The notes under the pieces are model-generated. The model saw only the letters and a program-made list of their open reading frames with translations, did no database searches and had not been told where the DNA came from. This document shows positions 1 to 64,000 of a stretch of 64,000 nucleotides of DNA, piece by piece (within the stretch, counting starts at the first letter, position 1; every line of letters starts with the position of its first letter). The stretch comes from a virus. The translations under genes and the position numbers were made by a program. The stretch covers positions 32,001 to 96,000 of the IMG/VR virus record IMGVR_UViG_3300005805_000050; one strand, written 5' to 3'.

Positions 1-234
1 GATTACGATACATTTGCAATAGCGTTGTTAGATAAAGACGGTAACGACGCATATAGACAAGACGCAGATAAAAACGAAATAGACTCCATAATCAGATTGG
101 ATCCCAATGATCAGTTTGTTCATGTTTGGAGAGAGTACGAAAGCACACAATTACCACACAGCTGGAGAGTTTGGCCTCACAGCGAATCTAAAGGCTGGAT
201 GGAAAGAATAGAAAACGTTATAAAATATGAGTAA
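1..234 (+). CDS. 5'-truncated CDS; C-terminus of a probable paralog of the downstream GlcNAc-transferase-like protein
   Basis: Frame 1 is open from base 1 (DYDTFAIALLDKDG...). Its end (IALLDKDG...WPHSESKGWMERIE) parallels the end of 227..1495 (IAFDDENG...WAHHPEKGWCERYE). Confidence 0.7.
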   Translation, partial: DYDTFAIALLDKDGNDAYRQDADKNEIDSIIRLDPNDQFVHVWREYESTQLPHSWRVWPHSESKGWMERIENVIKYE

Positions 235-1495
235 AAAAGAGACCATACTATTGCATTTACCAGCGTATAGGGATCCAGAATTGATTCCTACCATAAAAGA
301 CGCCATAGACAAAGCAAAGTATCCAAAGAGATTGCGCTTTGGAATCTGTAGACAGTACCACCCCGATGATAAGTTTGATGATTTAACTGAGTATAAGAAG
401 GATAAGCGCTTTAAGATTTACGAATGCTTATACACAGAGGCCAAAGGTCTTCCGTGGGCGAGAGCTATAATCAATGAGAAGTTGTTAACTAACGAAGATT
501 ATATATGTCAATTAGATTCTCATCACAGATTTGCGCAGGATTGGGATGAGACTCTCATAGAAATGCACAAGGAATTGGAGCAAAAAGGACATAAGAAGCC
601 TATCATAGCGGGATATTCTCCGCTGTACGATCCCTTCAATGACCCCGCAGGAAGATCAATGGAACCGTGGCAATCCCAGTTCGTATGCTTTTATCCTCAC
701 GGCACAATATTCATTAGACCTGGATTGTTACACGGATATCAAGAGATGACTGAACCCCCTATGTCTAGGTTTTTGTGTGGTCATTTTGACTTTGCAAGAA
801 GCGAATGGGCAAGAGAGATAAAACACGATCCAGATATTTACTTTAGCGGAGAAGAGATCAATCTTACTGTTAGATCCTATACTCACGGATACGATTTCTT
901 TCATCCTCACAAAATTGTTGTTTGGCACTCTACTATGAGAGAAGAGCGAGCCGGCAAATTGAAGTGGGATGATGACGCAAAACTAGGAGTAGATTGGTAC
1001 AATAAACAAGAGTACGCTAGAAGAAAAATACGTTGCCTATTCAGAGTAGAGAGTGGAATAGATTTAACAGGTTACGACTTAGGAACCGTTAGAACTTTAC
1101 GTGATTACGAAAAATATGCAGGCGTAGATTTCAAAAGACGCGCAGTACAAAAGTATACTATAGAAAACAAATATCCTCCAAATCCTCAAATAGAAGATCA
1201 AGAGTTGTGGGAGCAATCGTTTATGGAATCATTCTACTTTTTAGTAGATGTGCACAGATCGCAATTTAAGGAGGAGAATTATAACTTTGTATTGATAGCA
1301 TTTGACGATGAAAACGGAAAATCTGTCAACAGTAAATTCATAGACGATTATCGATTACAAGCATTTAATGAAGGTAGAAACATACACTACGAAGAGTTCT
1401 TTTTAACAGACAAAAAAATTCATAGAGTTGTTTATTGGGCCCACCACCCAGAAAAGGGATGGTGCGAAAGATATGAACACGTTATTGCAAAATGA
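227..1495 (+). CDS. Glycosyltransferase (GlcNAc), Gnt1/GT60-like
   Basis: Motifs PAYRDPEL..TI, LRFGICRQ, QLDSHHRFAQDWD, FLCGHFDFA and YFSGEEI...VRSYTHGYD match the Skp1 hydroxyproline GlcNAc-transferase family. Confidence 0.8.
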   Translation: MSKKETILLHLPAYRDPELIPTIKDAIDKAKYPKRLRFGICRQYHPDDKFDDLTEYKKDKRFKIYECLYTEAKGLPWARAIINEKLLTNEDYICQLDSHHRFAQDWDETLIEMHKELEQKGHKKPIIAGYSPLYDPFNDPAGRSMEPWQSQFVCFYPHGTIFIRPGLLHGYQEMTEPPMSRFLCGHFDFARSEWAREIKHDPDIYFSGEEINLTVRSYTHGYDFFHPHKIVVWHSTMREERAGKLKWDDDAKLGVDWYNKQEYARRKIRCLFRVESGIDLTGYDLGTVRTLRDYEKYAGVDFKRRAVQKYTIENKYPPNPQIEDQELWEQSFMESFYFLVDVHRSQFKEENYNFVLIAFDDENGKSVNSKFIDDYRLQAFNEGRNIHYEEFFLTDKKIHRVVYWAHHPEKGWCERYEHVIAK

Positions 1496-2469
1496 CACTG
1501 AATTTTTGGTTTCATTACTCTCTTGATAAGGAGCAAAAGTACACCTTTACTGTTGCTTCAAAATTGCTATTTGATCATTATAAAGAAACGTATCCTGAAA
1601 TAGATTGGACACTCACTCCAGAATTTTTGAACAATCAGCAATATAGAGATGCTTATGGATATATCCCCTCCGCTCATGATATAAAAGACATAGATCGTAG
1701 GCTAGCCAAATTCGTATACAATCAACCCAATTACCAAACCACCATAATAGAAAATCCAGATAACGGAAAGTATATATTGATATGCTATTGGGACAAGGCC
1801 AGTAAATATGTTTCTAAACTACCGGATGTTGAAAATATGGTTCAGTTTCTACCGGCTGTTGGCGTACACGATAATGATTTCAATTATAAAGACTTTGGTA
1901 TACCATATACACCGATTTCTAAATGCACGTTTTTCCTGTCTAATGATTCATCTATAGACAAACACAAAGATAATCCAAAACGAACAGTATTGAGCAAACC
2001 GTATTATAGGGGATGCTCATATGGAATGAAACGTTGGACATCGATGTACGATTCTAGATTTGATATGAGATGTGAAGGCATACTTCCAGAAGAGTTTGTA
2101 GAAGAGATGAGTCAATCTGCAATAAATGTAGATTTCAACTGCGTAGCAGAGCCATCAGATAGAACAAATATTGCTATGGGATTGGGAACCGCATTGATTC
2201 GACCCAAATTAACAATACAGTATAAGAATCAGCTAATTCCTGATTACCATTACGCCGAAGTCAAATATGATTTGAACAATATTAGGGGGGAAGATAGTTA
2301 TAAACACTTGGCCGAAGCGTATCTAGACAGATATGAAGACGTCAAAAAAGACAGAGATTTTATGGTGTTTTTGTCCGAAAACGGTAGAAAATACTACGAA
2401 CAAAACGATACGTTAGAATCTCATATTCAAATTTTGAAAGACACCATCAATTTAGATCTATTAAAGTAG
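1492..2469 (+). CDS. Putative glycosyltransferase (GT-B-like C-terminal domain), paralog 1
   Basis: 325 aa ORF in the GT cluster. C-terminal PYYRG, INVDFNC..AMGLGTALIRP and LIPDYHYAEV resemble GT90/Glyco_trans_1-like donor-binding domains. Confidence 0.5.
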   Translation: MTLNFWFHYSLDKEQKYTFTVASKLLFDHYKETYPEIDWTLTPEFLNNQQYRDAYGYIPSAHDIKDIDRRLAKFVYNQPNYQTTIIENPDNGKYILICYWDKASKYVSKLPDVENMVQFLPAVGVHDNDFNYKDFGIPYTPISKCTFFLSNDSSIDKHKDNPKRTVLSKPYYRGCSYGMKRWTSMYDSRFDMRCEGILPEEFVEEMSQSAINVDFNCVAEPSDRTNIAMGLGTALIRPKLTIQYKNQLIPDYHYAEVKYDLNNIRGEDSYKHLAEAYLDRYEDVKKDRDFMVFLSENGRKYYEQNDTLESHIQILKDTINLDLLK

Positions 2470-2473
2470 TTAT

Positions 2474-3499
2474 ATGACGATAAATTTTTGGCACGACTAC
2501 GAACACAAAGAGGATACGTACTTCTTCTCAGCGGCATCAAGTAAACTATTTGATTACTATGTAAAAAAATATCCGGAGATAAACTTTCAAAAGAAGAAGT
2601 ATATGAATCCGGATGTGGTATTTGGAAAAAATTGGTACGAGTGTTATGATATGTTCATAGATAACGATCCTACGCGGGTAAAATTTTTGGACAATCAATG
2701 CAGCTATCAAACCACCATCATAGAAAACGAAGAGACGGGTAAATTTATAGTCTATAGTTTTTGGGACAAAGCCAGTGTACACTACTTGCAATTCGCTCCG
2801 GACATAGAAAATATACAGCAGTTTCTTCCTGCTTGCGGAACTCATTATAGTGATGTGACTTATAATGAAACTGACTATCTATATTGTCGAGGTATGCAGT
2901 ATAAAATAATTGACGAAATCATCAACTATACCCCAATATCCAGAGGCCCATTTTTTCTACAGGATCAAATTGTTAACGAGATATACGATGATAGGCACAA
3001 AGATCGATCTGTACTAGATAAACCATATTTTAGAGGCGGAGTTTATGGACTTAGAGCGTATTTGTTAGGTCTAAATAAAGACATCCCAATGGATGAAAGA
3101 TTTGATATTCGAGGCGAGACCATTCCTCTTAGGGACTTTTTAATAGAGATGAACAAATCAGCTATAAACATAGACTTAGATTGTGTAGCTGGTGTGTCTT
3201 CTAGAACTGTGGATGCTATGGGATTAGGCACAGCCCTAATAAGAACGGCTCCTAAAGTAAGATACTACAAACCTTTGATTCCAAATTATCATTACGCAGA
3301 GGTGAAGTGCAATAATCTAGCGGATGTAAAAACTCTAGCAGACGCATTCATAGACACTTATGAATACGTTAAAAAAGATAAAGACTATATACAGTATCTT
3401 TCACAGAACGCAAAAAAATACTATGAAGAAAACAATACACTAAAAGCTCATGTAGAAATTTTAACCAAAGTAATAAATTTTGAATCACTACTAAAATAA
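2474..3499 (+). CDS. Putative glycosyltransferase, paralog 2 of 1492..2469
   Basis: Shares MT[LI]NFW, YQTTIIEN, WDKAS, AMGLGTALIR and LIP[DN]YHYAEVK with the upstream ORF. Confidence 0.5.
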   Translation: MTINFWHDYEHKEDTYFFSAASSKLFDYYVKKYPEINFQKKKYMNPDVVFGKNWYECYDMFIDNDPTRVKFLDNQCSYQTTIIENEETGKFIVYSFWDKASVHYLQFAPDIENIQQFLPACGTHYSDVTYNETDYLYCRGMQYKIIDEIINYTPISRGPFFLQDQIVNEIYDDRHKDRSVLDKPYFRGGVYGLRAYLLGLNKDIPMDERFDIRGETIPLRDFLIEMNKSAINIDLDCVAGVSSRTVDAMGLGTALIRTAPKVRYYKPLIPNYHYAEVKCNNLADVKTLADAFIDTYEYVKKDKDYIQYLSQNAKKYYEENNTLKAHVEILTKVINFESLLK

Positions 3500-3500
3500 T

Positions 3501-4670
3501 ATGTTCGCATTTAACCTATTCGGTCCAGCTCTAAAGTACAGATTAGACGTATTCGATCACTGCTCGGGAAAAACGAGCGACTACGTGATGATTTTGACTG
3601 ATAAAGAATCTTACAAGTTCTATAAAGACTATCATCACAAGTACAAATTCGTATTCGTAGAAGACGTAGAGAATAGATCAGAAATCAGCATCAATCACGA
3701 GATATTACCTAATGTATTCAAAGACGAAAGCGATCAAATAAAGAATTTGAAAGGTTTTTACGAGAGTAAAGATGCGGCTTTTCCGTTTGAAATACAGAGG
3801 TATATCATGTATTATATGATGAAGGAGAACATAAACAACTACTGCATAGTGGATTGTGATACGATTTTAGTCAACGATAAAGATCGCGTAAAGAGGTTCT
3901 TTGATAGTATACCAGTAAGAAGCGTATATGCTCCACACTACGGATGGGAAACTAGTGGGATACATCAAAAAAACCACTTTTGGAATAAAGTGCGAGAAAG
4001 GGCAGGCCTTGATATAGACTTGCAAATAAACGCAGACTTCTTAAATCCTGACGGAACCGTTAATAGGGACGTAGTGAACCCTGACGAATACGCATGGGAT
4101 CATAAGTTATTTTTACAAAATAGAGTAGGATCATTCAACGATGGATACATGAGAGGTTTTCATTTTGAGAGCAAAGAACATCAAGATCTCTTCTATAAAA
4201 TCTGGAACGCAGCAACAGATCACTTACTAGAGCAGAGATGCATAGTAGCTCCCGAAAAAAGAGACGGCATGCAACTTCTAGACATGTCTGAAAGACGACA
4301 ATTTTGGTCTCCTGAATTTGTAACATCGAATCTAATGTACTTCTTCACAAAGCTATTTAACTACAAGTTTGAAATGAGAATTTGTGGAGCGGGAGACGCA
4401 TATGTTTACGATGCGAACATGGAAAATCCATATGGGTATACACCTAATCTAGTGTGTCGCCATCGACCTCGTCCCGAAGACAACCTATACTCAGGAAATT
4501 TGAACGGCCGCGGCGCTTGGCACAAGAGAACGTTTAATTACGACAAAACAGGAAGTTTTGTTGAATTTATACAGAACAATAGGGAAGAACTAGATACATA
4601 TTATAAAGAGTATCCTCCATTCATAACAGAAGTCACAGATACTCACGTTTTCAACAAATTAAGCGAATAG
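3501..4670 (+). CDS. Hypothetical protein, possible GT-A glycosyltransferase
   Basis: 389 aa ORF with a DxD motif after a hydrophobic strand (YCIVDCDTIL), located in the GT cluster. Confidence 0.4.
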   Translation: MFAFNLFGPALKYRLDVFDHCSGKTSDYVMILTDKESYKFYKDYHHKYKFVFVEDVENRSEISINHEILPNVFKDESDQIKNLKGFYESKDAAFPFEIQRYIMYYMMKENINNYCIVDCDTILVNDKDRVKRFFDSIPVRSVYAPHYGWETSGIHQKNHFWNKVRERAGLDIDLQINADFLNPDGTVNRDVVNPDEYAWDHKLFLQNRVGSFNDGYMRGFHFESKEHQDLFYKIWNAATDHLLEQRCIVAPEKRDGMQLLDMSERRQFWSPEFVTSNLMYFFTKLFNYKFEMRICGAGDAYVYDANMENPYGYTPNLVCRHRPRPEDNLYSGNLNGRGAWHKRTFNYDKTGSFVEFIQNNREELDTYYKEYPPFITEVTDTHVFNKLSE

Positions 4671-4673
4671 TCT

Positions 4674-5525
4674 ATGTTAAGTGAAAAACAGAAACACATT
4701 GATCGATTGCTGCATGAGCAATTGTTAGATTTCAATGTAATACATGGCCGTTGCATGTTTCCTGGCATAATTAGGAATAACATCGCAAACACCCCAATAA
4801 AAATTACAGATGACGTACAGATCATAACTGTGCTTAATACATCTCTAAGATACAACAATCCGTTAGCTAACATACAAAAAATAGATGGAAGACCTATAGA
4901 GTTCATAACTTACGAGGTATATCATAAGTGGTCTACAAAGCTAATAGGAATTGTGGATTACATACAGAGTAATTATGACAATTTACCAAATTACATAATG
5001 TATGTTGATGCGCTTGATGTCCTATTGTTGAAGGATCTATTAGATCCTCAAGAGATGTTGAATTACTACGGATGTAAAATGTTGTTTAATCATGAGGGTA
5101 ACTTTAGTCACACAGGTTGGCCTCCTCCAGAAAACACTGTAGATTATTGGGGAGAAGTTTACAAGACTACGCTACCCAAGTACATAGATTTGAATACTCA
5201 AAAGTATGGTGTAGGACATCAATGCGCTCTAAACGCGGGTGTATTCTTAGGAGAGAAGGCCTTCGTTCTTAAAGTAATAAAAGAGGCATTGGATACAATG
5301 AATGACGATCCTCAAAAAGGATATCCTTACGGATGTCCAGATGATCAAGTGTTGTTGAGACACTTTCATGTGAAATATTACGAAGACATTAGCATAGACT
5401 TATTCAATCGATACTTCTTATGGAGTCCACCAGGGGGAATAATACCTGATGAAGAAAATATCTTTTGTTTAGGATACGGAAGAAGGTACTTAGAGAGTTA
5501 CGAAAATATTAGAGCACAAAAATAA
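4674..5525 (+). CDS. PLOD/LH3-type glycosyltransferase-domain protein
   Basis: YIMYVDALDVLL, LFNHE, LNAGVFLG, DDQ and ISIDLFNRYF follow the motif order of the procollagen lysyl-hydroxylase GT domain. Confidence 0.65.
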   Translation: MLSEKQKHIDRLLHEQLLDFNVIHGRCMFPGIIRNNIANTPIKITDDVQIITVLNTSLRYNNPLANIQKIDGRPIEFITYEVYHKWSTKLIGIVDYIQSNYDNLPNYIMYVDALDVLLLKDLLDPQEMLNYYGCKMLFNHEGNFSHTGWPPPENTVDYWGEVYKTTLPKYIDLNTQKYGVGHQCALNAGVFLGEKAFVLKVIKEALDTMNDDPQKGYPYGCPDDQVLLRHFHVKYYEDISIDLFNRYFLWSPPGGIIPDEENIFCLGYGRRYLESYENIRAQK

Positions 5526-5529
5526 AACA

Positions 5530-7149
5530 ATGGCAACAATATCGTTTTACGGATCTCATAATGCGGCGTATGTAGTAGAGTCAGGGGGCAAAATCTTACT
5601 CGTATTAGAAGCTGAACGTTTCCTGAATTACAAGAATTCGGGCATCGCTCAGTATATGTGTCCGAAATCTACTGAAATTCTGTTTTTAGCGGAGTATATT
5701 CCTAGGTGGATAATGAGGAAACTGAATATCGACGAATTTGAGACTTGTTACTTTTCGAACACCGACGTCATAATGGATGAAAACAGGTTTAATCTACAAA
5801 AGACTATACCAGCAAAAAAATACGTTCAGTGTTTACACCACGAATCCCACGCAGGTGGATCATTTTATCAATCTTCCTTCAAAGAAGCCCTAATATTTTC
5901 ATTTGATGGAGGAGGAAACGATGGAAAGTTTTGTGTATACACGTGTAAGAGAGGCGAGTCTCCAAAACTACTAGAACAAGTACTAAATCCAAAATACAAC
6001 AATCCCCATATTCATTATGATCTAGGATTTCCGTATATGATATTCGCTCATTTCCTAAAAGACATAAAACAAGAGGATTTGGGTATGGGAAATTTAGTAT
6101 ATCCTGGAAAGTTGATGGGCTTATCGTCTTACGGAAACGTGATAGAAGAGTGGTTGCCGCACTTCATAGAATTCTACAAAGACAGTCCAGAGGGTTCTAA
6201 TTATTTGGAAAAAATAACAGCACTAGGAAATAAAATAGACGTTACCTTTGATGCTTCTAACAGGTTAGATGGACAACTAGCTTATGATATAGCCGCTACA
6301 AATCAAAGAGCATTTGAAGATTGCTTTTTAGAGATAGCAAAACCATACATGGAAAAATATCCTAACCTGCCTCTGTGTATCACCGGCGGATGTGGCTTAA
6401 ATATACTATTGAACACCAGATTAGTAAACGAATTCAATAAAGAGGTTCACGTAGGACCAGATCCAAACGATTGCGGTATAGCTTTAGGAATGATGCTAAA
6501 CAGCTTAAAGCCAAATGAAGCATACGATAGCACGTATTCAGGCACAAATCTATTAGATATAGACAGTTTAGGTACATACATACAAAATAGTGCGTTTTAC
6601 ACCAAAACTAGACGTGTTAATATTGAAAAACTTGCTAAAGACATAGAATCAGGTAAGATTATAGGTGTTGCTCGAGATCGCGCAGAACACGGACCTAGGG
6701 CTTTAGGAAATAGAAGCATAATATGTAATCCAATAATATCTAACATGAAAGAGGTGTTAAACGATAAGGTTAAGCACCGAGAGTGGTATAGACCTTTCGC
6801 GCCTGTGGTTAGATTAGAGGATGTAAATAAGTATTTCGAATGGAATAAAGAATCCAAGTGGATGAGTTTTTGTCCACAAGTTAAGGAAGAGTGGAAACTA
6901 AAACTACCATCGATAACGCATGTTGACGGCACAGCAAGGGTGCAAACAGTCACTAAAGAGCAGAACCCGTGGTTGTATGAACTATTGACCGAATTTGAAA
7001 AGCTCACAGGCGTGGGAGTATTATTGAATACATCGTTTAACGTAGACGGAAAACCCATATTGTCTACAATAAAAGACGCTTTCACTATACTAGAAAAAAC
7101 TCAATTAGACGGCTTAGTTATAGAAGAATATTACATAAAGAAAAATTGA
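5530..7149 (+). CDS. Carbamoyltransferase, NodU/CmcH family
   Basis: GSHNAA, EAERF, HHESHAG, FSFDGGG, GKLMGLSSYG, GGCGLN, NDCGIALG, EHGPRALGNRSI, KHREWYRPFAP, HVDGTARVQTV and LNTSFN. Confidence 0.95.
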   Translation: MATISFYGSHNAAYVVESGGKILLVLEAERFLNYKNSGIAQYMCPKSTEILFLAEYIPRWIMRKLNIDEFETCYFSNTDVIMDENRFNLQKTIPAKKYVQCLHHESHAGGSFYQSSFKEALIFSFDGGGNDGKFCVYTCKRGESPKLLEQVLNPKYNNPHIHYDLGFPYMIFAHFLKDIKQEDLGMGNLVYPGKLMGLSSYGNVIEEWLPHFIEFYKDSPEGSNYLEKITALGNKIDVTFDASNRLDGQLAYDIAATNQRAFEDCFLEIAKPYMEKYPNLPLCITGGCGLNILLNTRLVNEFNKEVHVGPDPNDCGIALGMMLNSLKPNEAYDSTYSGTNLLDIDSLGTYIQNSAFYTKTRRVNIEKLAKDIESGKIIGVARDRAEHGPRALGNRSIICNPIISNMKEVLNDKVKHREWYRPFAPVVRLEDVNKYFEWNKESKWMSFCPQVKEEWKLKLPSITHVDGTARVQTVTKEQNPWLYELLTEFEKLTGVGVLLNTSFNVDGKPILSTIKDAFTILEKTQLDGLVIEEYYIKKN

Positions 7150-7150
7150 T

Positions 7151-8962
7151 ATGGCGGATTTAGAAAACATGGATGAAATCTTAAACCTATTGAAGGACCT
7201 GTCCAAAGAAAATTTGGATAGTGTTTTAAGTATGGCTAGATCTCTAAAGAAAAACAAAATGGAAATACAAAACAAGGAACTAACTCTAGTTACGGGATTG
7301 TGGAACATCAATAGACCAGGCCGTGATTTTTCTCACTACATAGAACACTTCAAAAAGTTCTTAGAGATACCTGTCAACATGTTTATATACATACCAAAGG
7401 AATACGAATATTTGGTGTGGGAAAAGAGAGATAGAGAAACCACATATGTAAAAAATTACGAACTACAAGACATAAAATCCTTATACGCTCCGTTCTGGGA
7501 CAAGACTCAGGCAATAAGAACAAATCACGAGTGGTTAAATCAAACCGGGGAGCAAGGTTGGTTAAAGGCTTCTCCACAGGCGGCTTTAGAGTGGTACAAT
7601 CCTATAGTGCAGTCTAAGATGTTTATGCTTAGCGACGCATCCATATGGGATCCGTTCTCCAGTGAGTATTTCTTGTGGTTAGATGCGGGAATTACTAATA
7701 CCGTGTGGGAAAACTATTTCATAAAAGATAGAGTTCTAGACAAGATCAATAAGCATTTGGACACGTTTCTATTCTTATCGTATCCTTATGAAACTAAAGA
7801 TGAGATTCATGGATTTAGAAAATCCGAAATGGATAGAATGTCTGGTAGAGATGTAAAATACGTTTGTAGAGGAGGACTTTTTGGAGGGAGAAAATCTCTT
7901 ATAAGGGATGCAAACGCAGAGTATTACGCTTTACTAGATTCCTCAATATCTAGAGGATTCATGGGAACAGAAGAGAGCATATTCAGCATAATGTCGTATT
8001 TGAACCCCTATAACTATAGGAGATACGAGTTGGATGCTAATGGGCTTATTGTCAAGTATATTCAGAACTTATTACAAGACACCGCAGAACTGTGTCCAAA
8101 ACCAGAACAGAATTATAAAATCAAAAATAACAATCCGCAAATAGCTGGACTCAAAACGTCTTTATACATGCTGACGTTTAATTTTCCTGAACAGGTGGAA
8201 TACACGCTTAATACATTTATGCAAAATTCTGCGGATTGGCTGGGAAAAACCAGGAAGATACTGATAGACAATTCTACTAACGATGAAGCTAGAATTAAAA
8301 ATCGAGAGATTGCCGATAAGTGGGGATTTGAACACATAATAAGAAACGAAAACACTGGCATAAATGGAGGCAGACTATTCGCAGCAGAACACTTCGATGC
8401 CTCCGACTCAGACTACTACTTCTTCTTCGAAGACGACATGGGATTACATCCTAACACCGAAGTGGGATATTGTAGAAACGGTTTTAGAAAGTATGTACCA
8501 AATCTGTACGATAATTTGCATAAGATTATGGTAAGAGAGGGATTTGACTTTCTAAAATTCTCATTTACAGAGGTGTACATGGACAATCACATACAAGTAT
8601 CCTGGTATAACGTGCCTCAAACTGTTAGAACAAGAGATTTCCCAGACTACGATAAGTTACCAATTACGGGCATGGATCCTAATACTCCAAGAACCAAGTT
8701 TGAAAACATAGACGTATTTGATGGATTAGCATACATAACAGGAAATGTGTACTATGCAAACTGGCCAACTATAGTTAGTCGAGAAGGCAACAAAAAGATG
8801 TTCTTGACGACCAAGTGGGAAAAACCTTACGAACAAACTTGGATGTCCTATATGTATCAACAGTACTTAGAAGGAAAAATAAAACCAGCTGTACTCCTAG
8901 CCTCGCCAGTAAATCATAATAGAATATCGCATTACAAACCAGAAGATAGACGAGAGAATTGA
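7151..8962 (+). CDS. HtrL/YibB (WlaTC)-like domain fused to a C-terminal GT-A-like domain
   Basis: N-terminal half has TLVTGLWNI, WLDAGI and GGLFGG (HtrL-like). C-terminal half has ILIDNST and YYFFFEDDM (GT2-like). Confidence 0.6.
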   Translation: MADLENMDEILNLLKDLSKENLDSVLSMARSLKKNKMEIQNKELTLVTGLWNINRPGRDFSHYIEHFKKFLEIPVNMFIYIPKEYEYLVWEKRDRETTYVKNYELQDIKSLYAPFWDKTQAIRTNHEWLNQTGEQGWLKASPQAALEWYNPIVQSKMFMLSDASIWDPFSSEYFLWLDAGITNTVWENYFIKDRVLDKINKHLDTFLFLSYPYETKDEIHGFRKSEMDRMSGRDVKYVCRGGLFGGRKSLIRDANAEYYALLDSSISRGFMGTEESIFSIMSYLNPYNYRRYELDANGLIVKYIQNLLQDTAELCPKPEQNYKIKNNNPQIAGLKTSLYMLTFNFPEQVEYTLNTFMQNSADWLGKTRKILIDNSTNDEARIKNREIADKWGFEHIIRNENTGINGGRLFAAEHFDASDSDYYFFFEDDMGLHPNTEVGYCRNGFRKYVPNLYDNLHKIMVREGFDFLKFSFTEVYMDNHIQVSWYNVPQTVRTRDFPDYDKLPITGMDPNTPRTKFENIDVFDGLAYITGNVYYANWPTIVSREGNKKMFLTTKWEKPYEQTWMSYMYQQYLEGKIKPAVLLASPVNHNRISHYKPEDRREN

Positions 8963-8979
8963 TTTTGCTAGACTGATCG

Positions 8980-8988
8980 ATATTTATA
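8980..8988 (+). promoter_or_regulatory. ATATTTATA putative late promoter
   Basis: Recurrent intergenic motif, 13 nt upstream of the 9002 start. Confidence 0.6.
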
Positions 8989-9001
8989 AACAAAACACGC
9001 T

Positions 9002-9283
9002 ATGGGATTCATATTCTTTACCGTCTTAGCGATATTCCTCGTAATTGCGGGGGTGTCCTACATATTCTACGTGAGTGACAAGAAAAAAGACGTGGAAATT
9101 CCTCCTGTGTTTGAAAATCCCATCATCATAGATCCTATCATAGAACCTTCACCTAAAGTAGAAACTAAGAAGATAATAGAAACTGTCGGCCTTCTTACTC
9201 AAGAGGATGTCATTGAATTAAAGAAGACGAAACCTGTAAGAAGAAAATCGGCGCCGAAAAAAACATCGAGAAAAAGAAAATAA
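9002..9283 (+). CDS. Small membrane-anchored hypothetical protein
   Basis: N-terminal hydrophobic helix and basic C-terminus. Confidence 0.6.
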   Translation: MGFIFFTVLAIFLVIAGVSYIFYVSDKKKDVEIPPVFENPIIIDPIIEPSPKVETKKIIETVGLLTQEDVIELKKTKPVRRKSAPKKTSRKRK

Positions 9284-9289
9284 TAAGAA

Positions 9290-9538
9290 ATGTCAGAAGA
9301 GAAAAAAAGGTTATCTGATCACGAGTTACAGCTTGTAAATCTAATCAGACAAGATAGTCTGGAAGTTGCGTCAAGTCTTGGACAGTTGCAATACCAATAC
9401 ACTATAATCGAAGACCAGATTCAAAAACTAAAGAAGCAAGTTATAGACATTAAGACCAGAGAGTCCTCTCTATTAAAAGAATTACAGGATAAGTATGGAA
9501 ACGTTACGATAAATATTGAAACTGGAGAAATCGAATAG
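9290..9538 (+). CDS. Hypothetical coiled-coil protein
   Basis: 82 aa helical heptad pattern ending KYGNVTINIETGEIE. Confidence 0.7.
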   Translation: MSEEKKRLSDHELQLVNLIRQDSLEVASSLGQLQYQYTIIEDQIQKLKKQVIDIKTRESSLLKELQDKYGNVTINIETGEIE

Positions 9539-9559
9539 TTTGTTTTGACCGAAAATAAC

Positions 9560-9568
9560 ATATTTATT
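9560..9568 (+). promoter_or_regulatory. ATATTTATT putative late promoter (sheath gene)
   Basis: Motif variant 23 nt upstream of the sheath ATG. Confidence 0.55.
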
Positions 9569-9591
9569 GCTAGAATAAACTATACACACAG

Positions 9592-11385
9592 ATGGCTTCA
9601 GAAACCTTGATTTCACCCGGCGTTTTTCTACAAGAAAACGATTTATCACAAATAACACAAGGACCTATAGAGGTCGGTGCCGCACTTATCGGTCCGACTG
9701 TCTCTGGTCCAATAACTATTCCCACCGTAGTAACGAGCTATTCGCAGTATAAGTCGATCTTCGGATCTACTTTCATATCTGGAGGCACCTCTCTAGAATA
9801 TCTTACTAGCGTAGCGGCTCTAAACTACTTTGAACAGGGAGGATCATCACTGTTAGTAACTAGAGTTGCCTCTGGATCTTACACATACGCAACATCTTCG
9901 GTGTTTGCGCAGGATGGTACAACTGAGGTGTTTAGACTTGAGACTCTAACGCCTGGTACCATTATGAATAACGCCGCACCCGGCGGAGCTGTAATCAGCG
10001 GATCCCTACCTAGCGGATCCAACGTAAACATCAGATATGAAATCGTCGCATCTAATACAGGATCAGGACTATTCTCATTGATCATAAGAAGGGGCGATGA
10101 CAGCACAGCTAATCCTACGGTATTAGAGACTTGGACTAACTTGTCGTTGGATCCTAACGAACCCAACTACGTTGCTTTTGTTCTAGGCGACCAATCTCGC
10201 AATGCGCAAGCAGACGAAAACGGTAGCTATTACGTACAAACTACAGGTTCTTACACCAATAACAGCAAATACGTTAGAGTATCAAACGTATACGTTACTA
10301 CTCCTAACTTCTTCAATAACAACGGAATCGCTAAGGCTTCATACACGGCTTCAATACCTTTACTAGGATCTGGATCTAAGCACGGAGCTTTTGGTGGTGC
10401 TCAAGGCGCTCTATACGGAGGTCAATTGGCCGATGGTACTACCACCGCCCCGTTGAATATGTGTGAGGCCATACCGAACACAACCTCTAACACAGTCGCA
10501 GAAAACATACAGGGTATTGTGGCAATCGAGGCATCTGGAATGAGTTCTTATGACATAGCAATAAACATGCTATCAAACAGAGACGCATATAGATACAATG
10601 TACTTTACGCGCCTGGACTAACGTCTCAGAACTCTCCTTCCCAAATAACTAACATACTCCAAACTGCATCAAACAGGGGAGACGCCATCGCGGTAGTAGA
10701 CATGGTTGGATATGCTCAAAGCAAGACACAAGCAGTCACGCAAGCAAACAACTACGATAACTCCTACGGCGCAACATACTGGCCCTGGGTACAAATCAGA
10801 AGCCGTGAGACAGGTAAGATTAACTTCATACCTCCGTCTACAATTATACCGGCTATATATGAGTATAACGATAAGGTGTCCGCAGAGTGGTTCGCTCCCG
10901 CCGGTCTTAATAGAGGAGCTCTCGCAACTGTATTACAACCCGAGCGTAGAGTTAGCGTCACAGACAGAAACTTCTTGTATCAAGGCAAAGTGAATCCGAT
11001 AGCGGTATTCCCCGGAGTTGGTACAGTTGTATACGGTCAGAAGACTTTACAAACCAAAGCCTCTGCTCTAGATAGAGTGAACGTTCGCAGGCTGCTCATA
11101 TCTCTTAAGAACTATATAGGTCAAATTGGAGAATCTCTGGTATTCGAACCCAATACGCAAATCACGCGCAACAAGTTCCTTAACCAGGTTAATCCTTATC
11201 TAGAGTACGTTCAACAGCGTCAAGGTCTGTACGCCTTCCAAGTAACAATGGATGAAACTAACAACACGCCTGACGTAATCGATAGAAACCAACTGGTTGG
11301 TACGATATACTTACAGCCTACAAAAGCTGCCGAATTTATCTACCTGAACTTCAATGTTCTGCCCACTGGCGCCACCTTCTCCTAA
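9592..11385 (+). CDS. Tail sheath protein (T4 gp18-like)
   Basis: N-terminal ISPGVFLQENDLS. C-terminal WFAPAGLNRG, VNPI..FPGVG..VYGQKTL, DRVNVRRLLI and PTKAAEFIYLNF. Confidence 0.95.
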   Translation: MASETLISPGVFLQENDLSQITQGPIEVGAALIGPTVSGPITIPTVVTSYSQYKSIFGSTFISGGTSLEYLTSVAALNYFEQGGSSLLVTRVASGSYTYATSSVFAQDGTTEVFRLETLTPGTIMNNAAPGGAVISGSLPSGSNVNIRYEIVASNTGSGLFSLIIRRGDDSTANPTVLETWTNLSLDPNEPNYVAFVLGDQSRNAQADENGSYYVQTTGSYTNNSKYVRVSNVYVTTPNFFNNNGIAKASYTASIPLLGSGSKHGAFGGAQGALYGGQLADGTTTAPLNMCEAIPNTTSNTVAENIQGIVAIEASGMSSYDIAINMLSNRDAYRYNVLYAPGLTSQNSPSQITNILQTASNRGDAIAVVDMVGYAQSKTQAVTQANNYDNSYGATYWPWVQIRSRETGKINFIPPSTIIPAIYEYNDKVSAEWFAPAGLNRGALATVLQPERRVSVTDRNFLYQGKVNPIAVFPGVGTVVYGQKTLQTKASALDRVNVRRLLISLKNYIGQIGESLVFEPNTQITRNKFLNQVNPYLEYVQQRQGLYAFQVTMDETNNTPDVIDRNQLVGTIYLQPTKAAEFIYLNFNVLPTGATFS

Positions 11386-11405
11386 TACTATAAACAAACG
11401 ATAAG

Positions 11406-11546
11406 ATGAAAAAAATTAGTAACATCAATGACAATACAGTATTAAGGGTGAGAATTCCCAAAGCTCTTTACGAAAGCATTAAGAAAAAGCTCGCTCTAAA
11501 AGAAGGTAAGGTTGGCAAAAAGGTTGATAAAAAGAAGTTGAAATAA
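11406..11546 (+). CDS. 46-aa basic microprotein with a ribbon-helix-helix-like motif (below ORF-track cutoff)
   Basis: Hand translation: MKKISNINDNTVLRVRIPKALYESIKKKLALKEGKVGKKVDKKKLK*. It fills the sheath-tube gap. Confidence 0.6.
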   Translation: MKKISNINDNTVLRVRIPKALYESIKKKLALKEGKVGKKVDKKKLK

Positions 11547-11561
11547 GAAAGAGGTTTACGC

Positions 11562-11570
11562 ATATTTATA
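11562..11570 (+). promoter_or_regulatory. ATATTTATA putative late promoter (tube gene)
   Basis: Exact motif 25 nt upstream of the tube ATG. Confidence 0.6.
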
Positions 11571-11595
11571 ACTGAAAACATAAACTTGAAATAAA

Positions 11596-12081
11596 ATGCC
11601 AGTATTAGATCCCTCAGAAATAATGTTTACCGCGTTCGAACCGATTGTTCAGAACCGGTTCGTATTCTACATCGATGGTATCCCTTCCTTCATTATAAAG
11701 AAAGCTGATGCTCCAGGCGTAGAACAGGGGGAAATCAAGATCGACCACATCAACGTGTATCGTAAGATCAAAGGCAAAGCGATGTGGAGAGATTTAGCCC
11801 TTTCACTGTACAACCCCGTAACTCCTTCCGGCCAACAGGCTGTGATGGAATGGGTGCGCTTACATCACGAATCAGTAACAGGCCGCGATGGTTACTCAGA
11901 CTTCTATAAGAAGGACTGCAGCATGAATATCCTCGGTCCTGTCGGTGATATAGTATCCGAGTGGATCATCAAAGGCGCTTTCATCAAGACTACCAACTTC
12001 GGTAGCTACGATTGGTCCAACACAGAAGCTTCCGTTCTGGAATTGACTCTTGGCATGGACTACTGCATACTGAACTTCTAA
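11596..12081 (+). CDS. Tail tube protein (T4 gp19-like)
   Basis: FEPIVQNRF, IDHIN..RKIKGK..W, YSDFYKKD and LGPVGDIVSEW..KGAF; directly after the sheath gene. Confidence 0.92.
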   Translation: MPVLDPSEIMFTAFEPIVQNRFVFYIDGIPSFIIKKADAPGVEQGEIKIDHINVYRKIKGKAMWRDLALSLYNPVTPSGQQAVMEWVRLHHESVTGRDGYSDFYKKDCSMNILGPVGDIVSEWIIKGAFIKTTNFGSYDWSNTEASVLELTLGMDYCILNF

Positions 12082-12102
12082 TCATAACACGATTAAAAAG
12101 AG

Positions 12103-12129
12103 AAGCCCCGCAAAAAACGGGGCTTTTTT
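12103..12129 (+). terminator. Rho-independent terminator
   Basis: AAGCCCCG-caaaaaa-CGGGGCTT followed by a T tract, after the tube gene. Confidence 0.9.
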
Positions 12130-12153
12130 ATTGCGCAAAAAGGTAATACGCCT

Positions 12154-12166
12154 ATATTTATAAATA
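12154..12166 (+). promoter_or_regulatory. ATATTTATA putative late promoter; TATTTATAAATA (12155-12166) is a perfect palindrome here
   Basis: Lies between the terminator and the 12179 start. Confidence 0.6.
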
Positions 12167-12178
12167 AACAAACAATTT

Positions 12179-12943
12179 ATGTCAACAACAAAGTTTACGG
12201 TACCTACAGAGATCATAGATCTGCCCTCAAAAGGCAAATTATACCCCAAAACTAACAACCTAAGTTCTGGATCGGTCGAAATGAAATACATGACCGCTAG
12301 AGAAGAAGACATCTTAACTAATGTAAACCTCCTGCGTCAAGGCATAGCGCTGGAGAAGACATTGAAGGCGTTGATTAGATCTGATATCAATTATGATGAG
12401 CTGCTCATAGGAGACAGGAATGCGCTTCTGGTGGCAGCTAGAATTCTCGCTTACGGAAAAGATTACAATTTCAAACTAGAAAATCCTTCTACTAGAGAAG
12501 AAGAGAACGTGAAATTGGATCTTTCTTCGCTAAAGTACAAGGAGTTAGATTTTGATAAACTAACGGACCTTAACGAGTTTGTATTTGAACTTCCTTACAC
12601 TAAGAACCAAGTCACATACAAAATACTAACAGTGGCCGACGATAAGCAAATGGATCTTGAGATGAAAAATCTAAAGAAGACCCTAAACACAGAAGTTGGT
12701 GCTACGTCTACAAAACTAAAGTATCAAATCACCTCTGTAAACGGAGATAGAACCGTAAAAGCTATTAGAGAGTTCGTAGACGGTGGATACCTCTTGTCCA
12801 GAGACGCAATTGCGCTGAGGCAAGACATATTCAAGAATACGCCCGATATCGACCTAAAAACCACTGTGGTGTTTAAGGACGGAACAGAGCAAGAGATGGA
12901 CATTCCAATAACAGCTCAGTTCTTCTTCCCAGGCAACGAATAA
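12179..12943 (+). CDS. Baseplate hub assembly / tail assembly chaperone (T4 gp26-like)
   Basis: IDLPSKG..YP, VEMKYMTAREEDIL and LLIGDRNALLVAARILAYG; located between tube and tape measure genes. Confidence 0.75.
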   Translation: MSTTKFTVPTEIIDLPSKGKLYPKTNNLSSGSVEMKYMTAREEDILTNVNLLRQGIALEKTLKALIRSDINYDELLIGDRNALLVAARILAYGKDYNFKLENPSTREEENVKLDLSSLKYKELDFDKLTDLNEFVFELPYTKNQVTYKILTVADDKQMDLEMKNLKKTLNTEVGATSTKLKYQITSVNGDRTVKAIREFVDGGYLLSRDAIALRQDIFKNTPDIDLKTTVVFKDGTEQEMDIPITAQFFFPGNE

Positions 12944-12949
12944 CTACAC

Positions 12950-13294
12950 ATGAAGGGGTTTTATTACGAAACCTCTCCCCTGTTTCCAGGACCGGAATAC
13001 AGATCTTCATTCATGACCGAGTGCTTTGAATTGGTATACCACGGTCAGGGAGGTTTTACTTGGTCTGAGGTGTGGAATATGCCTGTTCCTCACCGAAGAT
13101 TCAACATTAAAAAGATACAGGAATTCTTAGAGATGAAGGCAGAGGCGCAAAACAAGTCTCAGCAACAAGTAACTGCGAAAAGTGATTTCTCTAAAATGGT
13201 TCCCCCTGAGGTGAGAAAAATAGCACAGAACCGCCCACAAGACCAACAATATATAACAAAGGCGAATAGCAGTAAGTCGGCCAAAAAGCCATAA
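12950..13294 (+). CDS. Tail assembly protein (second chaperone-like ORF before the tape measure)
   Basis: ELVYHGQGGFTWSEVWNMP motif and position immediately before the tape measure gene. Confidence 0.6.
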   Translation: MKGFYYETSPLFPGPEYRSSFMTECFELVYHGQGGFTWSEVWNMPVPHRRFNIKKIQEFLEMKAEAQNKSQQQVTAKSDFSKMVPPEVRKIAQNRPQDQQYITKANSSKSAKKP

Positions 13295-13300
13295 GGGTCC

Positions 13301-13308
13301 ATATTTAT
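13301..13308 (+). promoter_or_regulatory. ATATTTAT putative late promoter (tape measure gene)
   Basis: Motif 20 nt upstream of the GTG start. Confidence 0.5.
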
Positions 13309-13328
13309 CTTTATAAAACAGACTAGAA

Positions 13329-16300
13329 GTGGCAGAAAATACGCAAAACCCAGGAGCACCACAGCAGCCAACACCCCAACCGGCGCCTGCTCCGCCACCG
13401 CGAGTTGACCGCGCTGCAGAAAGAGCGTCTGATAGAGATACTCTTGCGTTTTTGAGTCGAAGATTGGGATTAGAACGAGATTTCCATGATGAGCTAAAAT
13501 ATAGTTTGAAGGATTTAGAGAAACAACTTCAAACGATAGATAAGCAAAACTCAAGGTTAGAGACGCAATATAGGAACACCATAAATATCAAAGATATAAA
13601 TGGTGAGATAAGAAAACTAGAACAGGATCAATATCTTGTTAGAGAGAAGAGAAAAGATATAGAGTATGAATTGGGTCCACTCCGTTTACAGAACGCTCAG
13701 TTCGAAATAAAGAGGGAGAAAGAGCTTCAAGACACAAAATTAAAAGCCGAAAGTCAATATAGACAGGCTGAGGGCAATCTAGCAACCTTCAAATCCCAGC
13801 AACTGGCAGTAATGACGGAACAGGAATTCCAGAATTTACAGAGCATTGCTGTAGAAAGACAGAAACTAAATCAAGAAATACAAGCAGCAGAACAAGACAG
13901 AATACAACAAATTGAAGCCGCAGAGAAACGAAGAATTACGTCCGTATCTCTATTAGAAAAAGAAATCTCAGACAGCAAAAGAAACCTAGAATCAAGTTTC
14001 GCAAAGGACAGGGAAGTCATGGAAAATGACTTCGCTACAAAAGCTCAAAGTATTCAAGCTAAAATCGGAGAGAAACAACAGGAGATTTCAAAAATAAGTG
14101 CTCAACAGACAATATCGGAAAACGATAAGATAAAGCTCGCGCAGCTGCAAAACGATTTAGCCGTACAGCAAGAGGAACAAAAAAATTTACAGGCTACCAA
14201 GGATTACGAGCTCGGATTCCTGGAAACCATGAGGACCTCCCAGTTAGATGACTTAAATAAAATTCATCAACAGAAAATAAACCAAATAAACGATGCTGCT
14301 ACCTTAGAGAAAGGGGCTGTTGAAAAAATGGCCAAAGAACGTACAGCATCCGCGGAAGTGGGTTTACAAAAAATAGGTCCAGAGACTGACACAGAGAAAG
14401 AGCTCGCGAACTTAATGAAGTCATCAGAACAGAAGAGGGCGCAGTATGATTTAAGCTCACAGGAGTTAGAAGCGCAACGTGAAAGCATGTCTGAAGACTC
14501 ATTGCAGCTTAGAATATTAGAACAGCAAGAGAAAGTACAAGAAAAACAAGCCAAACATCTAGAAAAGAAGTTAGAATTAGAACACAAAGTCAATCAAAAT
14601 TTGGGATTGACAGGCCACGCTATGCAAAAGATGGCAGATAAACTGGGAATGGGAGAGGGCGTATATAATGCCATGACTACAAAAGCCCGTGAATTGACTG
14701 AAAACGAAAAGAAAAGGTCAGATCTACAGTCGCAATTGAGTAAAGCACAAGCCGCAGGAGATAAACAAAAGGCCGCAGAATTGGGCAGTCAACTTTCAGC
14801 CATGGGCAAAGCTCCAAGTTTAATGGCAAAAAGATTCCAAGTGATGGGAGCGGGCGCAAAAGAGGTGGGATCCAATCTCAAAGACATGTGGAAAGATCCG
14901 CTTGGAAAGTTGATGATATTCAAAAGCCTCGGTAAAAACATCTACAGTATGGTCTTAGCTCCTGTTGGAAACGCAATAGGTGCTATATACCATGAAGCAG
15001 GAAAAATGGTGAAGGGCCTGTCTAAGCACTCTTCCAATGTTATGGGTGACATCGCGGGTCAAGTCAATGGAATCGTATCAAAGATACCTATCATAGGAGG
15101 TATGATGGCTGGTATAATCGATGGATTTGCCGCATTCATGGATTTGTTGATAGGGGTAGAGGATCACATAGTTAAACAGGGAAGATCGATAGGTCTTTCA
15201 GCAGAACAGGGAATGGCGCTGAACAAGCAATTCTCTGAGTTGTCTATGAAATCCGGAAGCTTGATGATGAATTCCGATCAATACCTAAAATCTTTAGTCG
15301 AAATAAACAAAGAACTGGGGGTTACAGTTCAATTATCAGCACAGGATTTAGAGACTCATCACAAACTAACTGAGCTCGCCGGACTTGATGTTGCTACGAG
15401 TACCAAACTAGTTACATTAGGAAAAATACAGGGTACAAACGCCGCGTCGGTCACAAAAAGCATATTGGGTCAAGTAGCTGCGTTGAAAAATGTTACAGGA
15501 ATTCAGATGAATTACCAACAGGTGTTGGCAGAAGTGACCAAATTGAACGGCGTTCTAGGTCTAGAATTCCAAAAACACCCAGACAAAATAACAGCTGCAG
15601 TCATACAGACTAAAGCATTAGGTTTAGAACTTTCTAAAGTGGAAGGAATGGCCTCCAGTTTCTTAGACTTCCAAAGCAGCATATCAAAAGAATTTGAAGC
15701 GCAGCTTCTCACAGGTAAGAATATAAATCTATCAAAGGTTCGTGAGTTGATGTTGAACAACGACATCGCAGGCGCTGCCGCAGAAATTGCAAAACAAGCC
15801 GGTTCCGCAGAAGATTTCTTGAAAATGAATAGATTGGCTCAGGATTCCTTTGCTGAGGCGATGGGAACTTCTAGGGACGAACTTGCTAACATGCTTAGGG
15901 ATCAAGAGCAGATGGCGGCATTTGCGGCTAAAGATAAAAAAGATCTTCAAGAGAAGGTCATGCTCATGAAACAACAGGGTAAAGAAGCAGAAGCCATAGC
16001 AAAACTAGGCAGCGAAGAAGCTTACAACTCCATAGTCAATACGAGTATGCAAGAGAAGCTAGTTTCTCTAATGGATAAAGTCAAACAGACTATGGTAGAT
16101 ATGCTCGTGAATAGTGGAGTAATAGAGAAAGTGCAAGGTCTGTTAAAGAAATTAGAGGATCCTAACACCATACGTGAGATAGTTTTCAAAGTTAGAGACG
16201 TGTTCACACAAGTAGCCCAAATGATGTTAGAAATAACTGGGGGCATAATGAAGGCGTTAAATTACTTCAATCTTATAGATACTAAAGTTGTAGCATCGTT

Positions 16301-16709
16301 CGAAAGAACTAAAGAGAGCATGTTGGCTGGTATGGCTACAATGGGATCAAGCATGATAGGCGCTCAAAGCATGGATGCAGGACAACTTGCAAGGTCACGT
16401 GGAATGAGCGAAGACCAGGTTGCAGCAGCTACTAATACTCCTAAAAAAGAAAAAGGCGGTCCTATACAACAAACAGGCGTATATACAGTCGGTGCTGGGG
16501 AGTACGTGTTAAGTAAAAATGTGGTGGATGCTATAAAGAGTGATAAGGTAGTTACTGAAACGCCAAACAGTCAAGCAGGTACTGCAAAGAATGTCACAAA
16601 TCACTTCACACTAATGCTGCCTGATATGAGAGTGTTAGCAAAGGGTTCTAATACGGTGAACCAAGCCGAGTCAAACATCGATTACAATCCAATAATGATG
16701 ACCGCATAA
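13329..16709 (+). CDS. Tape measure protein
   Basis: 1126 aa, long coiled-coil and A/G/M-rich helical segments, FQSSISKEFEAQLLTGKNINL; position in the tail operon. Confidence 0.8.
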   Translation: MAENTQNPGAPQQPTPQPAPAPPPRVDRAAERASDRDTLAFLSRRLGLERDFHDELKYSLKDLEKQLQTIDKQNSRLETQYRNTINIKDINGEIRKLEQDQYLVREKRKDIEYELGPLRLQNAQFEIKREKELQDTKLKAESQYRQAEGNLATFKSQQLAVMTEQEFQNLQSIAVERQKLNQEIQAAEQDRIQQIEAAEKRRITSVSLLEKEISDSKRNLESSFAKDREVMENDFATKAQSIQAKIGEKQQEISKISAQQTISENDKIKLAQLQNDLAVQQEEQKNLQATKDYELGFLETMRTSQLDDLNKIHQQKINQINDAATLEKGAVEKMAKERTASAEVGLQKIGPETDTEKELANLMKSSEQKRAQYDLSSQELEAQRESMSEDSLQLRILEQQEKVQEKQAKHLEKKLELEHKVNQNLGLTGHAMQKMADKLGMGEGVYNAMTTKARELTENEKKRSDLQSQLSKAQAAGDKQKAAELGSQLSAMGKAPSLMAKRFQVMGAGAKEVGSNLKDMWKDPLGKLMIFKSLGKNIYSMVLAPVGNAIGAIYHEAGKMVKGLSKHSSNVMGDIAGQVNGIVSKIPIIGGMMAGIIDGFAAFMDLLIGVEDHIVKQGRSIGLSAEQGMALNKQFSELSMKSGSLMMNSDQYLKSLVEINKELGVTVQLSAQDLETHHKLTELAGLDVATSTKLVTLGKIQGTNAASVTKSILGQVAALKNVTGIQMNYQQVLAEVTKLNGVLGLEFQKHPDKITAAVIQTKALGLELSKVEGMASSFLDFQSSISKEFEAQLLTGKNINLSKVRELMLNNDIAGAAAEIAKQAGSAEDFLKMNRLAQDSFAEAMGTSRDELANMLRDQEQMAAFAAKDKKDLQEKVMLMKQQGKEAEAIAKLGSEEAYNSIVNTSMQEKLVSLMDKVKQTMVDMLVNSGVIEKVQGLLKKLEDPNTIREIVFKVRDVFTQVAQMMLEITGGIMKALNYFNLIDTKVVASFERTKESMLAGMATMGSSMIGAQSMDAGQLARSRGMSEDQVAAATNTPKKEKGGPIQQTGVYTVGAGEYVLSKNVVDAIKSDKVVTETPNSQAGTAKNVTNHFTLMLPDMRVLAKGSNTVNQAESNIDYNPIMMTA

Positions 16710-16712
16710 TAT

Positions 16713-19064
16713 ATGTTAGCAGGATCAGAAAGTACTAGTTTATTCAGTAGGTGGGAAGAAGCTGCCCGCGGCACAAGTCCATTTAGATCGGGTTCGGTAG
16801 AATTTGATTTATCTACTTTTTTACAAGCGAAAGGATACAGAGCTAAACCACTAGCTGATTGGAAAACCGATCTTCGATATTTGAAATTTGGATTAGATCG
16901 TCCCGAAGGCGGATCTTCTCCTGAACCTTATGCAACATTCCCCACTCCCGGACCATATCCTAAGAAGATAGGTAGAATACCTGGCACGCTGAATGTAAAT
17001 ACGTTATTAGTTCCTTTAGATAGAGTGTTTGAAGAAAACTTTTTATCTGGGTACACATCAAACTTCAATTTACCTACAGCGATCATAAATCTATACAACG
17101 CTAACAAATCCCTAGATTATCCAATCAGAGGAGGAGGAACGTTTGATACAGGATTTCAAACTACTACGCTAGCGGGTCAAGTAGACAAGAGGAGAATACA
17201 ACAGTTTCTAAAGAACAATCCAAAAGGAGAAGCGTTCGTAAGAAAACAGAAATCGCTACAGTTCTCCAATCCCTTGATAGAAACAGGGGAAGGATTAGAG
17301 GTGCCTGAAGGCGCTTTTAGCTTCAACAATCTGATTTGGAACGGACAACCGGCCTACAAAAGAAACACGCGTGTCTACAATCCAGCAAACACCATTGCTC
17401 AAGTAGCAGGATCAGGCACCGGATTACATGCTGTTAGATCAGGATTTTCTCCCTTCGACGCATCAGATAATTACTACGCTAAGACAGTAGGAAAACAAAT
17501 GCTTCTCGATCCTAATACTTCCGTGAGCACGAATAGACTATTGATATTGCAACAACTAAAATTGACTAACAATGCTCCTATAGTCAATTTGATGAGAGTA
17601 AGCGGACTCGGATCAGACATTGCAAGTCAATTTCAGGGTTTGAACACTGCGTTGGCTTCGACTAGAACAGCGGCAGATTTAGGATTATCGATGAATTCGT
17701 TTCTGATACAGAGTTATCTTGGAGGACCTAACTCTGCTTACGGTATAGGATTTACAACCACGCGTAGAGTTGTTGATACGTCACCAAAAATAGATAACAC
17801 CCAATCAAATAACTCTACGTTTGAACGATTGACAAACAAGCTCGCTGAAGGGGTAAATAGGGTTAGAACAGGTATTGCTATGACCTACGAAGCAATATCT
17901 AAACAAAACATAAACGCAACGAACTCCCCTAATACGGAAATCAGATCTAGAAAAATACAAGATTTCATATTAGCAAATAGTGGAATAGACTTAAATAGCG
18001 CAAAAATACAAGACAGAGAAACTTTATATTACGGTCCAAAACAATTATTTGGTCTTGAAGATAGAATCTCTGCTAAGTCTGCTATACCATACGCCGCTGG
18101 TGAAAACCCCTGGCAACAAACTGACGACCGAGAAAGACTATCAGATCCAGATCTAATAAACTTTGGATTCGAATGTCTTAATAATAACATAGGAGAGCAA
18201 AATACATTCATACAGTTTAGAGCGTATCTTTCTAACGGATTTACTGATAATCACACGGCCAATTGGACCAGTTTTAAGTATGCCGGCCGTGGGGAAAGCT
18301 TCTATACGTATCAAGGCTTTGAAAGAGCAATCAGCTTTGGATTTAGATTGTTAGTAGAGAATAGCGCATATTTGAAGGAAGCTTATAGAAAGCTAAATTA
18401 TCTAGTGTCTCAAACGTATCCCGACTATTCACCGTACACCGGAATAATGAGAGGATCAGTAGTAAGATTGACCATGGGAGATTACTTCTATAGATTGCCA
18501 GGAGTCATAGAAAGCGTACAGATAACAGCTAGAAATGATGCTAGTTGGGATATTAACGAATACGGATATTCGGCCCAACTGCCGCAATTCTTAGAGGTAT
18601 CAGTTACTTTCAAACCTATAATGGATGAATTACCTCAAAAATCTGACATAATAAATCCTAACGCTATGATTATAGCTGGAGGAATAGAGAACGATATGCC
18701 GTATGGACAAGATGAATTGGGCGATGCTTCCGCAGAAATAGAAGAGGAGATATTTGTAGACATCTCAGAAGATAGCGGACCAGGATTCCCCGGTGTAGAA
18801 GATTTAGAAGATCGATTCGATCCAAAAAGAGCTAGACAAGAAAAGAGGTTTTATAACAAACAGCAAAGAGACTTTGCAAGAAACATAAGAGAGGGAAAAA
18901 GAGCCGCTAATAGAGATCAAAGAGTCGCAAACAGGCTTTCTCGCCGCGGAGAGAGATTTGATAGGAAAAATAGTAAAGCGTACGAACAAGAAAATGCCGC
19001 GCTAAGAAATGAAGGCCTAGATCCATTTATAATGGATCCTAAAGGCGGAGGAATGGGCCTATAA
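16713..19064 (+). CDS. Baseplate/tail-associated structural protein
   Basis: 783 aa; C-terminal FRAYLSNGFTDNHTANW..KYAGRGE.FYTYQGFER.ISF is typical of phage baseplate/tube-initiator-like domains. Confidence 0.6.
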   Translation: MLAGSESTSLFSRWEEAARGTSPFRSGSVEFDLSTFLQAKGYRAKPLADWKTDLRYLKFGLDRPEGGSSPEPYATFPTPGPYPKKIGRIPGTLNVNTLLVPLDRVFEENFLSGYTSNFNLPTAIINLYNANKSLDYPIRGGGTFDTGFQTTTLAGQVDKRRIQQFLKNNPKGEAFVRKQKSLQFSNPLIETGEGLEVPEGAFSFNNLIWNGQPAYKRNTRVYNPANTIAQVAGSGTGLHAVRSGFSPFDASDNYYAKTVGKQMLLDPNTSVSTNRLLILQQLKLTNNAPIVNLMRVSGLGSDIASQFQGLNTALASTRTAADLGLSMNSFLIQSYLGGPNSAYGIGFTTTRRVVDTSPKIDNTQSNNSTFERLTNKLAEGVNRVRTGIAMTYEAISKQNINATNSPNTEIRSRKIQDFILANSGIDLNSAKIQDRETLYYGPKQLFGLEDRISAKSAIPYAAGENPWQQTDDRERLSDPDLINFGFECLNNNIGEQNTFIQFRAYLSNGFTDNHTANWTSFKYAGRGESFYTYQGFERAISFGFRLLVENSAYLKEAYRKLNYLVSQTYPDYSPYTGIMRGSVVRLTMGDYFYRLPGVIESVQITARNDASWDINEYGYSAQLPQFLEVSVTFKPIMDELPQKSDIINPNAMIIAGGIENDMPYGQDELGDASAEIEEEIFVDISEDSGPGFPGVEDLEDRFDPKRARQEKRFYNKQQRDFARNIREGKRAANRDQRVANRLSRRGERFDRKNSKAYEQENAALRNEGLDPFIMDPKGGGMGL

Positions 19065-19076
19065 ACAAACACTTTT

Positions 19077-19400
19077 ATGCCGTATAGATACGATATAGTA
19101 GATAAGACTAAAGTAGAGAACACAAAGTCCGAAAATTTCGGAGAGAATTACTACATAACAAACACCTATCCTGAAATACCCATTCGGGCTGACGATAACT
19201 ACGTTATAACAACCATAGGTGATCGTTTAGATCTTATTGCCCACGATTTTTACGGAGACGTTGGATTGTGGTGGATAATAGCATCGGCCAACTCCCTGCC
19301 CGGAGATTCATTGTTCCCTCCCATAGGAACGCAATTGAGAATTCCTATCAACCCCATGGAAGCATACAATCAATATAAATCATTCAATAAAAACCGTTAA
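19077..19400 (+). CDS. LysM-like baseplate wedge / tail X protein
   Basis: GDRLDLIAHDFYGDVGLWWIIASAN...GTQLRIP. Confidence 0.85.
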   Translation: MPYRYDIVDKTKVENTKSENFGENYYITNTYPEIPIRADDNYVITTIGDRLDLIAHDFYGDVGLWWIIASANSLPGDSLFPPIGTQLRIPINPMEAYNQYKSFNKNR

Positions 19401-19402
19401 CG

Positions 19403-22400
19403 ATGTCTTGGACCGCCCTAAATAGTGTTATAGGCGTACCTATACGAGATTACGTAAAGAGACAGCTAAAGACCCGCGTAGAGACAACAATCAAGTCGAT
19501 TAGGGGCGAAGATACGGTAAAATATTTCGCAAATAAATCTAGTTGGGTAAGATTAGTTTCATCGGTAGATCTTATGAAAACTTACAACGTGCCAGGATTG
19601 AGAGGCTACGAAGGCTCGTATTTAGCTAAAGATTTCGTACTTCACGGTGGAACTAGTAAATACAATTTCGCTTACAGTATAGACAATAGCAACACAAACG
19701 ATGGCCCAAGACTGGAAGAGTCTTTCACTGGCTACAAACTGAGGTCTGGATTCTCTGAAACCTACGGAATGTTGGGCCCTGAAGAAGTAAAAAATTACGG
19801 ATACGTTCCAATGCCTGGTATAACAAGCGTACAGATAGCCCAACAAGGTAGACTGGGATCGCTAAAGCAGGCCACAGTGCAATTTAGAGTAAACAGCAAG
19901 CAACAACTTGATATCATAGACGCGTTATACTTTAGGCCCGGATTTTCTGCACTGTTGGAGTGGGGAAACACAATGTACTTCGACAACGAGGGAAACCTAA
20001 AATCTTCGGAAGATTACACAATCGATCCATTCGCATCTAACTACGACGTAGACACATTGAGATCCCAGATCGTAGAGAACAACATAATGTCCAATGGAAA
20101 TTACGACGCCCTAATAGGAGTCATAACGCAATATAATTTCAGTTTTCAAGCGAACTCTGGATACAATTGTACGCTAACGATCGTGGGATTGGGAATATTG
20201 GGAGAGAGCATTCGAATGAACAATGCGGCGGGAATGTACCCAGACATATTGGAATCGAACGCCAATATTTTAGCTGAACTTAAAAAGAGGCTAGAAAACA
20301 AAAAGAGGGCTGAATTGGTGGCAGCAGAATTAGAAAAGGTTGGAGATTTTGGTACTACAGTACAAGTTAAAAACTTGATCAATAACACCACAAAACTTAC
20401 AGGTGTTAATGAAGTGGTACGAAAAAACAACTCTTTTGTAGCTGAGTTATCTGATTACATTGTTAAATACAAAAATAATGAGTATTTAATTATTCAAAGA
20501 GTAGGTAGCGCTAATGCTAATAATGATCAAATTATATTGCCTATACCGGCTCTATCAACAGAAGAAGCCGTAGGACAGGAATTACAATCCGCTGTAATAT
20601 CTATTGACAATCTAACAGGAGTTAATCTGAGTGCCACCGGTAACTCCGTTGATAAAGTGGTAGAAGAAATTACAAGAAATGGTCCAGACAGTGTAAATCC
20701 CGGCCTTGCAACATCAGCTCAGTATAAACTTCAAAGAACCGCCGTGTCCGTCCCAGGACCGTTTACGAATAATACGCTTGATTACTTCATTACAAAAGGA
20801 TTGGGAGGAAACGGTTTTTATTACTATGGAAGTAGAGGATTGTACGCTTCGAATGTTACTGATTCGGAAATTAACAAAGATTATAACGGCGTCCCCGGGC
20901 CCGTAAACGCGTCAGCAGCTGTAGAATGCGATTTTTATAAATTTAGAGCGCAATTAAATTATCAAATAGAGGGCGATCCCACTTACTATATAAGAATAAC
21001 AAGCTCTCCCATTGAAAACGTTGATTCCAGCACAGGATATAGTCAACCTAATCAAATCATAAGATTTCCCAACCTCCAATCGAAAGAATTTTATGGACCA
21101 AAGCCAAATCCCACAATTATTCAAAATGTTGGATCAGATAACATCGAAAACACGTCTTATCCTGTAATATTAAAACAAAAACAAAATAAGTCTCCGTTGT
21201 ATGTCAGTCCTAAAGACGGCGTGGACGAATTCGAGATAGACGGGACAGCCTTAACAAATAAAATATTCAAAGAGGTGTTAACGGGGGGAGCCCAAGGAAC
21301 ACTACAAGTAATTCGTTCCGTGGGAAAAACAGCCAAAGACTCTAGACTCGTATTTAGGATTAAAGGCGTAAAAATACCTTTACAGGATTTATATAGCACG
21401 CATCAAAAAAGCAGAGGCCTAAGTACTGAATTCTCAGTATCTGAGAACGGAGGGGTGACCAATTATAAGTATTTTGTTGGTAAACCGTACATGTATGTAG
21501 ACATTGAATTCAACGATAGTGCTCTCATAACGAGAACGACGCCTCCAACAAATGAATTAGCTACAGATCTAGGAGTAAGTCAATTAACACTAGTGTCGAA
21601 TCTAGATGACGAAAAAAAGTTACAAGATGCCGCCACAAAAGAAGCCAAAGCCTCCGCCGAGAAGAAAGTACCGCCGGTAAACGTTAGCGAAATAACAAAG
21701 TCAGAGGCTTCCAGGTACAGCTCTCACATAGAGCTGATGTTGAGATCCATCCAGCTTTACTCCTACGCGTCCATAGTACAAACTTACAAAGACGCGGCGC
21801 AGGGTGTCATTAACAATATGATCTCCACGAAATTCTTATCGAAACAACATCAAAAGTTTTTGTATAGGCTGTTCTCTAACGGAGCTTTAGAGAGATTGAG
21901 AGGGAGCGTAGCTGACATAAACAAGGACGCTGAAGCGTACAAAAAAATGTTCGCTGCTCCGAAATTTGATAGCTACGATGATTTTAAGAAAGATCCAAGC
22001 AACAAATACTTGTTAGAATCCTATTTTGGTTTTTGTAAGGCACTCATGGCGAAACCTACAAAAAACCAATACGAAGAGTATGTGGCTGGAGAGTTGAAAG
22101 ACATAGAGATAGATTACGCGTCTCTTCTACAAAGCATAGTAATACCGTACAACCAAAGTCAAGGAATGTCTAGTGACTCTGCGGCTTTACCGTATCCGTG
22201 TTACATGCCTTTCGGATTTTTCATGTGCTTGATTAACCACGTCTGTTTGCTCTACGAAAACAAACAAAAAGAGAAAAACAAACCGCTTGTATACGTGGAC
22301 TTCAATCCACAGACAAACGTTTGTATGAAGCTTCCAAGCACCGTTTCTACGAATCCTTACATGTTCATGGTGCCTTTTGAGGGCACAAATGCAGATTATA

Positions 22401-23950
22401 GGAAGATATTCGACAGCAGCATATTGAACCAAGCCGGAACTTTTTTCAAACCTAAAGTAGATGAAAACGATAAAGAAGAAGCCGCGGTACCGTTGCATGA
22501 CTTTGAAAAGAAGAATAAGATATCTCAAAACCTCATAGCAGAAAAACTGGGTTTTATGGATAACGTGGGCCAAGGGGGAAATTATCGGGGAAAAATAATG
22601 AACGTTTTGGTCAACATTGATTATTTATTGCGTGTACTGAAGAGTAAGATATCCCAAAACGAAACTAATACGTTGGTGTTAAAGGGCACTTTAGAACAGA
22701 TAGTTTCTGACATGAACAAAACTCTAGGTAACGTTAATTTTTATAGAGTAGCATACAGCGATGAATCGAACTGCTTCTACATATCGGATGACCAAAGAGT
22801 GCCCACAAAAACGGTAAAAGGTACGGACGATACAGAAACTTTCTATACTTTTCCCATATACGGTAAGCACAGTCTATGTGAAAGTTTCGACATAAAGACT
22901 GAGATAAATAATCGTTTGGGCAATCTCATAGCCATTTCAGCGAACTCTACTATAGAAACTCAAGCCACTGCAGGTAAAGATGCGACAGCGTTTGGACAAG
23001 CGAGCGTAGGAATGTTCAAAGACAGGTACAAAAACGAAATACACTCCGTAAACGACATAAAAACAGAAAACAAAAATAAAGGAGACACCAAAGAAGAGAA
23101 GAAGAATATTCAAAACGCCACAATCAACGCTGCGATACAATTCAATGCGGCGATGGAAGCTTTTTACTCTGGTGATTTTGGAAAAAACAATAGCGCAATA
23201 GCAACGGAAGAAAAAGCAGAACAAGCCACAAACTACTTGATAGACGGTTTAGCGAAGGTCAAAGCAAATGACGAAGTAAGCAAATCCTCAGCTATGATAC
23301 CGATAAACATATCTTTCACCATGGATGGAATATCTGGCTTATCAATGGGTTCTGCGTTTCTTGTAGATGAACAGGTATTACCGTATTCTTACAATAGACC
23401 CATGGGAGACAGAAAGCCGGGTTTCATAGTGACAGGCACTGATCATGCTTTAGACGGCAACAGGTGGAAAACAACAGTTAAGGGTAGCATGATGTATTTA
23501 AGCGAAATTTATCCTGATACAAAAGCCGAGGTACAGGGCGAGAAGGCGGCGCAAAGCGAGGGACCTGGAAAAAAAGAGCCACCCTATCCAAACCGATTCG
23601 ACCTAGGAGTAAATCCCGAGGTGACAAAATTAGAAAAAGATCTTAAAGCCATTTATAAAGATAGAGTTAACACTGTTGGAATTTGGGGAGATTCTAGTCA
23701 CCAACAAAGACGGAGCGATCACAATGAAGGAAACGCTCTCGATACGAGTATAATATCTCCTACAGGGGTTGTTGATACTGCTTTAGGAAACGAAATCGCT
23801 CAAAAAATAATAAACGAAGCCGACAAACGCAGCGTAACGTACATCATATTTAACAAACGTGAATGGACACGCAAAAGGGGTTGGCACCCGTATACAGGAG
23901 ATAATCCTCATGTAACACACGTTCACACAAGCTTCAAGAGAAACACATAA
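19403..23950 (+). CDS. Large baseplate hub protein with a C-terminal zinc (M15/LAS-type) peptidase-like domain
   Basis: N-terminal PMPGITSV..LLEWG hub-like region. C-terminal SDHNEGNALD (H-x6-D) and HVHTS (HxH). Confidence 0.65.
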   Translation: MSWTALNSVIGVPIRDYVKRQLKTRVETTIKSIRGEDTVKYFANKSSWVRLVSSVDLMKTYNVPGLRGYEGSYLAKDFVLHGGTSKYNFAYSIDNSNTNDGPRLEESFTGYKLRSGFSETYGMLGPEEVKNYGYVPMPGITSVQIAQQGRLGSLKQATVQFRVNSKQQLDIIDALYFRPGFSALLEWGNTMYFDNEGNLKSSEDYTIDPFASNYDVDTLRSQIVENNIMSNGNYDALIGVITQYNFSFQANSGYNCTLTIVGLGILGESIRMNNAAGMYPDILESNANILAELKKRLENKKRAELVAAELEKVGDFGTTVQVKNLINNTTKLTGVNEVVRKNNSFVAELSDYIVKYKNNEYLIIQRVGSANANNDQIILPIPALSTEEAVGQELQSAVISIDNLTGVNLSATGNSVDKVVEEITRNGPDSVNPGLATSAQYKLQRTAVSVPGPFTNNTLDYFITKGLGGNGFYYYGSRGLYASNVTDSEINKDYNGVPGPVNASAAVECDFYKFRAQLNYQIEGDPTYYIRITSSPIENVDSSTGYSQPNQIIRFPNLQSKEFYGPKPNPTIIQNVGSDNIENTSYPVILKQKQNKSPLYVSPKDGVDEFEIDGTALTNKIFKEVLTGGAQGTLQVIRSVGKTAKDSRLVFRIKGVKIPLQDLYSTHQKSRGLSTEFSVSENGGVTNYKYFVGKPYMYVDIEFNDSALITRTTPPTNELATDLGVSQLTLVSNLDDEKKLQDAATKEAKASAEKKVPPVNVSEITKSEASRYSSHIELMLRSIQLYSYASIVQTYKDAAQGVINNMISTKFLSKQHQKFLYRLFSNGALERLRGSVADINKDAEAYKKMFAAPKFDSYDDFKKDPSNKYLLESYFGFCKALMAKPTKNQYEEYVAGELKDIEIDYASLLQSIVIPYNQSQGMSSDSAALPYPCYMPFGFFMCLINHVCLLYENKQKEKNKPLVYVDFNPQTNVCMKLPSTVSTNPYMFMVPFEGTNADYRKIFDSSILNQAGTFFKPKVDENDKEEAAVPLHDFEKKNKISQNLIAEKLGFMDNVGQGGNYRGKIMNVLVNIDYLLRVLKSKISQNETNTLVLKGTLEQIVSDMNKTLGNVNFYRVAYSDESNCFYISDDQRVPTKTVKGTDDTETFYTFPIYGKHSLCESFDIKTEINNRLGNLIAISANSTIETQATAGKDATAFGQASVGMFKDRYKNEIHSVNDIKTENKNKGDTKEEKKNIQNATINAAIQFNAAMEAFYSGDFGKNNSAIATEEKAEQATNYLIDGLAKVKANDEVSKSSAMIPINISFTMDGISGLSMGSAFLVDEQVLPYSYNRPMGDRKPGFIVTGTDHALDGNRWKTTVKGSMMYLSEIYPDTKAEVQGEKAAQSEGPGKKEPPYPNRFDLGVNPEVTKLEKDLKAIYKDRVNTVGIWGDSSHQQRRSDHNEGNALDTSIISPTGVVDTALGNEIAQKIINEADKRSVTYIIFNKREWTRKRGWHPYTGDNPHVTHVHTSFKRNT

Positions 23951-23952
23951 AC

Positions 23953-24753
23953 ATGTTTAGATACTATCCTACATTCACAATAAAGCAGAACCTAATCACT
24001 CGACCCGGGGAATTTCTTGTTAACGGCGCCCCGTACAACGGATTGTATTACGAGACATTCGACGGACAGTATTACAGCGGAGCAAATCCCGCCGAAGGAC
24101 CTAACGAAAAACTCACTCGTCTCAATACGGGAGATGGATCACAAACATCCGCAGAGTACCTACAAATGCAAGATAGTACTAGCATGCAAAATGCGACTAG
24201 TTACACGCAAGGAGATAAACTATTGTACGAAGGATCTCCTTACACTGGCGCGTATTACGAAGACGCCAACGGCAAATACCGCACTATGGATGGAAAAGAA
24301 CTAGAACTAGCGAATCCAGCGGAAAAGGCCCAAAAAGAAGCAAACAAATTTAATACTCTCGCGAACATAGAAAAAAGAAATTCGCTTGGATTCACCGGCC
24401 AACCCACTTCTTATCAACCTAGACCCCTCGATGAAGATTTTTTGAAGGGATTTTTTACCCGATACTTCGTAAAAAAAATCAACGAACGAGGATACGTAGT
24501 AGAGATATCGGAGGAAGAATACGCTGCCATAAACAATGGCACTGTAAAATACGACGTGAGCTACTATCAAACAACAAAACTAGTCTGGAAACTTACGGGA
24601 CCGTTGGAAACCCAGAGACTTTCGCAGTACGATATCAGAGCAGGCATAATAGACACGAACAAGAGAAACGTTGAGAACTTGAACAAAACGTTTATTGGTA
24701 TTAAAACATTTATAGGAGACGAGTACGCTAAATTTGCTGTACCAAATAAATAG
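23953..24753 (+). CDS. Hypothetical virion protein with an internal G-x-P-Y-x-G-x-YY repeat
   Basis: GAPYNGLYYETFDGQY and GSPYTGAYYEDANGKY; last gene of the tail operon. Confidence 0.55.
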   Translation: MFRYYPTFTIKQNLITRPGEFLVNGAPYNGLYYETFDGQYYSGANPAEGPNEKLTRLNTGDGSQTSAEYLQMQDSTSMQNATSYTQGDKLLYEGSPYTGAYYEDANGKYRTMDGKELELANPAEKAQKEANKFNTLANIEKRNSLGFTGQPTSYQPRPLDEDFLKGFFTRYFVKKINERGYVVEISEEEYAAINNGTVKYDVSYYQTTKLVWKLTGPLETQRLSQYDIRAGIIDTNKRNVENLNKTFIGIKTFIGDEYAKFAVPNK

Positions 24754-24802
24754 AATGTCCTAGCTACGGGTATTTTCGTATATTGCGTAAAAGGTTTTGA
24801 CA

Positions 24803-26095
24803 ATGCATTTCTTAATAGAAAACAGTACACAGTTTGAAAAACTAACACCACAAAACGAGTGTTTTGTACAGGTGGTGCCCCTGAGTTACGCTTATCACCC
24901 CAAGTTGACATCTATCTCTGTGATTTACTACAGAAGCATAGACAAGGGTTATATATTCAGCATAAAACACTCTGAGACAGAATCATTAGAGCTTCAATCG
25001 GTGTTGGACTTCATATCTAAGCACGACAAAGTTTTTGTACTTGACAAAAAATTCCATTCTTACTTCTTGAATCCTAAAAATCTGGTTGATGTGTTCTTCT
25101 GCTTGAAAGAAAATTCAAACCGAGTAGATTTCAAAACTTCAATACAGTTGGAGTACGAACTGAAATACTTCGACAGATCCGATACAAACGCGCTGATTCC
25201 CGTTGGCAAGCACTACGAACACCTCGAGAATGTTTTCGAATACTATAAAGGTAACTTTTTTAAGTGTGAAAATTGGGAGGATTTGAGTAACGTCATAGAC
25301 TCTTACTTCTACGTAGAGAATAATTCCATAGGCGTCAATGAATCGTTCTTCGATGTGTACACAGTGAACAATAAGAAACACTCTTACGACGGTAAGGGCT
25401 TGTATACGCACTACAACATGTACAACCAAACTGGTAGACCCACTAACACTTTCAACGGGGTGAACTTTGTGGCAATACCTAAGGACGAAGAACACAGGAG
25501 TTGCATAATTCCCCAAAACGAATACTTTGTTGAATACGATTTTGACGGTTATCATGTTAGACTCATAGCAAATAAGTTGGGCGTGAAACTGCCCGAAACT
25601 TCCATTCACGAGTACTTGGGAAAACAGTACTTCAATAAAGAGAAATTGACCGAAGAGGACTACAAAGCTTCAAAAACAATAACCTTCAGACAACTTTATG
25701 GAGGCGTCATGGAAGAATACAGTCACATAGATCTATTCAAAAAGATGGGACAATTCATAAAAGATCTGTGGGAATCTTATGACAACAACAAATTCATCAA
25801 GCTTCCCACGGGATCTACTCTGTACTACAATAAAGAGATGACACCGTTAAAGGTCTTCAATTACTACGTACAGAACATGGAGACCAAAAACAACTCTGAC
25901 CGGGTAAAACTAGTTAGAGAGATATTGAAGGGAAAGAAGACAAAACTCGTACTCATAACGTACGATGCGTTCCTGTTCGACTTCGATTGTGCAGATGGCA
26001 AGGACCTTCTACTCTCTATAAAATCTGCCTTAGAGACCGGTGGTTACCCTACTAAGCACAAATACGGAAAAAACTACTTTTTACAACAATCTTAA
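24803..26095 (+). CDS. Short divergent family A DNA polymerase-like protein (start placed at ATG 24803)
   Basis: TGRPTN..N.VAIP, motif A EYDFDGYHVR, motif B SKTITFRQLYG and motif C LITYDAFLFD. Confidence 0.8.
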   Translation: MHFLIENSTQFEKLTPQNECFVQVVPLSYAYHPKLTSISVIYYRSIDKGYIFSIKHSETESLELQSVLDFISKHDKVFVLDKKFHSYFLNPKNLVDVFFCLKENSNRVDFKTSIQLEYELKYFDRSDTNALIPVGKHYEHLENVFEYYKGNFFKCENWEDLSNVIDSYFYVENNSIGVNESFFDVYTVNNKKHSYDGKGLYTHYNMYNQTGRPTNTFNGVNFVAIPKDEEHRSCIIPQNEYFVEYDFDGYHVRLIANKLGVKLPETSIHEYLGKQYFNKEKLTEEDYKASKTITFRQLYGGVMEEYSHIDLFKKMGQFIKDLWESYDNNKFIKLPTGSTLYYNKEMTPLKVFNYYVQNMETKNNSDRVKLVREILKGKKTKLVLITYDAFLFDFDCADGKDLLLSIKSALETGGYPTKHKYGKNYFLQQS

Positions 26096-26096
26096 T

Positions 26097-26105
26097 ATAT
26101 TTATA
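26097..26105 (+). promoter_or_regulatory. ATATTTATA motif
   Basis: Exact motif just 4 nt before ATG 26110, implying a very short leader if it is a promoter. Confidence 0.45.
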
Positions 26106-26109
26106 GGTA

Positions 26110-26541
26110 ATGGTTGCGGAATTTGAAAACATAGAATTGACACAAGAGATGTTAAAAAATAAACTATTCTGTACCTTTACCACAGAAGAAAAGTTAGAAG
26201 AGCTTATAGAGAGCATAGGTAAAGAGTACAAGGTTCTCTACAACAAGATATTCGTCCTGTCCTCGCCGGACTCTAAAGAGTTACTGTGCACATACAATAT
26301 AGATACAGAGAATTCACAGCCCAGGATAATGAAGAATACGATCCTGGTTCATCGAAAGAAGGACACTAATACATTGTACACAATAAATTCTCTCAACGCC
26401 CTGATCATGGAGTTGAACGGAGGAGTGCTTGACACTAAGTACGCCATAAATTGGGAGGATTACAAGAATTCCATTCTGCTGGTACAGGACTCGAAATTTA
26501 GAAAGCTCAATACGCAAGTAAAGAAAATTGTGAACTTGTAA
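26110..26541 (+). CDS. Hypothetical protein
   Basis: 143 aa clean ORF between the short PolA and SSB genes. Confidence 0.75.
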   Translation: MVAEFENIELTQEMLKNKLFCTFTTEEKLEELIESIGKEYKVLYNKIFVLSSPDSKELLCTYNIDTENSQPRIMKNTILVHRKKDTNTLYTINSLNALIMELNGGVLDTKYAINWEDYKNSILLVQDSKFRKLNTQVKKIVNL

Positions 26542-26602
26542 GATAAATTTACATGTTCGAACATAAAAGGTTATATTCACTTAATTAAAACACGTTACGA
26601 CT

Positions 26603-27385
26603 ATGGACATTTCCCAGTTACGGAGCAGACTTGCATCCCTGCAGAATCCGAAAGGTTCTCAAAAAGGCGAGTTAAAGAAAACCCTATGGTCACCTACCGT
26701 AGGTAAACATTCGGTGCGCTTGGTTCCTTCCGCGTACAACAAATCGAATCCATTCAAGGAACTCTATTTCCACTACGAATTCGGCAAAACGATGATCGCT
26801 CTCACCAACTTCGGTGAAAAAGATCCCATCGTTGAGTTCGCTCAAGGCTTGCGTAAGTCCTCCAACAAAGAGGATTGGCAATTGGCTAAGAAGCTCGAGC
26901 CGAAGATGAGAATTTTCGCTCCTGTAATTGTACGTGGCGAAGAAGAGAAAGGCGTTCTTTTATGGGGATTCGGTAAGCAAATCTACATGGATCTGCTGTC
27001 GATCGCGGAAGACGAAGACGTAGGCGACTACACCGATCCTCTGCAAGGTCGCGATATTACCATCGAGACTCTTGACAAATCGAGCACCGGTCTGACTTAC
27101 GATAAGTCTACCGTTCGCATTCGCACAAAAGTCACTCCGCTTTCTGAGAGCGGTGACCAGATCAAAAAGTGGTTGACGGAACAACCCGATCCCACTACGC
27201 AGTTCAAACGCTACTCTTACGATGAGATGAAAGCTGCACTGCTCGCTTACTTGAATCCTGAGAACGAGGCCGAGGTGGCAGCAGCCACTCCTGCACCGCC
27301 CGAGGAATCAAAGCCGCAGAAGTTCAGTCTGAGCACAACGCCCGCTGAAACTAACAAAAAAATAGACGATCTGTTTGACTTCTAA
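26603..27385 (+). CDS. Single-stranded DNA-binding protein (T4 gp32-like)
   Basis: NPFKELYFHY, DPIVEFA, LLWGFGKQIY, DYTDPLQGRDITIE and acidic tail IDDLFDF. Confidence 0.85.
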   Translation: MDISQLRSRLASLQNPKGSQKGELKKTLWSPTVGKHSVRLVPSAYNKSNPFKELYFHYEFGKTMIALTNFGEKDPIVEFAQGLRKSSNKEDWQLAKKLEPKMRIFAPVIVRGEEEKGVLLWGFGKQIYMDLLSIAEDEDVGDYTDPLQGRDITIETLDKSSTGLTYDKSTVRIRTKVTPLSESGDQIKKWLTEQPDPTTQFKRYSYDEMKAALLAYLNPENEAEVAAATPAPPEESKPQKFSLSTTPAETNKKIDDLFDF

Positions 27386-27387
27386 TC

Positions 27388-27410
27388 AAAGCCCCGAAAG
27401 GGGCTTTTTT
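27388..27410 (+). terminator. Rho-independent terminator
   Basis: AAAGCCCC-gaaa-GGGGCTTT followed by a T tract. Confidence 0.9.
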
Positions 27411-27417
27411 AACACTT

Positions 27418-28503
27418 ATGGCAAAAAAAGCAAGCTTAAATGACGCTGTGTCCGCAGCAGTAAAGGACAAATCGCAATTCAACCTTGATAACTTCAAGAA
27501 GGGTAAGAATCTAAACACAGTATCCGTAAAATTCAAGGATCAACGGTGGATTACCTTATCGAAAGCTTTTCAAGACACATTGCAAATCCCTGGAATTCCC
27601 ATGGGACATATCACGCTCCTACGCGGTCACTCTGATACTGGCAAAACCACTGCTATGTTGGAAGCCGCAATTCAGTGCCAAAAGGCCGGAGTTCTACCCA
27701 TTCTGATAATCACAGAGATGAAGTGGTCGTGGGAACACGCAAAGGAAATGGGACTTCAATTTGAAGAAGTGCCTGATACCGATACAGGCGAGATCATAGA
27801 CTACAAAGGGTTCTTCCTCTACATCGATAGGGAAAAACTCAATTGCATAGAAGACGTTAGCGCTTTCATCATGGATATTCTTGACGAACAGAAGCGCGGT
27901 AATCTTCCTTACGATCTGTGTTTCTTCTGGGATTCGGTTGGATCCATACCATGTAGATTGTCCATAGAATCGAATAAGAACAACAACGAGTGGAACGCAG
28001 GCGCAATGTCGCAGCAGTTCGGTAACTTCGTAAACCAGAAGATTGTGATGTCAAGGAAAGAAAGCTCTCCTTACACTAATACGTTTGTGGCTGTGAACAA
28101 AGTTTGGGTAGCAAAACCCGAAACTATCATGAGTCAGCCTAAGATGAAGAACAAAGGTGGAGACACAATGTTCTTTGACTCCTCGCTAGTCATCACGTTC
28201 GGAAATGTTACAAACTCAGGCACAAGCAAACTCAAGGCCACAAAGGGTGGAAAAGAGATTGAGTTCGCTAAGCGGACTAAAGTAAGTTGCGATAAGAATC
28301 ACGTGACTGGAGTTACTGGAGTTGGAAGAATAATCGTCACCGTACACGGCTTCATTCCAGAGGAAAAGAAAGCATTGGAAGATTACAAGAAGGCATACTC
28401 ACACCAGTGGTTAAAAGTGTTAGGATCTAAAGACTTTGAAGTTATCGAAGAAGAGGATACTTCACAAGCAGCAGACATATTTGACAATTCAGAAAACGAC
28501 TAA
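27418..28503 (+). CDS. RecA/UvsX-like recombinase
   Basis: Walker A GHSDTGKT, Walker B FFWDSVGS and MKNKGG..MFFDSSL. Confidence 0.85.
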   Translation: MAKKASLNDAVSAAVKDKSQFNLDNFKKGKNLNTVSVKFKDQRWITLSKAFQDTLQIPGIPMGHITLLRGHSDTGKTTAMLEAAIQCQKAGVLPILIITEMKWSWEHAKEMGLQFEEVPDTDTGEIIDYKGFFLYIDREKLNCIEDVSAFIMDILDEQKRGNLPYDLCFFWDSVGSIPCRLSIESNKNNNEWNAGAMSQQFGNFVNQKIVMSRKESSPYTNTFVAVNKVWVAKPETIMSQPKMKNKGGDTMFFDSSLVITFGNVTNSGTSKLKATKGGKEIEFAKRTKVSCDKNHVTGVTGVGRIIVTVHGFIPEEKKALEDYKKAYSHQWLKVLGSKDFEVIEEEDTSQAADIFDNSEND

Positions 28504-29528
28504 TGACTCCCGAACAGAAGAAGATATTCGACTCCCTGTCGTCTAAAGAAGTTCCTGAAGAAAAGTTGTCTTTACACAGCCGGGTTCTCATAGTGGATTC
28601 TTTGAATACATTCATGAGGGCCTTCGCTGTGATAAGGCACGTGAATCACAATCTAACTCCCATCGGGGGTTTGACAGGATTTCTTAGATCTATGGCTTAC
28701 GCTATAAATCTAGTAAGACCCACAAGAGTGATAGCAGTGTTTGACGGTCAAGGATCGTCGACGAATAAGAGGTACATATACCCAGAGTACAAAGCAAATA
28801 GACATCTCCGCCGCATAACAAACTGGGACCATTTCGAAAGTCAAGAGGCCGAATCAGAGGCGATAATCAATCAAGTGGTAAGACTCGTAGAGTATCTAAA
28901 GTGTTTACCTGTGGACATGATTACTATAGATAAGATCGAAGCAGATGATGTTATAGGATACATGGCTCAGAGAGTTGGACAAGATACAACGATTATGTCA
29001 AGTGATAGGGATTACCTACAGCTAGTAAGCGACAGAGTCACTGTGTTTTCTCCTACGAAAAAGAAATTTTACACACCTAAGATGGTGCTGGAAGAATATG
29101 GAGTCACGCCAGAAAATTTCCTAATACAGAAGATGCTGCTAGGAGATTCAGGCGACAACGTACCAGGAGTTCAGGGACTTGGACCAAAAACACTAATAAA
29201 AGAATTCCCAGAATTGGGAGGTAAAGATCGAGTTTCGTTAAACGAGATCCTTACAAAGTGTAAAGAGGGAAAGAAAAAGGTGCACGGATCCATTAGAAAC
29301 TTTGAACGTCAACTCGAAGTAAACAAGCTTCTAATGGACCTAGAAAATCCTAACATACCCGAAGAAGGAATAAAAGAGATAGAATCTTGCATACTCGAAC
29401 CGTATAAGCAGTTTAATTCGCTGGAATTTGTCAGATTGTATAACGAAGATGATTTAGGAAACAGCATTCCAAACGTACAGAACTGGCTCTTCAATCATTT
29501 TCACACACTATCAAAATATAAAGAATGA
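28503..29528 (+). CDS. 5'-3' exonuclease / flap endonuclease (T4 RNase H-like)
   Basis: LIVDSLN, AVFDG, YPEYKANR, EADDVIG, SSDRDYLQL and GDSGDNVPGV.GLGPKT. Confidence 0.92.
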   Translation: MTPEQKKIFDSLSSKEVPEEKLSLHSRVLIVDSLNTFMRAFAVIRHVNHNLTPIGGLTGFLRSMAYAINLVRPTRVIAVFDGQGSSTNKRYIYPEYKANRHLRRITNWDHFESQEAESEAIINQVVRLVEYLKCLPVDMITIDKIEADDVIGYMAQRVGQDTTIMSSDRDYLQLVSDRVTVFSPTKKKFYTPKMVLEEYGVTPENFLIQKMLLGDSGDNVPGVQGLGPKTLIKEFPELGGKDRVSLNEILTKCKEGKKKVHGSIRNFERQLEVNKLLMDLENPNIPEEGIKEIESCILEPYKQFNSLEFVRLYNEDDLGNSIPNVQNWLFNHFHTLSKYKE

Positions 29529-30901
29529 GTACACTAAACACGTTACAACAGTACGGGGTTTCGTTTCAACTAAAGGTTTTGTCGTCGCTGCTCAAGCACA
29601 AAGAGTTTCTACACAACATCTACGATATCCTGAATCCAGACGAATTTGATAATCCGTCTCACAAGTGGATTGTCAAAGAAACTTTGAAATACTATTCAAA
29701 GTACCACACCAATCCCACTCCAGAGTATCTCTCTGTTGAGGTCAAGAAGATCGATAACGATGTTCTTAAGGTCAGCGTAGCTGAACAATTGAAGGAAGCT
29801 CTTAAAGCCATCAACGAAGATCGAGAGTACGTTGAAACAGAGTTTGCAAACTTCTGTAGAAATCAACAACTCAAAAAAGCTTTGATGTCCTCTGTAGAGC
29901 TACTCACAAAGGGTCAATACGACGACATCAGATCCATCATCGACACAGCTCTAAAAGCTGGTCAAAGTAGAGACATCGGTCACGAATACGAGAAAGACGT
30001 AGAGACTCGATACAGAGCCGAAGAGAGGAAGGCAGTTCCAACTGTGTGGCCCCACATCAACGAACTTCTCATGGGAGGTTTGGGCGCAGGAGACCTTGGA
30101 ATGGTCTTAGGTTCCCCAGGCGGTGGCAAATCATGGTTCCTCATAAACCTAGGTGCCGCAGCGGTAAAAGCTGGATACAACGTGTGTCACTATACGCTAG
30201 AGCTTTCGCAAGACTATGTTGGTAAGAGATACGATTCCACTCTCACGGGCATAGAATTTCAAAGGATTCACTTGCACAGGGACGAGATTGAGAAAGCCAT
30301 AAATGCGCTACCTGGAAAACTCATAATCAAAGAATACCCCATGGGTAAGACAACACCGTCTACCATTGAGACTCACATACAGAAGTGCGAGACCATGGGC
30401 TTCAAACCTGATTTGGTGATCATAGACTACGTAGACCTGTTGAGATCCAAGATGCGCTCCACAGAACGAAAGGATGAGATCGATGATGTATACACCTCCA
30501 TAAAAGGACTCGCCAGACAGATCAAAACACCTATATGGACCGTATCTCAGGTGAACAGAATGGGATCCAAAGATGACATCATTGAAGCTGACAAAATTGC
30601 AGGATCTTATGACAAGATCATGATCGCAGACTTCGCCATGTCGCTCTCCAGAAAAAGGTCTGACAAATTAAATGGTACTGCGAGAATACATGTCATAAAG
30701 AACAGGTTTGGTGCAGATGGCATGACATTTGGAGCTATGATAAATACATCAAATGGTCACATAGATATCAGCAATTCACAGATAGACGACTCCGAATTGC
30801 AGGTTGAGGACAATCCAGTAAGAGCTATGCAGAATAGAATACAGCTGGGTGGAGAAGAAAAGAAGTACTTAGCGAATAAATTCTTTGAATTAGGATTGTA
30901 A
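29525..30901 (+). CDS. dnaB: Replicative DnaB-family helicase (T4 gp41-like)
   Basis: GSPGGGKS, HYTLEL, IIDYVDLL, WTVSQVNR and KNRFG. Confidence 0.9.
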   Translation: MSTLNTLQQYGVSFQLKVLSSLLKHKEFLHNIYDILNPDEFDNPSHKWIVKETLKYYSKYHTNPTPEYLSVEVKKIDNDVLKVSVAEQLKEALKAINEDREYVETEFANFCRNQQLKKALMSSVELLTKGQYDDIRSIIDTALKAGQSRDIGHEYEKDVETRYRAEERKAVPTVWPHINELLMGGLGAGDLGMVLGSPGGGKSWFLINLGAAAVKAGYNVCHYTLELSQDYVGKRYDSTLTGIEFQRIHLHRDEIEKAINALPGKLIIKEYPMGKTTPSTIETHIQKCETMGFKPDLVIIDYVDLLRSKMRSTERKDEIDDVYTSIKGLARQIKTPIWTVSQVNRMGSKDDIIEADKIAGSYDKIMIADFAMSLSRKRSDKLNGTARIHVIKNRFGADGMTFGAMINTSNGHIDISNSQIDDSELQVEDNPVRAMQNRIQLGGEEKKYLANKFFELGL

Positions 30902-30916
30902 AGAACCAAAAGTTAG

Positions 30917-30925
30917 ATATTTATA
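30917..30925 (+). promoter_or_regulatory. ATATTTATA putative late promoter
   Basis: Exact motif 19 nt upstream of ATG 30945. Confidence 0.55.
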
Positions 30926-30944
30926 ACTACAAAAACGATTGATT

Positions 30945-31166
30945 ATGCCAAGCATCTTTCAAAAATACGAAGCAGCACCAAAAGGTGACAACTTTAGAAG
31001 ACCCGACAACTACGATGATTCGTATATCGATAGGTCTTTTGTAGAAGCTGCCGCCGCAGCCAGTTCAAACAAGGTGGTAAACCTTCAAGCGTTCTTTCAA
31101 TCTACGAATAAGCAAACTTACGTAGAAAGTAAGAACACGAATCCTGGTAGCGTACCTCAGGGCTAA
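30945..31166 (+). CDS. Small hypothetical protein (73 aa, ATG start)
   Basis: ORF immediately downstream of the promoter motif. Confidence 0.6.
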   Translation: MPSIFQKYEAAPKGDNFRRPDNYDDSYIDRSFVEAAAAASSNKVVNLQAFFQSTNKQTYVESKNTNPGSVPQG

Positions 31167-31281
31167 TCAAACCAATCTAATCGTTATCTAATTTTTTAGA
31201 CGCTAAGTCTAAGGGTCAAGAAAACTGTCAAAAAAACTAAAAACGTAAGAAATTACGAAGAAAATTATAGGCTATATACAT

Positions 31282-32259
31282 ATGAGTAAGTTATTCACAA
31301 AAAGGGTTAACATTCTTCCTTACGATTACCCATCGTTACTTAAATACAAAGACGCCATAAGGCACTCATATTGGATAGACACCGAGTACAATTTCACCAC
31401 GGACATCAATGACTTCCACGTAAACATCACAGAAAACGAGAGGGATGTCATTAAAAAGACCATGCTTGCCATCGCCCAGATCGAGGTCAACGTCAAGACC
31501 TTTTGGGCTGACATGTACAAGCGCATGCCCATAACGGAGATCGGAGACGTTGGCATGACCTTCGCAGAGTCCGAAGTTCGCCACAAGGACGCTTACGCCA
31601 GATTGATACGCATTCTGGGTTTGGAAGACGAGTTCAAAAACGTAGTAGAAATACCGGCAATAAAAGACCGTATCAAATATCTCAGCAAGTACCTAGATGG
31701 TACTCGCAGTACAGATAATAAAATGTATACCAAATCGGTACTGCTCTTCTCTTTATTCATCGAGCACGTGTCGCTGTTCTCACAGTTCCTCATCATGATG
31801 TCGTTCAACAAGGACCGCAACGTTTTCAAGGGCATATCGAACGTTGTCGAAGCCACGTCAAAGGAGGAAGACATCCACGGAAACTTCGGAGCGGAGATCA
31901 TCAACATCATCAAGCAGGAAAACCCCGAGTGGTTCGATTCAGAATTTGAAGCGCTGATCGATTCTGCGTGCAACAAAGCGTACAAAGCAGAGTGCAAGAT
32001 ACTGGACTGGATATTTGAGGGAGGAGAATTAGACTTCCTACCCAAGAAGACCATACAGCATTTTATCATGAACCGCTTTAATAACTCACTTCAGAAAATA
32101 GGCATGGAGCCCATATTCGAGGTAGATTCTGACGAGATCAAGAAAACCAAGTGGTTCGAGATAGAAACTACATCCACCAAAGAGGGAGATTTCTTCTATA
32201 AGAAACAAATTGATTATAGTAAGAAACAGAAGGCAATAACAGAAGACGACTTATTTTAA
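31282..32259 (+). CDS. nrdB: Ribonucleotide reductase beta subunit, class Id (NrdBi)-like
   Basis: AIAQIEVNVKTFW, ESEVRHKDAY, LFIEHVSLFSQF and EEDIH: all-Glu/His ligand set with a Lys four residues after the first Glu. Confidence 0.92.
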   Translation: MSKLFTKRVNILPYDYPSLLKYKDAIRHSYWIDTEYNFTTDINDFHVNITENERDVIKKTMLAIAQIEVNVKTFWADMYKRMPITEIGDVGMTFAESEVRHKDAYARLIRILGLEDEFKNVVEIPAIKDRIKYLSKYLDGTRSTDNKMYTKSVLLFSLFIEHVSLFSQFLIMMSFNKDRNVFKGISNVVEATSKEEDIHGNFGAEIINIIKQENPEWFDSEFEALIDSACNKAYKAECKILDWIFEGGELDFLPKKTIQHFIMNRFNNSLQKIGMEPIFEVDSDEIKKTKWFEIETTSTKEGDFFYKKQIDYSKKQKAITEDDLF

Positions 32260-32263
32260 GGTT

Positions 32264-33895
32264 ATGAAATACAAAGATTACTATTGGCTAAATAAAGAGG
32301 CTAGAAAATTCTTGTCTCGAGGATACATCACAGAAGAGGCTGAAGATCGCATAAAAGAAATTGCTATCACAGCAGAACGATACCTAGAAATTCCAGGGTT
32401 CGCAGAGAAGTTTGAACGCTATATGGCCAAAGGCTACTACAGCTTGGCAACTCCAGTGTGGATCAACTTTGGTAAAGAAAAGGGTTTGCCTATTTCTTGT
32501 TACGGATCCTACATCGAAGATTCGTTAGACAGTATGTTGTCCACAGCAAGAGAGATCGGCATGATGTCCAAATACGGTGGAGGAACTTCTGCGTATTTAG
32601 GAGATATTAGACCCCGCGGCACAGACATAGCCACAGGAGGAAAAGCAGATGGACCCGTGCACTATGCACGATTATACGATACAGTAGTTGATGTGTGTAA
32701 ACAGAGCGAAGCTCGCCGCGGCGCTTGCGCTGTATATCTACCGATAGAGCACAGCGACATCAATGAATTTTTGGACATTGGCACTGAAGGTAATCCCATA
32801 CAAAACTTACAGTATGGAGTTACAGTCGGTGATCAATGGCTTTCTGAAATGAAAGCTGGTGACCCTGTTAAAAGAAAGGTGTGGGCGAAGGTGATACAAC
32901 GCCGTTCGGAGTTTGGATACCCGTACATCATGTTCAGAGACAACTCGAACAACAACACGCCTTACAAAGAGTTGGGAAGGAAGATTACTGCATCTAACTT
33001 GTGTAGCGAGATACAACTTCCAACCTCTGATAAGGAATCATTTGTCTGTTGCATCGGATCGATCAATCTCCTGCACTGGGACGAGATAGAAAATACCGAT
33101 GCTATTGAGGTTTACACGCAATTCCTCAACGCAGTGATGGATGAATTCTTAATCAAAGCAAAATCCAAACCAGGAATGAACAAGGCTTGGAACTTCGCTG
33201 TTAACCACAGAGCGATAGGCGTTGGAGTTCTTGGCTACCACTCGTTGTTGCAGTCTAAACTCATACCGTTCGAATCCCTTCAAGCGAAAGGATACAACGA
33301 TAGGATATTTAGAACGCTGAAGGAGAGGACAGATGCAGCGTCTAAAAACTTGTACAAATCAGATCCTGACAGATACGAATGTATCAGACCTGGATTTGCT
33401 AACACCACGCTAATAGCAATCGCACCCACTAAATCGTCTTCGTTCATACTCGGTCAAGTTTCTATGGGTATCGAACCCATCAAGTCAAACTATTTCATCA
33501 AGGACCTTTCCAAGATCAAGACCATTTACAAGAATCCTTACCTTATTGAAGAACTCAAGAAGTACGATCTCGACAAAGAGGGAATATGGGACAGCATCAT
33601 GAAGAAGGACGGTTCCGTACAACACCTAGATTTCCCCACCAAGGAAGTGTTCAAGACGTTCCTTGAGATATCACCTAAAGAAATAATCATACAGACTGCT
33701 CAAAGGCAAAAATACATCGATCAATCGCAAAGCGTGAACTTGATGATTCACCCCACCATTCCAGCAAAAGACATAAATTCCTTGTACCTATATGCTCACG
33801 AAGAAGGTGTGAAAACTCTTTACTACCAATACTCTCAAAATTCGGCGCAAGCGTTCGCTAGGAATATTCTCGAGTGTGTCAACTGTGAGGCCTAA
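32264..33895 (+). CDS. nrdA: Ribonucleotide reductase alpha subunit (short, no ATP cone)
   Basis: LPISC, SNLCSEI, CCIGSINL, IAIAPTKSSS, KTLYY and C-terminal CVNCEA. Confidence 0.95.
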   Translation: MKYKDYYWLNKEARKFLSRGYITEEAEDRIKEIAITAERYLEIPGFAEKFERYMAKGYYSLATPVWINFGKEKGLPISCYGSYIEDSLDSMLSTAREIGMMSKYGGGTSAYLGDIRPRGTDIATGGKADGPVHYARLYDTVVDVCKQSEARRGACAVYLPIEHSDINEFLDIGTEGNPIQNLQYGVTVGDQWLSEMKAGDPVKRKVWAKVIQRRSEFGYPYIMFRDNSNNNTPYKELGRKITASNLCSEIQLPTSDKESFVCCIGSINLLHWDEIENTDAIEVYTQFLNAVMDEFLIKAKSKPGMNKAWNFAVNHRAIGVGVLGYHSLLQSKLIPFESLQAKGYNDRIFRTLKERTDAASKNLYKSDPDRYECIRPGFANTTLIAIAPTKSSSFILGQVSMGIEPIKSNYFIKDLSKIKTIYKNPYLIEELKKYDLDKEGIWDSIMKKDGSVQHLDFPTKEVFKTFLEISPKEIIIQTAQRQKYIDQSQSVNLMIHPTIPAKDINSLYLYAHEEGVKTLYYQYSQNSAQAFARNILECVNCEA

Positions 33896-33955
33896 CACCA
33901 AAAACCAAGATTTTACCATATAAACCTAATGTTGTATATTTAAGAAACACAAGTT

Positions 33956-34978
33956 ATGAAATTAGAAAAGTACGAGAAACTAAAACAGCGGTTAGAGGTA
34001 CTCAAACTCGAAAAGAATTTCTTTCCACTCAATACGACCCTGTACTGGTTTTCGTTTTTGGGTAACATCTTTTTGATTTACTTCGGTTACTTCTTCATAA
34101 GAACAATCACCGATACCCTTCCCGAATTATTTCCCTACCAAGACCAATTTTTTATGGTCTTCATCGCTCTATTCCTTACTGGATACGAGTTGACTAAGCG
34201 ATTTGTTATAGACCAAACTGCCAACTCTTTAGTGGGTCCCAAAAGATCTATCACTTTCGGAGTCGTATTCGGCATAATAGTGTCATTACTCATGATATTG
34301 GGATCTTTCTATATGTCCATAAAGGGCGCGCATAGATTGGTGGACAATAAGGACGTGATCACACAACAGATAGATTCCACAAGTAATAAGAAGATAGAAG
34401 AGATCACACAGTATTACGATAAAGAAATATCTTATTATAGATCCCAACCCGCCAGAACAAGAGCTGATAGAGAATACAGGGATTCCATAGTTGCAAACTT
34501 ACAAATACAAAAGGATCAGAAGATAGAGGCTGAAGAAACTAAAACGGTGACAAGGGCTGAAACGTCATTGGAAGAGAACGCAGAGAACGATTTCGCTTTC
34601 ATGGTCATTACGTTCTTCTTAGAGATCATAGTGATACTTGGCGTTGCATTCAATGCGTACTACACAGTGTCCACCTTCGAAGAGACGGGCAAATTGCTAC
34701 AAACGCCTAAGTACAAACAGTACATGAACAACCTACAACTGTTGAAGTTGTATTACGCCAACGGTAAGAAAGAATCGAGTGAGATAGCCATATCATACAG
34801 CAAGCTCATGTCCCTAGCAAAAAATTCAAAGCTAGGCATAACTAACTCAGAAATTAAAGACTTCGTGTCCATGTGTATCGAACTTGGGGTGACTAAAGAA
34901 ACCCAAAACAAGAGAAAGCAACTAGTCATGTCTTACGACGACGCGAAAAAAGCTTTTCAAAAGGACGACATATTTTAG
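33956..34978 (+). CDS. Multi-pass membrane protein with a coiled-coil region
   Basis: Three to four hydrophobic segments flank a charged helical region; preceded by ATATTTAA at 33936-33943. Confidence 0.65.
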   Translation: MKLEKYEKLKQRLEVLKLEKNFFPLNTTLYWFSFLGNIFLIYFGYFFIRTITDTLPELFPYQDQFFMVFIALFLTGYELTKRFVIDQTANSLVGPKRSITFGVVFGIIVSLLMILGSFYMSIKGAHRLVDNKDVITQQIDSTSNKKIEEITQYYDKEISYYRSQPARTRADREYRDSIVANLQIQKDQKIEAEETKTVTRAETSLEENAENDFAFMVITFFLEIIVILGVAFNAYYTVSTFEETGKLLQTPKYKQYMNNLQLLKLYYANGKKESSEIAISYSKLMSLAKNSKLGITNSEIKDFVSMCIELGVTKETQNKRKQLVMSYDDAKKAFQKDDIF

Positions 34979-34990
34979 TAGATTAAGGTT

Positions 34991-37297
34991 ATGATAAATA
35001 AGAGTTATGTAATGGTGGATACCATGGAGAAGTTTCGCGCCATGGCCGACCACGTAAAGAAGCACGACATAGTCGCCTTCGACACAGAAACAACCTCCCT
35101 AAACCCAAGAAAAGGCAAGATCATAGGATTCTCTGTAAGCGCAGAGATCGGATACGGATATTACGTACCGACCATGATATTCAAAGACGGGGAACTGAAC
35201 GATGCATACATAGACGGACAGAGTGCACACGAGTTGGCAAAGCGATTCATCACAGCATTGACGACTAAGAAGCTTGTAATGCACAATGCGTCATTCGACT
35301 GTAGATTCGTAAAGGCGTTTTACGATATAGATCTCACGCCAAGCTTGCACGCCGATACCATACTATTGGTACACACGCTCATGGAAGAGGGCGCAGGATA
35401 CATGTCGAAATCGCCCTTCGCTCTCAAAGAAATCGCCAAGAGCATTCAAACGGAATTGGGTCTTGACGTAGAGAAGGAAGCTAACGAAGAGCAGATCGAA
35501 CTCAAGAATTCCATAAAGAACAACGGAGGTTCGATAACTAAGGAGAACTACGAGATCTGGAAAGCGGACATCGATATCCTCTCAAAGTACGCTGCCGCCG
35601 ATACTGACTTGACTCTACGTGTGTACAACTACTTCGAACCACAGCTAGACGTTCAAGGTCTTAGAAAGTTCTATTACGAGGACGAAGTCATGCCGCTGTA
35701 CAAAGAAGTGACCATTCCCATGGAAAGCAGAGGCGTTAGACTCGACATGCCACTGATCACAGACGCCAAGCGTAAGATAAGCGAAGATCTAAAGAAGTAC
35801 CACGAACTGGTCATAAAGGAATTGCTTACGAATCCAGACGTTCGTACGTGGGTTATTTACAAAGCCACCGAAGCTTATCCTCCCAACCACAAAGGCGCAT
35901 ACGCTCAGGAGTTGGCAGAGATGCACAACTTGGACATACCAAAATCAAAGAAGAACGGCAAGTACAGCATAACAACAGCTAACGTATCTCAACTTCCCGA
36001 TAGTCCCATAAAGGAATTTCTAGTGACAGGTAACGCTGATTCTTTACCCGAAGACATTCGCTTGAAAGTCAGCATGAAACTTTGGAAGGAGGACAACGAT
36101 GGCTCTTACTTCAACATACAGTCTAAGGATCACATGGGCGAAATAGCCTTTGCGGTGCTGGGAATACAGCCTTTGTCAGAAACCAAGACAGGTAAACCCC
36201 AATTCGACGAGGACATGATACAACTCATAGCCGAGGATTACGAGTGGGCTAAACACCTCAGAGTGTACAACAAGCTGATGAAGATTAGTTCCACGTACAT
36301 CGATAGGTTCTTAGAGAGCAACGAAGACGGCAAGTACTATTTCTCCTACAAGCAACACGGTACTGTGTCGGGTCGTTACGGATCGGACGCTCAACAGTTG
36401 CCTAGACCTAAAGAGGAAGGCGACGACGATCAAGTCATTGTGGATTACAACAACTTGGTAAGAGCGTTCTTCATACCTTATGATGGAAACACGTTCATCG
36501 ATAACGACTACGAATCTCTTGAACCCAAGACGTTCTCTCACGTATCAGGCGACGAAGGTCTTATGGACATCTTTAGAAACGGTTGGGACTTTTATTCCAC
36601 CATCGCAATCAAAACCGAGAAACTGAACCAGTATTCTCCTGACAAAAAGGCTCCGAATTACTTGAGAAAGTTGGCTCCGCAATTGCGTAACAAGGCGAAA
36701 GCGTATTCCCTCGGAATTCCTTATGGCATGGGGCCTTACGCTCTTGGTAAGAACATCGGAGTGAAGACTAAGGAAGCAGAAGAGTTGGTAAATGGATACC
36801 TCGATGGATTTCCAAACCTGAAGAAGTGGATGCAGGATTCTAAAGCTTTCGCCAAGGAAAACGGCTACATCAAAACCCAAGTAGGTCGCATTCGACACTT
36901 GCCCAAAGTGCAACTGTTGTACAGCAAGTACGGAGACAAACTACTTGACTTCAAGTTCAAGATGCAGTTGGAAAAGCAGAAAGGTAAAGACCACGTGACA
37001 AACATGGTGAGAGACTACAAAAATGGTCTCAACAACAGTCTAAACGTGCAGATCCAGGGACTCGCAGCTTCAATAGTAAACCGCGCAGCTATCGCAATCA
37101 ACCGAAGATACAAAGAAGCCGGTATAAAAGGTCAGGTCGTAGCACAGATTCACGACCAGCTGATCGTAGAGGTAGAAGAAGCAAGATCTAAAGAGGCAGC
37201 AGAAATCATGCAGGATTGTATGGAAAACACAACCAAGCTGCGCATACCTTTGGTAGCAATTCCCTCTATTGCGCACAACTGGCGCGACGGTCACTGA
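34991..37297 (+). CDS. polA: DNA polymerase, family A (3'-5' exonuclease + polymerase)
   Basis: AFDTETT, MHNASFD, YAAAD, motif A DNDYESLEPK, motif B RNKAKAYSLGIPYG and motif C QIHDQL. Confidence 0.95.
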   Translation: MINKSYVMVDTMEKFRAMADHVKKHDIVAFDTETTSLNPRKGKIIGFSVSAEIGYGYYVPTMIFKDGELNDAYIDGQSAHELAKRFITALTTKKLVMHNASFDCRFVKAFYDIDLTPSLHADTILLVHTLMEEGAGYMSKSPFALKEIAKSIQTELGLDVEKEANEEQIELKNSIKNNGGSITKENYEIWKADIDILSKYAAADTDLTLRVYNYFEPQLDVQGLRKFYYEDEVMPLYKEVTIPMESRGVRLDMPLITDAKRKISEDLKKYHELVIKELLTNPDVRTWVIYKATEAYPPNHKGAYAQELAEMHNLDIPKSKKNGKYSITTANVSQLPDSPIKEFLVTGNADSLPEDIRLKVSMKLWKEDNDGSYFNIQSKDHMGEIAFAVLGIQPLSETKTGKPQFDEDMIQLIAEDYEWAKHLRVYNKLMKISSTYIDRFLESNEDGKYYFSYKQHGTVSGRYGSDAQQLPRPKEEGDDDQVIVDYNNLVRAFFIPYDGNTFIDNDYESLEPKTFSHVSGDEGLMDIFRNGWDFYSTIAIKTEKLNQYSPDKKAPNYLRKLAPQLRNKAKAYSLGIPYGMGPYALGKNIGVKTKEAEELVNGYLDGFPNLKKWMQDSKAFAKENGYIKTQVGRIRHLPKVQLLYSKYGDKLLDFKFKMQLEKQKGKDHVTNMVRDYKNGLNNSLNVQIQGLAASIVNRAAIAINRRYKEAGIKGQVVAQIHDQLIVEVEEARSKEAAEIMQDCMENTTKLRIPLVAIPSIAHNWRDGH

Positions 37298-37305
37298 TAT
37301 TTATT
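37297..37305 (+). promoter_or_regulatory. ATATTTATT motif
   Basis: Directly after the polA stop and 3 nt before ATG 37309. Confidence 0.45.
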
Positions 37306-37308
37306 GAC

Positions 37309-37413
37309 ATGCAACTGACAAAGAGAGAAAGAAAAGCCAAAGCTAGAAAGCGCATGCAGAAGGAGAACCGACGCATAAACCAGCGAAAGGGTCTGCACCT
37401 GAAGCACACATAA
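37309..37413 (+). CDS. 34-aa highly basic peptide
   Basis: MQLTKRERKAKARKRMQKENRRINQRKGLHLKHT*; 14 of 34 residues are K/R. Confidence 0.5.
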   Translation: MQLTKRERKAKARKRMQKENRRINQRKGLHLKHT

Positions 37414-37430
37414 TTTTTACAGAGCATTAC

Positions 37431-37439
37431 ATATTTATA
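37431..37439 (+). promoter_or_regulatory. ATATTTATA putative late promoter
   Basis: Exact motif 16 nt upstream of ATG 37456. Confidence 0.55.
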
Positions 37440-37455
37440 AAAAAACCTAAAGAAC

Positions 37456-37632
37456 ATGGAAATACTATTTTGGATCTTAGTTGGCGGAGTCATTTGTTTC
37501 ATCGCCGTAAAAGCAGTAGAACTCAATAAGAAATCAGACGCTCCCCAGAGCGGTAACACTTCCGGTGGAGGTGGCTACACAGGCGTTGGAGGGGACGTAG
37601 CAGGAGAATTACCTAAAGAAAACAAAAAATAA
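37456..37632 (+). CDS. 58-aa single-pass membrane protein with a Gly-rich tail (below ORF-track cutoff)
   Basis: MEILFWILVGGVICFIAVKAVELNKKSDAPQSGNTSGGGGYTGVGGDVAGELPKENKK*. Confidence 0.65.
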   Translation: MEILFWILVGGVICFIAVKAVELNKKSDAPQSGNTSGGGGYTGVGGDVAGELPKENKK

Positions 37633-37636
37633 GAGC

Positions 37637-38164
37637 ATGAAAAAGCTATTAAACGAAGTCAAAAGGATGCAAAAGATCGCGGGCATCATCAGCGAAAGCC
37701 AGTACGAAGAGAGCGCAGACCTAGCAGATGAAAGCGAAATCAAAGGCGTAAAAGAGGCGAGAAATCAAGTACCCACTGTTCCCGGTAAACTGGAAATAGA
37801 CGCCCAAGACCTAGGAGACGATCCGCGATCTTACCAAGACTCGGCTAGAGCGATAAAGACATATCTCACGAAAGCTGGTATCAAAGCCAAGGTCACAGGC
37901 GACTCCAATTTTGGAATGATTTACATACAATTGGCCGATCCGAAACAAGCTGCAAAAGCCACAAAAGTAATTCAAGACGAACTCGGATACGAAGCCGTAC
38001 CCTCACTTGACGACTCACCGGCCAGAATCGACTACGATCCAGACTATAAGGGACCCAGATGGGGCGAACCTACACGCGACGACTCAGGACCAGCCAGAAT
38101 CGACTACGATCCCGACTATGCGGGACCCAGATGGGGCGAACAGCCGTTTTGGAAAAATAAATGA
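37637..38164 (+). CDS. Hypothetical protein with C-terminal RIDYDPxYxGPRW repeats; possible readthrough to 38230
   Basis: 175 aa ORF with two repeat copies inside and a third in-frame copy after the TGA. Confidence 0.75.
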   Translation: MKKLLNEVKRMQKIAGIISESQYEESADLADESEIKGVKEARNQVPTVPGKLEIDAQDLGDDPRSYQDSARAIKTYLTKAGIKAKVTGDSNFGMIYIQLADPKQAAKATKVIQDELGYEAVPSLDDSPARIDYDPDYKGPRWGEPTRDDSGPARIDYDPDYAGPRWGEQPFWKNK

Positions 38165-38227
38165 CCTACACACGAAGTCTCACCAACTAGGATCGACTAC
38201 GATCCCAACTATAAGGGACCTAGGTGG
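38021..38227 (+). repeat. Three imperfect direct repeats encoding RIDYDP[DN]Y[KA]GPRW
   Basis: Copies at 38021-38068, 38093-38140 (72-nt period) and 38189-38227. Confidence 0.95.
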
Positions 38228-38246
38228 TAATAGCCTAAACAAAAAC

Positions 38247-38273
38247 AAAAGAGGGACTTCGGTCCCTTTTTTT
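38247..38273 (+). terminator. Rho-independent terminator with a cUUCGg loop
   Basis: AGGGAC-ttcg-GTCCCT followed by a T tract. Confidence 0.9.
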
Positions 38274-38317
38274 ATGTCACTACGAATGAAAATAGCTATA
38301 CATTCTTGAAATTGTGT

Positions 38318-38326
38318 ATATTTATA
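38318..38326 (+). promoter_or_regulatory. ATATTTATA motif upstream of the chaperone operon
   Basis: Exact motif 92 nt before the Hsp20 ATG. Confidence 0.5.
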
Positions 38327-38418
38327 ATAAATAAACGATAAAGGTACGACAGGCCTTTAAGTTATGATTAGTTAAATTATTATTAACCAAAAACAACGTC
38401 ACAGGAGGACGTAGAACT

Positions 38419-38856
38419 ATGACACAATTAACTAAATTCGCAGGTTTTGATCTTGATCCATTCGATCTGTTGTGGAAGAATTTCATCGACCACGACTCAA
38501 GATTCAATACACTATTAGAAAAAGTAAACTATCCCACGGATATTTACGAAACCGCTGACGGCATCACATTCGAATTAGCCGTCGTTGGCCTCGACTCAAA
38601 AGACATCGTAATCGAAACACAGGGCGAGGTGCTGAGAATCAAGTACAACAAGGAAAAGCACGAAGACGAAACCAAGTACATTTACAAGGGCATCGCTAAA
38701 CGTTCTTTCGACCTTGCTTGGAAAGTATCTTCTAAATTCGACCTCCCCAAACTGGAAGCGCAGTTGGAAAAGGGTCTGTTAACCATTAAGGTTCCGTTTG
38801 CCGAGACTGCAAAAGCGAAAACGATTCAAATCAAAGAAATCAAGTCTCTAAATTAA
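38419..38856 (+). CDS. Small heat-shock protein Hsp20
   Basis: YPTDIYET, ELAVVGL, YIYKGIAKRSF and A.LEKGLLTIKVP...KTIQIK. Confidence 0.93.
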   Translation: MTQLTKFAGFDLDPFDLLWKNFIDHDSRFNTLLEKVNYPTDIYETADGITFELAVVGLDSKDIVIETQGEVLRIKYNKEKHEDETKYIYKGIAKRSFDLAWKVSSKFDLPKLEAQLEKGLLTIKVPFAETAKAKTIQIKEIKSLN

Positions 38857-38890
38857 GGTAAGGGGCCTGTCTTCCTTTATCGTTTAAGTT

Positions 38891-39088
38891 ATGCCATCTT
38901 TCAACATTACAAGAAACATCATAGAAGTCAACGATCAACTCTTCGAAGTCAAAAAGACTTTCAAGGAGGAGAGTGTTAAAGATCCCGTGGGACTCAAGGA
39001 GTTCTTCGGCTACGATGCCTTGTTTAAGAAAGATGGAGTGCTGTACTTTTGTAACCTAATTGTAGAACCAGAAATAGTAACCGATTAA
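38891..39088 (+). CDS. Small hypothetical protein
   Basis: 65 aa ORF between Hsp20 and GroES. Confidence 0.65.
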   Translation: MPSFNITRNIIEVNDQLFEVKKTFKEESVKDPVGLKEFFGYDALFKKDGVLYFCNLIVEPEIVTD

Positions 39089-39096
39089 ACAAACAT

Positions 39097-39390
39097 ATGA
39101 GTAAATTAACACCACTGAACGGAAACGTAGTGCTCAAGAAAGTAGAAGAGTCTGAGCAGACCTACGGACAAATTGTTATTCCAGACATGGGCAAGGAAAA
39201 GCCCGAACTTGGAGAAGTAGTAGCCACTAGCGAGACGTACAACTGGCACAAGGGATCTTTCACCAAATCAAATTTGGAAGTGGGACAACTTGTGTTGATT
39301 CCAAAAATGGGAGCGATGTCATTCTCTATAGACACAGAGGACTACATCGTCATTAAGGAAACTGAAGTATTAGCAATCGTAAAGAAATAA
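39097..39390 (+). CDS. groS: Co-chaperonin GroES
   Basis: LTPLNGNVVLK, IVIPD..KEKP..GEVVA and EDYIVIKETEVLAIV. Confidence 0.92.
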   Translation: MSKLTPLNGNVVLKKVEESEQTYGQIVIPDMGKEKPELGEVVATSETYNWHKGSFTKSNLEVGQLVLIPKMGAMSFSIDTEDYIVIKETEVLAIVKK

Positions 39391-39391
39391 C

Positions 39392-41014
39392 ATGAGCACA
39401 ACTAAAAACGTATTCGGCACAGAACTCAAGGAGAAGCTGTTGGCCGGCATAGAAAAACTAAACGAATCGGTTTCATCAACGCTTGGACCAGGCGGCCGCA
39501 CTGTTCTTATTCGCGAACCTAACGGAGAAGTGAAGATTACGAAAGACGGCGTCACGTGCGCTAAAGCGTTTCACAAACTGGAGGACGACATCGAGGACAT
39601 CGGAGCCCAATTGGTCAAACAGGTGAGTATCAAATCCGCTAACGAAGCGGGTGACGGTACAACCACTTCGACTCTCATCGCAACCGAACTCGTAAAAGAG
39701 GGTTTGAAGGAGATCAGAGGCGGAGCAAACGCTGTGGCTGTGAAGCGAGAATTGGATCGTCTAGCGTCAGCGGTTATCGAAGACATTAAGAAGATCGCCA
39801 TTGATGTCTCTTCAGAAGAACAGATCAAGCAAGTAGCAACCATCTCAGGCAACAACGACGAAGAGGTGGGTAATCTCATCGCTTCAGCTATCGATAAAGT
39901 TGGCAGAGAGGGCGTAGTTACTATCGAAGAGTCCAAAACTGGAGAAACCACGCTTGAAGCAGTAGAGGGTATGCAGTTTGAAAGGGGATACAAGAGCCCT
40001 TATTTCGTTACGAACAACACCACTATGCAAGCCGTGTTGGAAGACTGTTACGTCATGCTTTTCGACGGTCGAATTTCTACCGCTCAAGAGCTTTTACAGG
40101 TTCTGACAAAGGCCAATTCTGAAAGCAAACCGCTTCTCATCGTAGCTGAAGATTTCGGAGACGAGGCACTAGCCACTCTCATCGTAAATAAAATGAGAGG
40201 CATCGTACAAGTGTGCGCAGTGAAAGCTCCAGAGTTTGGCGAACGCAAGACGCTTGTACTCGAAGACATCGCTATCATCACTGGCGGTCAAGTCATATCG
40301 AAGGACAAGGGTCACAAGCTCGACAAGATTCCAGCAGCACAGTTGTCTCAATACCTTGGTAAAGCCCGCATGGTAACAGTATCTAAAGAGGATACTACTA
40401 TCGTAGACGGAAAAGGGTCGGCTGAAGCAATCGAAGCCCGTGCTAACGAGATCAAAGATCAAATTGAAAAAGCACAGTCGTTCTTCGAAAAGGAGAAATT
40501 ACAAGAGCGTCTTGGTAAAATGGTCGGAGGCGTAGCAGTGATTAGCGTAGGAGGAAATTCCGAGATCGAGATCAAAGAGAAGAAAGATCGATTGGAAGAC
40601 GCACTCTATGCAACTAAAGCGGCTCTCGTAGATGGAGTAGTGCCAGGCGGAGGAGCAACACTATTCCGCATTGCGCTGAAGCACAGAGGATGCGAGAGCA
40701 GAGAAGCCGATATTGCAGACGCCATTCTTAAAGACGCTATACAATCTCCTTTCAAGAAAATTCTACTCAACGCAGGTATCGAGAATTGGTGGCAAAACAT
40801 CCCCACTTCAGACAAAGACGTGTACGATGCAAAGTCGCACAAGCTTGTAGATGCATTTGAAGCAGGCATTCTTGATCCAGCTAAGGTCGTGATCACAGCT
40901 GTAAAAAACGCAGTATCGGTCGCAGGCACAATCCTCACTACTGAGTCCGTAGTCTTCGAGAAAAAAGACAAAGACGAAAAGGATAATCAGTCGGGAGGAA
41001 TGCCGATGATGTAA
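39392..41014 (+). CDS. groL: Chaperonin GroEL
   Basis: TLGPGGR, ITKDGVT, AGDGTTT, EGMQFERGY.SPYF, KAPEFG, GVVPGGG and GGMPMM tail. Confidence 0.98.
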   Translation: MSTTKNVFGTELKEKLLAGIEKLNESVSSTLGPGGRTVLIREPNGEVKITKDGVTCAKAFHKLEDDIEDIGAQLVKQVSIKSANEAGDGTTTSTLIATELVKEGLKEIRGGANAVAVKRELDRLASAVIEDIKKIAIDVSSEEQIKQVATISGNNDEEVGNLIASAIDKVGREGVVTIEESKTGETTLEAVEGMQFERGYKSPYFVTNNTTMQAVLEDCYVMLFDGRISTAQELLQVLTKANSESKPLLIVAEDFGDEALATLIVNKMRGIVQVCAVKAPEFGERKTLVLEDIAIITGGQVISKDKGHKLDKIPAAQLSQYLGKARMVTVSKEDTTIVDGKGSAEAIEARANEIKDQIEKAQSFFEKEKLQERLGKMVGGVAVISVGGNSEIEIKEKKDRLEDALYATKAALVDGVVPGGGATLFRIALKHRGCESREADIADAILKDAIQSPFKKILLNAGIENWWQNIPTSDKDVYDAKSHKLVDAFEAGILDPAKVVITAVKNAVSVAGTILTTESVVFEKKDKDEKDNQSGGMPMM

Positions 41015-41023
41015 ATTAGGGAT

Positions 41024-41131
41024 AGTCAGGTGGCGGAATTGGTAACGCACACGTAACGAGCTGATGTACACAGCACCCATAAAGAGAGTTACGTGGTGGT
41101 ATAAATACAGGTTCGAATCCTGTCCTGACTA
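41024..41131 (+). ncRNA. tRNA-like RNA with an expanded, structured anticodon arm
   Basis: Acceptor stem AGTCAGG/CCTGACT, D arm GCGGAATTGGTAACGC, 8-bp stem CACGTAAC/GTTACGTG enclosing 30 nt, T arm ACAGG-TTCGAAT-CCTGT, discriminator A, no encoded CCA. Confidence 0.8.
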
Positions 41132-41160
41132 CAAAAATTAGTTATGAAAAATAAAACAAC

Positions 41161-42042
41161 ATGTTCCTAAACAAAGCAACAGACCAGTCCAACTTGGACA
41201 CCGAGGGAGGCAGGGATTTGAACTACTACCTCGAGATGACCAAGGACTACAAACCCGATTTTGAATTCAAGGTAAAACAGTTGGAAGGGTTCAACGTCAT
41301 AGACGACGGAGAATTCCAATACGGTACCAAATCCAAGATGGGAGATTTCATGATCTCTCAAGTTAAAGAAGATACACTAGTATACGTGGCGCCGAGAACG
41401 GGATACGCGCCTTACTCTCTGACTTACCTCGCAAAGAAGTACAACAAGAAGCTTGTGTTGTTCATGCCCGCTTGCAAAGAAATCTCTGAACACCAACTGA
41501 GGGTCATAGAGGACGGAGCAACACCGATATTCATCAAGACGCCTGCAATGCCAACACTAAACTTATGGGCCAAGGAGTTCGCTAAGAAGACAGGCGCAAA
41601 GTACTTGCCCTTCGGTCTCAAGCACGAGCAGGTGGTTGCAGGCGGAGTGAAGATATTCTACGAGGCATTCAAAAACCAAAACATCGATACGATGTGGACT
41701 GTATTCTCAACTGGTGTGCTGTCCAGAACTCTTCAGATCGCGCTATCTAACACAGCCTTTAATGCTGTTGCTGTTGCAAGAAACGTTCAACCAGGCGAGC
41801 TCGGTAGAGCACACTTTTACAGCTACGATAAAGCATTCACAAAGGAAACCAAAGCCCACGTTCCATTCGATTGCATCAAAACCTACGACGCAAAGGGTTG
41901 GGAGTACATGAAAAAGTATGGCAAGGAAGGCGACTGGTTTTGGAACGTGGCTAGAAACATGCCGAAGGCCAGCATAAAGCCAAGCGATGTGGACTCTGAA
42001 CGCAAGTGGGGAGACAAGTCCGACATGGACAAGTACCTATAA
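41161..42042 (+). CDS. Putative PLP-dependent enzyme (fold type II / PALP-like)
   Basis: GTKSK (candidate Schiff-base Lys), LVYVAPRTGYAP, LVLFMP, VFSTGVLSR and YDAKGW resemble cysteine synthase/desulfhydrase-like folds. Confidence 0.55.
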   Translation: MFLNKATDQSNLDTEGGRDLNYYLEMTKDYKPDFEFKVKQLEGFNVIDDGEFQYGTKSKMGDFMISQVKEDTLVYVAPRTGYAPYSLTYLAKKYNKKLVLFMPACKEISEHQLRVIEDGATPIFIKTPAMPTLNLWAKEFAKKTGAKYLPFGLKHEQVVAGGVKIFYEAFKNQNIDTMWTVFSTGVLSRTLQIALSNTAFNAVAVARNVQPGELGRAHFYSYDKAFTKETKAHVPFDCIKTYDAKGWEYMKKYGKEGDWFWNVARNMPKASIKPSDVDSERKWGDKSDMDKYL

Positions 42043-42084
42043 GATAGATTTCATTATTCAATCCAACATCAGTAAATTACAGTT

Positions 42085-42354
42085 ATGAATATCATAGAAG
42101 AAGCAAACCAGATCGTAAACAAAAGATCACAAGAAAAAGAGCGCCAATACGGTCCCTTCCAAGAGGGCATGGAGCGAGCGGCAATGATTTTCCGAGGAGC
42201 AACAGGCAAGGACATTACAGCTGAAGACATGTACATAGCGTTAGTTGCGCTCAAGCTGTCGCGTCACAGCTACAACTACAAACGAGACAATCTGCTCGAT
42301 GCTGTGGCGTACTTAGGAGCGCTCGATAACCACATATCTAACAAGAAGAAATGA
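42085..42354 (+). CDS. DUF6378-like small all-helical protein
   Basis: IIEEANQIV...RQYG, LVALKLSR and DNLLDAVAY. Confidence 0.7.
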   Translation: MNIIEEANQIVNKRSQEKERQYGPFQEGMERAAMIFRGATGKDITAEDMYIALVALKLSRHSYNYKRDNLLDAVAYLGALDNHISNKKK

Positions 42355-42689
42355 ATTTATTTTATGGTATGTTGGCGGGTGTGTTTGCCCAAATCATAAC
42401 ATTTTTACAACTGCAAGGCAGTGCAAAATGGGGATGGTATAATAAGTATCCTGTACTTATGTTATTGTTGGGATTACCCATATCCTATCTATTCATAAAG
42501 TCTGTAGAGAACATAATCATCGCCTATAACGGAGAGATATGGCCAAGTAGATTGATAGGTTTCGGAATAGGCATCATAGTGTTCTATCTTATGAGTTATT
42601 TCATGTTCAATGAGTCTATCACGCTTAAAACATTCGTGTGCCTCTTCTTATCAGTCTGCATAATACTGATTCAACTGTTTTGGAAATGA
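42351..42689 (+). CDS. Small four-helix membrane protein (SMR/DMT-like)
   Basis: 112 aa with four hydrophobic segments and a terminal FNESITLKT...C..L pattern. Confidence 0.6.
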   Translation: MNLFYGMLAGVFAQIITFLQLQGSAKWGWYNKYPVLMLLLGLPISYLFIKSVENIIIAYNGEIWPSRLIGFGIGIIVFYLMSYFMFNESITLKTFVCLFLSVCIILIQLFWK

Positions 42690-42898
42690 TGCTGGAGTTT
42701 AGAAATCCCATACCGGTGGTAGTGGAAGGCGACAAAGAGGCATATGCGATATACGTTAGGGACGGGGGTACATTTGAGAACGATGTGTGGTGCGTAGTAC
42801 ACTGCGAAGGCGGATACATAAGGCACTATAGAACTGATCAAATAAAACTTCACAGAAACGAAACTTACCAACTTACAAAACCAACTGAACCGAAATGA
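42686..42898 (+). CDS. Small hypothetical protein (70 aa, ATG start overlapping the upstream stop)
   Basis: ATGA overlap with the 42351..42689 stop. Confidence 0.6.
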   Translation: MMLEFRNPIPVVVEGDKEAYAIYVRDGGTFENDVWCVVHCEGGYIRHYRTDQIKLHRNETYQLTKPTEPK

Positions 42899-43032
42899 AA
42901 GGCTTTTTACTTGGCACACTAGGCGTTATATTGGCTTTTGTAATTCCATTGGGAATATTGAAATTAGCAACTAAATTATTAGATACCACAAACAAAAAAC
43001 AACATGAAGATAAAGAAAATCAGGGACGTTAA
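42895..43032 (+). CDS. Possible 45-aa membrane peptide
   Basis: MKGFLLGTLGVILAFVIPLGILKLATKLL...; ATGA overlap with the upstream ORF, 3' end overlaps dut. Confidence 0.35.
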   Translation: MKGFLLGTLGVILAFVIPLGILKLATKLLDTTNKKQHEDKENQGR

Positions 43033-43441
43033 GACTCCCACCAGAGGCACACCCGATAGCGCAGGTACAGATCTGTATATTCCTAAGGACTACACTTCTA
43101 AGCCAATACAATTAGAACCAGGAGAATCCCTGTTCATTCCCAGCGGCATAAAAGCACACGTACCAAAGGGTCACGCTTGGGTTGCAATGAATAAAAGCGG
43201 GGTGGCGGTTAAACAAGGTCTATCAGTAGGCGCACAGGTTGTAGATGCCGATTACGACGGAGAAATTCATATCCATGTATTCAACGTCTCAGATAGAATA
43301 CAAGAAATACAACCCGAACAGAAGATCATCCAAATGGTTTTACTGCCAGTAAACTTCGACAACGTAGAGGTGGTAGATCAGTTACCTGATAGAAACACAG
43401 AACGTGGAACTGGAGGATTTGGAAGCACAGGACTTCAGTAA
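43004..43441 (+). CDS. dut: Trimeric dUTPase
   Basis: AGTDL, NKSG, VVDADYDGEI, IIQMVL and RGTGGFGSTG. Confidence 0.95.
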   Translation: MKIKKIRDVKTPTRGTPDSAGTDLYIPKDYTSKPIQLEPGESLFIPSGIKAHVPKGHAWVAMNKSGVAVKQGLSVGAQVVDADYDGEIHIHVFNVSDRIQEIQPEQKIIQMVLLPVNFDNVEVVDQLPDRNTERGTGGFGSTGLQ

Positions 43442-43442
43442 T

Positions 43443-43925
43443 ATGGGAAGGGAAGAATACATACAAGATTTGAGTGACCGCGCGCATGAGAAAATGCATA
43501 AGCTCGATACTGTGTACATGAATATAGCTAAAGAGGTAGCTACTCTATCTCACTGTAGAAGAAGCAAAGTAGGAGCTATACTTGTCAAAGACGGTAATAT
43601 CATTTCAATGGGTTACAATGGCACTCCAAAGGGTTTTGACAATTGTTGTGAAGAGGGCCAAGTGGATTGGAACGATGAAATAACTCTAGTAACCAAGAAG
43701 GAGGTACTGCATGCCGAAATGAATGCGGTATTGAAAGCTGCAAGAACTGGAAACTCTGTAGAAGGATCAACGCTGTATATAACTTTATCCCCCTGTGTAG
43801 ATTGCTCGAAATATTTATTGCAATCTGGAATCAAAAGAGTTGTATATTTAGAAGATTACCGCGATACGAATGGAGTCGAGTTACTAAAAAATTACATGAA
43901 AATAGAAAAATATGTTTCTGAATAA
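43443..43925 (+). CDS. dCMP deaminase (start placed at ATG 43443)
   Basis: CRRSKVGA, GYNGTPKGFDNCCE, HAEMNA and PCVDC. Confidence 0.93.
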   Translation: MGREEYIQDLSDRAHEKMHKLDTVYMNIAKEVATLSHCRRSKVGAILVKDGNIISMGYNGTPKGFDNCCEEGQVDWNDEITLVTKKEVLHAEMNAVLKAARTGNSVEGSTLYITLSPCVDCSKYLLQSGIKRVVYLEDYRDTNGVELLKNYMKIEKYVSE

Positions 43926-44547
43926 CGTTACGCAGGCATTCGAACTGCTTTATCACGATATAAACACCCGTGGACAAAAATTCGCTGACACTAAAGCCAT
44001 GTTCAATGCATCATTCACAGTATTAGACGTCAAAGATCGCGAAGTAACAACTCCCGCAAGATCATTCAAAGCAGATTATGCCGAGTACGAATTCAATTGG
44101 TATTTGACTGGTAACAGAGACGCAAAGGAAATTTCTGAGCGTGCTAAGATGTGGAAGAAGATGATGGTTGGAGATACTACAGAAGTGAATTCTAATTACG
44201 GATACTTTTGGAAATACAACGATCAATTAGACAGAGTCATCAAAGATCTCAAAGAGAATCCTAATACACGTAGAGCTATAGTTGTACACTACGACATCAA
44301 TGAGTTAGATAGATACAAGTACGATACTCCGTGCAACGATGCACTAAACTTCTATGTAAAAGACGGTAAACTAGAACTTACCGTATTTGCCAGAAGCATT
44401 GATTTGTGGTTCGGATTTTGCAACGATTTCTACACCTTTTCAAGATTGCAAGAAATCGTAGCCAAAGAAACCGGTTACAAACTTGGAAGTATGCATTGGT
44501 TCATAACAAACTTACACATATATGAAAGACACTTCGACAAACTATGA
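43912..44547 (+). CDS. Thymidylate synthase superfamily enzyme, probably dCMP-(hydroxy)methylase type
   Basis: NSNYG, TRRA, catalytic PC, RSIDLWFGFCND (Asp at the E. coli Asn177 position) and NLHIYE. Confidence 0.8.
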   Translation: MFLNNVTQAFELLYHDINTRGQKFADTKAMFNASFTVLDVKDREVTTPARSFKADYAEYEFNWYLTGNRDAKEISERAKMWKKMMVGDTTEVNSNYGYFWKYNDQLDRVIKDLKENPNTRRAIVVHYDINELDRYKYDTPCNDALNFYVKDGKLELTVFARSIDLWFGFCNDFYTFSRLQEIVAKETGYKLGSMHWFITNLHIYERHFDKL

Positions 44548-44854
44548 AGAACAGGGAATTCCTGATGGAAAATATCCCATAGTGAAATGCGTGATGGGTC
44601 ACGAGGAAATTGGTCTAAAATTAGGGCATCACTACACTGTCACACGAACAACTAAAGACGGTCACTTAGAACTCCTCGAAACAAGCCCACCATTACCTTA
44701 TACTTGTTTTCACAAGGAACGTTTCGAATACACTGGAGAGGCTCTCACATTATTTGAAATATTTCCTGAATACCTAAATCCAGAATACTATCCGAATGAG
44801 GATTATTTTGTAGATTCTGATAAACAACAAGACAATGGAAACACCCAAAACTAA
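44522..44854 (+). CDS. Hypothetical protein
   Basis: 110 aa ORF overlapping both neighbours. Confidence 0.55.
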   Translation: MKDTSTNYEEQGIPDGKYPIVKCVMGHEEIGLKLGHHYTVTRTTKDGHLELLETSPPLPYTCFHKERFEYTGEALTLFEIFPEYLNPEYYPNEDYFVDSDKQQDNGNTQN

Positions 44855-45071
44855 TCTAAACATTACACTAGACAAGACAATTCCCATGTCATGTGAAGCA
44901 TGTGAATCTAGTGTATTTCATGAAGTGGTCATGATCAGAAAAGCATCTAAGTTTTTGATCGGAGCCGCTCAAGATGCTCTAATCCCCATACCTGTCTTTG
45001 CTTGCGCTAAGTGCAATCACGTCAATAGTGATTTGTTGCCTCCGGATGTAAGGAAAGAAATGGAGGGATGA
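44835..45071 (+). CDS. Small zinc-ribbon protein
   Basis: CEAC...CAKC. Confidence 0.7.
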   Translation: METPKTNLNITLDKTIPMSCEACESSVFHEVVMIRKASKFLIGAAQDALIPIPVFACAKCNHVNSDLLPPDVRKEMEG

Positions 45072-45074
45072 GTC

Positions 45075-45980
45075 GTGGAAAAGCAAAAACTAGAAATCAA
45101 TCACGCTTACCAGAAAAGCGTGTCGTACAGCCAATTCTCCATGTACACGAATTGTCAATATTCGTGGTACCTTGCGTACGTTAAGAAGAAAAAGGTATTC
45201 AAACCCGGAATCCATCTACTATATGGCACATCTTTGCACGAGACTTTGCAAAACTACTTGCATGTCATGTATAACGAGTCCGTCAAAGCGGCAGACGAAA
45301 TCAATCTTGCTGCATATTTAGAAGATAGGATGATAGCCAATTATAAGGCGGACCTGGAAAATAACGATAAACAACACTATTGTACTAAAGAGGAGTTCAA
45401 AGAATTTTTAGAAGACGGAGTCGCATCGCTCGAGTGGTTCAAGAAACATCGTGGTAAGTACTTCTCCAAGAAAGACACAGAGCTCGTAGGCATAGAGATC
45501 CCCGTACTTCAATCCATAACTGATTACTCTCCAAATGTTCTCATTCAGGGCTACATCGATTTTATTCTTTATCACAAAGATACCGATAGTTATACTATAT
45601 TTGATATCAAAACGTCTACGCGAGGCTGGAAGGATAAAGAGAAGAGGGATGCTACGAAGCTCAGCCAAATCCTCCTCTACAAGCACTTTTACTCTAAAGC
45701 CCTCAACATACCAGAGGACAAGATCGAGGTTAAGTTCTTCATCGTAAAGAGAAAAATTTTCGAATCAGAGGATTTTGTAGTACCGCGCATACAGGAATTT
45801 GTGCCGGCCAATAAGACTAAGAAAGTCAAGACAGCTTTCACAAACTTTGAGAACTTTGTAAAAGAGTGCTTTACTCCAGAGGCAAAGTACAAAGAAGATC
45901 GTGTGTACGTAAAAAATACCGATGCGTGTAAGTACTGTCCCTACAAAGATAAACCTGAACTTTGTGACCGTAAAAACTAG
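45075..45980 (+). CDS. PD-(D/E)XK nuclease, Cas4/RecB-like with probable Fe-S staple
   Basis: SYSQ..Y.NC, GYIDF, FDIKT, QILLY and C-terminal CKYCPY....ELC. Confidence 0.88.
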   Translation: MEKQKLEINHAYQKSVSYSQFSMYTNCQYSWYLAYVKKKKVFKPGIHLLYGTSLHETLQNYLHVMYNESVKAADEINLAAYLEDRMIANYKADLENNDKQHYCTKEEFKEFLEDGVASLEWFKKHRGKYFSKKDTELVGIEIPVLQSITDYSPNVLIQGYIDFILYHKDTDSYTIFDIKTSTRGWKDKEKRDATKLSQILLYKHFYSKALNIPEDKIEVKFFIVKRKIFESEDFVVPRIQEFVPANKTKKVKTAFTNFENFVKECFTPEAKYKEDRVYVKNTDACKYCPYKDKPELCDRKN

Positions 45981-45999
45981 TGTAATTCCATATTTACAT

Positions 46000-46008
46000 A
46001 TATTTATA
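46000..46008 (+). promoter_or_regulatory. ATATTTATA putative late promoter heading the glycan locus
   Basis: Exact motif 14 nt upstream of ATG 46023; a variant ATATTTAC lies at 45990. Confidence 0.6.
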
Positions 46009-46022
46009 ATAAACAGGTAAGT

Positions 46023-46247
46023 ATGGACAAAAAGTTTTCTACGACAACGGTTAAGATACCAGAAAAGATGTATCAAGACTACAAAATAATGAACATCAGA
46101 ACCAATATCAACTTACAAGACTTGGTTCATAGATCGATGTATCTGTATCTCACGGACTCAGAGTTCAGAATGAGAATACATCAGACGTATTCCACCTACT
46201 ACACTGGAAGCGATATGATGAATGCTATTACTAATTTCAAAATTTAA
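46023..46247 (+). CDS. Small ribbon-helix-helix-like DNA-binding protein
   Basis: TTTVKIPEKMY...NLQDLVHRSMYLY shows a strand-helix-helix pattern. Confidence 0.55.
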   Translation: MDKKFSTTTVKIPEKMYQDYKIMNIRTNINLQDLVHRSMYLYLTDSEFRMRIHQTYSTYYTGSDMMNAITNFKI

Positions 46248-46252
46248 CACCC

Positions 46253-47701
46253 ATGGAAGTTACGAAAGAGGGTTACATTCCTAGAGATAGTCGAAAGAAA
46301 ATACTACTAATGTGCGACGATATACGAATGCACTCGGGTATTGCTACAATGGCAAGGGAAATCGTGATGGGAACCTGTCACACGTATAATTGGGTAAATT
46401 TGGGGGCAGCGCTACAACATCCTGATCTAGGAAAAAGATTAGATCTATCTGAAGATACAGGTAGACACGCTGGAATCCCTGACGCGAGTGTCTACGTTTA
46501 TCCTATAAACGGATACGGAACAGTAGAACTAGTTAGGCAATTGATGGTAGATGAGAAGCCAGATGCTATCATGATATTCACCGATCCACGTTATTGGGTG
46601 TGGTTCTTTCAAATGGAGAACGAAGTTAGAAAACACATACCTGTGTTTTATTTGTCTATATGGGATGATTATCCTGCACCCAATTATAACAAAGCCTATT
46701 ACGAATCTTGTGATTTGCTAATGTCAATATCCAAACAGACACAAAACATACATAAGTTAGTTTTAGGAGAAAAAGCCAAGGATAAAATAATCACATACGT
46801 ACCTCACGGAATAAACGAAAATCAGTTTTATCCAATAGTACAAAGAGACATAAAAGAGCAAGAGGCCTTCGAAGAATTTAAGAAGAACGTATTCGGAGAA
46901 GCGTCACCAGAATTTGTAGTATTCTATAATTCAAGGAACATTCGTAGAAAGTGCACATCAGACCTCATATTTGCCTATTCTGTATTTTGCGATAAGATAG
47001 GAAAAGAGCGCGCGAAACAGTGTGCCTTATTATTACATACCGCTAGAATGGACGAAAACGGTACAAACCTACAGGCGGTAGTTGACTTAGTGTGTGATCC
47101 CGAATATCAAAAGGTTTACTTCTCAGAAAACCCCATATCAACAAGTATAATGAACATGCTATATAACATGTCGGATGTAACGGCGTTGATATCCTCTAAC
47201 GAGGGGTGGGGACTTTCACTAACAGAGTCTATGATGGCGGGAACTATGATATTAGGAAACGTCACTGGTGGAATGCAAGACCAAATGAGATTTGAGGATG
47301 AGAATGGCAAGTGGATAGATTTCGATGAGAACTTCCCCTCTAATCATACAGGAAAATATAAGAAGTGTGGAGAATGGGCAATACCCGTGTTTCCATCTAA
47401 TATAAGCGTTTTGGGATCCATACCAACTCCGTACATATATGATGATAGATGCGATTTTAGAGAAGTCGCCAGTGCGATTGAGCATGTATATAATATGCCT
47501 AAACAAGAAAGAATCCGACGCGGATTATCAGGTCGAGATTGGGTTCTATCTAACGAATCTATGATGAGCGCGAAGAGCATGTGTAAGAATGTCATTGATT
47601 CCATTGAGTCGTGCTTCGATAATTTCAAACCCAAATCATTCGAATTGATAAAGATAGAAAAATTGCCGAGAAAAAAGATTACTCACAAACTACTATACTA
47701 A
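46253..47701 (+). CDS. GT-B glycosyltransferase (GT4-like)
   Basis: HSGIATMARE, YVPHGIN, YNSRNIRRK and SSNEGWGLSLTESMMAG. Confidence 0.88.
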   Translation: MEVTKEGYIPRDSRKKILLMCDDIRMHSGIATMAREIVMGTCHTYNWVNLGAALQHPDLGKRLDLSEDTGRHAGIPDASVYVYPINGYGTVELVRQLMVDEKPDAIMIFTDPRYWVWFFQMENEVRKHIPVFYLSIWDDYPAPNYNKAYYESCDLLMSISKQTQNIHKLVLGEKAKDKIITYVPHGINENQFYPIVQRDIKEQEAFEEFKKNVFGEASPEFVVFYNSRNIRRKCTSDLIFAYSVFCDKIGKERAKQCALLLHTARMDENGTNLQAVVDLVCDPEYQKVYFSENPISTSIMNMLYNMSDVTALISSNEGWGLSLTESMMAGTMILGNVTGGMQDQMRFEDENGKWIDFDENFPSNHTGKYKKCGEWAIPVFPSNISVLGSIPTPYIYDDRCDFREVASAIEHVYNMPKQERIRRGLSGRDWVLSNESMMSAKSMCKNVIDSIESCFDNFKPKSFELIKIEKLPRKKITHKLLY

Positions 47702-47704
47702 GTT

Positions 47705-49000
47705 ATGAATAAACCATATTGCGTGATATCGTGTCCAATAGATACTTACTCTGGATACGGAAGTCGGAGTAGAGATTTTGTGAAAGCCATTTATGAGCTG
47801 ATGAATCAAGAGTGGGAGATCAATGTCTTGCCCCAAAGGTGGGGAAACACCACTTGGAATTTCATAGAGAATGAGAAAGAAACTTGGGGATTTCTAAAGA
47901 GCATGATCATAAAGGGAAATCTAACTCGCCAACCGGATTACTGGTTCCAGATTACGGTTCCTAATGAGTTTCAACCGATAGGAAAACTATTTAGTGTTGG
48001 TGTAACAGCAGGTATAGAAACTACAATATGTCATCCATCTTGGTTAGACGGAATAAATAAGATGCCACTGACGTTAGTGTCCTCTAATCACGCAAAGCAT
48101 GTATTTGTTAATTCTAGATTTGAAGAGAAGGATCAGAATAATCCTGAAGTTGTTAAGAGAAGAATTGTGTGCGAGAAACCTGTAGAAGTGTTGTTCGAAG
48201 GCGTTGATACAACTAAATACTATCACATAGAGCCAGCCAAACTTCCAGAAACAGAATTAGTGCATCGGCTAAATGACATAGAGGAGAGTTTTAACTATTT
48301 ATTTGTGGGACATTGGTTACCAGGAGAAGTTGGACAAGACAGGAAAAACGTTTCTGGTATGATCAAACTTTTCTTAGAGACCTTTAAGGACCAAAAGAAG
48401 AAACCCGGTTTGGTCATAAAGACTACTCGTGTTACAAATAGCGTGTTGGATAGAGACGATATACTGCAAAGCATAGACACGATACGAAACACAGTAGATT
48501 CTAAGGATCTCCCCAACATTTACCTCTTACATGGAGACATGAGCGATTCAGAAATGAATGTGTTGTACAATCACCCCAAAATAAAAGCTATGCTATACTT
48601 GGGAAAAGGAGAGGGATACGGAAGACCACTTCTAGAATTTAGCATATCAAAGAAACCCATAATAGCAAGCGGTTGGTCAGGGCATCTAGATTTCCTAAAA
48701 CAAGAATTTAACTGTTTGGTACCAGGTAAATTAGAACCCGTACACCCCAGCGCTCTAGTCAACAACATCATCATAAAAGAATCGGCGTGGTTCACACCAG
48801 ATGAAACTTCGGCCAAAGCTTTGATGGAAGTTGTATTCGATAAGTACGATAGGTATTTGGAGAATTCCAAGAGACAAGCTTATAGAAGTAAGACAGAATT
48901 TTCTTACGAAGCTATGAAAACCAGTCTAAAGTCTATAATAGACAAATTTCCAAAGTCCATACCTCTACAATTACCAAAGTTGAAAAAGATAGGATCATGA
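47705..49000 (+). CDS. GT-B glycosyltransferase (GT4-like)
   Basis: YSGYGSRSRD, RKNVSG and KGEGYGRPLLEF..SKKPIIASGWSGH.DF. Confidence 0.85.
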   Translation: MNKPYCVISCPIDTYSGYGSRSRDFVKAIYELMNQEWEINVLPQRWGNTTWNFIENEKETWGFLKSMIIKGNLTRQPDYWFQITVPNEFQPIGKLFSVGVTAGIETTICHPSWLDGINKMPLTLVSSNHAKHVFVNSRFEEKDQNNPEVVKRRIVCEKPVEVLFEGVDTTKYYHIEPAKLPETELVHRLNDIEESFNYLFVGHWLPGEVGQDRKNVSGMIKLFLETFKDQKKKPGLVIKTTRVTNSVLDRDDILQSIDTIRNTVDSKDLPNIYLLHGDMSDSEMNVLYNHPKIKAMLYLGKGEGYGRPLLEFSISKKPIIASGWSGHLDFLKQEFNCLVPGKLEPVHPSALVNNIIIKESAWFTPDETSAKALMEVVFDKYDRYLENSKRQAYRSKTEFSYEAMKTSLKSIIDKFPKSIPLQLPKLKKIGS

Positions 49001-49221
49001 TAGATAAGATAAAAGAGATCGTAACAGCTTACGCGTCAGCCATAAATCCTACAGAAGAACAAAAAAAGGTGGCAGAAGAACGACTGAAAATATGCATGAC
49101 TTGCGAAAATTGGGAAGATTCTCCAATTGCTAGATGCAAGCTGTGCGGATGTTTAACAAAGGGAAAGGTATTCTCTCCTAACGGACCCGATGCCTGTCCC
49201 GCAAAAAAATGGACAGTATGA
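48997..49221 (+). CDS. Small Cys-rich protein
   Basis: CMTC, CKLCGC and CPAKKW. Confidence 0.7.
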   Translation: MIDKIKEIVTAYASAINPTEEQKKVAEERLKICMTCENWEDSPIARCKLCGCLTKGKVFSPNGPDACPAKKWTV

Positions 49222-49445
49222 ATAAAGACACATTTCAAACTTGGTTACTTGGATTTGTTACTGCATGCGGAGAAAATCCGCCAAATAAAGAGCAGTGGAA
49301 TACTCTATTAGAGGCCGTAAAATCACTTCATAAGCAAGACGCAAAGGTGTATCCCCCAAAGTGGACATACACCGCTGATTTCAACATCAATAAATCTCAA
49401 GACGGTAAAGATTTTGAAGTAAAAAAAGATTTGCTGCATGACTAA
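49218..49445 (+). CDS. Hypothetical protein (start placed at the ATGA overlap)
   Basis: Translational coupling with both neighbours. Confidence 0.55.
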   Translation: MNKDTFQTWLLGFVTACGENPPNKEQWNTLLEAVKSLHKQDAKVYPPKWTYTADFNINKSQDGKDFEVKKDLLHD

Positions 49446-49884
49446 AGACAATCTCATAGACTGCCCCCTGTGTTCAGAACCTGGAGCGTGTTATGCCTCT
49501 ATTATAAACGAAGCTAACAAGATGTCCTATTTTTGTTTTGGATGTGGTTACCACAGTAATGATCTTATGATCAGCGGAGAATTTGATACAGACGATTACG
49601 AAAAGCAACTACCAGAATTGTACAAAGACATTAAGCGTGTTGATAACGATAATCGTGTGTGGTATCCTACGGCTATAAATCTGCAGGAAAAGGGCACAGT
49701 CTTTGCAAATGGAAAAAATCCAGACGAGTGGCAATGGGCTGCTATAAAAAATATACCCCTTTCAGAGGAAGACAAAGAAAAATTGATCTTTAAGGGAAAG
49801 ACTCATAAGTCTGACTCTAAGTCTCTAAAGAATTTTGGAAAGGATTTCCTATCAGCACTAGAATACATTGAAGTAGAGATTTGA
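49438..49884 (+). CDS. Zinc-finger hypothetical protein
   Basis: CPLC...CFGC. Confidence 0.7.
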   Translation: MTKDNLIDCPLCSEPGACYASIINEANKMSYFCFGCGYHSNDLMISGEFDTDDYEKQLPELYKDIKRVDNDNRVWYPTAINLQEKGTVFANGKNPDEWQWAAIKNIPLSEEDKEKLIFKGKTHKSDSKSLKNFGKDFLSALEYIEVEI

Positions 49885-49885
49885 T

Positions 49886-50509
49886 ATGAATGTAAGTTAT
49901 GCTATAACGGTTTGTAATGAGCTTGAAGAAATTCAAAAGCTATTACCTCTGTTGATAAATCACAAGAAAATTAACGACGAAATCGTAATGCTATATGATG
50001 AAAAGAATGGATCTCAAAAAGTACTGGAATATTTGTTGCCATATAACATACGACCAAATGTCCAAGTATGGAGAAATTTTTTCGATCACAATTTTGCAGC
50101 TGCTAAAAATAAACTGAACGCGTATTGCAAAAATCCTTGGATATTTCAATTGGACGCAGATGAGACCATATCAGAGGCTCTAATACAAAACATCGGCGAT
50201 ATATTGGAATCAAACGCTGATGTGGATATGATAAAAGTTCCACGAATTAACATTGTTAACGGCATCACGGAAGAGCATATCAAAGTCTGGAACTGGAGAG
50301 TGAACGATAAGGGATGGATAAATTTCCCAGATTATCAGAGCCGGATATACAAGAATTCTGTAAACATTCGTTGGGAAGGAAAGGTTCACGAAAGAATAGT
50401 AGGCGCCACTCGACTATCAGAGTTTCCTCTTGATGAAGAATATTGTATATTACATGTAAAGGACATAAAGAGGCAAGAGCGTCAAAATAATTACTATACC
50501 ACGTTATGA
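49886..50509 (+). CDS. GT2 family glycosyltransferase
   Basis: YAITVCNE, WIFQLDADE, FPDYQ.RIYKN and WEGKVHERI. Confidence 0.9.
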   Translation: MNVSYAITVCNELEEIQKLLPLLINHKKINDEIVMLYDEKNGSQKVLEYLLPYNIRPNVQVWRNFFDHNFAAAKNKLNAYCKNPWIFQLDADETISEALIQNIGDILESNADVDMIKVPRINIVNGITEEHIKVWNWRVNDKGWINFPDYQSRIYKNSVNIRWEGKVHERIVGATRLSEFPLDEEYCILHVKDIKRQERQNNYYTTL

Positions 50510-51822
50510 AAGAAATACTAGAACAAGTAGAAAAGTACATACAAGAAAAACATAAACAAAAAACTTGGGAAGCTGGCAAAGATTGGGTTCAGTATGCTGG
50601 ACCCTACTTTGATTCCCAAGAATACGTTGCGGCTGTGAAGAGCTTGCTCAACGAGTGGCTAGTGCTTGGTAACGACGCCATTAAATTTGAGCGCTCATTC
50701 CCAAAATTGTTTGGCAAAAAACTTGGACTGCTGACCAACTCAGGATCCAGCGCCAACCTTCTCATGATGTTGACGATGACATCTAAGAGAGGGTATAACT
50801 TTCCCAAGGGCACAAAAGTCATCACGCCTATCGCGGGTTTTCCCACTACCATAAATCCCATACTACAACTGGGATTCAAACCTGTTTTTGTAGACATCGA
50901 GATGGACACGCTGAACCTCGACCTCAATGGGGTTGAGAAGGCTTGCGAACAGAATCCCGACGCAAAGATCATCACGTTCGCTCACGTGTTGGGTAATCCT
51001 CCCGACATGGATCGCCTAATGCAAATAGTTGAGAAGTACAAGCTGATCCTTTTGGAGGACTGCTGCGACGCTCTCGGTTCGACTTACAAAGGTAAACCTC
51101 TCGGTTCCTTCGGAGAACTCGCAAGCTGTTCGTTCTATCCTGCCCACCACATCACGATGGGAGAGGGAGGTTTCGTAGCATGTAACACACTCGAGAATGA
51201 GCGCATCATCCGCAGCTTCAGAGAATGGGGCCGCGGATGCTGGTGCGTGGGTAAAGCAAACCTATTGGAGAACGGAACTTGCGGATGCAGATTCAGCAAT
51301 TGGTTACCTTCTTTGCCAGACGATACATTTGATCACAAGTATACATACTCAGAGATCGGATACAACCTCAAGCCTATAGAGCTGCAGGCTTCTATGGGCC
51401 TTGTGCAGATGACCAAGCTTGAAGCTATCGGAGTCAAGCGCAGAGAGAACTACAAGAACCTGTTCAAGGCATTCGTGAAATATCAAGACTTATTTCATCT
51501 ACACCCCGCGCAACCGGGTTCCGATCCAGATTGGTTCGCCTTTCCAGTGACTGTAAAAGATTCCGCTCCGTTCAAGCGTTCGGACATCTGCCAATACTTC
51601 GAAGCCAATCGCATACAGACCAGACCGTACTTCGCTGGCAACATCATGCTGCAGCCCGCTTACGAAGGCTTGATGGATCCTAAGGAAGTTATAGAGAAGT
51701 ATCCCGTGGCAAGAAAGGTGACTACAGATACGTTCTTCTTGGGAACTTCACCGGTCATAGACAAACAGAAGACAGATTACATTAGTGAAGTACTAGATAG
51801 ATTCATAAAAGAAAATATGTAA
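50506..51822 (+). CDS. rfbH: NDP-4-keto-6-deoxyglucose 3-dehydrase (RfbH/AscC E1 type)
   Basis: NSGSSANL, FPTT.NP, LEDCCDALG, SFYPAHH (His in place of the aminotransferase Lys) and Cys-rich GRGCWC...TCGCRF. Confidence 0.9.
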   Translation: MKEILEQVEKYIQEKHKQKTWEAGKDWVQYAGPYFDSQEYVAAVKSLLNEWLVLGNDAIKFERSFPKLFGKKLGLLTNSGSSANLLMMLTMTSKRGYNFPKGTKVITPIAGFPTTINPILQLGFKPVFVDIEMDTLNLDLNGVEKACEQNPDAKIITFAHVLGNPPDMDRLMQIVEKYKLILLEDCCDALGSTYKGKPLGSFGELASCSFYPAHHITMGEGGFVACNTLENERIIRSFREWGRGCWCVGKANLLENGTCGCRFSNWLPSLPDDTFDHKYTYSEIGYNLKPIELQASMGLVQMTKLEAIGVKRRENYKNLFKAFVKYQDLFHLHPAQPGSDPDWFAFPVTVKDSAPFKRSDICQYFEANRIQTRPYFAGNIMLQPAYEGLMDPKEVIEKYPVARKVTTDTFFLGTSPVIDKQKTDYISEVLDRFIKENM

Positions 51823-51824
51823 TC

Positions 51825-52673
51825 GTGGCGTATGTAACGAGTAATATATTAGGAGTCGATCATACAGCGGGAATAGGGTCTCAATTGTATCACTATGCGT
51901 GTTTGTATGGCATATCTAAAGATACAGGAAAAGGCATAGCTCTACCTACAGAAGTAATAGATCATGCAAATGTAGGAATCACAGTTGATAAGATTATAGA
52001 CATAGACATAACACATCTATCCAAGTCAGAGATAGCTAGCTTTACAAAAATACAGTGTAATCCAATCAGCCTTGAATTTGAAACTGCGTGTAGTGATACT
52101 AGTGATACTAATTACAATTTTGTAGGATCCTTTTATAACTACCGTCATTTCTCTCCAAAATATGACTTCGACATTAGATCCATCAAATGGAACAAAGAGT
52201 TGTATCAAACAGCTCTGAATAAGTATAATATGTATAAAGACACCAGAGAAACTGTCGCTGTACATGTAAGATTGGGGGATTACGTATCCCACAAATCCTA
52301 TTGTCACTATGAAAATACAGACTATTACGAAAAGGCGGTAAGCACGCACTTCTCAGATCAAGACAGGTTTAACTTACTTGTATTCTCAAACGAAATAAAT
52401 ACGTGTAAACAAAAATATGCTTCTAGAAAAAACATGGTGTTCGTAGATTGCGAGGGAGATGATGCAGTAGATCTAATAGTAATGAGTATGTGTGATCATC
52501 AAATAATAGCAAATAGTACATACAGTTGGTGGTCTGCCTACAAAAATGGAAATCCTGATAAAGTGGTGGTATGTCCCAGAAATTTTCTCAGTCCATATCA
52601 CAATTTACATGTTTATCTAAATGATAAGTACTATTTGAAAGATTGGAAAGTAATAGACGCTGAATGTGTATGA
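51825..52673 (+). CDS. GT11 family alpha-1,2-fucosyltransferase-like
   Basis: GIGSQL, VAVHVRLGDY, VFSNE and MSMCDHQIIANSTYSWW. Confidence 0.88.
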   Translation: MAYVTSNILGVDHTAGIGSQLYHYACLYGISKDTGKGIALPTEVIDHANVGITVDKIIDIDITHLSKSEIASFTKIQCNPISLEFETACSDTSDTNYNFVGSFYNYRHFSPKYDFDIRSIKWNKELYQTALNKYNMYKDTRETVAVHVRLGDYVSHKSYCHYENTDYYEKAVSTHFSDQDRFNLLVFSNEINTCKQKYASRKNMVFVDCEGDDAVDLIVMSMCDHQIIANSTYSWWSAYKNGNPDKVVVCPRNFLSPYHNLHVYLNDKYYLKDWKVIDAECV

Positions 52674-54310
52674 AGAACGATTTGGAATTTATCATATTGA
52701 TAGCGAGCTATAACAATGAGCCATGGATAGAATACAATCTAGCTAGTGTACTCAATCAGACCTATACTAAGTATCAAGTGTATTACATAGATGATGCATC
52801 TATTGATAATACATATGAAATTGCCAAGAGCATTGTAGGCGATGATAGTAGATTTCATATGATCAAGAATGATCATAATATGGGAGGTACATATAATCAC
52901 ATTAGATACTTTGATTTAATAGAAGACGAACAAGTGTGCGTGCTCCTCGATGGGGACGATTGGTTCTTTGATGATAGTGTTTTAGAAAAGCTAAATCAGT
53001 ATTATAAGGACAAAGATTACTGGATGACCTATGGAAAATTTTACGCATACGATGGCAACTCCGCGGTATTGGGCGCTCCTCAAAACACAGAATATCCTGG
53101 ATTTGTACATGATCATAAGCTATACAGAATGGATCTGTGGAGAGCATCCCATTTGAGAACTTACAAAGGAAAATTATTGAAGGCAATCGACAAGAAAGAT
53201 TTCGTATCTATTCACGATAACAAGTTGTTTTGGCACGCTGGAGATTTGATGTTAGCATTTCCCTGTTTGGAGATGTGTCCAAAAGATAAGATAGGCGTAG
53301 TAGATTTTCCCGCTTACGTTTACAACACATCAAATCAAAATGCAAAAAGAACACAAGAAAGAGAATCCTCAGATAACCAAAAATACGAAACAGAGATTCG
53401 CAATAAGAAGAAGTATACAGAGGGATTATCAGGAAAAAAGAAGCCTCAAGTAAACGTTATAGGATATTTCCAGGAAACCAACTACATACCTAAGAATTTT
53501 TCTTTCGTGTACGGATTAGATAGAGGGGAGTTTGACGTAACTATAATAAATGACGCTGAGTTGTTGCCGTATTTGCTTGGACAAAAATCTTTTCCTAAGG
53601 GTAAGATAGTCGCTGATCTTCATGAAACTCGTCAATACAACGAATCGCAAAACAGAATATATGATTTGGTATATGATAATCACAACCTATTCGATCTCAT
53701 AATAACTCATGACGAAAAGCTATTGTCGTTACCTAATGCAGAACTTAGATTGTGCATGTGGAGATGTTTGAACAAAAACATACACACGAGAGAGTGGCCC
53801 ACACTCGCAGATAATTCCTTGTACGCACTATACGATAAGACAAAGAAAGTGTCCTGTGTATCGTCAAATAAGTCCTTCCTCCCAGGCCACAAAAAAAGAT
53901 TAGAATTCGTAAATCACATCATCAATAGAGGCGGAGTTGATGTGTTTGGAATGGGGATAAATCCCATCGTAGGAAAAATTGATGCGTTAAGAGACTACAG
54001 ATTTTCGGTAGCTATAGAGAATACTTTGGGTAATAACGAATGCACCGAAAAACTAAGTGATTGTTTCTTGACGGGCACTGTACCTATATATTACGGATGT
54101 CCTAATGTTGGAAATTACTTTGACACATCAGCAATACTATCATTTAACACTATAGAAGAACTCAACGAAATTCTAAATCGGATAGATACGGAAGGAGATA
54201 AGATGTATAGGGACATGTATAACGGCGTTAAGAACAATTTCAACCTTGTAGACATGTACTCGATAAACTCTGATCAATGGTTTGAAAAATACATAGCAAA
54301 AATTCTATAA
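52670..54310 (+). CDS. Bifunctional glycosyltransferase: GT2 + GT10-like domain (start placed at the ATGA overlap)
   Basis: N-terminal IASYNN, IDDASID and LLDGDDW; C-terminal YRFSVAIEN..TEKLSDCFLTGTVPIYYG. Confidence 0.8.
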   Translation: MKNDLEFIILIASYNNEPWIEYNLASVLNQTYTKYQVYYIDDASIDNTYEIAKSIVGDDSRFHMIKNDHNMGGTYNHIRYFDLIEDEQVCVLLDGDDWFFDDSVLEKLNQYYKDKDYWMTYGKFYAYDGNSAVLGAPQNTEYPGFVHDHKLYRMDLWRASHLRTYKGKLLKAIDKKDFVSIHDNKLFWHAGDLMLAFPCLEMCPKDKIGVVDFPAYVYNTSNQNAKRTQERESSDNQKYETEIRNKKKYTEGLSGKKKPQVNVIGYFQETNYIPKNFSFVYGLDRGEFDVTIINDAELLPYLLGQKSFPKGKIVADLHETRQYNESQNRIYDLVYDNHNLFDLIITHDEKLLSLPNAELRLCMWRCLNKNIHTREWPTLADNSLYALYDKTKKVSCVSSNKSFLPGHKKRLEFVNHIINRGGVDVFGMGINPIVGKIDALRDYRFSVAIENTLGNNECTEKLSDCFLTGTVPIYYGCPNVGNYFDTSAILSFNTIEELNEILNRIDTEGDKMYRDMYNGVKNNFNLVDMYSINSDQWFEKYIAKIL

Positions 54311-54311
54311 C

Positions 54312-54728
54312 ATGGAAAAAATCTACAGCAAAATACAACCAGAAAAATTACTGCACGTCATAGTCAGAAAAACAGATCTAGTTCCAGGTAGGACCGATGT
54401 AGTATCAGAGGACAATTTCATACAGTGCGCCATATTGAACATGTCGAATGGCAAAACTTTCCGACCGCATAAGCACATATGGAAAGAAAGAACAAGAAAT
54501 GTTATTGCACAAGAAAGTTGGATAGTAATACAGGGAAGAGTAAAGTGTATATTCTATGACATAGATGATAAAGTGATAAGCACGCCAACACTATTTCCTG
54601 GAGATGCATCATTTACTTTAGAGGGAGCACACACATACGAGATACTTGAGGATGAAACTCTTGTGTACGAGTATAAGACAGGTCCCTACGAAGGTCAAGC
54701 TTTGGATAAAGTATTTTTAGATGAGTGA
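54312..54728 (+). CDS. WbuC-like cupin
   Basis: PHKH, ESWIVIQG and GAHTYE..EYKTGPY. Confidence 0.75.
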   Translation: MEKIYSKIQPEKLLHVIVRKTDLVPGRTDVVSEDNFIQCAILNMSNGKTFRPHKHIWKERTRNVIAQESWIVIQGRVKCIFYDIDDKVISTPTLFPGDASFTLEGAHTYEILEDETLVYEYKTGPYEGQALDKVFLDE

Positions 54729-55227
54729 TTTTTACATACATAAAGACGTAGAATTCAAAATAGATCCCATTATTGGGAATCACGTTGCAATTGATAAGGG
54801 CGTGTATGTCACTGTCAATTGTAAGATAGGTGATTATGTTCACATATCTCCATATGTTACAATAATCGGCGGAAAAACTGCCTACTTCGAATGTAAAGGA
54901 TTCAATAACATAATGGCTGGAGCCAGAATAATTTGTGGATCTGATAGATTCGATGGCAGCGGATTATTTGGTGCAATGATTCCACAACACCTAAAGGGCA
55001 AGCAAATAATAGAGCCAGTTGTAATGGAGAAATTCTCTAATGTAGGAACAAATGCCATAGTAATGCCTGGTTCTGTACTTAGAACGGGAGTTTTATTGGC
55101 CGCTGGTAGCTTGCTTATAGGAGATACAGAAGAGTGGGGAGTTTATAAAGGAAATCCTGCTAAGTTAGTTAAAAAAATATCTGAGGACAAGATACTCGAA
55201 AACGCAAAACTTCTATATGAACTTTAA
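54721..55227 (+). CDS. Hexapeptide-repeat acyltransferase
   Basis: IGNHVAID, IGDYVHISP, VGTNAIVMPG and GNPAKLVK. Confidence 0.88.
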   Translation: MSDFYIHKDVEFKIDPIIGNHVAIDKGVYVTVNCKIGDYVHISPYVTIIGGKTAYFECKGFNNIMAGARIICGSDRFDGSGLFGAMIPQHLKGKQIIEPVVMEKFSNVGTNAIVMPGSVLRTGVLLAAGSLLIGDTEEWGVYKGNPAKLVKKISEDKILENAKLLYEL

Positions 55228-55807
55228 CACAGTCACAGTATTTGAAAATGAGATCGCAAAATTCTTTGGATCTAAATACGCCATAGCCACAGATAGTTGT
55301 ACTCACGGTATAGAACTGTGTTTACGATACACTAAAGCCGAGAGCATAGTGTGTCCAAAGAGAACTTATCTATCTGTGCCGTTTCTATCTCATAAGTTAG
55401 GAATAACACTAGCATGGAAAGATCAAGATTGGATGAACTACTATTACGTTACTCCTAGTGTCATCGACGCGGCTGTCTTATGGAAAAAAGACAGTTACTT
55501 ACCTAACACGTATATGTGTATAAGTTTTCAATACCAAAAACACCTATCATTAGGCCGAGGAGGTATCATATTAACTGATAATGAAGAAGCAGCAATTCAA
55601 TTGAAAAAGATGTCATACGATGGTAGAATACCAAATATTCCGTGGAGAGATCAAAACATTGACACGGTTGGATACCACTACTACATGACACCAGAAACGG
55701 CTCAATTGGGATTAGACAAATTACAAGCTGCAATAAATACTAAGCCAAAACAGTGGGTACCCACCGACTGGCCTGATTTAACAACCATGACTATATTTAA
55801 GCAATGA
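55217..55807 (+). CDS. Compact DegT/DnrJ-family PLP aminotransferase (196 aa)
   Basis: ATDSCTHG, IDAA, SFQYQKHL.LGRGG.ILTD and GYHYYM. Confidence 0.75.
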   Translation: MNFNTVTVFENEIAKFFGSKYAIATDSCTHGIELCLRYTKAESIVCPKRTYLSVPFLSHKLGITLAWKDQDWMNYYYVTPSVIDAAVLWKKDSYLPNTYMCISFQYQKHLSLGRGGIILTDNEEAAIQLKKMSYDGRIPNIPWRDQNIDTVGYHYYMTPETAQLGLDKLQAAINTKPKQWVPTDWPDLTTMTIFKQ

Positions 55808-56775
55808 AAAAAGCCTTCATCACAGGAATAGCTGGCCAAGATGGCAGTTATTTAACAGAGTACTTATTGAATTTGGGATATGAAGTCTATGGCATCGTGA
55901 GAAGAAACTCAGTGCCGGAAAATCAACAGACTCGATTAGAGAGCGTGCGCGACAGAGTAAAAATCCACTATGGAGATCTCAGCGACCAATCCAGCATAGA
56001 ACATTTATTGGACAAGGTTCAACCTGACGAAATATACAACATAGCCGCTCAAAGCCACGTGCGAATAAGCTTCGATGTGCCTCAGTACACGGCACAAATA
56101 AATGCGTTAGGCGTATTGAATGTATTAGAGGCGTATAGAAGATCGTGTCCCTCTGCAAGATTTTACCAAGCAAGCAGTTCAGAAATGTTTGGATCTGCAT
56201 GTGATTTAGACGGATACCAAAGAGAGACCACGCCTATGAATCCCGTATCGCCTTACGGTTGTTCAAAGGTGTTCGGTTACAATATAGTTAGAAACTATCG
56301 CAATGCGTATAAGCTTCATGCGTCCAACGGTATACTGTTTAACCATGAATCACCCCGTAGGGGATCTAACTTCGTTACGAATAAGGTCGTAAAAACTGCA
56401 GTGATGATAAGTCTTGGGTTAACTGATAAATTGGAGTTGGGTAATCTGGACTCATATAGAGATTGGGGACACAGCAAAGACTATGTACGAGCAATGCACT
56501 TAATCATACAACAAGACGCGCCTGGCGATTATGTGGTAGCAACAGGAGAAACCAGATCGGTTAGAGATATGTGTAAGTATGTATTCTCAAAATTGGGTAT
56601 GGATTACGAAAAGTATGTGGTGCAAAATCCCAGTTTTTTAAGGCCCGAAGAATTACCATACTTGAAAGGAGATTCGCAAAAGATAAGAACCACCCTCGGT
56701 TGGAAACCTGAGTATACCTTCGAAGCAATGATGGACGAAATGATAGAGTATTGGAAATCTGTGTATAGCAAATAA
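55804..56775 (+). CDS. gmd: GDP-mannose 4,6-dehydratase
   Basis: ITGIAGQDGSYL, AAQSHV, QASSSEMFG, PVSPYGCSK, LFNHESPRRG..FVT.K and RDWGH. Confidence 0.96.
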   Translation: MKKAFITGIAGQDGSYLTEYLLNLGYEVYGIVRRNSVPENQQTRLESVRDRVKIHYGDLSDQSSIEHLLDKVQPDEIYNIAAQSHVRISFDVPQYTAQINALGVLNVLEAYRRSCPSARFYQASSSEMFGSACDLDGYQRETTPMNPVSPYGCSKVFGYNIVRNYRNAYKLHASNGILFNHESPRRGSNFVTNKVVKTAVMISLGLTDKLELGNLDSYRDWGHSKDYVRAMHLIIQQDAPGDYVVATGETRSVRDMCKYVFSKLGMDYEKYVVQNPSFLRPEELPYLKGDSQKIRTTLGWKPEYTFEAMMDEMIEYWKSVYSK

Positions 56776-56779
56776 ACGT

Positions 56780-57808
56780 ATGTTAACAGTTAATATGTTC
56801 GATAGGGGTTGCGCTCACATGTTCAATGGACAATACATGGATCCGTATCAAACTCCGTCTAAACGTATTAACGAAAAGATAAAGTGGATAAAACACCCCA
56901 CCAAAAATCAAGGCTTGGAAAAATGGGAAGGCATAACGGTAGTTGTAGACTCTTGGATACTGGAGGTGGGAGAAGATTTTTCCAGAAGCAATTTAATCAG
57001 TCGAGTAGATACGAAACACAAGATAGGAATACTCATAGAACCCATGTACACTCAAGCCTCGGAGTTAGAACACAATGTGTACATTAAAAATTTTGATGCT
57101 ATAAAAAATCACTATGATTTCATACTCACATGGAATTCATACTTGTTGAAAAAATATCCTGATCATACTAGACTTTGTCCCGCTGCTTACACGTGGGTAA
57201 AAAAGGAAAACATAGGTGTTCATAAGAAGACTAAAAATGTGTCTATGATATATTCGTACAAACAAGCTTACGAAGGTCATCTGATTAGACACTCTGTCGC
57301 AGAACACTATCAAAAGAAATACGATAGTTGGTTCGATGATATTAGACACGACTCTGTGAAACATACAGGAATATCAATGCAATTTCCGGAAATCGATCTA
57401 TACGGCACAGGGCAAAAAAATAGAGACGGCAGCATAAATTGGCAGAAGAGTCCTTACAGCAAACCCAATCAATTTTTACATGATAAAGAAGACGCATTGA
57501 AGGACTATCGTTTTTCTGTGGTCATAGAAAATGTAAACATCGACAACGGATTTACTGAAAAGTTTATAGACTGTTTGTTAACGGGCACTGTACCCATTTA
57601 TTGGGGAGTGGAGAATATAGGTGACTTCTTTGACATTAGAGGCATAGTGCAAGTTAAGAGCAAAGAAGATATAGTAAACGCAATTGATAATTTGACTGAG
57701 GAAGATTACGTACGAATGTTGCCTTACGTCAAACTTAATTTTCAAGAGGCTATGAAATACGAGTACTTTGAAAATTCTGTCTACGAAAACATAAAACACC
57801 TGATATGA
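56780..57808 (+). CDS. GT10-like glycosyltransferase
   Basis: YRFSVVIEN..FTEKFIDCLLTGTVPIYWG. Confidence 0.75.
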   Translation: MLTVNMFDRGCAHMFNGQYMDPYQTPSKRINEKIKWIKHPTKNQGLEKWEGITVVVDSWILEVGEDFSRSNLISRVDTKHKIGILIEPMYTQASELEHNVYIKNFDAIKNHYDFILTWNSYLLKKYPDHTRLCPAAYTWVKKENIGVHKKTKNVSMIYSYKQAYEGHLIRHSVAEHYQKKYDSWFDDIRHDSVKHTGISMQFPEIDLYGTGQKNRDGSINWQKSPYSKPNQFLHDKEDALKDYRFSVVIENVNIDNGFTEKFIDCLLTGTVPIYWGVENIGDFFDIRGIVQVKSKEDIVNAIDNLTEEDYVRMLPYVKLNFQEAMKYEYFENSVYENIKHLI

Positions 57809-58791
57809 AGATAGCATTTCTTACAGAGATGGGATTTAGAGGCAAGATACCTCACGATCACCCAAACATGAGGACTGAGTTTGCTTGGATGCATGCTATG
57901 GACGCAGAGCACAGAGATATAAGATACTACAAAGACCTACACGATTTTGATCACGTATTCATCATATTCCCTAAAGGGCGTTTATACTTATCCGCAGAAG
58001 GAAGCAAGATAAAGAACGATCACAACCCAGTATCAGATTTGCTATCAGCAAACATAATAGATCATTTGAAATCTAGAAACAAGAGAGTTTATTACATACA
58101 AGAAGGTCCATCTTGGTGGTTCAATGATTACGAGATTTACGACCAGATTCACTTCTTCAACTTACTTACTCAAGTGGATGCCATATTTTGTCACAATGAA
58201 AGCGACAAATCGTTTTATCAAGGTTTGGTAGGTACAAATAAAGTTCACGTGATGAGGTCACTGATGATAGATGACCAACTCAAATCTATACAGTCTAATA
58301 TAGAAGATAAGTGCATAATAGGGGGAAACTTCTCTCGTTGGTACGGAGGTTTTCAAAGTTACATGGTAGCGCAGCACTTTGAATTACCTATATGGGCTCA
58401 AACATCCCACTCAACGAGAGATTACGAAGATCAAATGGTGAATCACCTTCCTAGACTTCTGTGGAAAGATTGGATGCAAGCACTAAGTGGTTTCAAATTT
58501 GCAGTACACCTCATGCCAACAGTCGCAGCCGGAACATTCAGTTTGAATTGCGCCTATTTTGGTATACCATGCATAGGAAATGAGAGAGTAGACACACAAA
58601 AGATTTGCCACCCAGAATTATCTGTAGATGTCGAAGATGTCAAGAAAGCAAAAGACTTGGCCATAAAACTAAAGAGGGACCAATCATTCTATAATCATTG
58701 TAGCAAACTAGCCACTCAAAATTACGAAAAATACTATCGCATAGATTTTTTTAAGTCAGAAATTTTTAGTATATTACAACAATATGAGTAA
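57805..58791 (+). CDS. Putative GT-B glycosyltransferase
   Basis: 328 aa; C-terminal VHLMPTVAAGTFSLNCAYFGIPCIG; cluster context. Confidence 0.55.
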   Translation: MKIAFLTEMGFRGKIPHDHPNMRTEFAWMHAMDAEHRDIRYYKDLHDFDHVFIIFPKGRLYLSAEGSKIKNDHNPVSDLLSANIIDHLKSRNKRVYYIQEGPSWWFNDYEIYDQIHFFNLLTQVDAIFCHNESDKSFYQGLVGTNKVHVMRSLMIDDQLKSIQSNIEDKCIIGGNFSRWYGGFQSYMVAQHFELPIWAQTSHSTRDYEDQMVNHLPRLLWKDWMQALSGFKFAVHLMPTVAAGTFSLNCAYFGIPCIGNERVDTQKICHPELSVDVEDVKKAKDLAIKLKRDQSFYNHCSKLATQNYEKYYRIDFFKSEIFSILQQYE

Positions 58792-59644
58792 GGTATCTGT
58801 CTTTGGTGGATATGGGTTTATAGGAGGAAGGTACTCTGATATGTATTCCGATCAAGTGATAAGGATACACAGAGATCATCATGAACCTTCTACTAAAGAT
58901 ATACTGTATTTTATAAGTACCATAGATAACTATCACATACACGACAACATTCACATAGACGTTGACACTAATTTGACTGTGTTATTGAATGTGTTAGATA
59001 ACGTTAAGAAGAATTACACAGAGAAGGACAAACCAACCATAAATTTCATAAGCTCATGGTTTGTGTACGGCAAGAATAACAACATTCCATTTAGTGAGGA
59101 CTCTTACTGCAATCCCACAGGTTTCTATTCCATCACGAAGAGATGCGCTGAACAGCTATTGATTTGTTTCTGTGAAACTTTTGGGTATAACTATAGAATA
59201 ATCAGATTAGCGAATGTCATAGGAGAAGGCGATACGAAGATCTCTAAAAAGAAAAACGCCCTACAATTCTTTGTAAAGGAGATAGTTCGTAATAGAGACG
59301 TAGATCTGTATTACGGAGGAGATGTGTATAGAGATTACATATACGTGGACGATGTGTGTAGAGCCATAAATCTAATCTTACAAAAGGGTGAATTGAACAC
59401 CATATATAATATAGGAAGCGGAAAACCCTACAAATTCTTGGACATGATAAACTTCGCTATAGACTACGCGAAGTCCAAATCCAAAATAAACGACATCCCA
59501 GCCACAAGATTTCACAATATAGTGCAAGTAAGGAATTCGTACTTAGACGTTCAAAAACTGAAATCTCTTGGATTTGAACCAAAGTATGATATCAACTCAG
59601 CCATAATGCAATTAGTAGATTTTTACAAGAGAACAAACAAATGA
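58784..59644 (+). CDS. NAD-dependent epimerase/dehydratase (extended SDR)
   Basis: GGYGFIG, ISSWFVYG, YSITK and RDYIYVDDV. Confidence 0.9.
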   Translation: MSKVSVFGGYGFIGGRYSDMYSDQVIRIHRDHHEPSTKDILYFISTIDNYHIHDNIHIDVDTNLTVLLNVLDNVKKNYTEKDKPTINFISSWFVYGKNNNIPFSEDSYCNPTGFYSITKRCAEQLLICFCETFGYNYRIIRLANVIGEGDTKISKKKNALQFFVKEIVRNRDVDLYYGGDVYRDYIYVDDVCRAINLILQKGELNTIYNIGSGKPYKFLDMINFAIDYAKSKSKINDIPATRFHNIVQVRNSYLDVQKLKSLGFEPKYDINSAIMQLVDFYKRTNK

Positions 59645-59648
59645 ACAC

Positions 59649-60611
59649 ATGAAAAAGATAGTATACGTAACTGGATGTTTTGGATTTATAGGATCCTACA
59701 TAACTAGAGAGTGCCTTAAACTGGGATGGTATGTGATGGGAATAGACAAGTGCACGTACGCCTCGAACGAGGAACTAATATGGGATCTCTCAGCTGAATA
59801 TCCCGACACATTCTCTTTTATAAGAGAAGACATCAACGATCTTAAGTTTTTGTACGAGTGCGATTATATCATAAACACTGCCGCAGAAACCCACGTAGGT
59901 AATTCAATAGTCGACAGCAAAGAGTTCATGCATTCGAATGTACACGGCGTGTATAACTTACTTGAGCTCATAAAAAAGTATAGATTAGAGACAAGCAAAA
60001 AACCCGCGCTCTTACACCTCTCTACTGACGAAGTGTATGGAGATATAGAAGACGGATCTCATGCAGAGACAGACATGTTGAGACCTTCGAATCCTTATTC
60101 TGCCACTAAAGCCGCCGCAGACATGTTGATATTGGCTTGGGCAAGAACATACGATCTGCCGTATGTCATAGTTAGGCCAACAAATAATTATGGAAAAGGC
60201 CAATACGTAGAGAAGTTAATACCAAAAACTTGTAAAATGTTACACTTAGGTAAAAGAATACCTCTACACAACAATGGCACCCCAACAAGAAACTGGTTGC
60301 ACGCATCAGACACCGCAGAAGCTGTGATAAAGATAATAGAGTCTGGCAAAACCAATGAGATATACAATATCTGCGGAGGATTTGAACAAACCAATTATGA
60401 CACTGTTAAGAAGATAATCCAAACTTACTATAAAGACGAAACAGTGGATGTCAATAACTACTTAGATCTGTCCTATAAGAGACCGGGTGTGGATGTGAGG
60501 TATGCATTGGACGATTCAAAGCTGAGATCTTTGGGTTGGGAACCCAAGAAAAAATTTGACGAAGAACTTTCAGAAATCGTTGATCACTATAAAAATAATT
60601 TCATATGGTAA
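59649..60611 (+). CDS. rfbB: dTDP-glucose 4,6-dehydratase-like
   Basis: TGCFGFIG, AAETHV.NS, STDEVYG, PSNPYSATKA, NNYG..Q..EKLIP and RPG.D.RY. Confidence 0.85.
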   Translation: MKKIVYVTGCFGFIGSYITRECLKLGWYVMGIDKCTYASNEELIWDLSAEYPDTFSFIREDINDLKFLYECDYIINTAAETHVGNSIVDSKEFMHSNVHGVYNLLELIKKYRLETSKKPALLHLSTDEVYGDIEDGSHAETDMLRPSNPYSATKAAADMLILAWARTYDLPYVIVRPTNNYGKGQYVEKLIPKTCKMLHLGKRIPLHNNGTPTRNWLHASDTAEAVIKIIESGKTNEIYNICGGFEQTNYDTVKKIIQTYYKDETVDVNNYLDLSYKRPGVDVRYALDDSKLRSLGWEPKKKFDEELSEIVDHYKNNFIW

Positions 60612-61219
60612 CGCCTGAGTACTCCGTAGACTGGTTTAGTTTACACATTCCCAATTGGGACAAATTGTTTGATTACTACCAACTAAGAGGCAAAAATAAC
60701 CTCAGATTCTTAGAGATAGGATGCTTTGAAGGCAGATCTACCAATTACCTTTTAGACAATATATTAACGGGGGAGGGATCTTCTATAGATGTTGTAGATA
60801 CTTTTGGAGGGTCTAGAGACGAGGCTGGTATGAATTGGGATATTGATTATGATTTCAATGCACTCTACAAAAAGTTTGTACATAATATATCAAATCACAA
60901 AGACAAGGTGCACATACACAAAGGACTGTCAGGAGACATACTTAAAAAGGATTTTGTACCTAATACGTTTGACTTCATTTATATAGACGGATCACATACG
61001 GCGTACGATGTGTTACAAGACGCCGTACTTGCACATCCGCTATTAAAATCAGGAGGCATATTGATGTTTGACGATTTTGGCTGGAAAGACCCTAATAACC
61101 TGCATCCCACAAATAGTCCTGAAATGGGTATAACGTGCTTTTACAACGCGTATGAAATTTTCTACGAACCTATATTTCAAGGCTATCAAATAGCACTTAT
61201 TAAAAAACAGCAGTTATGA
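60605..61219 (+). CDS. Class I SAM-dependent methyltransferase (Methyltransf_24-like)
   Basis: LEIGCFEGRS, FDFIYIDGSH and LKSGG..MFDD. Confidence 0.88.
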   Translation: MVTPEYSVDWFSLHIPNWDKLFDYYQLRGKNNLRFLEIGCFEGRSTNYLLDNILTGEGSSIDVVDTFGGSRDEAGMNWDIDYDFNALYKKFVHNISNHKDKVHIHKGLSGDILKKDFVPNTFDFIYIDGSHTAYDVLQDAVLAHPLLKSGGILMFDDFGWKDPNNLHPTNSPEMGITCFYNAYEIFYEPIFQGYQIALIKKQQL

Positions 61220-61842
61220 ATAAAGAAGATCTAATAAACTTCGAAGAGGAAATTGCCAAACTATTCAATGCGGGCAAAATAAAATCCCCTGTGCATCTTT
61301 ATAGTGGAAATGAAGATCAGATCATAGATGTATTTCAAGCTATCGACATAGAAAATGATTGGGTCTGTGCAACTTGGAGAAATCATTATCAAGCGTTATT
61401 AAAAGGAATTCCAAAAGATGTGATAAAAGATCACATCATTAGAGGAAAATCCATGGTTATGAATTTACCAGAATATAAATTTGTATGCAGTTCTATAGTT
61501 GGAGGAATATTCTCTATAGCTACTGGAATTGCTTATTCTATAAAATTACAAAACAAGAAAGAGAGAGTTTGGTGTTGGGCTGGAGATATGTCGGCAGAAA
61601 CTGGAGCTTTTCATGAAGCTTACAAGTACAGTAAAAATCACAACTTGCCAATTATATTCGTTGTGGAAGATAACATGAAATCAGTACTAACTCCCACTAA
61701 TGAAATATGGAAAAGAGATACTCCCTACTACTTAGACAAAGAATACTCTAATGGAGTGGTAAGACAACCCCATCTATACTATTATCAATACAACAATCAA
61801 AAATATCCACACGCTGGAGCTGGGCAAAGAGTACAATTTTAA
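61216..61842 (+). CDS. ThDP-dependent enzyme, E1-alpha-like subunit
   Basis: PVHLYSGNE, ATWRNH, SSIVGG and GD.SAETG.FHEA...FVVEDN. Confidence 0.88.
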   Translation: MNKEDLINFEEEIAKLFNAGKIKSPVHLYSGNEDQIIDVFQAIDIENDWVCATWRNHYQALLKGIPKDVIKDHIIRGKSMVMNLPEYKFVCSSIVGGIFSIATGIAYSIKLQNKKERVWCWAGDMSAETGAFHEAYKYSKNHNLPIIFVVEDNMKSVLTPTNEIWKRDTPYYLDKEYSNGVVRQPHLYYYQYNNQKYPHAGAGQRVQF

Positions 61843-61845
61843 CAT

Positions 61846-62382
61846 ATGAGATACTTCGAAGAATTGAAACGGGCCATGACAATGTTATCTGAAAATCCCA
61901 AAACGATTTTTATAGGACAAGCCGTAAAATATGCAGGAACAGGATTATACGACTCACTCTGCCACGTACCAGAAGAAAAAAGAATAGAATTGCCAGTAGC
62001 GGAATATCTGCAAGCTGGCCTAGCTAACGGGATGGCCATAGAAGGGTTAATACCCATATCAGTGTATCCCAGATGGAACTTTTTATTGATGGGAACCGAT
62101 CAAATCGTAAATCACCTTGATAAGTTTGATAGTGTGTCTGACGGTAAATGTAAACCTAAAGTTATAATTAGAGTTGCGGTTGGTAGTGAAAGACCCATAG
62201 ATCCTCAGTGTCAACACAAAGGTAACTTCTCATCAGCATTCAAATCGATGTGCAAAAACATAAATATAGTGGAACTCATAAACGCAGAGGACGTAGTTAG
62301 AGAGTACGAATGGGCTTTGAATAGACCCGACGGAAAGAGCACTATATTAGTGGAATACGCAGATTACGCGAAAGAAAAATAA
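61846..62382 (+). CDS. ThDP-dependent enzyme, E1-beta/transketolase pyrimidine-binding subunit (no C-terminal domain)
   Basis: FIGQAV, ELPVAE..QAG.ANGMA, DQIVNH and PQCQH; only 178 aa. Confidence 0.85.
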   Translation: MRYFEELKRAMTMLSENPKTIFIGQAVKYAGTGLYDSLCHVPEEKRIELPVAEYLQAGLANGMAIEGLIPISVYPRWNFLLMGTDQIVNHLDKFDSVSDGKCKPKVIIRVAVGSERPIDPQCQHKGNFSSAFKSMCKNINIVELINAEDVVREYEWALNRPDGKSTILVEYADYAKEK

Positions 62383-62411
62383 ATCACAATAATTTACACA
62401 AACTACAAATC

Positions 62412-63173
62412 ATGAAATACTACGAAAAATCAAAATCAATTCCGGAATTATACTGTCCGGAAAAAACACTTAGTGAACTTGCGAATCATTATGAAACTGA
62501 CAAAGGCACTGCGGATTCTAAAACTTTGACTTGGGGATATTCTCACTCTGGACATTTTACCTGGGGATATACTGAAGTGTACGAAAAGTATATGAAACAT
62601 TTTAGAGACACTAAGGATCCTGTACAGTTTTTAGAAGTAGGCATTCTTGATGGTAGATTTCCTTTGGCTTCACCTAAAGTTTGGTTATCATATTTCAAAA
62701 ATCTAAATCTATACTGCATAGATAATTTTTGGGGCGCTCCTCCTAATGACGATATCGCAGCAGAAATATGTTCTCTAGGTGTCAACTTTTTCTACGCAGA
62801 TCAGGGATCTGAAGAACATTGGAATGAAATACAGAAACAAATTTCACAGCCGCTGGATTTTATAGTGGAAGACGGCAGTCATTGGCCTAATCACATGTTG
62901 TACACCTTGTGGAGAAGTATACCACTAATGAGGTCAGGAGGTTTCTATTTTATGGAAGATCTACAACATGAGACTACTCAAGGCGTGTATGGTTATAACA
63001 ATCACGATTTGTATCACTCAATGTTGAAATTCAAATCGACAGGGGTTTTTGAATCACAAATACTATCTTATGATATATGCAAAGACATAGAGTCGGCTTT
63101 TACCGTTACAGATATCCATTTAGGCGGACCTTCACACAATATCACAGTGCTTTGTGCACTACAAAAAAAATAA
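62412..63173 (+). CDS. SAM-dependent (sugar O-)methyltransferase-like protein
   Basis: ETDKG, YTEVYE, LEVGI, ADQG and FIVEDGSH follow the MycE/TylE-like pattern. Confidence 0.65.
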   Translation: MKYYEKSKSIPELYCPEKTLSELANHYETDKGTADSKTLTWGYSHSGHFTWGYTEVYEKYMKHFRDTKDPVQFLEVGILDGRFPLASPKVWLSYFKNLNLYCIDNFWGAPPNDDIAAEICSLGVNFFYADQGSEEHWNEIQKQISQPLDFIVEDGSHWPNHMLYTLWRSIPLMRSGGFYFMEDLQHETTQGVYGYNNHDLYHSMLKFKSTGVFESQILSYDICKDIESAFTVTDIHLGGPSHNITVLCALQKK

Positions 63174-63176
63174 CAT

Positions 63177-63977
63177 ATGAAGACGCGAGAATTCAAATGC
63201 GTAAAAATCCTCACCGATCTTATTGAGAGCGACGGCCTTATCGGGATAAAGACCAGTTTTGAAGACGAAGGCGCCATGTTCGATGAAACCATCAGACTCA
63301 AGGAAATCTGCAACCAAGCCAAGACAAAGGTAACTCTTAAGATAGGCGGGCCAGAGGCCATAAGAGACATCAAAGAGTCTTGTATTATAGGCGTTAAGGG
63401 ATTGGTGGCGCCCATGGTCGAATCCCCCTTTGGACTCAAGAAGTTCATTCAAGCTGTCAACAGTAATCTACCTAAGGACGTAGTGGATTCCCTACAGCTC
63501 AACGTAAACATAGAGACCATATCAGCGGCCAAGTCAGCTGATCAAATACTATCCATACCCGAGGCAAACCAACTTTACGGAGTTACTGTGGGCAGGGTAG
63601 ATTTGGTTTCCTCCATGGGAAAGGACAGAGCTTACGTGAACAGCGATGAAGTATTGTCCCTTGCGGAGAACGTTTTCACCTTCGCCAAAGAGAAGGGATT
63701 GAAGGCATGTTTGGGAGGCGCGGTTTCTACGGACTCTTATGAGTTCATCAAGAAGCTGCACTCTAAAAGGCTGTTGGACAAGTTTGAGACTCGTTACGCC
63801 ATCTTCGATCCTTCCATAGCGTTGAAGAATCTGTCTCGCGCCCTATCAAAAGCGCAGATGTTCGAGTACGAGTGGCTCATGGTTAAACACGAACACTACA
63901 CAGCTTACGCCAACCAAGACATTAAACGCATCAAAATGATCCAAGAGCGGATCAATCAATCGCTGAGTGTGGAATGA
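63177..63977 (+). CDS. HpcH/HpaI aldolase / citrate lyase family protein
   Basis: KIGGPEA, APMVES, NIET and VGRVDL..S. Confidence 0.75.
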   Translation: MKTREFKCVKILTDLIESDGLIGIKTSFEDEGAMFDETIRLKEICNQAKTKVTLKIGGPEAIRDIKESCIIGVKGLVAPMVESPFGLKKFIQAVNSNLPKDVVDSLQLNVNIETISAAKSADQILSIPEANQLYGVTVGRVDLVSSMGKDRAYVNSDEVLSLAENVFTFAKEKGLKACLGGAVSTDSYEFIKKLHSKRLLDKFETRYAIFDPSIALKNLSRALSKAQMFEYEWLMVKHEHYTAYANQDIKRIKMIQERINQSLSVE

Positions 63978-64000
63978 GGGTGCTCTTAACAGGCGGCAGT
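63974..64000 (+). CDS. Start of a 3'-truncated Rossmann-fold (SDR) enzyme
   Basis: ATGA overlap, then MRVLLTGGS, the opening of a TGGxGxxG motif. Confidence 0.7.

Follow-up and report, generated by a model that had tools for sequence, protein, structure and literature searches.

What does a phage do with about 32 kb of coding for soluble, sugar-building enzymes, arranged in two loci of which one adjoins the tail sheath gene? The question concerns an uncultured T4-like phage of a Flavobacterium-phage lineage, of which a stretch of 64,000 nucleotides (hereafter, the window) was analysed, genes being assigned by Pfam and NCBIfam profile searches. The best explanation, given about even odds, is that the window carries two separable phage glycan modules made of cytoplasmic, soluble enzymes. 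Glycosylation of virion proteins by phage genes is probable and partly supported, and the cassette near the sheath most likely adds sugars to a mucin-like fibre protein that the phage itself encodes. All features lie on the + strand, and coordinates are those of the window unless given as genome positions. Both loci stretch beyond the borders assigned to them in the preliminary description, locus 1 starting with GT60a at genome position 30978 and locus 2 running to genome position 101398.

A GT60 cassette between fibre genes and tail sheath

Locus 1 sits within the fibre/tail module and opens with two tandem genes, GT60a (genome 30978-32234, its 3' end at 1..234; PF11397 E 2.8e-72) and GT60b (227..1495; PF11397 E 4e-49), which are 38% identical and belong to the polypeptide-GlcNAc-transferase family GT60, a family of protein-O-GlcNAc-transferases. 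The D97-S98-H99 motif of GT60b is invariant among the 65 phage homologues compared, and no transmembrane or hydrophobic segment was found in this protein. At the other end of the cassette lie a NodU/CmcH-type, NodU-like O-carbamoyltransferase (5530..7149; Carbam_trans_C E 3e-65, Carbam_trans_N E 4e-24) and a two-domain HtrL/YibB and GT2 transferase (7151..8962; Pfam), followed by the tail sheath gene (9592..11385; Phage_sheath_1 and Phage_sheath_1C). The GT60, carbamoyltransferase and HtrL/GT2 genes previously placed upstream of the sheath are thus borne out by the profiles. The HtrL/GT2 gene is a conserved cassette end, found 3' of GT60 in most of 57 loci as well as in XacN1 and related phages; the whole GT60, carbamoyltransferase and HtrL/GT2 cassette is common to XacN1, Xoo-sp13 and Stenotrophomonas jumbo phages.

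The four intervening ORFs (1492-5525) had been called PLOD-like, an identity that neither Pfam nor PDB searches support; they are in part GT-B or GT-A-like transferases. The model of o3 (2474..3499; AF2 pLDDT 78, pTM 0.81) has a GT-B fold, its best Foldseek matches being SdgB, POGLUT2, PimA, TarM and GtfA (E ~2e-5, TM 0.4-0.5), and o2 (1492..2469), a paralogue with 44% identity to o3 over its full length, presumably shares this fold. The D-C-D motif protein o4 (3501..4670) is a candidate GT-A enzyme (GT8 or nucleotide-diphospho-sugar-transferase-like), a lead provided by Atlas feature and structure neighbours (TM ~0.5). The last of the four, o5 (4674..5525), carries a D-x-x-D stretch; Pfam and PDB searches gave no match for it, and its homologue (50%) occurs in the relative L010 only.

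Directly 5' of GT60a, outside the window, a mucin-like gene (genome 24340-30894) encodes a protein of 2184 aa with TISVTPT-type repeats, made up of 32% Thr, 18% Ser and 9% Pro (Thr and Ser together 50%), the sole ORF of that kind among the record's 82 ORFs of 150 aa or more. Its repeats are degenerate in DNA and are therefore no assembly artefact. The gene is tightly packed, in the same direction, between fibre genes and the sheath, the adjoining genes being tail-fibre-type, and a homologue occupies the same position in the relatives G001 and L010. The non-repeat domains matched nothing known, including any known virion-attachment domain, so that the predicted place of the protein on the virion derives from the position of its gene alone. 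In at least 21 of 45 related viral loci with enough upstream DNA, GT60 is preceded within 2 kb, mostly at less than 100 nt, by the end of an [ST]P[ST]-repeat ORF; the end domains of these repeat ORFs are unrelated to one another. The absence of an adjacent repeat protein from about half of the loci counts against the best explanation.

A nucleotide-sugar island without export genes

Locus 2 is a lineage core island whose flanks are conserved (a GT4 pair and a GT2, plus a terminal GT2) and whose middle is hypervariable, syntenic in G001 and in the cultured phage immuto with variable gene content; it is surrounded by replication, nucleotide-metabolism and lysis-region genes, not by structural ones. 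The enzymes originally listed for it (GT4, GT2, GT11, GT10, Gmd, RfbH, RmlB-like, ThDP enzymes and an aldolase) were all recovered by Pfam and NCBIfam profiles. It begins with the lineage-core retaining GT4 (46253..47701), of GT-B fold (AF2 pLDDT 95), which is 62% identical to immuto gp90 and counts more than 8000 metagenomic clusters; its best fold and profile match is B736L of chlorovirus NY-2A. The second member of the pair (47705..49000) is GT-B/GT4-like, with weak similarity to the first GT4, viral GT1/GT4 clusters as Atlas neighbours and 51% identity to immuto gp91, annotated as RfaG-like. There follow a protein of 148 aa, conserved and weakly matching the CHC2 zinc ribbon (49438..49884; 63% in G001, 41% in immuto), and the conserved core GT2 (49886..50509; profile match, 45% identity to immuto gp93).

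The following genes are assigned by profile matches unless stated otherwise. An RfbH/E1-type NDP-4-keto-6-deoxyhexose 3-dehydrase (50506..51822) scores 462 bits with NF011936, above the equivalog cut-off of 423 bits, and is followed by a GT11 of the alpha-1,2-fucosyltransferase family (51825..52673; PF01531 E 2.4e-18), a two-domain GT2 and GT10 transferase (52664..54310), and a segment (54312..55807) encoding a WbuC cupin, a hexapeptide N-acetyltransferase (54721-55227) and a short DegT-like protein (55217-55807), the latter kept in immuto at 31% identity. Gmd, a GDP-mannose 4,6-dehydratase (55804..56775; PF16363 E 2e-117), reaches 392 bits with TIGR01472, slightly below the cut-off of 415 bits. 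Next come a GT10-like transferase (56780..57808), a 328-aa protein similar to an immuto gene annotated as mannosyltransferase (57805..58791), a short SDR epimerase/reductase with an RmlB-like NDP-glucose 4,6-dehydratase (58784..60611, the RmlB-like gene at 59649-60611) and a methyltransferase (Methyltransf_24; 60605..61219). A split PDH-E1 alpha/beta-like ThDP pair (61216..62382) is a candidate for two-carbon transfer to a keto-sugar; it precedes a methyltransferase paralogue (62412..63173; BLASTP match to the Methyltransf_24 protein encoded at genome 14167, E 1e-8) and an HpcH/HpaI-type aldolase (63177..63977). From 63974..64000 the locus leaves the window, and its remaining ~5.4 kb encodes an SDR, an AroB-related cyclase, an ALS-like ThDP enzyme, an epimerase and a GT2.

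Neither the 122-kb record as a whole nor one 100%-complete relative encodes a protein with five or more hydrophobic segments, and the families Wzx, Wzy_C, Bac_transf, Glycos_transf_4 and ABC2_membrane gave no match in the record, three relatives at least 95% complete and immuto, while control genomes did give matches. The reported lack of flippase, polymerase, ABC exporter and initiating phosphotransferase therefore holds, and the proposed search of the rest of the genome for flippase, polymerase and ligase genes returned none in these five genomes. A soluble pathway, whose export and lipid-carrier steps are not phage-encoded, is thus supported, complete relatives included.

Expression, separability and the acceptor

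The shared motif before the tail genes and locus 2 is real: ATATTTATA occurs eight times in the window against 1.5 copies expected, always on the + strand, one promoter-like copy (8980..8988) lying 5' of small ORFs and the sheath gene and another (46000..46008) 5' of a 74-aa ORF and locus 2. It also precedes SSB/UvsX/helicase, RNR and HSP20/GroES/GroEL genes; not being specific to tail or late genes, it carries no timing information and does not show the late expression formerly read from it. Nor are the two loci an obligate pair. Immuto has locus 2 and lacks both GT60 and the mucin, so that locus 2 there needs another acceptor; in the jumbo phage XacN1 the GT60 cassette is present and the locus-2 core GT4 missing. 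The two loci are therefore separable. In XacN1 virions at least two glycoprotein bands are Schiff-positive, reported without protein names or a tie to the GT60 cassette (PMC5852040). The earlier virion-glycan reading hence stands in part: the soluble, export-free pathway, the GT60 cassette beside a mucin-like gene in the fibre/tail module and the Schiff-positive XacN1 virions favour it, whereas no observation connects the locus-2 sugars with the virion and the motif does not support late timing.

Both modules would work in the host cytoplasm, as soluble enzymes supplied with NDP-sugars by the host. Module 1 (genome 30978 to window 8962) would be a mucin-type protein O-glycosylation cassette, GT60a and GT60b starting chains on Thr and Ser residues of the 2184-aa Thr/Ser/Pro-repeat protein, and the variable GT-B/GT-A transferases, the HtrL/GT2 enzyme and the O-carbamoyltransferase extending and decorating them. 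The middle of module 2 (window 46253 to genome 101398), which houses several fucosyltransferase-family GTs, would yield GDP-6-deoxyhexose/fucose-type, 3,6-dideoxy and amino-acetylated sugars, and probably C-branched ones; its glycan would most likely also end on phage proteins, possibly on the same mucin-like fibre.

It is possible, though unlikely, that locus 2, and perhaps locus 1, remodels the host surface polysaccharide in infection, for example as a superinfection block, soluble phage GTs acting on host undecaprenyl-linked units which the host flippase, polymerase and ligase would export. Soluble GTs are able to use host lipid-linked intermediates and peripheral GTs need no transmembrane segment; RfbH, Gmd, GT11 and GT10 are typical of O-antigen loci, the hypervariable content is O-antigen-like, and similar polymorphic GT/NDP-sugar clusters of jumbo and T4-like cyanophages have been read this way (PMC7824862; PMC12801897). 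Against this speak the absence of initiating, flipping, polymerising and ligating genes from five genomes, an apparently strictly lytic phage, the glycoprotein-positive XacN1 virions (PMC5852040), and the setting of locus 1 in the fibre module, where the phage itself encodes an acceptor-like neighbour and a protein-directed GT family heads the cassette. Rather doubtful is a non-virion role, in which the Thr/Ser/Pro protein and its glycans would be released at lysis or serve inside the cell as decoy, matrix or protection, or locus 2 would make a soluble glycoside. The repeat protein's lack of a known virion-attachment domain, the non-structural neighbourhood of locus 2 and the presence of ATATTTATA before non-structural genes would suit it; the co-directional, tight packing of the repeat gene between fibre genes and sheath, its homologue at the same position in G001 and L010, and the virion glycoproteins of XacN1 (PMC5852040) would not.

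Very improbable is that part of locus 2, chiefly the conserved GT4 pair near nucleotide-metabolism genes, glycosylates a modified cytosine of phage DNA, a reading modelled on T-even phages and newer hmC-glycan systems, in which phage GT-A/GT-B enzymes decorate hmC with mono- to trisaccharides and with unusual sugars (bioRxiv 10.1101/2023.12.21.572611). A ThyA-family enzyme 1.7 kb upstream (43912..44547), aligned to T4 dCMP hydroxymethylase and thymidylate synthase, has Asp at the Asn177 position, as in the hydroxymethylase, the alignment reading N-D where the T4 enzyme has Asp179; the GT4 pair is also flanked by a PD-(D/E)XK nuclease and the zinc-ribbon protein. Yet immuto has the GT pair and the island with no close Asp-type ThyA, and its DNA consists only of dA, canonical dC and dT, and fdPreQ1, no glycosylated base or glycosyl-nucleoside being reported (bioRxiv 10.1101/2023.04.13.536721). 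The relative G002 likewise retains the GT4 (58% identity), its match to ThyA being no more than faint, the fold search with the core GT4 is led by generic retaining GT4s and a chlorovirus GT, T4 alpha- and beta-GT being absent there, and some ten GTs with four sugar pathways go far beyond any known DNA glycan.

Relation to known glycosylation systems

In protists, GT60 enzymes initiate mucin-type O-GlcNAc, as the polypeptide alpha-GlcNAc-transferases of Dictyostelium and Trypanosoma cruzi do, and include the Skp1 enzyme Gnt1. The phage proteins share PF11397 and a DxH-type motif with them, adjoin a Thr/Pro-rich acceptor-like repeat protein, and resemble cytoplasmic Gnt1 in their soluble form. 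They differ in being encoded by a bacteriophage as a tandem pair, expected to act in the bacterial cytoplasm, in an extra C-terminal region of ~120 aa, in a donor and acceptor that are putative, and in being coupled with carbamoyltransferase and HtrL/GT2 enzymes. The XacN1 cassette (ORF334-ORF330) likewise unites GT60 (34% identity), carbamoyltransferase and HtrL/GT2 (PMC5852040), in an unrelated lineage that has no large mucin-like gene adjacent to it but only short Pro/Thr linkers in ORF325.

In mycobacteriophages, as Freeman et al. 2023 are summarised in PMC12619734, two or three GTs of the structural region modify capsid and tail-tube subunit C-termini, acting in the cytoplasm on phage proteins; phage-encoded GTs in the structural region are common to both, but the present phage has ~16 GT proteins, a dedicated mucin-like putative acceptor and ~23 kb of sugar-nucleotide chemistry. 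Giant viruses also glycosylate autonomously, as the chlorovirus Vp54 glycans and the Megavirinae fibril glycans with their clade-specific sugar clusters indicate (PMC10117803, PMC9614988). They share with this phage virus-encoded soluble GTs and NDP-sugar pathways (Gmd, aminotransferase, acetyltransferase) in clade-variable clusters, their products sit on fibrils, and no structure matches the core GT4 better than chlorovirus B736L; the present case is a bacterial virus of ~160-180 kb with another initiating enzyme family, known from its genes alone. Clusters of T4-like and jumbo cyanophages are similar in their many GT families, GT10 and GT11 included, their epimerases and a content varying between relatives; published readings see host-surface modification in them, and nucleotidyltransferases or kinases are often among their genes (PMC7824862, PMC12801897). 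Unlike them, the loci described here contain no nucleotidyltransferase or kinase and appear, from sequence, to encode a protein-directed initiator together with its acceptor.

Locus 1: a GT60 pair beside a Thr/Ser/Pro-repeat gene

The first of the two glycosylation loci sits between fibre genes and the sheath gene (window 9592-11385), so that its glycosyltransferase (GT) genes are embedded in a structural operon, as in virion glycosylation of the mycobacteriophage type. Almost all of the gene labels given in the preliminary description were borne out, at the coordinates given there, by Pfam and NCBIfam. The gene content of the two loci therefore stands, their boundaries do not, for the window cuts both: a second GT60 gene, GT60a, lies 5' of it (genome 30978-32234), and locus 2 runs on past its 3' end to genome 101398. 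Combined, the loci span about 32 kb and encode some 16 transferase proteins.

The two GT60 proteins match the family model PF11397 (CAZy GT60) with 168 and 245 bits, the cut-off being 21. Q95, D97, S98 and H99 are invariant in 65 GT60 sequences, both paralogues included, and form a Q-x-D-S-H motif; I take the DxH-type metal/nucleotide-sugar motif to be the catalytic motif of GT60. A sequence search of PDB with the window copy, GT60b (227-1495), found no match. Both are putative protein GlcNAc-transferases, which would use UDP-GlcNAc as donor and Thr, Ser or Hyp as acceptor residues, an activity on which only the adjacency to Thr/Ser/Pro-repeat genes has a bearing here.

The four ORFs that follow at 1492-5525 had been called PLOD-like, a label that does not hold: Pfam, phmmer against PDB and a profile search returned no PLOD or 2OG-oxygenase match. 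The first two, o2 (1492-2469) and o3 (2474-3499), are paralogous with 44% identity, and the predicted model of o3 (pLDDT 78) has a GT-B fold. Its best fold matches are the protein- and lipid-directed GT-B enzymes SdgB, POGLUT2, PimA, TarM and GtfA, with E values of about 2e-5 and TM scores of only 0.4-0.5; T4 beta-GT is only a weak match, at rank 46. For o4 (3501-4670), GT-A/GT8-like neighbours in the Atlas are a lead only. The last of the four, o5, drew no match in Pfam or PDB.

Directly 5' of GT60a lies an ORF of 2184 aa (genome 24340-30894) composed of 32% Thr, 18% Ser and 9% Pro, in which hundreds of TISVTPT-type units are separated by small non-repeat domains. Of the 82 ORFs that reach 150 aa in the record it is the only one with Thr/Ser/Pro repeats, and it is no assembly artefact, since its repeats are only 70-82% alike in DNA. 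On its 5' side are Ser/Thr-rich fibre-like proteins, a Gly-rich protein of the 'tail fibre assembly' type and a protein with an S74 fibre-chaperone domain; on its 3' side follow the GT cassette and then the sheath gene. Its non-repeat N-terminal, middle and C-terminal parts found no match among cultured phages and PHROGs.

A scan of IMG/VR with GT60b recovered 57 loci at 39-88% identity. Their constant frame is a GT60 gene followed by an HtrL/GT2 gene, the intervening genes being variable; the block o2 to o5 (the latter at 4674-5525), for instance, is absent from G001, the closest complete relative. In at least 21 of the 45 loci with enough upstream DNA, the 3' end of an [ST]P[ST]-rich ORF lies no more than 2 kb from GT60, and the gap is usually 37-96 nt; ORFs of this kind number 42 among the 600 in GT60 loci. 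The N- and C-terminal domains of these repeat proteins are unrelated and their repeat units differ; what recurs is a repeat beside GT60, not a single gene family. The assembly of G001 breaks within the homologous repeat gene. Far from its GT60 cassette, on the minus strand (119769-127120), that genome has four further [ST]P[ST]-repeat genes, which form a second cluster.

In metagenomes the GT60 family comprises more than 4000 clusters at 90% identity, nearly all of them without a name. The cassette of GT60, carbamoyltransferase and HtrL/GT2 is also found in Xanthomonas and Stenotrophomonas jumbo phages. In one of them, XacN1, ORF325 was considered as an adjacent mucin and rejected: it is overall not mucin-like, its Pro/Thr linkers being short and confined to a region near the C-terminus (about aa 3085-3150). 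This protein of 3313 aa (371-10312 of its locus) is encoded beside baseplate wedge genes, with some 2.5 kb between it and the GT cassette, and might be a GT60 acceptor in XacN1.

Locus 2: a conserved core around a variable sugar island

The core of locus 2 is syntenic in G001 and in the cultured phage immuto, and consists, in this order, of a PD-(D/E)XK nuclease, a small ORF, a GT4 of 482 aa (46253-47701), a GT-B-like protein of 431 aa, a zinc-ribbon protein of 148 aa and a GT2. There follows a variable middle, after which come an epimerase and, at the end, a terminal GT2. Immuto has the shortest island (about 11 kb), those of G001 and the present phage being about 22 and 23 kb long, and the middle is different in all three; the part beyond the window comprises an SDR, an AroB-related cyclase, an acetolactate-synthase-like ThDP enzyme, an epimerase and a GT2.

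The phages that have the core GT4 are precisely those of the same capsid lineage, and the GT4 counts more than 8000 metagenomic clusters. The top folds for its model (pLDDT 95) are B736L of chlorovirus NY-2A, HepE, MshA and PimB'. B736L is also its best solved relative by profile (E 1.7e-23; the best cellular enzyme has 5e-13). The sizes of the 482-aa and 431-aa proteins had raised the idea of a GtfA/GtfB-type pair, which was dropped, the fold search having returned generic GT4s and B736L and not GtfA or SdgB.

As to sugar chemistry, Gmd together with the GT10 and GT11 proteins suggests fucose-type 6-deoxyhexoses, and RfbH with an RmlB-like dehydratase a 3,6-dideoxyhexose; the RfbH/E1 dehydrase of the latter pathway scores above the cut-off of NF011936. 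The acetolactate-synthase-like ThDP enzyme, an E1 alpha/beta-like pair, an aldolase and SDRs would suggest C-branching or chain extension, the DegT-like, acetyltransferase and cupin proteins an N-acetylated amino sugar, and three Methyltransf_24-type proteins plus the carbamoyltransferase further decoration. No Fer2 or FNR-type Pfam match, as expected of an E3 reductase, was found in locus 2. Neither this record nor G001 encodes a sugar-1-phosphate nucleotidyltransferase (PF00483), hence host NDP-sugars must be the starting material of the pathways; this enzyme and the E3 reductase would both have to come from the host. The three Methyltransf_24-type paralogues are dispersed, one lying among head and fibre genes (genome 14167-14808) and two in locus 2 (window 60605-61219 and 62412-63173).

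Virion, host surface or DNA

That the phage builds a glycan on its own virion is supported in part. Pointers to such a target are the position of locus 1 within the fibre/tail module, the protein-directed nature of the GT60 family, and a candidate acceptor encoded next door; the late timing and the unity of the two loci that came with the proposal are not upheld. As regards unity, immuto has locus 2 and no GT60, and the jumbo phages with the GT60 cassette are not among the GT4 matches, therefore the loci are separable, their cooperation in this phage being possible. Glycosylation of virion proteins is the best reading, with arguments that leave it evenly poised, the case for locus 1 being the stronger; locus 2, unlike locus 1, is not embedded in a structural operon. 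Virions of XacN1, which has a homologous cassette, show at least two Schiff-positive protein bands, not assigned to proteins, which its authors credit to phage GTs including ORF334, the GT60 homologue (PMC5852040).

For locus 2, soluble GTs might instead act on host lipid-linked units and so modify the host surface, which is the standard published reading of similar cyanophage clusters (PMC7824862, PMC12801897); modification of the host surface I regard as rather unlikely. The preliminary description saw no Wzx/Wzy, ABC exporter or lipid-carrier initiating transferase in the window, and proposed a search for flippase, polymerase and ligase genes elsewhere. That search found none, and the absence now extends to the whole record, the near-complete relatives G001-G003 and immuto: Polysacc_synt (PF01943), Wzy_C (PF04932), ABC2_membrane (PF01061) and the initiating phosphoglycosyl transferases (Bac_transf, Glycos_transf_4) are missing from all five genomes. 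Control genomes did give matches, and G001-G003 are 95-100% complete. A hydropathy scan found no protein with five or more hydrophobic segments in the record or in G001 (183 kb, 100% complete). The most membrane-like protein of the record has 112 aa and about four such segments (window 42351-42689); it is holin-like by position, immuto having a holin in the syntenic region.

Glycosylation of hydroxymethylcytosine in the phage DNA appears highly improbable. A ThyA-family gene at 43912-44547, encoding a putative hydroxymethylase or methylase, aligns an Asp with the cytosine-selecting Asp of T4 dCMP hydroxymethylase, and hmC is a known substrate of phage GTs, which attach varied sugars to it (bioRxiv 10.1101/2023.12.21.572611). 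However, immuto has the same island without a close copy of this enzyme, and LC-UV-MS of its DNA gave dA, dC, dT and fdPreQ1 replacing dG, with no glycosyl-nucleoside reported (bioRxiv 10.1101/2023.04.13.536721). Likewise, G002 retains the GT4, its ThyA match being no more than faint, and the core GT4 is closest to B736L and generic retaining GT4s, not to known DNA GTs. The ThyA-family enzyme is short, carries its Asp at the Asn177 position and follows a dUTPase and a dCMP deaminase (43004-44547); cytosine may be modified in this phage.

Taking glycosylation of virion proteins further, it might be, though this is doubtful, that aquatic T4-like phages build a mucin of their own: a fibre of Thr/Ser/Pro repeats that could reach hundreds of nanometres in length, synthesised and glycosylated entirely in the bacterial cytoplasm, whose chains would be started by GT60 and finished by both loci with fucosylated, dideoxy, C-branched and carbamoylated sugars that vary from strain to strain. 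If true, it would be a bacteriophage counterpart of the fibril glycocalyces of giant viruses, and a widespread one, given the more than 4000 GT60 and more than 8000 core-GT4 metagenomic clusters. Phages that glycosylate their virions with enzymes of their own are known only among the mycobacteriophages, where a few transferases are involved. A mucin encoded by the phage itself, together with a protist-type initiator and a 23-kb hypervariable sugar island, would rank phages with giant viruses as autonomous glycan builders, and would offer a testable reason for many unexplained GT and NDP-sugar clusters of aquatic phages. The benefit may lie in adhesion, in a wider encounter radius, or in protection against proteases, grazers or host defences. 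Soluble enzymes for cytoplasmic O-glycosylation and rare-sugar synthesis would be a further yield, and the cultured relatives immuto, XacN1 and Xoo-sp13 make the question directly testable.

Expression signals and lineage

The window contains 8 copies of the motif ATATTTATA, where 1.5 would be expected, and every one of them is on the + strand; the record as a whole has 16, nearly all of them 4-37 nt 5' of a start codon. Of the 27 genomic copies of its 8-mer core, ATATTTAT, 17 fall within the 4.5 kb of intergenic DNA, and a copy of the core stands in the 83-nt gap before GT60a, hence both loci have one. That locus 2 shares it with the tail genes was correctly noted; as a tail-specific or late sign it fails, since the SSB/UvsX/exonuclease/helicase block and the genes for ribonucleotide reductase and for HSP20/GroES/GroEL have it on their 5' side as well, and late expression is thereby left unsupported. 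The motif is a real, phage-wide, promoter-like signal and no marker of tail or late genes. Among other candidates, the T4 late promoter TATAAATA is not enriched on the + strand, and sigma-70-like sites and terminators within both loci are at shuffle level.

ARAGORN found no tRNA in the whole window, the intergenic stretch 41024-41131 included, and the tail region had no megablast match among phage records. The IMG/VR virus record, of which the window covers bases 32001-96000 (122,086 bp in all; 75% complete by CheckV), has nearly all its genes on the + strand and begins with a T4-type portal, an S77 prohead protease and a gp23-type capsid protein. Its further relatives are an uncultured huge phage, Microcystis phage Mel-JY01 and Rhodothermus phage RM378; judging from its relatives, the host is likely a member of the Bacteroidota. 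HSP20, GroES and GroEL are consecutive at window 38419-41014, with the motif on their 5' side, and the GroES and GroEL genes of immuto occupy the same place.

What the first reader, a model, noticed from the sequence alone, without database searches (positions are those of the whole stretch)
24803..26095. Second, miniature family A polymerase with an altered steric gate
The window has a full PolA (34991) and also this 430-aa paralog. It keeps both catalytic Asp (motif A DFDGYHVR, motif C YDA) and the O-helix K, F and Y. By manual alignment to E. coli Pol I, the steric-gate Glu710 is His, Arg754 is Tyr, His881 is Tyr and Glu883 is Ala. The thumb looks much reduced and the N-terminal exonuclease-like region lacks a clear DxE. 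Glu710 is known to exclude rNTPs. Inference: a repurposed nucleotidyltransferase (primer synthesis, modified-nucleotide handling or repair) heading the SSB-recombinase-helicase block. No primase is visible in this window.
Basis: partly seen in the sequence, partly recalled or inferred. Interest (0 to 1): 0.7.

Follow-up and report, generated by a model that had tools for sequence, protein, structure and literature searches.

The report
Thumbless second phage polymerase (divPolA1)
This gene of an uncultured freshwater T4-like phage encodes a shrunken DNA polymerase I relative with no proofreading, almost no thumb and a strictly conserved but unusual active site; computer analysis described the type in 2024 as divPolA1, nobody has assayed it, and this copy is a new member rather than a new kind.

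Summary
ORF 24803-26095 (430 aa) matches no Pfam, PHROG or PDB sequence on its own. A 75-member family profile hits the Klenow fragment (E 3.6e-9), and an AlphaFold model (pLDDT 95) superposes on it (Z 22.5).
- both catalytic Asp and the O-helix Lys: 206/206
- His for steric-gate Glu710: 204/206
- Tyr for His881: 204/206
- Ser/Ala for Glu883: 204/206
- Tyr for Arg754: 173/206

About 80 thumb residues are missing, and the exonuclease-like domain has no conserved carboxylates at Exo I.

The family is already published as divPolA1 (Yutin et al. 2024, Virol J 21:200), with no biochemistry. This scan reached the same verdict on other genomes.

Confirmed here independently:
- A very conserved 143-aa gene always follows it and has the same phyletic pattern.
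- A conserved promoter-like motif lies between the two genes.
- Three relatives, two deposited as complete genomes, carry an ordinary DnaG-type primase, so "no primase" is an effect of the fragment.

Most likely it is an active, distributive, non-proofreading accessory DNA polymerase of the SSB-UvsX-FEN-DnaB module. Priming or relaxed sugar choice remain untested minority readings.

The parts
24803..26095 (+). divPolA1-type miniature family A polymerase, 430 aa
   Evidence: 35% identity (E 5e-74) to Flavobacterium phage immuto gp1, the type member of divPolA1
24803..25282 (+). N-terminal 3'-5' exonuclease-like (RNase D/DEDD fold) domain, about aa 1-160, without conserved Exo I carboxylates
   Evidence: VIA matches of residues 1-176 to exonuclease ExnV1, RNase D, WRN exo, Z 9-11; column conservation
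25319..25411 (+). Thumb stub, about aa 173-203, standing in for roughly 110 thumb residues of Klenow
   Evidence: HMMER alignment jumps from Klenow residue about 555 to about 637 with no query residues between; secondary structure of the model
25526..25561 (+). Motif A, FVEYDFDGYHVR: catalytic D246; H251 at the steric-gate position (Klenow E710)
25652..25702 (+). O helix / motif B: Y287 (for R754), K291, F295, Y299
25943..25984 (+). Motif C hairpin, LVLITYDAFLFD: Y387 (for H881), catalytic D388, A389 (for E883), near-invariant D393
26097..26105 (+). ATATTTATA promoter-like motif between the polymerase stop and the partner's ATG
   Evidence: 8 sites in the window, all on the + strand and intergenic, against 1.5 expected; kept at this position in 65 of 76 related loci
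26110..26541 (+). Conserved 143-aa partner gene ('sm143'), alpha/beta, no known family
   Evidence: directly downstream in all 76 related loci that have downstream DNA, 49-80% identity; found in the same 6 phage records as the polymerase; 35 invariant columns; AF2 pLDDT 90
26603..27385 (+). gp32-like ssDNA-binding protein
   Evidence: PF08804
27418..28503 (+). UvsX/RecA-like recombinase
   Evidence: PF00154; annotation of the immuto orthologue
28503..29528 (+). Stand-alone 5'-3' exonuclease / flap endonuclease
   Evidence: PF02739 + PF01367
29525..30901 (+). DnaB/gp41-like replicative helicase
   Evidence: PF03796
34991..37297 (+). 'Regular' PolA, 768 aa, with intact Exo I (FDTET), steric-gate Glu, O-helix Arg/Lys, Leu at the F762 position

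Best explanation
The ORF is a member of the published divPolA1 family. It has a Klenow-fold polymerase with a dead 3'-5' exonuclease domain, a thumb cut down to a stub, and a complete two-aspartate active site. I read it as a catalytically active, template- and primer-dependent, distributive and non-proofreading accessory DNA polymerase. It would belong to the conserved replication-recombination module (partner sm143, gp32-like SSB, UvsX, flap endonuclease, DnaB helicase) and act beside the phage's regular proofreading PolA. Its likely job is short DNA synthesis from 3' ends made by the primase or by UvsX strand invasion: primer extension with hand-off, D-loop extension, or gap filling together with the stand-alone FEN, in effect a split Pol I. 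It probably works as a complex with the 143-aa partner. Shown here: the fold, the motif assignments, conservation, synteny, co-occurrence, and the presence of ordinary primases in relatives. Inferred: catalytic activity, low processivity, the complex with the partner, and the specific role.
For: - Family and fold; published description (PMC11348598).
- Active site under selection: D246, D388, K291, R212 and Q357 are invariant or nearly so in 206 sequences, although overall identity is only 35-50%. All primer-terminus and template contacts of Klenow are kept (R668, N678, Q849, Y766, F762, H734).
- No proofreading: no conserved carboxylates at Exo I.
- Low processivity: about 80 thumb residues are missing.
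- Module membership: the order up266-divPolA1-sm143-SSB-UvsX-FEN-DnaB-RNR recurs in 76 IMG/VR loci and in immuto. Without a detected UvsX match, it also recurs in Mel-JY01 and a 484-kb phage.
- A regular PolA with intact exonuclease and a steric-gate Glu is present. Yutin et al. report that the regular DNAP in this clade may be of family A, B or C while divPolA1 stays constant.
- DnaG-type primases occur in three relatives, two of them deposited as complete genomes.
- The DNA polymerase fold is favoured over single-subunit RNA polymerases: Z 22.5 over 417 residues against Z 11.8-13.4 over about 250.
Against: - There is no biochemistry for any member.
- Four residues that are near-universal in family A DNA polymerases are replaced family-wide: E710H, R754Y, H881Y and E883S/A. 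E360 and D393 are new invariant acidic residues. Ordinary dNTP chemistry therefore cannot be assumed.
- R754 normally holds the triphosphate, and I identified no substitute.
- The complex with sm143 is inferred only from adjacency and co-occurrence. A promoter-like motif separates the two genes.
- T4, T7 and T5 manage Okazaki maturation without a second polymerase, so the need for one is not obvious.
Confidence: 0.45

Rival explanations
1. Translesion or repair polymerase. An open, exonuclease-free, thumb-poor active site lets the phage copy UV- or otherwise damaged templates in sunlit water, working with UvsX and SSB much as Pol V works with RecA.
For: Loss of proofreading and of the thumb, as in low-fidelity polymerases. 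Adjacency to UvsX and SSB. Aquatic distribution, including Baltic Sea and Microcystis phages. The family A repair enzymes Pol theta and Pol nu are among the structural matches.
Against: Nothing here bears on whether it bypasses damaged bases. No damage-related genes were noticed in the module. Strict linkage to DnaB, FEN and RNR looks more like core replication than repair.
Confidence: 0.15
2. Primase-polymerase of the CcPol-MP type. The polymerase together with its small partner starts DNA chains de novo on single-stranded DNA for the neighbouring helicase.
For: A precedent exists: an A-family polymerase with truncated N-terminal domains gains primase activity only with a small adjacent partner, next to a helicase (Bebel et al. 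2020, PMC7581432; Rice 2023, PMC10061031). Here there is an obligate, very conserved small partner and a DnaB helicase four genes downstream. The thumb, which grips the primer-template duplex, is lost.
Against: Three relatives, two deposited as complete genomes, have a DnaG/gp61-type primase, so no priming gap needs filling. The partner model showed no OB fold: it is alpha/beta with only weak matches, Z 5.4 or less. CcPol lacks the exonuclease fold that divPolA1 keeps. No robust fusion or other physical link was found.
Confidence: 0.12
3. Polymerase with altered sugar or substrate selectivity. With His in place of the steric-gate Glu, and HDE changed to YDS/A, it would incorporate rNTPs or modified nucleotides, for example to make RNA or mixed primers or to handle hydroxymethyl-dCTP.
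For: His251 is fixed in 204/206 sequences and Glu never occurs. Glu710 is the side chain that excludes rNTPs in Klenow (Astatke et al. 1998, cited in PMC10201439). From my own knowledge, a Ser after the motif C Asp is also seen in T7-type RNA polymerases (HDS).
Against: His, and the Tyr/Phe at position 250, are bulky and may exclude a 2'-OH as well as Glu does. From my own knowledge, single-subunit RNA polymerases have Gly at this position. F295 and Y299 are of the DNA-polymerase type. Structural similarity to RNA polymerases is much lower than to DNA polymerases. The regular PolA would have to incorporate any modified dNTP anyway.
Confidence: 0.1
4. Main replicase. divPolA1 plus sm143, with sm143 acting as a thumb or processivity factor in trans, replicates the genome, and the 'regular' DNAP has another role.
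For: divPolA1 sits in the constant replication module, whereas the regular DNAP lies among chaperonin and nucleotide-metabolism genes and is swapped between families A, B and C in this clade (here GroEL, Hsp20, dUTPase and dCMP deaminase lie next to PolA).
Against: A 120-190-kb genome copied without proofreading is implausible. The regular PolA has intact exonuclease and polymerase motifs. divPolA1 is the fastest-evolving protein of the module, at 35-50% identity against 56-75% for UvsX.
Confidence: 0.08
5. Catalytically dead scaffold of the replisome.
For: R754, H881 and E883 are lost. The protein itself scores below Pfam detection.
Against: Both metal-binding Asp, the O-helix Lys, F762, Y766, R668 and Q849 are invariant or nearly so in 206 sequences while the rest of the protein drifts to 35% identity.
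Confidence: 0.02

Closest known systems
divPolA1 (Yutin, Tolstoy, Mutz, Wolf, Krupovic, Koonin 2024, Virol J 21:200, PMC11348598; type member Flavobacterium phage vB_FspM_immuto gp1)
   Same: Homologous over the full length (35% identity, E 5e-74). Truncated thumb, inactivated exonuclease domain and retained palm catalytic residues. Encoded in addition to a regular DNAP. Same downstream replication genes.
   Different: Nothing essential; this is another member. Added here beyond the text of that paper: conservation counts for E710H, R754Y, H881Y and E883S/A; a far larger family (1076 clusters at 50% identity, at least 582 IMG/VR contigs, against 14 phages); the obligate 143-aa neighbour; the motif between the two genes; and primases in relatives.
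[quoted passage not shown]
   Same: Same two-domain fold (Z 22.5, 417 of 430 residues aligned). Motifs 2, A, B, 6 and C align. Taq and Bst also have inactive exonuclease domains.
   Different: 170 residues shorter. The thumb tip is absent. Steric-gate Glu is His, Arg754 is Tyr, HDE is YDS/A. There is no fused 5' nuclease; a stand-alone FEN lies three genes downstream.
CcPol-MP / PolA-SSB primases of Bacillota mobile elements (Bebel et al. 2020 eLife; Rice 2023 Front Mol Biosci)
   Same: An A-family polymerase with reduced accessory domains, a small adjacent partner protein, and a helicase in the same gene block.
   Different: CcPol lacks the exonuclease fold entirely. Its partner is an OB-fold SSB, whereas the model of sm143 showed no OB fold. 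The hosts are SCC-type elements, not large lytic phages. The phages here also have a DnaG-type primase.
T7-like single-subunit RNA polymerases (T7 RNAP, mitochondrial RNAP, N4 vRNAP)
   Same: Related palm and fingers. A small residue after the motif C Asp.
   Different: Much weaker structural match (Z 8-13 over about 250 residues). No promoter-recognition N-terminal domain or specificity loop. The steric-gate position is His, not Gly.

Membership tests
Family A DNA polymerase superfamily | Klenow-type palm and fingers fold with exo-like N-terminal domain | tested here: met
   AF2 pLDDT 95. Foldseek E about 1e-17. VIA Z 22.5, rmsd 3.1, 417 residues aligned to 1d9d.
Family A DNA polymerase superfamily | Motif A and motif C catalytic aspartates, and O-helix Lys, Phe/Tyr and Tyr | tested here: met
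   D246, D388 and K291 206/206; F295 201/206; Y299 203/206. Alignment to Klenow.
Family A DNA polymerase superfamily | Score above the Pfam PF00476 gathering threshold | tested here: not met
   P0001 itself has no Pfam hit at E up to 1. 39 of 75 relatives hit PF00476 at E below 0.01. The immuto orthologue reaches 43.9 bits summed, against a cut-off of 34.3. Membership therefore rests on the profile and the fold, not on Pfam.
Family A DNA polymerase superfamily | Steric-gate Glu (E710), Arg754, and His881-Asp-Glu883 of canonical DNA-dependent DNA polymerases | tested here: not met
   His 204/206, Tyr 173/206, and Tyr-Asp-Ser/Ala 204/206.
divPolA1 (Yutin et al. 2024) | Homology to immuto gp1 and its relatives | tested here: met
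   tblastn 35% identity over 99% of the query, E 5e-74.
divPolA1 (Yutin et al. 2024) | Truncated thumb | tested here: met
   About 80 Klenow residues (556-636) are unmatched. 430 aa against 605 aa, with full-length superposition.
divPolA1 (Yutin et al. 2024) | Exonuclease domain present but inactivated | tested here: met
   Residues 1-176 match DEDD exonuclease folds at Z 9-11. No conserved acidic residue at the Exo I strand. I did not map Exo II and Exo III residue by residue.
divPolA1 (Yutin et al. 2024) | Encoded in addition to a regular DNAP | tested here: met
   768-aa PolA at 34991-37297. Immuto also has a 778-aa PolA.
divPolA1 (Yutin et al. 2024) | Conserved downstream replication genes | tested here: met
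PolA-SSB primases (CcPol-MP) | Adjacent small partner with an OB fold that binds ssDNA | tested here: inconclusive
   A partner is present. Its AF2 model (pLDDT 90) is alpha/beta, with a ferredoxin/RRM-like N-terminal half. No OB-fold protein is among the matches, and the best is Z 5.4. A missing structural match does not exclude the fold.
PolA-SSB primases (CcPol-MP) | De novo, primer-independent DNA synthesis | not testable with these tools
   Needs a biochemical assay.
PolA-SSB primases (CcPol-MP) | Takes the place of a canonical primase next to the element's helicase | tested here: not met
   DnaG-type primases are present in immuto, Mel-JY01 and LR756508.
T7-like single-subunit RNA polymerases | Closer structural similarity to RNAPs than to DNAPs, with promoter-binding N-terminal domain and specificity loop | tested here: not met
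   Z 11.8-13.4 over residues 81-418 only, against Z 22.5 for Klenow. At 430 aa there is no room for these additions.

The most novel reading that the evidence does not exclude
divPolA1 and its obligate 143-aa partner form a two-subunit enzyme whose rewired active site (His steric gate, no Arg754, YDS/A motif C, new invariant Glu360 and Asp393) gives it a chemistry that no characterised family A DNA polymerase has. This could be de novo chain initiation, as in CcPol-MP, or efficient ribonucleotide or mixed-sugar synthesis. It would then be a second, PolA-based priming or primer-building system in large aquatic phages.
Probability: 0.15. Interest if true: 0.75.

Novelty: new member of a known kind. 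Interest (0 to 1): 0.35.

Why it matters
divPolA1 is abundant in aquatic viromes: more than 1000 clusters at 50% identity. It is fixed at the head of the replication module of a whole clade of large phages whose main polymerase has been swapped between families A, B and C. Yet nobody knows what it does. A natural family A polymerase with a conserved non-Glu steric gate, no thumb and an obligate small partner is a compact enzyme of 430 aa plus 143 aa that should be easy to express. It could show how a second polymerase divides labour in phage replisomes, and it may have useful substrate tolerance. For this window alone the finding is ordinary: it is one more copy of a described family.

Tried and rejected
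- Direct searches with the protein alone against Pfam, PHROGs, NCBIfam and PDB found nothing. Only profiles and the fold showed the relationship.
- BLASTP between the two PolAs of the window found nothing, so I rejected a recent duplication.
- The primase hypothesis based on absence was rejected. No primase is in the 122-kb record. A Toprim_4 hit at G000 100.1 kb turned out to be a glycosyltransferase. A weak CHC2 zinc-ribbon hit in ORF 49438-49884 has no Toprim part. Relatives do have DnaG-type primases.
- The partner's fold matched nothing convincing. Foldseek against PDB gave nothing below E 0.1. VIA gave Z 5.4 or less. BFVD returned only an uncharacterised orthologue. The protein atlas gave no usable hit. 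Weak matches to the polyomavirus large-T origin-binding domain recurred in three searches; they are a lead, not a result.
- T4 RegA, UvsY and gp59 were considered as identities for the partner, from my own knowledge of those proteins. None appeared among the structural matches, and UvsY and gp59 are all-helical, unlike the model.
- The search for polymerase-partner fusions gave three singleton proteins from short metagenome contigs that look like chimeras or deletions. I do not count them as evidence.
- No model coordinates were available to scripts, so I could not measure distances around His251, Glu360 and Asp393.
- No complex prediction was possible with the tools.

Full report
**The ORF**

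ORF 24803-26095 (+) is open and encodes 430 residues from an ATG. The window is bases 32001-96000 of a 122-kb uncultured viral record that CheckV estimates at 75% complete.

On its own the protein matches nothing in Pfam, PHROGs, NCBIfam or PDB sequences. BLASTP against the window's full PolA finds nothing.

**The protein family**

An exhaustive phmmer search found 1076 representative clusters (50% identity) at E 1e-3 or better, and 464 at 1e-30 or better. Nearly all are 415-460 aa.

- A 75-member alignment (A1) used as a profile hits the Klenow fragment at E 3.6e-9, and Bst and Taq large fragments more weakly.
- 39 of the 75 members individually hit PF00476.
- The Flavobacterium phage immuto orthologue reaches 43.9 summed bits against that model.
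- AlphaFold2 on A1 gives pLDDT 95 and pTM 0.92.
- Foldseek returns only family A DNA polymerases at the top, E about 1e-17.
- VIA-align gives Z 22.5, rmsd 3.1 and 417 aligned residues against Klenow 1d9d across residues 328-928. T7 and mitochondrial RNA polymerases reach only Z 11.8-13.4 over residues 81-418.

**Residue assignments**

I verified the HMMER alignment to Klenow by counting chain positions.

| This protein | Klenow | Status |
|---|---|---|
| R212 | R668 | kept |
| N221 | N678 | kept |
| D246 | D705 | kept |
| H251 | E710 (steric gate) | changed |
| H269 | H734 | kept |
| Y287 | R754 | changed |
| K291 | K758 | kept |
| F295 | F762 | kept |
| Y299 | Y766 | kept |
| Q357 | Q849 | kept |
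| Y387 | H881 | changed |
| D388 | D882 | kept |
| A389 | E883 | changed |

Conservation across 206 full-length sequences, made up of 138 cluster representatives and 68 IMG/VR loci:

- R212, D246, K291, E360 and D388: 206/206
- His251: 204/206, with 2 Gln and no Glu
- Tyr387: 204/206
- Ser/Ala389: 204/206
- Tyr287: 173/206, with Arg in only 7
- Asp393: 201/206

So the catalytic core is under strong purifying selection while overall identity falls to 35%.

Klenow residues about 556-636, the thumb tip, have no counterpart.

Residues 1-176 match DEDD-type exonuclease folds at Z 9-11. No acidic residue is conserved on the strand where Exo I DxE would lie.

By contrast, the 768-aa PolA at 34991-37297 has FDTET, the steric-gate Glu (DNDYESLEPK), the O-helix Arg and Lys, Leu at the F762 position and HDQ in motif C.

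**Prior description**

The family is already in print. Yutin et al. 2024 (Virol J 21:200, PMC11348598) named it divPolA1.

- They found it in 14 phages around Flavobacterium phage immuto, always in addition to a regular DNAP of family A, B or C.
- They described a truncated thumb, an inactivated exonuclease domain, retained palm catalytic residues and conserved downstream replication genes.
- They concluded that it most likely retains DNA polymerase activity. There is no biochemistry.
- The only papers in the library that contain the name are that paper and its preprint.

The window's protein is 35% identical to immuto gp1 over its full length, E 5e-74, with the same gene order.

Earlier follow-ups of this scan reached the same verdict on other genomes. 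Some also noted the small partner and the primase elsewhere. I reached these points independently before reading those notes.

**Gene context**

In all 76 loci that have downstream DNA the order is: large structural protein, a 266-aa protein, divPolA1, a homologue of the 143-aa ORF 26110-26541, gp32-like SSB, UvsX, FEN, DnaB and, where the flank reaches that far, usually RNR.

Apart from UvsX, which was not matched there, the same order holds in Microcystis phage Mel-JY01 and in a 484-kb uncultured phage.

Identity to the window's proteins across these loci is 35-52% for divPolA1, 49-80% for the 143-aa protein and 52-75% for UvsX. The polymerase is therefore the fastest-evolving member of the module.

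**The 143-aa partner**

- In the 50,697-record phage collection, the polymerase and the 143-aa protein hit exactly the same six records.
- The small protein has 7747 clusters (90% identity) of relatives, no Pfam family, and 35 invariant columns that include HRKK..NTLYTIN.LN.
- Its AF2 model (pLDDT 90) is alpha/beta.
- It has no convincing structural relative: Foldseek against PDB gives nothing below E 0.1, VIA gives Z 5.4 or less, and BFVD returns only an uncharacterised orthologue.
- Weak matches to the polyomavirus large-T origin-binding domain recur across the three searches. This is a lead only. No OB-fold protein was among the matches.
- Three longer proteins containing it are singletons that look like chimeras.

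**Transcription signals**

The nine bases ATATTTATA lie between the polymerase stop and the partner's ATG, at 26097-26105.

- The motif occurs eight times in the window, always on the + strand and intergenic, against 1.5 expected.
- A close variant is kept at the same place in 65 of 76 related loci.
- Upstream of the polymerase gene there is instead a TATATT-type element and the common AAAGGTTATG start context.
- The polymerase may therefore be transcribed separately from the block that it appears to head.

**The primase argument**

No primase is detectable in the window or in the rest of the 122-kb record. However, immuto, Mel-JY01 and LR756508 each encode a 314-333-aa protein with DnaG zinc ribbon, DNAG_N and Toprim_2 matches, far from the divPolA1 locus. 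The absence here is best explained by the missing quarter of the genome. It gives no support to a priming role.

**Mechanism**

Shown:
- a complete two-metal polymerase site with the primer-terminus and template contacts of Klenow
- no proofreading site
- almost no thumb
- constant membership of the replication-recombination module
- a separate, intact regular PolA

Inferred: an active, distributive, non-proofreading accessory DNA polymerase that makes short stretches from 3' ends supplied by the primase or by UvsX strand invasion. It may also fill gaps with the stand-alone FEN, and it probably works in complex with the 143-aa protein (confidence about 0.45).

Rival readings:
- translesion or repair polymerase, 0.15
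- CcPol-MP-like primase-polymerase, 0.12; precedent in PMC7581432 and PMC10061031
- relaxed sugar or substrate selectivity through the His steric gate, 0.10
- main replicase with the partner acting as a thumb in trans, 0.08
- dead scaffold, 0.02

The family-wide loss of Glu710, Arg754, His881 and Glu883, together with the new invariant Glu360 and Asp393, is unexplained by any of these readings. It is the main reason to assay the enzyme.

**Verdict**

The object is a new member of a published but uncharacterised family.

Noticed in passing
window 8980, 11562, 12154, 26097, 30917, 37431, 38318, 46000 (+ strand): The nonamer ATATTTATA occurs 8 times, always on the + strand and in intergenic DNA upstream of genes, against 1.5 expected. 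It is probably a phage promoter class. One copy lies between divPolA1 and its partner gene and is conserved there in 65 of 76 related loci.
   Followed up: partly
window 26110-26541: A 143-aa orphan protein with 35 invariant columns (HRKK..NTLYTIN.LN..I..LN.G) and 7747 clusters of relatives, but no Pfam family and no convincing structural relative. Weak matches to the polyomavirus large-T origin-binding domain recur.
   Followed up: partly
window 23953-24753: A 266-aa orphan protein directly upstream of divPolA1 is also conserved at that position in most related loci, in Mel-JY01 and in the 484-kb phage LR756508. Its C-terminal half carries the conservation. No family is known.
   Followed up: no
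window 34991-37297: The regular PolA has Leu at the Klenow F762 position (KAYSLGIPYG) and HDQ instead of HDE in motif C, with an intact Exo I FDTET.
   Followed up: no
window 33956-34978: A 340-aa ORF between the ribonucleotide reductase genes and the regular PolA has no Pfam, PHROG or NCBIfam match, but it is 60% identical to a protein in a related contig, L025.
   Followed up: no
window 49438-49884: A 148-aa ORF has a weak CHC2 (DnaG-type) zinc-ribbon match (19-20 bits, below the cut-off) and no Toprim domain. It is followed by glycosyltransferase genes, so it is not a primase as it stands.
   Followed up: partly
proteins P0273 and P0274 (metagenome singletons): These ORFs join pieces of FEN, divPolA1 and the 143-aa partner in one frame, on contigs of 1.6 and 4.2 kb. 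They are probably assembly chimeras or deletions, but would be worth checking as natural fusions.
   Followed up: no

Follow-up and report, generated by a model that had tools for sequence, protein, structure and literature searches.

A tRNA-Leu-type phage RNA element with a self-complementary tip loop

Phage T5 encodes three RNAs, RNA1, RNA2 and RNA3 (T5s03, T5s06 and T5s07), which are annotated as 'tRNA-like stable RNA with unknown functions'. They are small RNAs located among the phage tRNA genes, on the same strand, and they combine an acceptor-like stem and a T arm with a long, non-anticodon interior. They share these traits with the elements described here, namely one located in the window (the whole 64-kb stretch of phage DNA that was analysed), its closest relatives (the subfamily), and a larger superfamily in which the same tRNA-Leu-type frame encloses other inserts. 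RNA1 carries a Leu-type D arm (CCGGAAUUGGUAGACGG), as in the frame, the T arm of RNA2 (GCAGGUUCGAAUCCUGU) corresponds to the G49 T-arm variant of some superfamily copies, and RNA2 also contains an inner T-loop hairpin like that of some superfamily inserts. The T5 RNAs differ from the element in scoring below the RF00005 cut-off, and no palindromic tip loop was seen in their folds, unlike in the window's subfamily. The species 1 and 2 RNAs of T4 (rnaC, 139 nt, and rnaD, 119 nt) are stable RNAs encoded at the distal end of the T4 tRNA cluster. A 3′ T arm and an acceptor-like stem are common to rnaC and the element, but neither rnaC nor rnaD has a Leu-type D arm or a self-complementary tip, and rnaC reached 17.2 bits with R1, the covariance model built here for the window's subfamily. 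Specific homology to rnaC, rnaD, RNA1 or RNA2 was rejected, since the R1 scores of the T5 and T4 RNAs (12.5-19.9 bits) were no better than those of ordinary tRNAs.

Two further groups of RNAs resemble the element in single respects. The kissing loops of OLE, GOLLD and ROOL switch between palindromes in a way that is explicable only by the pairing of two chains, and GOLLD and ROOL are likewise phage RNAs encoded near tRNA islands (PMC12286853). These RNAs are 500-800+ nt long, are not tRNA-shaped, and form 2-, 8- or 14-mers through several bridges (PMC12286853), whereas the element has one predicted bridge on a 108-nt tRNA frame. The tRNAs of the Lak megaphages are over-long, tRNA-like phage genes as well, with conserved inserts, termed 'enigmatic introns', that were called by tRNA software in eukaryote mode (PMC6784885); they keep an assignable anticodon once the insert is removed, while the element yields none. 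YrlA (RF02553) is a Y RNA-like non-coding RNA of bacteria and phages with a tRNA-like module, and differs from the element in that the latter matched neither YrlA nor skipping-rope, DUF2693-FD or any other Rfam family beyond tRNA. The ends of YrlA reportedly lie in its Ro-binding stem, with the acceptor-like stem closed. Neither a Leu-frame family nor a self-pairing tRNA mimic was found in Rfam or in full-text literature searches.

Anatomy of the element and its leucine-type frame

The element is a 108-nt, tRNA-shaped RNA gene on the + strand (41024-41131), spanning position 1 to the discriminator A73. All of its parts, listed below, lie on the + strand, and the parts and coordinates given in a preliminary description of this DNA were confirmed base for base.

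41024-41030, +: 5′ strand of the acceptor stem, AGUCAGG, pairing with 41124-41130 (7 bp); base -1 is U
Between the acceptor 5′ strand and the D arm, +: U8 and G9, assigned from the sequence
41033-41048, +: D arm of tRNA-Leu type, GGCGGAAUUGGUAACGC, with A14, A15 and G18G19; A26 follows
41050-41057, +: 5′ strand of the extended 8-bp stem, pairing with 41088-41095 and enclosing 30 nt
41058-41059, +: two unpaired bases, GA, between the 8-bp stem and the tip hairpin
41060-41074, +: tip hairpin GCUG-AUGUACA-CAGC (4 bp), with the 7-nt loop AUGUACA at 41064-41070
41065-41070, +: palindrome UGUACA, the last six bases of the loop, read from the sequence
41075-41087, +: 3′ strand of the internal loop, ACCCAUAAAGAGA, 13 nt unpaired, with variants tallied among relatives
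41088-41095, +: 3′ strand of the 8-bp stem, supported by covariation
41096-41106, +: variable region, GUGGUAUAAAU, 11 nt unpaired according to sequence and fold
41100-41107, +: TATAAATA, overlapping the variable region
41107-41123, +: T arm ACAGG-UUCGAAU-CCUGU, supported by covariation
41124-41132, +: 3′ strand of the acceptor stem, CCUGACU, then A73 (41131) and C74 (41132), followed by AA

The Rfam tRNA model RF00005 matched the element over its full length (1-71) at 46.1 bits (cut-off 29, E 1.2e-6), with 42 nt inserted at the place of the anticodon arm. The canonical tRNA features that were present included the 7-bp acceptor stem, a D arm with G18G19, a 5-bp T stem and a UUCRANY-type loop; CCA is not encoded, as A73 is followed by CAA. 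A 5-bp anticodon stem with a 7-nt loop and U33 was absent from the tRNA position according to both Rfam and ARAGORN, and ARAGORN in its default mode called no tRNA at 41024-41131. The unconstrained minimum free energy fold was identical to the structure listed above. Within the internal loop, G41058·A41087 and A41059·G41086 could form tandem sheared pairs. The tmRNA reading was rejected, given that a D stem is present, that the element is only 108 nt long and that neither ARAGORN nor Rfam gave a tmRNA match. The preliminary description had likewise held that this is not a standard tRNA and not a tmRNA, and the match to a tRNA model without a valid anticodon is what it had anticipated. No tRNA-like match other than the element was obtained in the window, nor in the complete IMG/VR phage record of 122 kb. 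It scored 126.7 bits with R1, which found no other match in that record.

The frame is of leucine type. In five Bacteroidota metagenome-assembled genomes (MAGs), the consensus D-arm motif matched tRNA-Leu genes only, with up to three mismatches allowed. The D arm of the window is one base short of the family consensus GGUAGACGC, while the copy carries A73, A14, A15, G18G19 and the UUCGAAU T loop, and A73 is the discriminator of the frame in the window as well as in the copies that were read. The element resembles bacterial class II tRNA-Leu in its D arm sequence, A73, elbow nucleotides and T arm. In contrast to these tRNAs, it has a D loop one base shorter and no anticodon arm; neither a Leu anticodon nor a hairpin variable arm is present, the variable region consisting of 11 unpaired nucleotides. 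The acceptor stem also differs, reading AGUCAGG in the element and GCC... in host and phage tRNA-Leu, and the true tRNA-Leu genes located in the tRNA rows of the superfamily have an acceptor stem other than AGUCAGG.

The E. coli leucyl-tRNA synthetase (LeuRS) requires A73, A15-U48, G18G19, A20a and the elbow pairs; it needs neither the anticodon nor the variable arm, and still charges a tRNA-Leu from which both arms have been removed (PMC9976931). In the element, U48 is assigned by position only and A20a is uncertain and may be missing, because the D loop has one base fewer than that of tRNA-Leu. The choice of a tRNA body whose synthetase ignores the anticodon arm would fit retained charging, and would be just as consistent with a class II core in which additional arms are tolerated.

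Conservation of the subfamily and of its tip loop

Relatives were retrieved with a pattern spanning the variable region and the T arm in viral contigs, with a shorter variable-region/T-stem pattern in metagenomes, and with an independent pattern over the 3′ strand of the internal loop and the stem. The resulting subfamily, drawn from phage and metagenome contigs, comprised 70 copies, of which 52 were distinct; the copies scored 88-132 bits with R1, compared to 24-56 bits for other elements with the same frame. Across the 52 distinct sequences, 97.2% of the cells were paired and compensatory (double) changes were found in 18 of the 27 pairs, in an alignment that was fitted to the structure and thereby favours it, although the margin was large: none of 500 shuffles reached the observed level, and slid partners gave 1-7 pairs. 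A first, MAFFT-seeded set (n = 15) gave a similar pairing picture. Compensatory changes were found in the acceptor stem (99.5% of cells paired, double changes in 4/7 pairs), the 8-bp stem (96.4%, 7/8 pairs), the stem of the tip hairpin (3/4 pairs) and the T arm (99.2%, double changes in 2 pairs). The 3′ strand of the internal loop followed the pattern CC.(A/G)(U/A)AAAG.(A/G)A, and UAUAAA of the variable region was kept in every copy retrieved by the pattern that omitted this region. A pseudoknot between CCA of the internal-loop 3′ strand and UGG of the variable region was considered and is not supported, because GAUU and GGUU variants occur without a compensating change.

Two further features were observed in this subfamily. 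A minimal form of 82 nt is present in two TARA ocean contigs (L164:3159-3240 and L184:1136-1217), in which a CUUAAU-containing loop caps the long stem directly, with no junction or tip hairpin, and the variable region is unchanged. In addition, a gene fusing a ParB N-terminal domain to an N6/N4 DNA methylase lies approximately 200 nt downstream of L068-type members (L068:7763-8920 and 10 other loci).

The tip loop consisted of one free base and a self-complementary hexamer in all 52 distinct relatives. The hexamer was a perfect palindrome in 31 of them, of seven kinds (UGUACA, CUGCAG, CUCGAG, AGUACU, UAGCUA, CGUACG and UCGCGA), and self-complementary through G-U pairs in another 12, of four kinds (CUGCGG, CGUGCG, GGGCUC and UGGCUA); in the remaining nine the outer pair was lost, leaving the 4-nt cores UGCA, GGCC or UUAA. 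An internal mismatch was found in none of the 52. When the loops were shuffled (2000 trials), a mean of 1.3 out of 18 distinct loops contained a palindrome, with a maximum of 6. The energies of the bare hexamer duplexes ranged from -4.5 to -7.9 kcal/mol, with UGUACA of the window (-4.8 kcal/mol) at the weak end. A switch from one palindrome to another needs paired changes, and within a 7-nt loop pairing between adjacent bases is impossible, which points to the pairing of two identical molecules. Since the G-U-compensated hexamers are not palindromes at the DNA level, we infer that selection acts on RNA pairing. The same reasoning was applied to loops of OLE and GOLLD, and cryo-EM confirmed that they form intermolecular bridges (PMC12286853). 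Symmetric kissing loops are recognised by just such a pattern, and the tip loop thus probably mediates homodimerisation. The registers of the stem and the palindrome lie one base apart, which makes a kissing complex more likely than an extended duplex; an extended-duplex dimer was rejected on this ground.

Palindromes were not a general trait of the Leu frame. In 129 other elements with this frame, the interiors were depleted of 6-nt palindromes (47 versus 89 expected), and the predicted hairpin loops of the superfamily were not enriched in them (8 versus 6.4 expected), so that dimerisation would be a trait of the subfamily and not of the frame. CUUAAG was observed in an unpaired stretch or large loop of two other insert types (L011, L043, L067, L078 and L109), which provide no covariation evidence because each has a single kind of palindrome. 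At the DNA level, TGTACA was not avoided in the window (28 versus 30.6 expected), a count that is uninformative either way on restriction avoidance. Palindromes overall were not depleted there (913 versus 914 expected), while ATTAAT and TTTAAA were absent (0 versus 8.4 and 16.6 expected), which suggests avoidance of two specific restriction sites.

The leucine-type superfamily and the genomic context

The exact 3′ 22-mer of the frame, from the T loop to A73, was present in at least 120 IMG/VR contigs, often several times per contig. All the listed IMG/VR matches had the same frame, composed of the 5′ half AGUCAGG-UG-GCGGAAU(U)GGUAGACGC and the 3′ half ACAGGUUCGAAUCCUGU-CCUGACU-A-C, around an interior that was wholly different in sequence and length; among these matches, the elements measured from about 54 to 182 nt and the unrelated inserts 15-130 nt. 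In some superfamily copies the D loop is interrupted as well. L148:3151-3288, L149:168-294 and L199:1306-1432 have a second insertion there, of 20-60 nt and placed between GGCGGAA and GGUAGACGC, and a D-loop insertion is also present in the elements with 22-mer matches at L023:622, L064:4837 and L100:3897, indicating that modules can be accommodated at two positions in the frame. In a scan of 185,579 species genomes, the 22-mer was found in only 18 contigs, all of them from MAGs, mostly of Bacteroidota, and in no host tRNA gene; it was accordingly judged to be a phage sequence, and a host tRNA as its source was rejected. The isolate collection gave a single match, which is unannotated (MW202828.1).

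Superfamily elements are frequently found within rows of ordinary tRNA genes that share their strand. When 221 elements were compared together with their 350-nt flanks, both flanks were at least 85% identical in 68 pairs, and in 15 of these the interiors were less than 60% identical. For example, L168, a member of the window's subfamily, and the unrelated 70-nt element L069:1673-1742 have flanks that are 94.6% and 89% identical. One site carried five different inserts (L023, L067, L106 and L116; the insert of L067 also occurs in L078 and L109), and one exchange pair was found within the single locus L040. The near-identical halves of the frame would be the obvious recombination anchors for such exchange of inserts among phages.

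Several other arrangements were observed among these contigs. A T-loop-like inner hairpin (GUUCGAUUC, GGUUCAAUUCC) is present in several unrelated inserts (L030, L037, L055, L082, L023 and L088) as well as in T5 RNA2 (L247:5960-6084), and would add another elbow-type module to the one that the tRNA frame itself provides. On the - strand, L138:748-846 is a tRNA-like element with another acceptor stem (ACCGAGU...) and a non-canonical interior, showing that tRNA shapes without an anticodon are not confined to the AGUCAGG frame. Also on the - strand, a tmRNA match (RF00023, 49.2 bits) abuts a group I intron match (RF00028, 97.8 bits) at L009:7609-8193, adjoining frame elements on this phage contig.

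In the window, the element has the following neighbours.

39097-39390, +: groES (Pfam Cpn10)
39392-41014, +: groEL (Pfam Cpn60), with its stop codon 9 nt before the element
41161-42042, +: ORF of 293 aa, starting 29 nt after the element
Downstream of the 293-aa ORF: DUF6378, dUTPase, dCMP deaminase and TS-like genes

Hsp20, GroES and GroEL are encoded in a row (38419-41014). No terminator-like or sigma-70-like site was found on the + strand between 38881 and 42400, in a scan that covered promoters of the sigma-70 type, as distinct from the Bacteroidota type. Among the contigs compared, the groEL region was shared with one related phage only (L141/L150), in which the element is placed at a distance of 2.6 kb and opens a row of 15 tRNA genes, 5 nt before tRNA-Val and beside five other frame elements; a further contig, L155, covers only this tRNA row. 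The record of the window phage contains no other tRNA, and the tRNA-row setting known from the tRNA-like stable RNAs of phages was found in the related phage (L141/L150/L155). Conserved synteny with groEL was therefore rejected, the element being apart from groEL in the sole phage that shares the region, and the earlier proposal of a processing signal between groEL and the nucleotide module falls with it. A partner protein did not emerge either: when the 1,639 ORFs of about 155 loci were clustered all against all, no family extended to more than 16 loci, and the most widespread were terminase, DUF932, ParB-N6 methylase and T5orf172.

The immediate flanks resembled those of tRNA precursors. Position -1 was occupied by U in 42 of the 48 distinct flank pairs of the subfamily and in 113 of 133 superfamily copies, C74 was present in all 48 flank pairs, and CCA was encoded in only 4 of approximately 130 superfamily copies (131 listed). 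The flank preferences of RNase P and of the 3′ tRNA nuclease are established, and the combination of U-1, C74 and absent CCA fits cutting by these two enzymes followed by CCA completion. The 122-kb phage record yielded no gene for a CCA enzyme, a class I synthetase or RtcB, so that these activities would have to come from the host.

Interpretation and alternative readings

Taken together, the results indicate that the element is a real, conserved RNA gene, derived from tRNA-Leu and non-decoding. The explanation as a whole, in which a class II tRNA-Leu-derived, non-decoding RNA is processed, pairs with itself and acts as a tRNA mimic, has in our judgement slightly better than an even chance of being correct. 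The RNA would keep the features used in tRNA processing and charging (the 7-bp acceptor stem, A73, the Leu-type D arm with G18G19, the T arm, the elbow, U-1 and C74), and its anticodon arm would have been replaced by the 8-bp stem, the asymmetric internal loop and the 4-bp hairpin. Given the lack of signals around it, it would be co-transcribed with groES-groEL and the downstream genes; judging from frame and flanks, it would then be excised by the host RNase P and 3′ tRNA nuclease, completed by the CCA-adding enzyme and folded into an L shape. As the palindrome-to-palindrome covariation suggests, hexamers of two molecules would pair loop to loop, forming a rod whose two ends are both tRNA heads. 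By analogy with tRNA-Leu, each head might be bound, and perhaps leucylated, by LeuRS, with no entry into decoding.

The biological role is more tentative. It is possible, but well short of probable, that the RNA serves as a two-headed tRNA mimic and engages a tRNA-binding factor of the infected host by occupying, bridging or diverting it. Somewhat more speculative still is the notion of a new class of phage effector RNAs, built on a Leu-tRNA chassis with swapped modules, in which the module of the window's subfamily would create a two-headed tRNA dimer, or a larger assembly made of RNA only, that captures or bridges a tRNA-binding host machine; such a chassis would be host-processed and possibly leucylated, and the machine could be, for example, LeuRS, EF-Tu, RNase P or a tRNA-targeting defence enzyme. 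The preliminary description had recognised a non-standard, tRNA-shaped RNA other than tmRNA and had listed a tRNA mimic among the options, which remains the best class for an RNA that is tRNA-shaped and cannot be a standard tRNA. Its readings of a Tyr loop, an intron and a groEL-linked signal did not stand, and three points had escaped it, namely that the frame is of Leu identity, that the loop is self-complementary and that the family is large.

Of the other readings, the best surviving one, which we regard as unlikely, is that of a monomeric, tRNA-scaffolded RNA whose frame provides only processing and stability and whose loop is read by a dimeric protein or by a hexamer in another RNA. The dozens of unrelated inserts within the same frame, the lack of palindromic loops in the superfamily at large and the weakness of the UGUACA duplex are in its favour. 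The G-U-compensated hexamers and the complete absence of internal mismatches speak instead for pairing with an identical partner, and a hexamer target in other RNAs would be unspecific, as TGTACA alone occurs 28 times in the window.

It appears improbable that the element has no function in trans and constitutes RNase P/Z-cut punctuation between the groEL mRNA and the downstream genes, a selfish recombination anchor, or both. For such punctuation, an 8-bp stem, a tip hairpin and a self-complementary loop would be superfluous, yet compensatory change has kept all three in 52 distinct sequences, and the genomic context is not conserved. The spacing (9 nt from groEL and 29 nt to the next ORF), the lack of terminator or promoter matches around the element, the exchange of inserts at fixed sites and the frequency of neighbouring homing-endonuclease-type genes (T5orf172) are the observations that would agree with it.

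A function at the DNA level, in which TATAAATA would be a T4-type late promoter, the palindrome a protein-binding site and the RNA fold incidental, is very improbable. The motif at 41100-41107 matches the T4 late-promoter consensus, and the conservation of UAUAAA is independent of the search pattern. Nevertheless, relatives read TATAAATG or TATAAAAA where the window has TATAAATA, and of the ten copies in the window (versus 5.6 expected) eight lie on the - strand, which makes a promoter role of 41100-41107 unlikely. The downstream genes are, moreover, of the early, nucleotide-metabolism type, the G-U-compensated hexamers would be no palindromes in DNA, and the stem and palindrome axes are offset by one base. 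The eight minus-strand motifs (8981, 11563, 12155, 26098, 30918, 37432, 38319 and 46001) may themselves be T4-type late promoters.

Even less credence is given to the idea, raised in the preliminary description, that the element acts as a decoy whose Tyr-like loop is read by an anticodon nuclease or a synthetase. Although the window loop AUGUACA does place U33-G-U-A at the right loop positions, relatives carry CUGCAG, CUCGAG, AGUACU, UAGCUA, CGUACG or UCGCGA at the same loop, so that no anticodon is mimicked, and the hairpin lies 8 bp and a junction away from the anticodon-arm site. An intron-bearing tRNA or a decayed pseudo-tRNA is the least credible reading: ARAGORN with the -i option did force a tRNA-Ser(CGA) with a 29-nt intron at 37/38, and Lak megaphage tRNAs with 'enigmatic introns' offer a precedent (PMC6784885), but the spliced loop AACGAGU lacks U33, a Ser identity is contradicted by A73 and by the missing long variable arm, the supposed anticodon bases lie in covarying stem pairs, Rfam gave no group I intron match, and decay is excluded by the conservation of the structure through compensatory changes in 52 distinct sequences.

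The tRNA-like stable RNAs on the maps of T4 and T5 have had no assigned function to date. The subfamily of the window would give RNAs of this type a concrete and testable molecular property, self-pairing through one predicted kissing loop, and it places them in a very large, modular, phage-only family (at least 120 IMG/VR contigs versus 18 MAG contigs among 185,579 species genomes). In genome annotation, ARAGORN overlooks such genes, or they are mistaken for intron-bearing or odd tRNAs. If dimerisation or charging is true, the element would represent a new phage route to the tRNA machinery and a tRNA-sized addition to the recently discovered natural RNA-only assemblies.

Follow-up and report, generated by a model that had tools for sequence, protein, structure and literature searches.

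A probable T4 gp42-type dCMP hydroxymethylase in an accessory nucleotide module of a freshwater Flavobacterium-phage-like myovirus

5-Hydroxymethylcytosine (5hmC) in phage DNA is an established anti-restriction strategy. The reference 5hm-dCMP synthase is gp42 of phage T4 (T4 dCH; PDB 1B5E, 6A9A), a member of the thymidylate synthase (TS) superfamily in which residue roles were assigned from mutants; D145N and S94A lost hydroxymethylation, which indicates that Asp145 and Ser94 serve that chemistry (PMC6400193). Elsewhere in the superfamily, D169N (E. coli ThyA numbering, Ec) is diagnostic of 5-hydroxy-dCMP synthases (PMC13326640), and ThyA N177D mutants form 5-methyl-dCMP, as cited in PMC8670742. 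Cytosine-modified metavirome contigs from MetaGPA displayed an Asp177 TS homolog, a dCMP deaminase and a 5hmC carbamoyltransferase (PMC8670742). The closest annotated relatives of the protein considered here are short TS homologs from Bacteroides phages BF486P2 and BF503P (45 % identity), which owe their name of deoxycytidylate 5-hydroxymethyltransferase to annotation only. In virion DNA of Flavobacterium phage immuto, LC-MS revealed full replacement of dG by fdPreQ1 and canonical dC (PMC10516641).

The window, a stretch of 64,000 nucleotides covering positions 32,001 to 96,000 of virus record IMGVR_UViG_3300005805_000050, harbored a TS-like gene in an accessory nucleotide module. The phage is a freshwater Flavobacterium-phage-like myovirus, and the module, an insertion in its replication region, comprised the five genes below; the last three are co-directional and form the region under study. 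Key residues of the TS-like protein were located by alignment.

41161..42042, plus strand: divergent PLP-dependent enzyme of predicted fold type II, 293 aa (phrog_7093, 1.9e-28; no Pfam match)
42085..42354, plus strand: DUF6378 protein, 89 aa, predicted five-helix bundle (PF19905, 2e-12)
43004..43441, plus strand: trimeric dUTPase (PF00692, 4.9e-24; TIGR00576 above cut-off; all five motifs recognisable by eye)
43443..43925, plus strand: dCMP deaminase (PF00383, 2.8e-26; phrog_174, 1.5e-58; HAE / PCxxC zinc site intact)
43912..44547, plus strand: TS-family ORF, 211 aa (PF00303, 2.8e-31), predicted dCMP hydroxymethylase (5hm-dCMP synthase)
44323-44325, plus strand: key codon Asp138 (Ec L143)
44332-44334, plus strand: key codon Cys141 (Ec C146)
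44425-44427, plus strand: key codon Asp172 (Ec N177)
within 43912-44547, plus strand: key residue Asp164 (Ec D169)

The start of the TS-like gene overlapped the dCMP deaminase gene by 14 nt, and almost all related loci displayed a deaminase gene immediately 5' of their TS-like gene; a GTG at 43404 was an alternative, less likely start for the deaminase. Nothing spoke in favour of the dUTPase being a dCTPase, the T4 gp56 dCTPase belonging to a different, all-alpha family (PF08761). The earlier note had cautioned that dUTPase and dCMP deaminase both yield dUMP and would fit an ordinary TS, but their presence turned out not to be discriminating, as T4 has both functions. TS and dCMP deaminase genes also co-occur on the MetaGPA cytosine-modified contigs (PMC8670742).

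Membership of the ORF in the TS superfamily was evident from its PF00303 match (109 bits, the cut-off being 24.3, over positions 25-217 of the 266-position profile), a catalytic cysteine in a P-C motif and an R-S-x-D motif, with Cys141, Arg161, Ser162 and Asp164 occupying the aligned superfamily positions. According to HMMER, RSIDLWFGFCND (residues 161-172, nt 44392-44427) aligned without gaps to RSNDVVFGFRND of T4 gp42, a motif that the earlier note had given correctly, and likewise to RSADVFLGVPFN of a solved TS. When the protein was aligned to E. coli ThyA by MAFFT, Asp172 fell on Asn177, Cys141 on Cys146 and Asn142 on His147. The aspartate previously claimed at the Asn177 position was thus confirmed by both programs. 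The length of 211 aa and the missing PCH histidine were confirmed too. Only seven residues followed the Tyr209 equivalent, compared with 55 in E. coli ThyA, 28 in gp42 and 55-67 across ThyA, RB69 td and Xp12.

The published residue code (PMC13326640, PMC8670742) was recovered in the reference enzymes. In Ec numbering, the TS-like protein displayed D143/C146/D169/D177, the same code as T4 gp42. By contrast, L143, H147 and N177 were encountered in ThyA and RB69 td, N143 and a 61-aa tail in Xp12, N169 in RB69 gp48, and N177 in SPO1 and ViI. The T4-numbered dCMP-hydroxymethylase signature was complete (Cys148, Asp179, Asp145, Ser94, Tyr96, Glu60, Arg123/124), and Arg168, Ser169, His216 and Tyr218 of the catalytic apparatus were present as well. 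In the same numbering, E60, W82, S94, Y96, R123, D145, C148, R168, S169, D171, D179, H216 and Y218 were invariant in 17 short-clade relatives, while the pair S94 and D145 was common only to T4 gp42 and its D177 relatives, including the TS-like protein. Besides this signature, the protein shared with gp42 its superfamily, a broad clade, Asp171 and the lack of a ThyA-type C-terminal tail, although overall identity was low (phmmer E about 1e-21) and it was 35 residues shorter. First-shell positions N147, A165 and I168 also differed from T, M and N of T4 gp42, so that the product could differ in detail.

With all marker residues of the T4-type enzyme present, the ORF is best read as a folate-dependent, dCMP-specific pyrimidine hydroxymethylase, i.e. 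a T4 gp42-type 5hm-dCMP synthase (probability roughly 75 %), and the phage DNA probably contains 5hmC. The earlier note had left the choice between 5hm- and 5m-dCMP; dCMP was retained as predicted substrate, and the product was narrowed to 5hm-dCMP by Asp143, Ser94, Asp169, the missing tail and placement in the hydroxymethylase clade. The gene, which automatic annotation names thymidylate synthase, would therefore have a probable role in DNA modification.

By homology to T4 dCH, Cys141 would attack C6 of dCMP, Asp172 would recognise and protonate N3 of the cytosine, and Glu60 would activate methylene-tetrahydrofolate. Water positioned by Asp138, Ser94 and Tyr96 would then capture the exocyclic methylene intermediate, whose reduction by hydride transfer is not expected, since the protein lacks the C-terminal tail with which ThyA closes off its active site. 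The resulting 5hm-dCMP would presumably undergo phosphorylation, after which the phage DNA polymerase would build it into 5hmC-containing DNA that would resist restriction. The dUMP for dTMP synthesis would come from the dUTPase and the deaminase, with ThyA supplied by the host here and by the phage in sister lineages.

The phylogeny suggested by the earlier note, including ThyA, gp42, hydroxymethylases and Xp12, placed the TS-like protein among the hydroxymethylases. In this quick tree, whose deep branches were weakly resolved, ThyA was the outgroup and Xp12 the first branch. The protein fell within a clade supported at 98 % SH-aLRT together with gp42, SPO1 gp29, ViI and RB69 gp48, outside of which ThyA and Xp12 remained, and within it belonged to a 95 %-supported clade of short forms, a subclade other than that of gp42. 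Homologs from BF486P2 and BF503P shared this short clade, D143/D177 and the short tail; they differed by T, M and N at positions 147, 165 and 168 (as in T4), by a second, longer Asp177 paralog and by siphovirus-size genomes of 53 kb. No published enzyme assay or nucleoside analysis was found for members of the short clade.

A dCMP methyltransferase of the Xanthomonas phage Xp12 type, leading to 5-methylcytosine DNA, would account for Asp177, which Xp12 shares with the TS-like protein, and would be in line with the product cited for N177D ThyA mutants (PMC8670742). Xp12, however, lies outside the 98 %-supported clade and displays Asn143, proline in place of Ser94 and a tail of 61 residues resembling that of ThyA, as opposed to Asp143, Ser94 and seven residues here. 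The loss of hydroxymethylation in T4 dCH mutants D145N and S94A (PMC6400193) further argues against this reading, which is therefore quite unlikely.

Both the signature and the module were kept in about 80 related viral loci: I168/D169/D177 was found in 76 and D143/C146/N147 in 77. Close relatives (212-230 aa) had tails as short as that of the TS-like protein, and such recurrence of signature and short tail across loci ruled out an assembly artefact. D143 and D177 were also displayed by nearly all of the best 142 library representatives of at least 170 aa. A 110-aa overlapping ORF (44522-44854) was rejected as a frameshifted TS C-terminus since its frame differs, its sequence shows no relationship and other genes take its place in relatives with equally short tails. 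The 383-aa domain fused to TS in relatives had neither a Pfam match nor a homolog in this contig.

RB69 gp48 and DLP3 gp80 typify flavin-dependent 5-hydroxy-dCMP synthases, whose product could anchor direct O-glycosylation by phage glycosyltransferases (GTs). The TS-like protein has in common with RB69 gp48 an Asp177, an acidic residue 143 and a very short tail; the genome is rich in GTs, and in some relatives the module includes a flavodoxin-like FMN reductase gene. Asp at position Ec169 was nevertheless retained here and in 77 of the 79 related loci scored (76 IDD and one NDD, the other two resembling motif mis-hits), so the diagnostic D169N was absent from them; Gly173 and Tyr209 were kept too. 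The retained Asp169 indicates that the protein is not a 5-hydroxy-dCMP synthase, and the GT cluster is common to immuto, whose DNA displays canonical dC. Such an activity is therefore highly improbable.

A search for a second thyA or thyX, also proposed earlier, gave a mixed outcome. This contig yielded neither, nor did its closest complete relative (G001), the TS-like gene being the sole TS-family gene of both, whereas three relatives (G002, G003 and G004) displayed a canonical ThyA-type gene beside the short Asp177 form. The ThyA profile match was full-length in G003 and G004 and partial, at a contig edge, in G002. The short form is thus not the dTMP synthase of these phages. A conventional, if unusually short, thymidylate synthase drawing its dUMP from the two adjoining enzymes would agree with the sole TS-family gene and the missing ThyX of the first two genomes. 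Against it stand the canonical ThyA of sister phages, NCBIfam TS equivalog scores far below all cut-offs, and the absence of Asn177, Leu143, His147 and the tail of ~55 aa, which are replaced by Asp, Asp, Asn and seven residues. This makes an ordinary TS hardly credible.

From family membership, signature residues, clade placement, ThyA paralogy in relatives and module conservation, we infer dCMP as substrate, 5hm-dCMP as product, its incorporation into DNA and the extent to which it might replace dC. Gene content counts against the 5hm-dCMP reading in one respect, as it accounts neither for the conversion of 5hm-dCMP to its triphosphate nor for the exclusion of dCTP. Phmmer queries with T4 gp1, gp56 and beta-GT and with ViI Dnk yielded nothing below E 0.08 among all contig ORFs, and the ViI dUTPase yielded no match. 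Contrary to the T4 pathway, the contig lacked homologs of the gp1 kinase, the gp56 dCTPase and the alpha/beta-glucosyltransferases. Searches for PF21448, PF02223, PF03819, PF01702 and PF02511 were empty in this contig and four relatives; the first three families were missing from the contig (about 75 % complete) and from three relatives rated 100 % complete. A T4-type dNMP kinase (PF21448), thymidylate kinase, MazG and a gp56-like dCTPase were accordingly not found in these four, and the earlier remark that no modified-dNMP kinase was visible thus holds for the three complete genomes as well. ORFs with N-terminal P-loop-like motifs were rejected as kinases, being a tail-fibre-like protein, an ATPase/helicase-like protein and an NAD-dependent epimerase.

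DUF6378 was very highly conserved (1440 homologs; 74-93 % identity among the matches listed). Its model (pLDDT 88) gave no convincing structural match, and its sequence found none in the PDB. A role as MazG-like dCTPase drew no clear support from this model: Foldseek returned nothing below E 2, the atlas no match of at least 0.9, and VIA-align a best Z of 5.8, with MazG at Z 4.4 amid unrelated helical proteins. The PLP-like protein displayed an invariant Lys57 in YGTKSKMG (conserved columns). From its model (pLDDT 85), it was assigned confidently to fold type II, the top Foldseek matches being threonine deaminase, serine racemase, ACC deaminase and SbnA (E about 1e-9, TM about 0.6). Fold type II is the PLP class that performs beta-elimination and beta-replacement.

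The DUF6378 protein and the PLP enzyme co-occur with Asp177-type enzymes across available viral loci. Each of the 33 DUF6378 loci with a length of 12 kb or more had a TS-family gene, a PLP-like homolog or both no more than 8 kb away; the 17 TS genes at those loci had all kept D169 and displayed D177, and two further contigs carried an Asp177 form elsewhere. The participation of both proteins in a modification, as put forward in the earlier note, is supported up to this association and not beyond. 5hm-dCMP might be only a first step, with the PLP enzyme and DUF6378 acting on 5hmC, either in DNA or at the nucleotide level, to give another, new cytosine derivative; speculatively, PLP-dependent beta-replacement would attach an amino-acid moiety to the hydroxyl. 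Consistent with this are the co-occurrence, the strong conservation of both proteins, the beta-elimination/beta-replacement class of the PLP-like fold and the absence of all three genes from immuto. The support is nonetheless one of co-occurrence, and DUF6378 gave no informative fold match. In three relatives (L097, L088 and L086), DUF6378 and the TS-like gene lacked a PLP-like neighbour, and several large incomplete contigs had DUF6378 and the PLP-like gene but no Asp177 enzyme in their available sequence. In addition, no 5-hydroxymethyl-pyrimidine kinase or aGPT-Pplase-like transferase, both parts of known thymidine hypermodification, was detected. A further derivative is hence rather unlikely.

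Equally doubtful, though with some chance of being right, is the broader proposal that several aquatic phage groups have a unit of three genes, for the Asp177 hydroxymethylase, DUF6378 and the PLP enzyme of fold type II, which would build a new cytosine hypermodification without the kinase and pyrophosphorylase steps of thymidine hypermodification. A possible route would be PLP-dependent beta-replacement onto the 5-hydroxymethyl group. Residues N147, A165 and I168 of the subclade might also allow a nucleophile other than water to capture the methylene intermediate.

Immuto shared the backbone and gene order of this phage (DNA polymerase 54 %, GroEL 53 % and PD-(D/E)XK 41 % identity) as well as GTs (two large ones at 62 % and 51 %, a GT2 at 45 %). 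It lacked the module of PLP-like, DUF6378, dUTPase, dCMP deaminase and Asp177-TS genes, the DUF6378 absence resting on a family search run without positive control, and had DpdA/Que genes, ThyA and a thymidylate kinase. Its 7-deazaguanine in place of dG fits alternative DNA-modification cassettes on one backbone. The two lineages would thus offer a clean example of close phages with alternative anti-restriction chemistries, 7-deazaguanine in immuto and, as predicted, cytosine hydroxymethylation here.

The GT cluster was a core feature of the phage group (51-62 % identity). As immuto displayed the same cluster along with canonical dC and no Asp177 enzyme, the GTs are not tied to the TS-like gene, and their proposed part in a hypermodified cytosine is not supported; glycan clusters of phages should accordingly not be taken for DNA-glycosylation machinery. 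Nor was support obtained for a part of the carbamoyltransferase, a canonical TobZ/NovN type located in a glycan locus beside tail genes, 37 kb from the TS-like gene, and missing from complete relatives G002 and G003. The contig resembled those of MetaGPA by an Asp177, non-His147 TS homolog adjoining a dCMP deaminase and by a carbamoyltransferase on the same contig; here, however, the latter lay among glycan GT genes, a context reported for unmodified contigs (PMC8670742). Its motifs GPRALGNRS and HVDG.ARVQTV were canonical, whereas the validated MetaGPA 5hmC carbamoyltransferase displays GPRALCNTT; W408/G421/R423 were mapped from short motifs only.

With about 80 related viral loci, the group of freshwater Flavobacterium-type phages concerned seemed to be widespread, and DNA of this phage was present in lake and freshwater sequencing runs from several studies.

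The window is a section of a viral contig of 122 kb from IMG/VR, roughly 75 % complete; all of its genes lie on one strand. Three tightly packed genes occupied positions 43004-44547:

43004-43441, trimeric dUTPase
43443-43925, dCMP deaminase
43912-44547 (+), thymidylate synthase (TS)-family ORF, 211 aa

The TS-family product is, judging from its sequence, probably (roughly three chances in four) a dCMP hydroxymethylase, a new example of a known enzyme type. Its motif RSIDLWFGFCND aligned without gaps (HMMER) to RSNDVVFGFRND of T4 gp42, a motif that the earlier note gave correctly, as well as to RSADVFLGVPFN from a solved TS, confirming the Asp at specificity position 177 (E. coli ThyA numbering). 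The protein was also, as claimed, short and devoid of the usual histidine: it displayed Asn at position 147, ended seven residues after Tyr209 and covered only positions 25-217 of the 266 of the Pfam profile.

An experimentally grounded residue code is available for this family (PMC13326640, PMC8670742). At position 177, Asn selects dUMP and Asp dCMP; at position 143, Leu accompanies methyl products and Asp/Glu hydroxymethyl products; Asp-to-Asn at position 169 marks the flavin-dependent 5-hydroxy-dCMP synthases; and His at position 147 is typical of enzymes from unmodified contigs (PMC13326640, PMC8670742). The window protein was aligned with 140 library representatives and with publicly recorded enzymes whose products are known; the latter reproduced this code exactly.

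Residues at positions 143, 147, 169 and 177, and sequence after Tyr209, in enzymes of the TS family
E. coli ThyA, RB69 td (dTMP): L, H, D, N; 55-67 residues
Xp12 (5-methyl-dCMP): N, P, D, D; 61 residues
T4 gp42 (5hm-dCMP): D, T, D, D; 28 residues
RB69 gp48 (5-hydroxy-dCMP): E, T, N, D; 12 residues
SPO1 gp29, ViI (5hm-dUMP): D, N, D, N; long, unrelated tail
Window protein (predicted 5hm-dCMP): D, N, D, D; 7 residues

Structures and mutants have identified the mechanistic residues of T4 dCH (PMC6400193). All were present in the window protein (T4 numbering: Glu60, Trp82, Ser94, Tyr96, Arg123/124, Asp145, Cys148, Arg168, Ser169, Asp171, Asp179, His216 and Tyr218), and nearly all were invariant across 17 relatives of its short clade (Arg124 in 14). 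The water-handling pair Ser94 and Asp145 was absent as a pair from ThyA, Xp12, RB69 gp48 and the dUMP hydroxymethylases.

In a ThyA-rooted maximum-likelihood tree, Xp12 branched first and all hydroxymethylases and hydroxylases then formed one clade (98 % support), within which the window protein fell in a subclade of short forms (95 %) together with a Bacteroides phage protein. Of the two products proposed earlier, 5hm-dCMP is thus predicted and 5m-dCMP disfavored, Xp12 having N143, a 61-residue tail and a position outside this clade. D143 and D177 occurred in nearly all best library representatives, the window protein's own sub-signature, N147/A165/I168, in only four representative clusters. 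Proteins 57-81 % identical were encoded at about 80 viral loci, 76-77 of which kept the whole signature.

A canonical ThyA-type gene accompanied the short Asp177 form in three related genomes, two of them rated complete (profile matches full-length in G003 and G004; partial, at a contig edge, in G002), which speaks strongly against the short form being a dTMP synthase. The suggested search for a second thyA or thyX was positive only there: the short form was the sole TS-family gene in this contig and in G001, its closest complete relative, and ThyX was found neither in this contig nor in the relatives searched.

Neither this contig (~75 % complete) nor three complete relatives yielded a T4-type dNMP kinase, a thymidylate kinase, MazG or a gp56-like dCTPase, bearing out the remark that no modified-dNMP kinase was visible. 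Phosphorylation of 5hm-dCMP would fall to a host kinase accepting it, or to an unrecognized phage protein. Since a dCTPase was not found, replacement of C may be partial.

Gene order was conserved in the group: DNA polymerase, Hsp20, GroES, GroEL, PLP-like, DUF6378, dUTPase, dCMP deaminase and TS(D177), followed by PD-(D/E)XK, a small ORF, GT482, GT431, a 148-aa ORF, GT2 and an aminotransferase. Among cultured phages the nearest, Flavobacterium phage vB_FspM_immuto (L106), shared this backbone, its two large GTs (62 % and 51 % identical) being as conserved as the polymerase (54 %). Genes for the PLP-like protein, DUF6378, dUTPase, the deaminase and TS(D177) were missing from immuto, which carried a DpdA/Que module, ThyA and a thymidylate kinase instead. 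By LC-MS, dG of its virion DNA is wholly replaced by fdPreQ1 while the other three nucleosides are canonical (PMC10516641). DNA-modification cassettes differed in kind and site among related phages on one backbone (window 34991-41014 versus L106): the 7-deazaguanine genes of immuto lie upstream of the polymerase, the cytosine module of the window lineage downstream of GroEL. This contig and four relatives yielded no DpdA.

Because immuto shares the GTs, lacks TS(D177) and has canonical dC, the GT cluster is a core feature of the phage group, independent of cytosine chemistry, and its proposed part in cytosine modification was not supported. Across the rest of the 46-64 kb region, and past it, the genes make up a nucleotide-sugar factory; the sugar-biosynthesis cluster ran past the right end of the window (source contig, G000:C1:96600-101398), with a 3-dehydroquinate-synthase-like cyclase, a three-domain ThDP enzyme, another epimerase and a GT2. 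The carbamoyltransferase, likewise enlisted by the earlier note, was located as follows:

5530-7149, carbamoyltransferase, among GT genes and beside the tail sheath gene

It strongly matched NovN, TobZ and GdmN, was absent from the complete relatives G002 and G003, and kept GPRALGNRS and HVDGTARVQTV, whereas the validated 5hmC carbamoyltransferase reads GPRALCNTT; its proposed link to cytosine modification was likewise not supported, and a role in DNA modification is unlikely.

The confident model of the 293-aa PLP-like protein (pLDDT 85) had the architecture of fold-type-II PLP enzymes, with threonine deaminase, serine racemase, ACC deaminase and SbnA as top structural matches; one lysine of the protein is invariant. 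Its neighbor was:

42085-42354, DUF6378 protein, 89 aa

This was modeled as a five-helix bundle (pLDDT 88) for which structure searches returned no informative relative. Its homologs made up 1440 database clusters, which came from freshwater, marine and Tara samples and from contigs as large as 250 kb, with 74-93 % identity among the matches listed and 21 invariant columns (including R14, E17, R20, D48, K57, R60, D68 and D72), a conservation that is extraordinary for an 89-aa phage protein. Each of the 33 DUF6378 loci spanning 12 kb or more displayed a PLP-like and/or TS-family gene within 8 kb, and all 17 nearby TS genes were of the D169/D177 type. Two further contigs carried the Asp177 form elsewhere, one beside a canonical ThyA; the remaining ones were only 9-64 % complete. 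The association of both proteins with Asp177 forms is genuine; it does not prove a pathway, and offers the one lead, a rather improbable one, towards something new.

Several variants were encountered among related loci. In one sublineage (L097:10001-11797, L088:10001-11803 and L086) the Asp177 homolog carried a fused domain of about 383 aa at its C-terminus, which matched no Pfam family and had no homolog in this contig. The phages concerned had a canonical ThyA elsewhere and no PLP-like gene nearby. In L090 and L091 this domain seemed to be encoded by a gene of its own, lying about 1 kb downstream. A flavodoxin-like/NADPH-dependent FMN reductase gene (L077:9022-9600, 192 aa, PF02525, 7.5e-23; also L026 and L033) was inserted between those for dUTPase and dCMP deaminase, which deserves attention because the 5-hydroxy-dCMP synthase branch uses flavin; the TS homologs of these relatives still had Asp169. 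The 53-kb Bacteroides phage BF486P2 (L002) harbored two Asp177/Asp143 paralogs (19770-20531 and 22603-23283 of its record), annotated at 253 and 226 aa. A dUTPase lies in the stretch of about 2 kb that separates them, and the 253-aa paralog displayed Leu instead of Gly173 and a very long branch. Finally, L097:5818-6177 encoded a small RyR-domain protein (PF02026, 8.3e-12) between GroES and GroEL.
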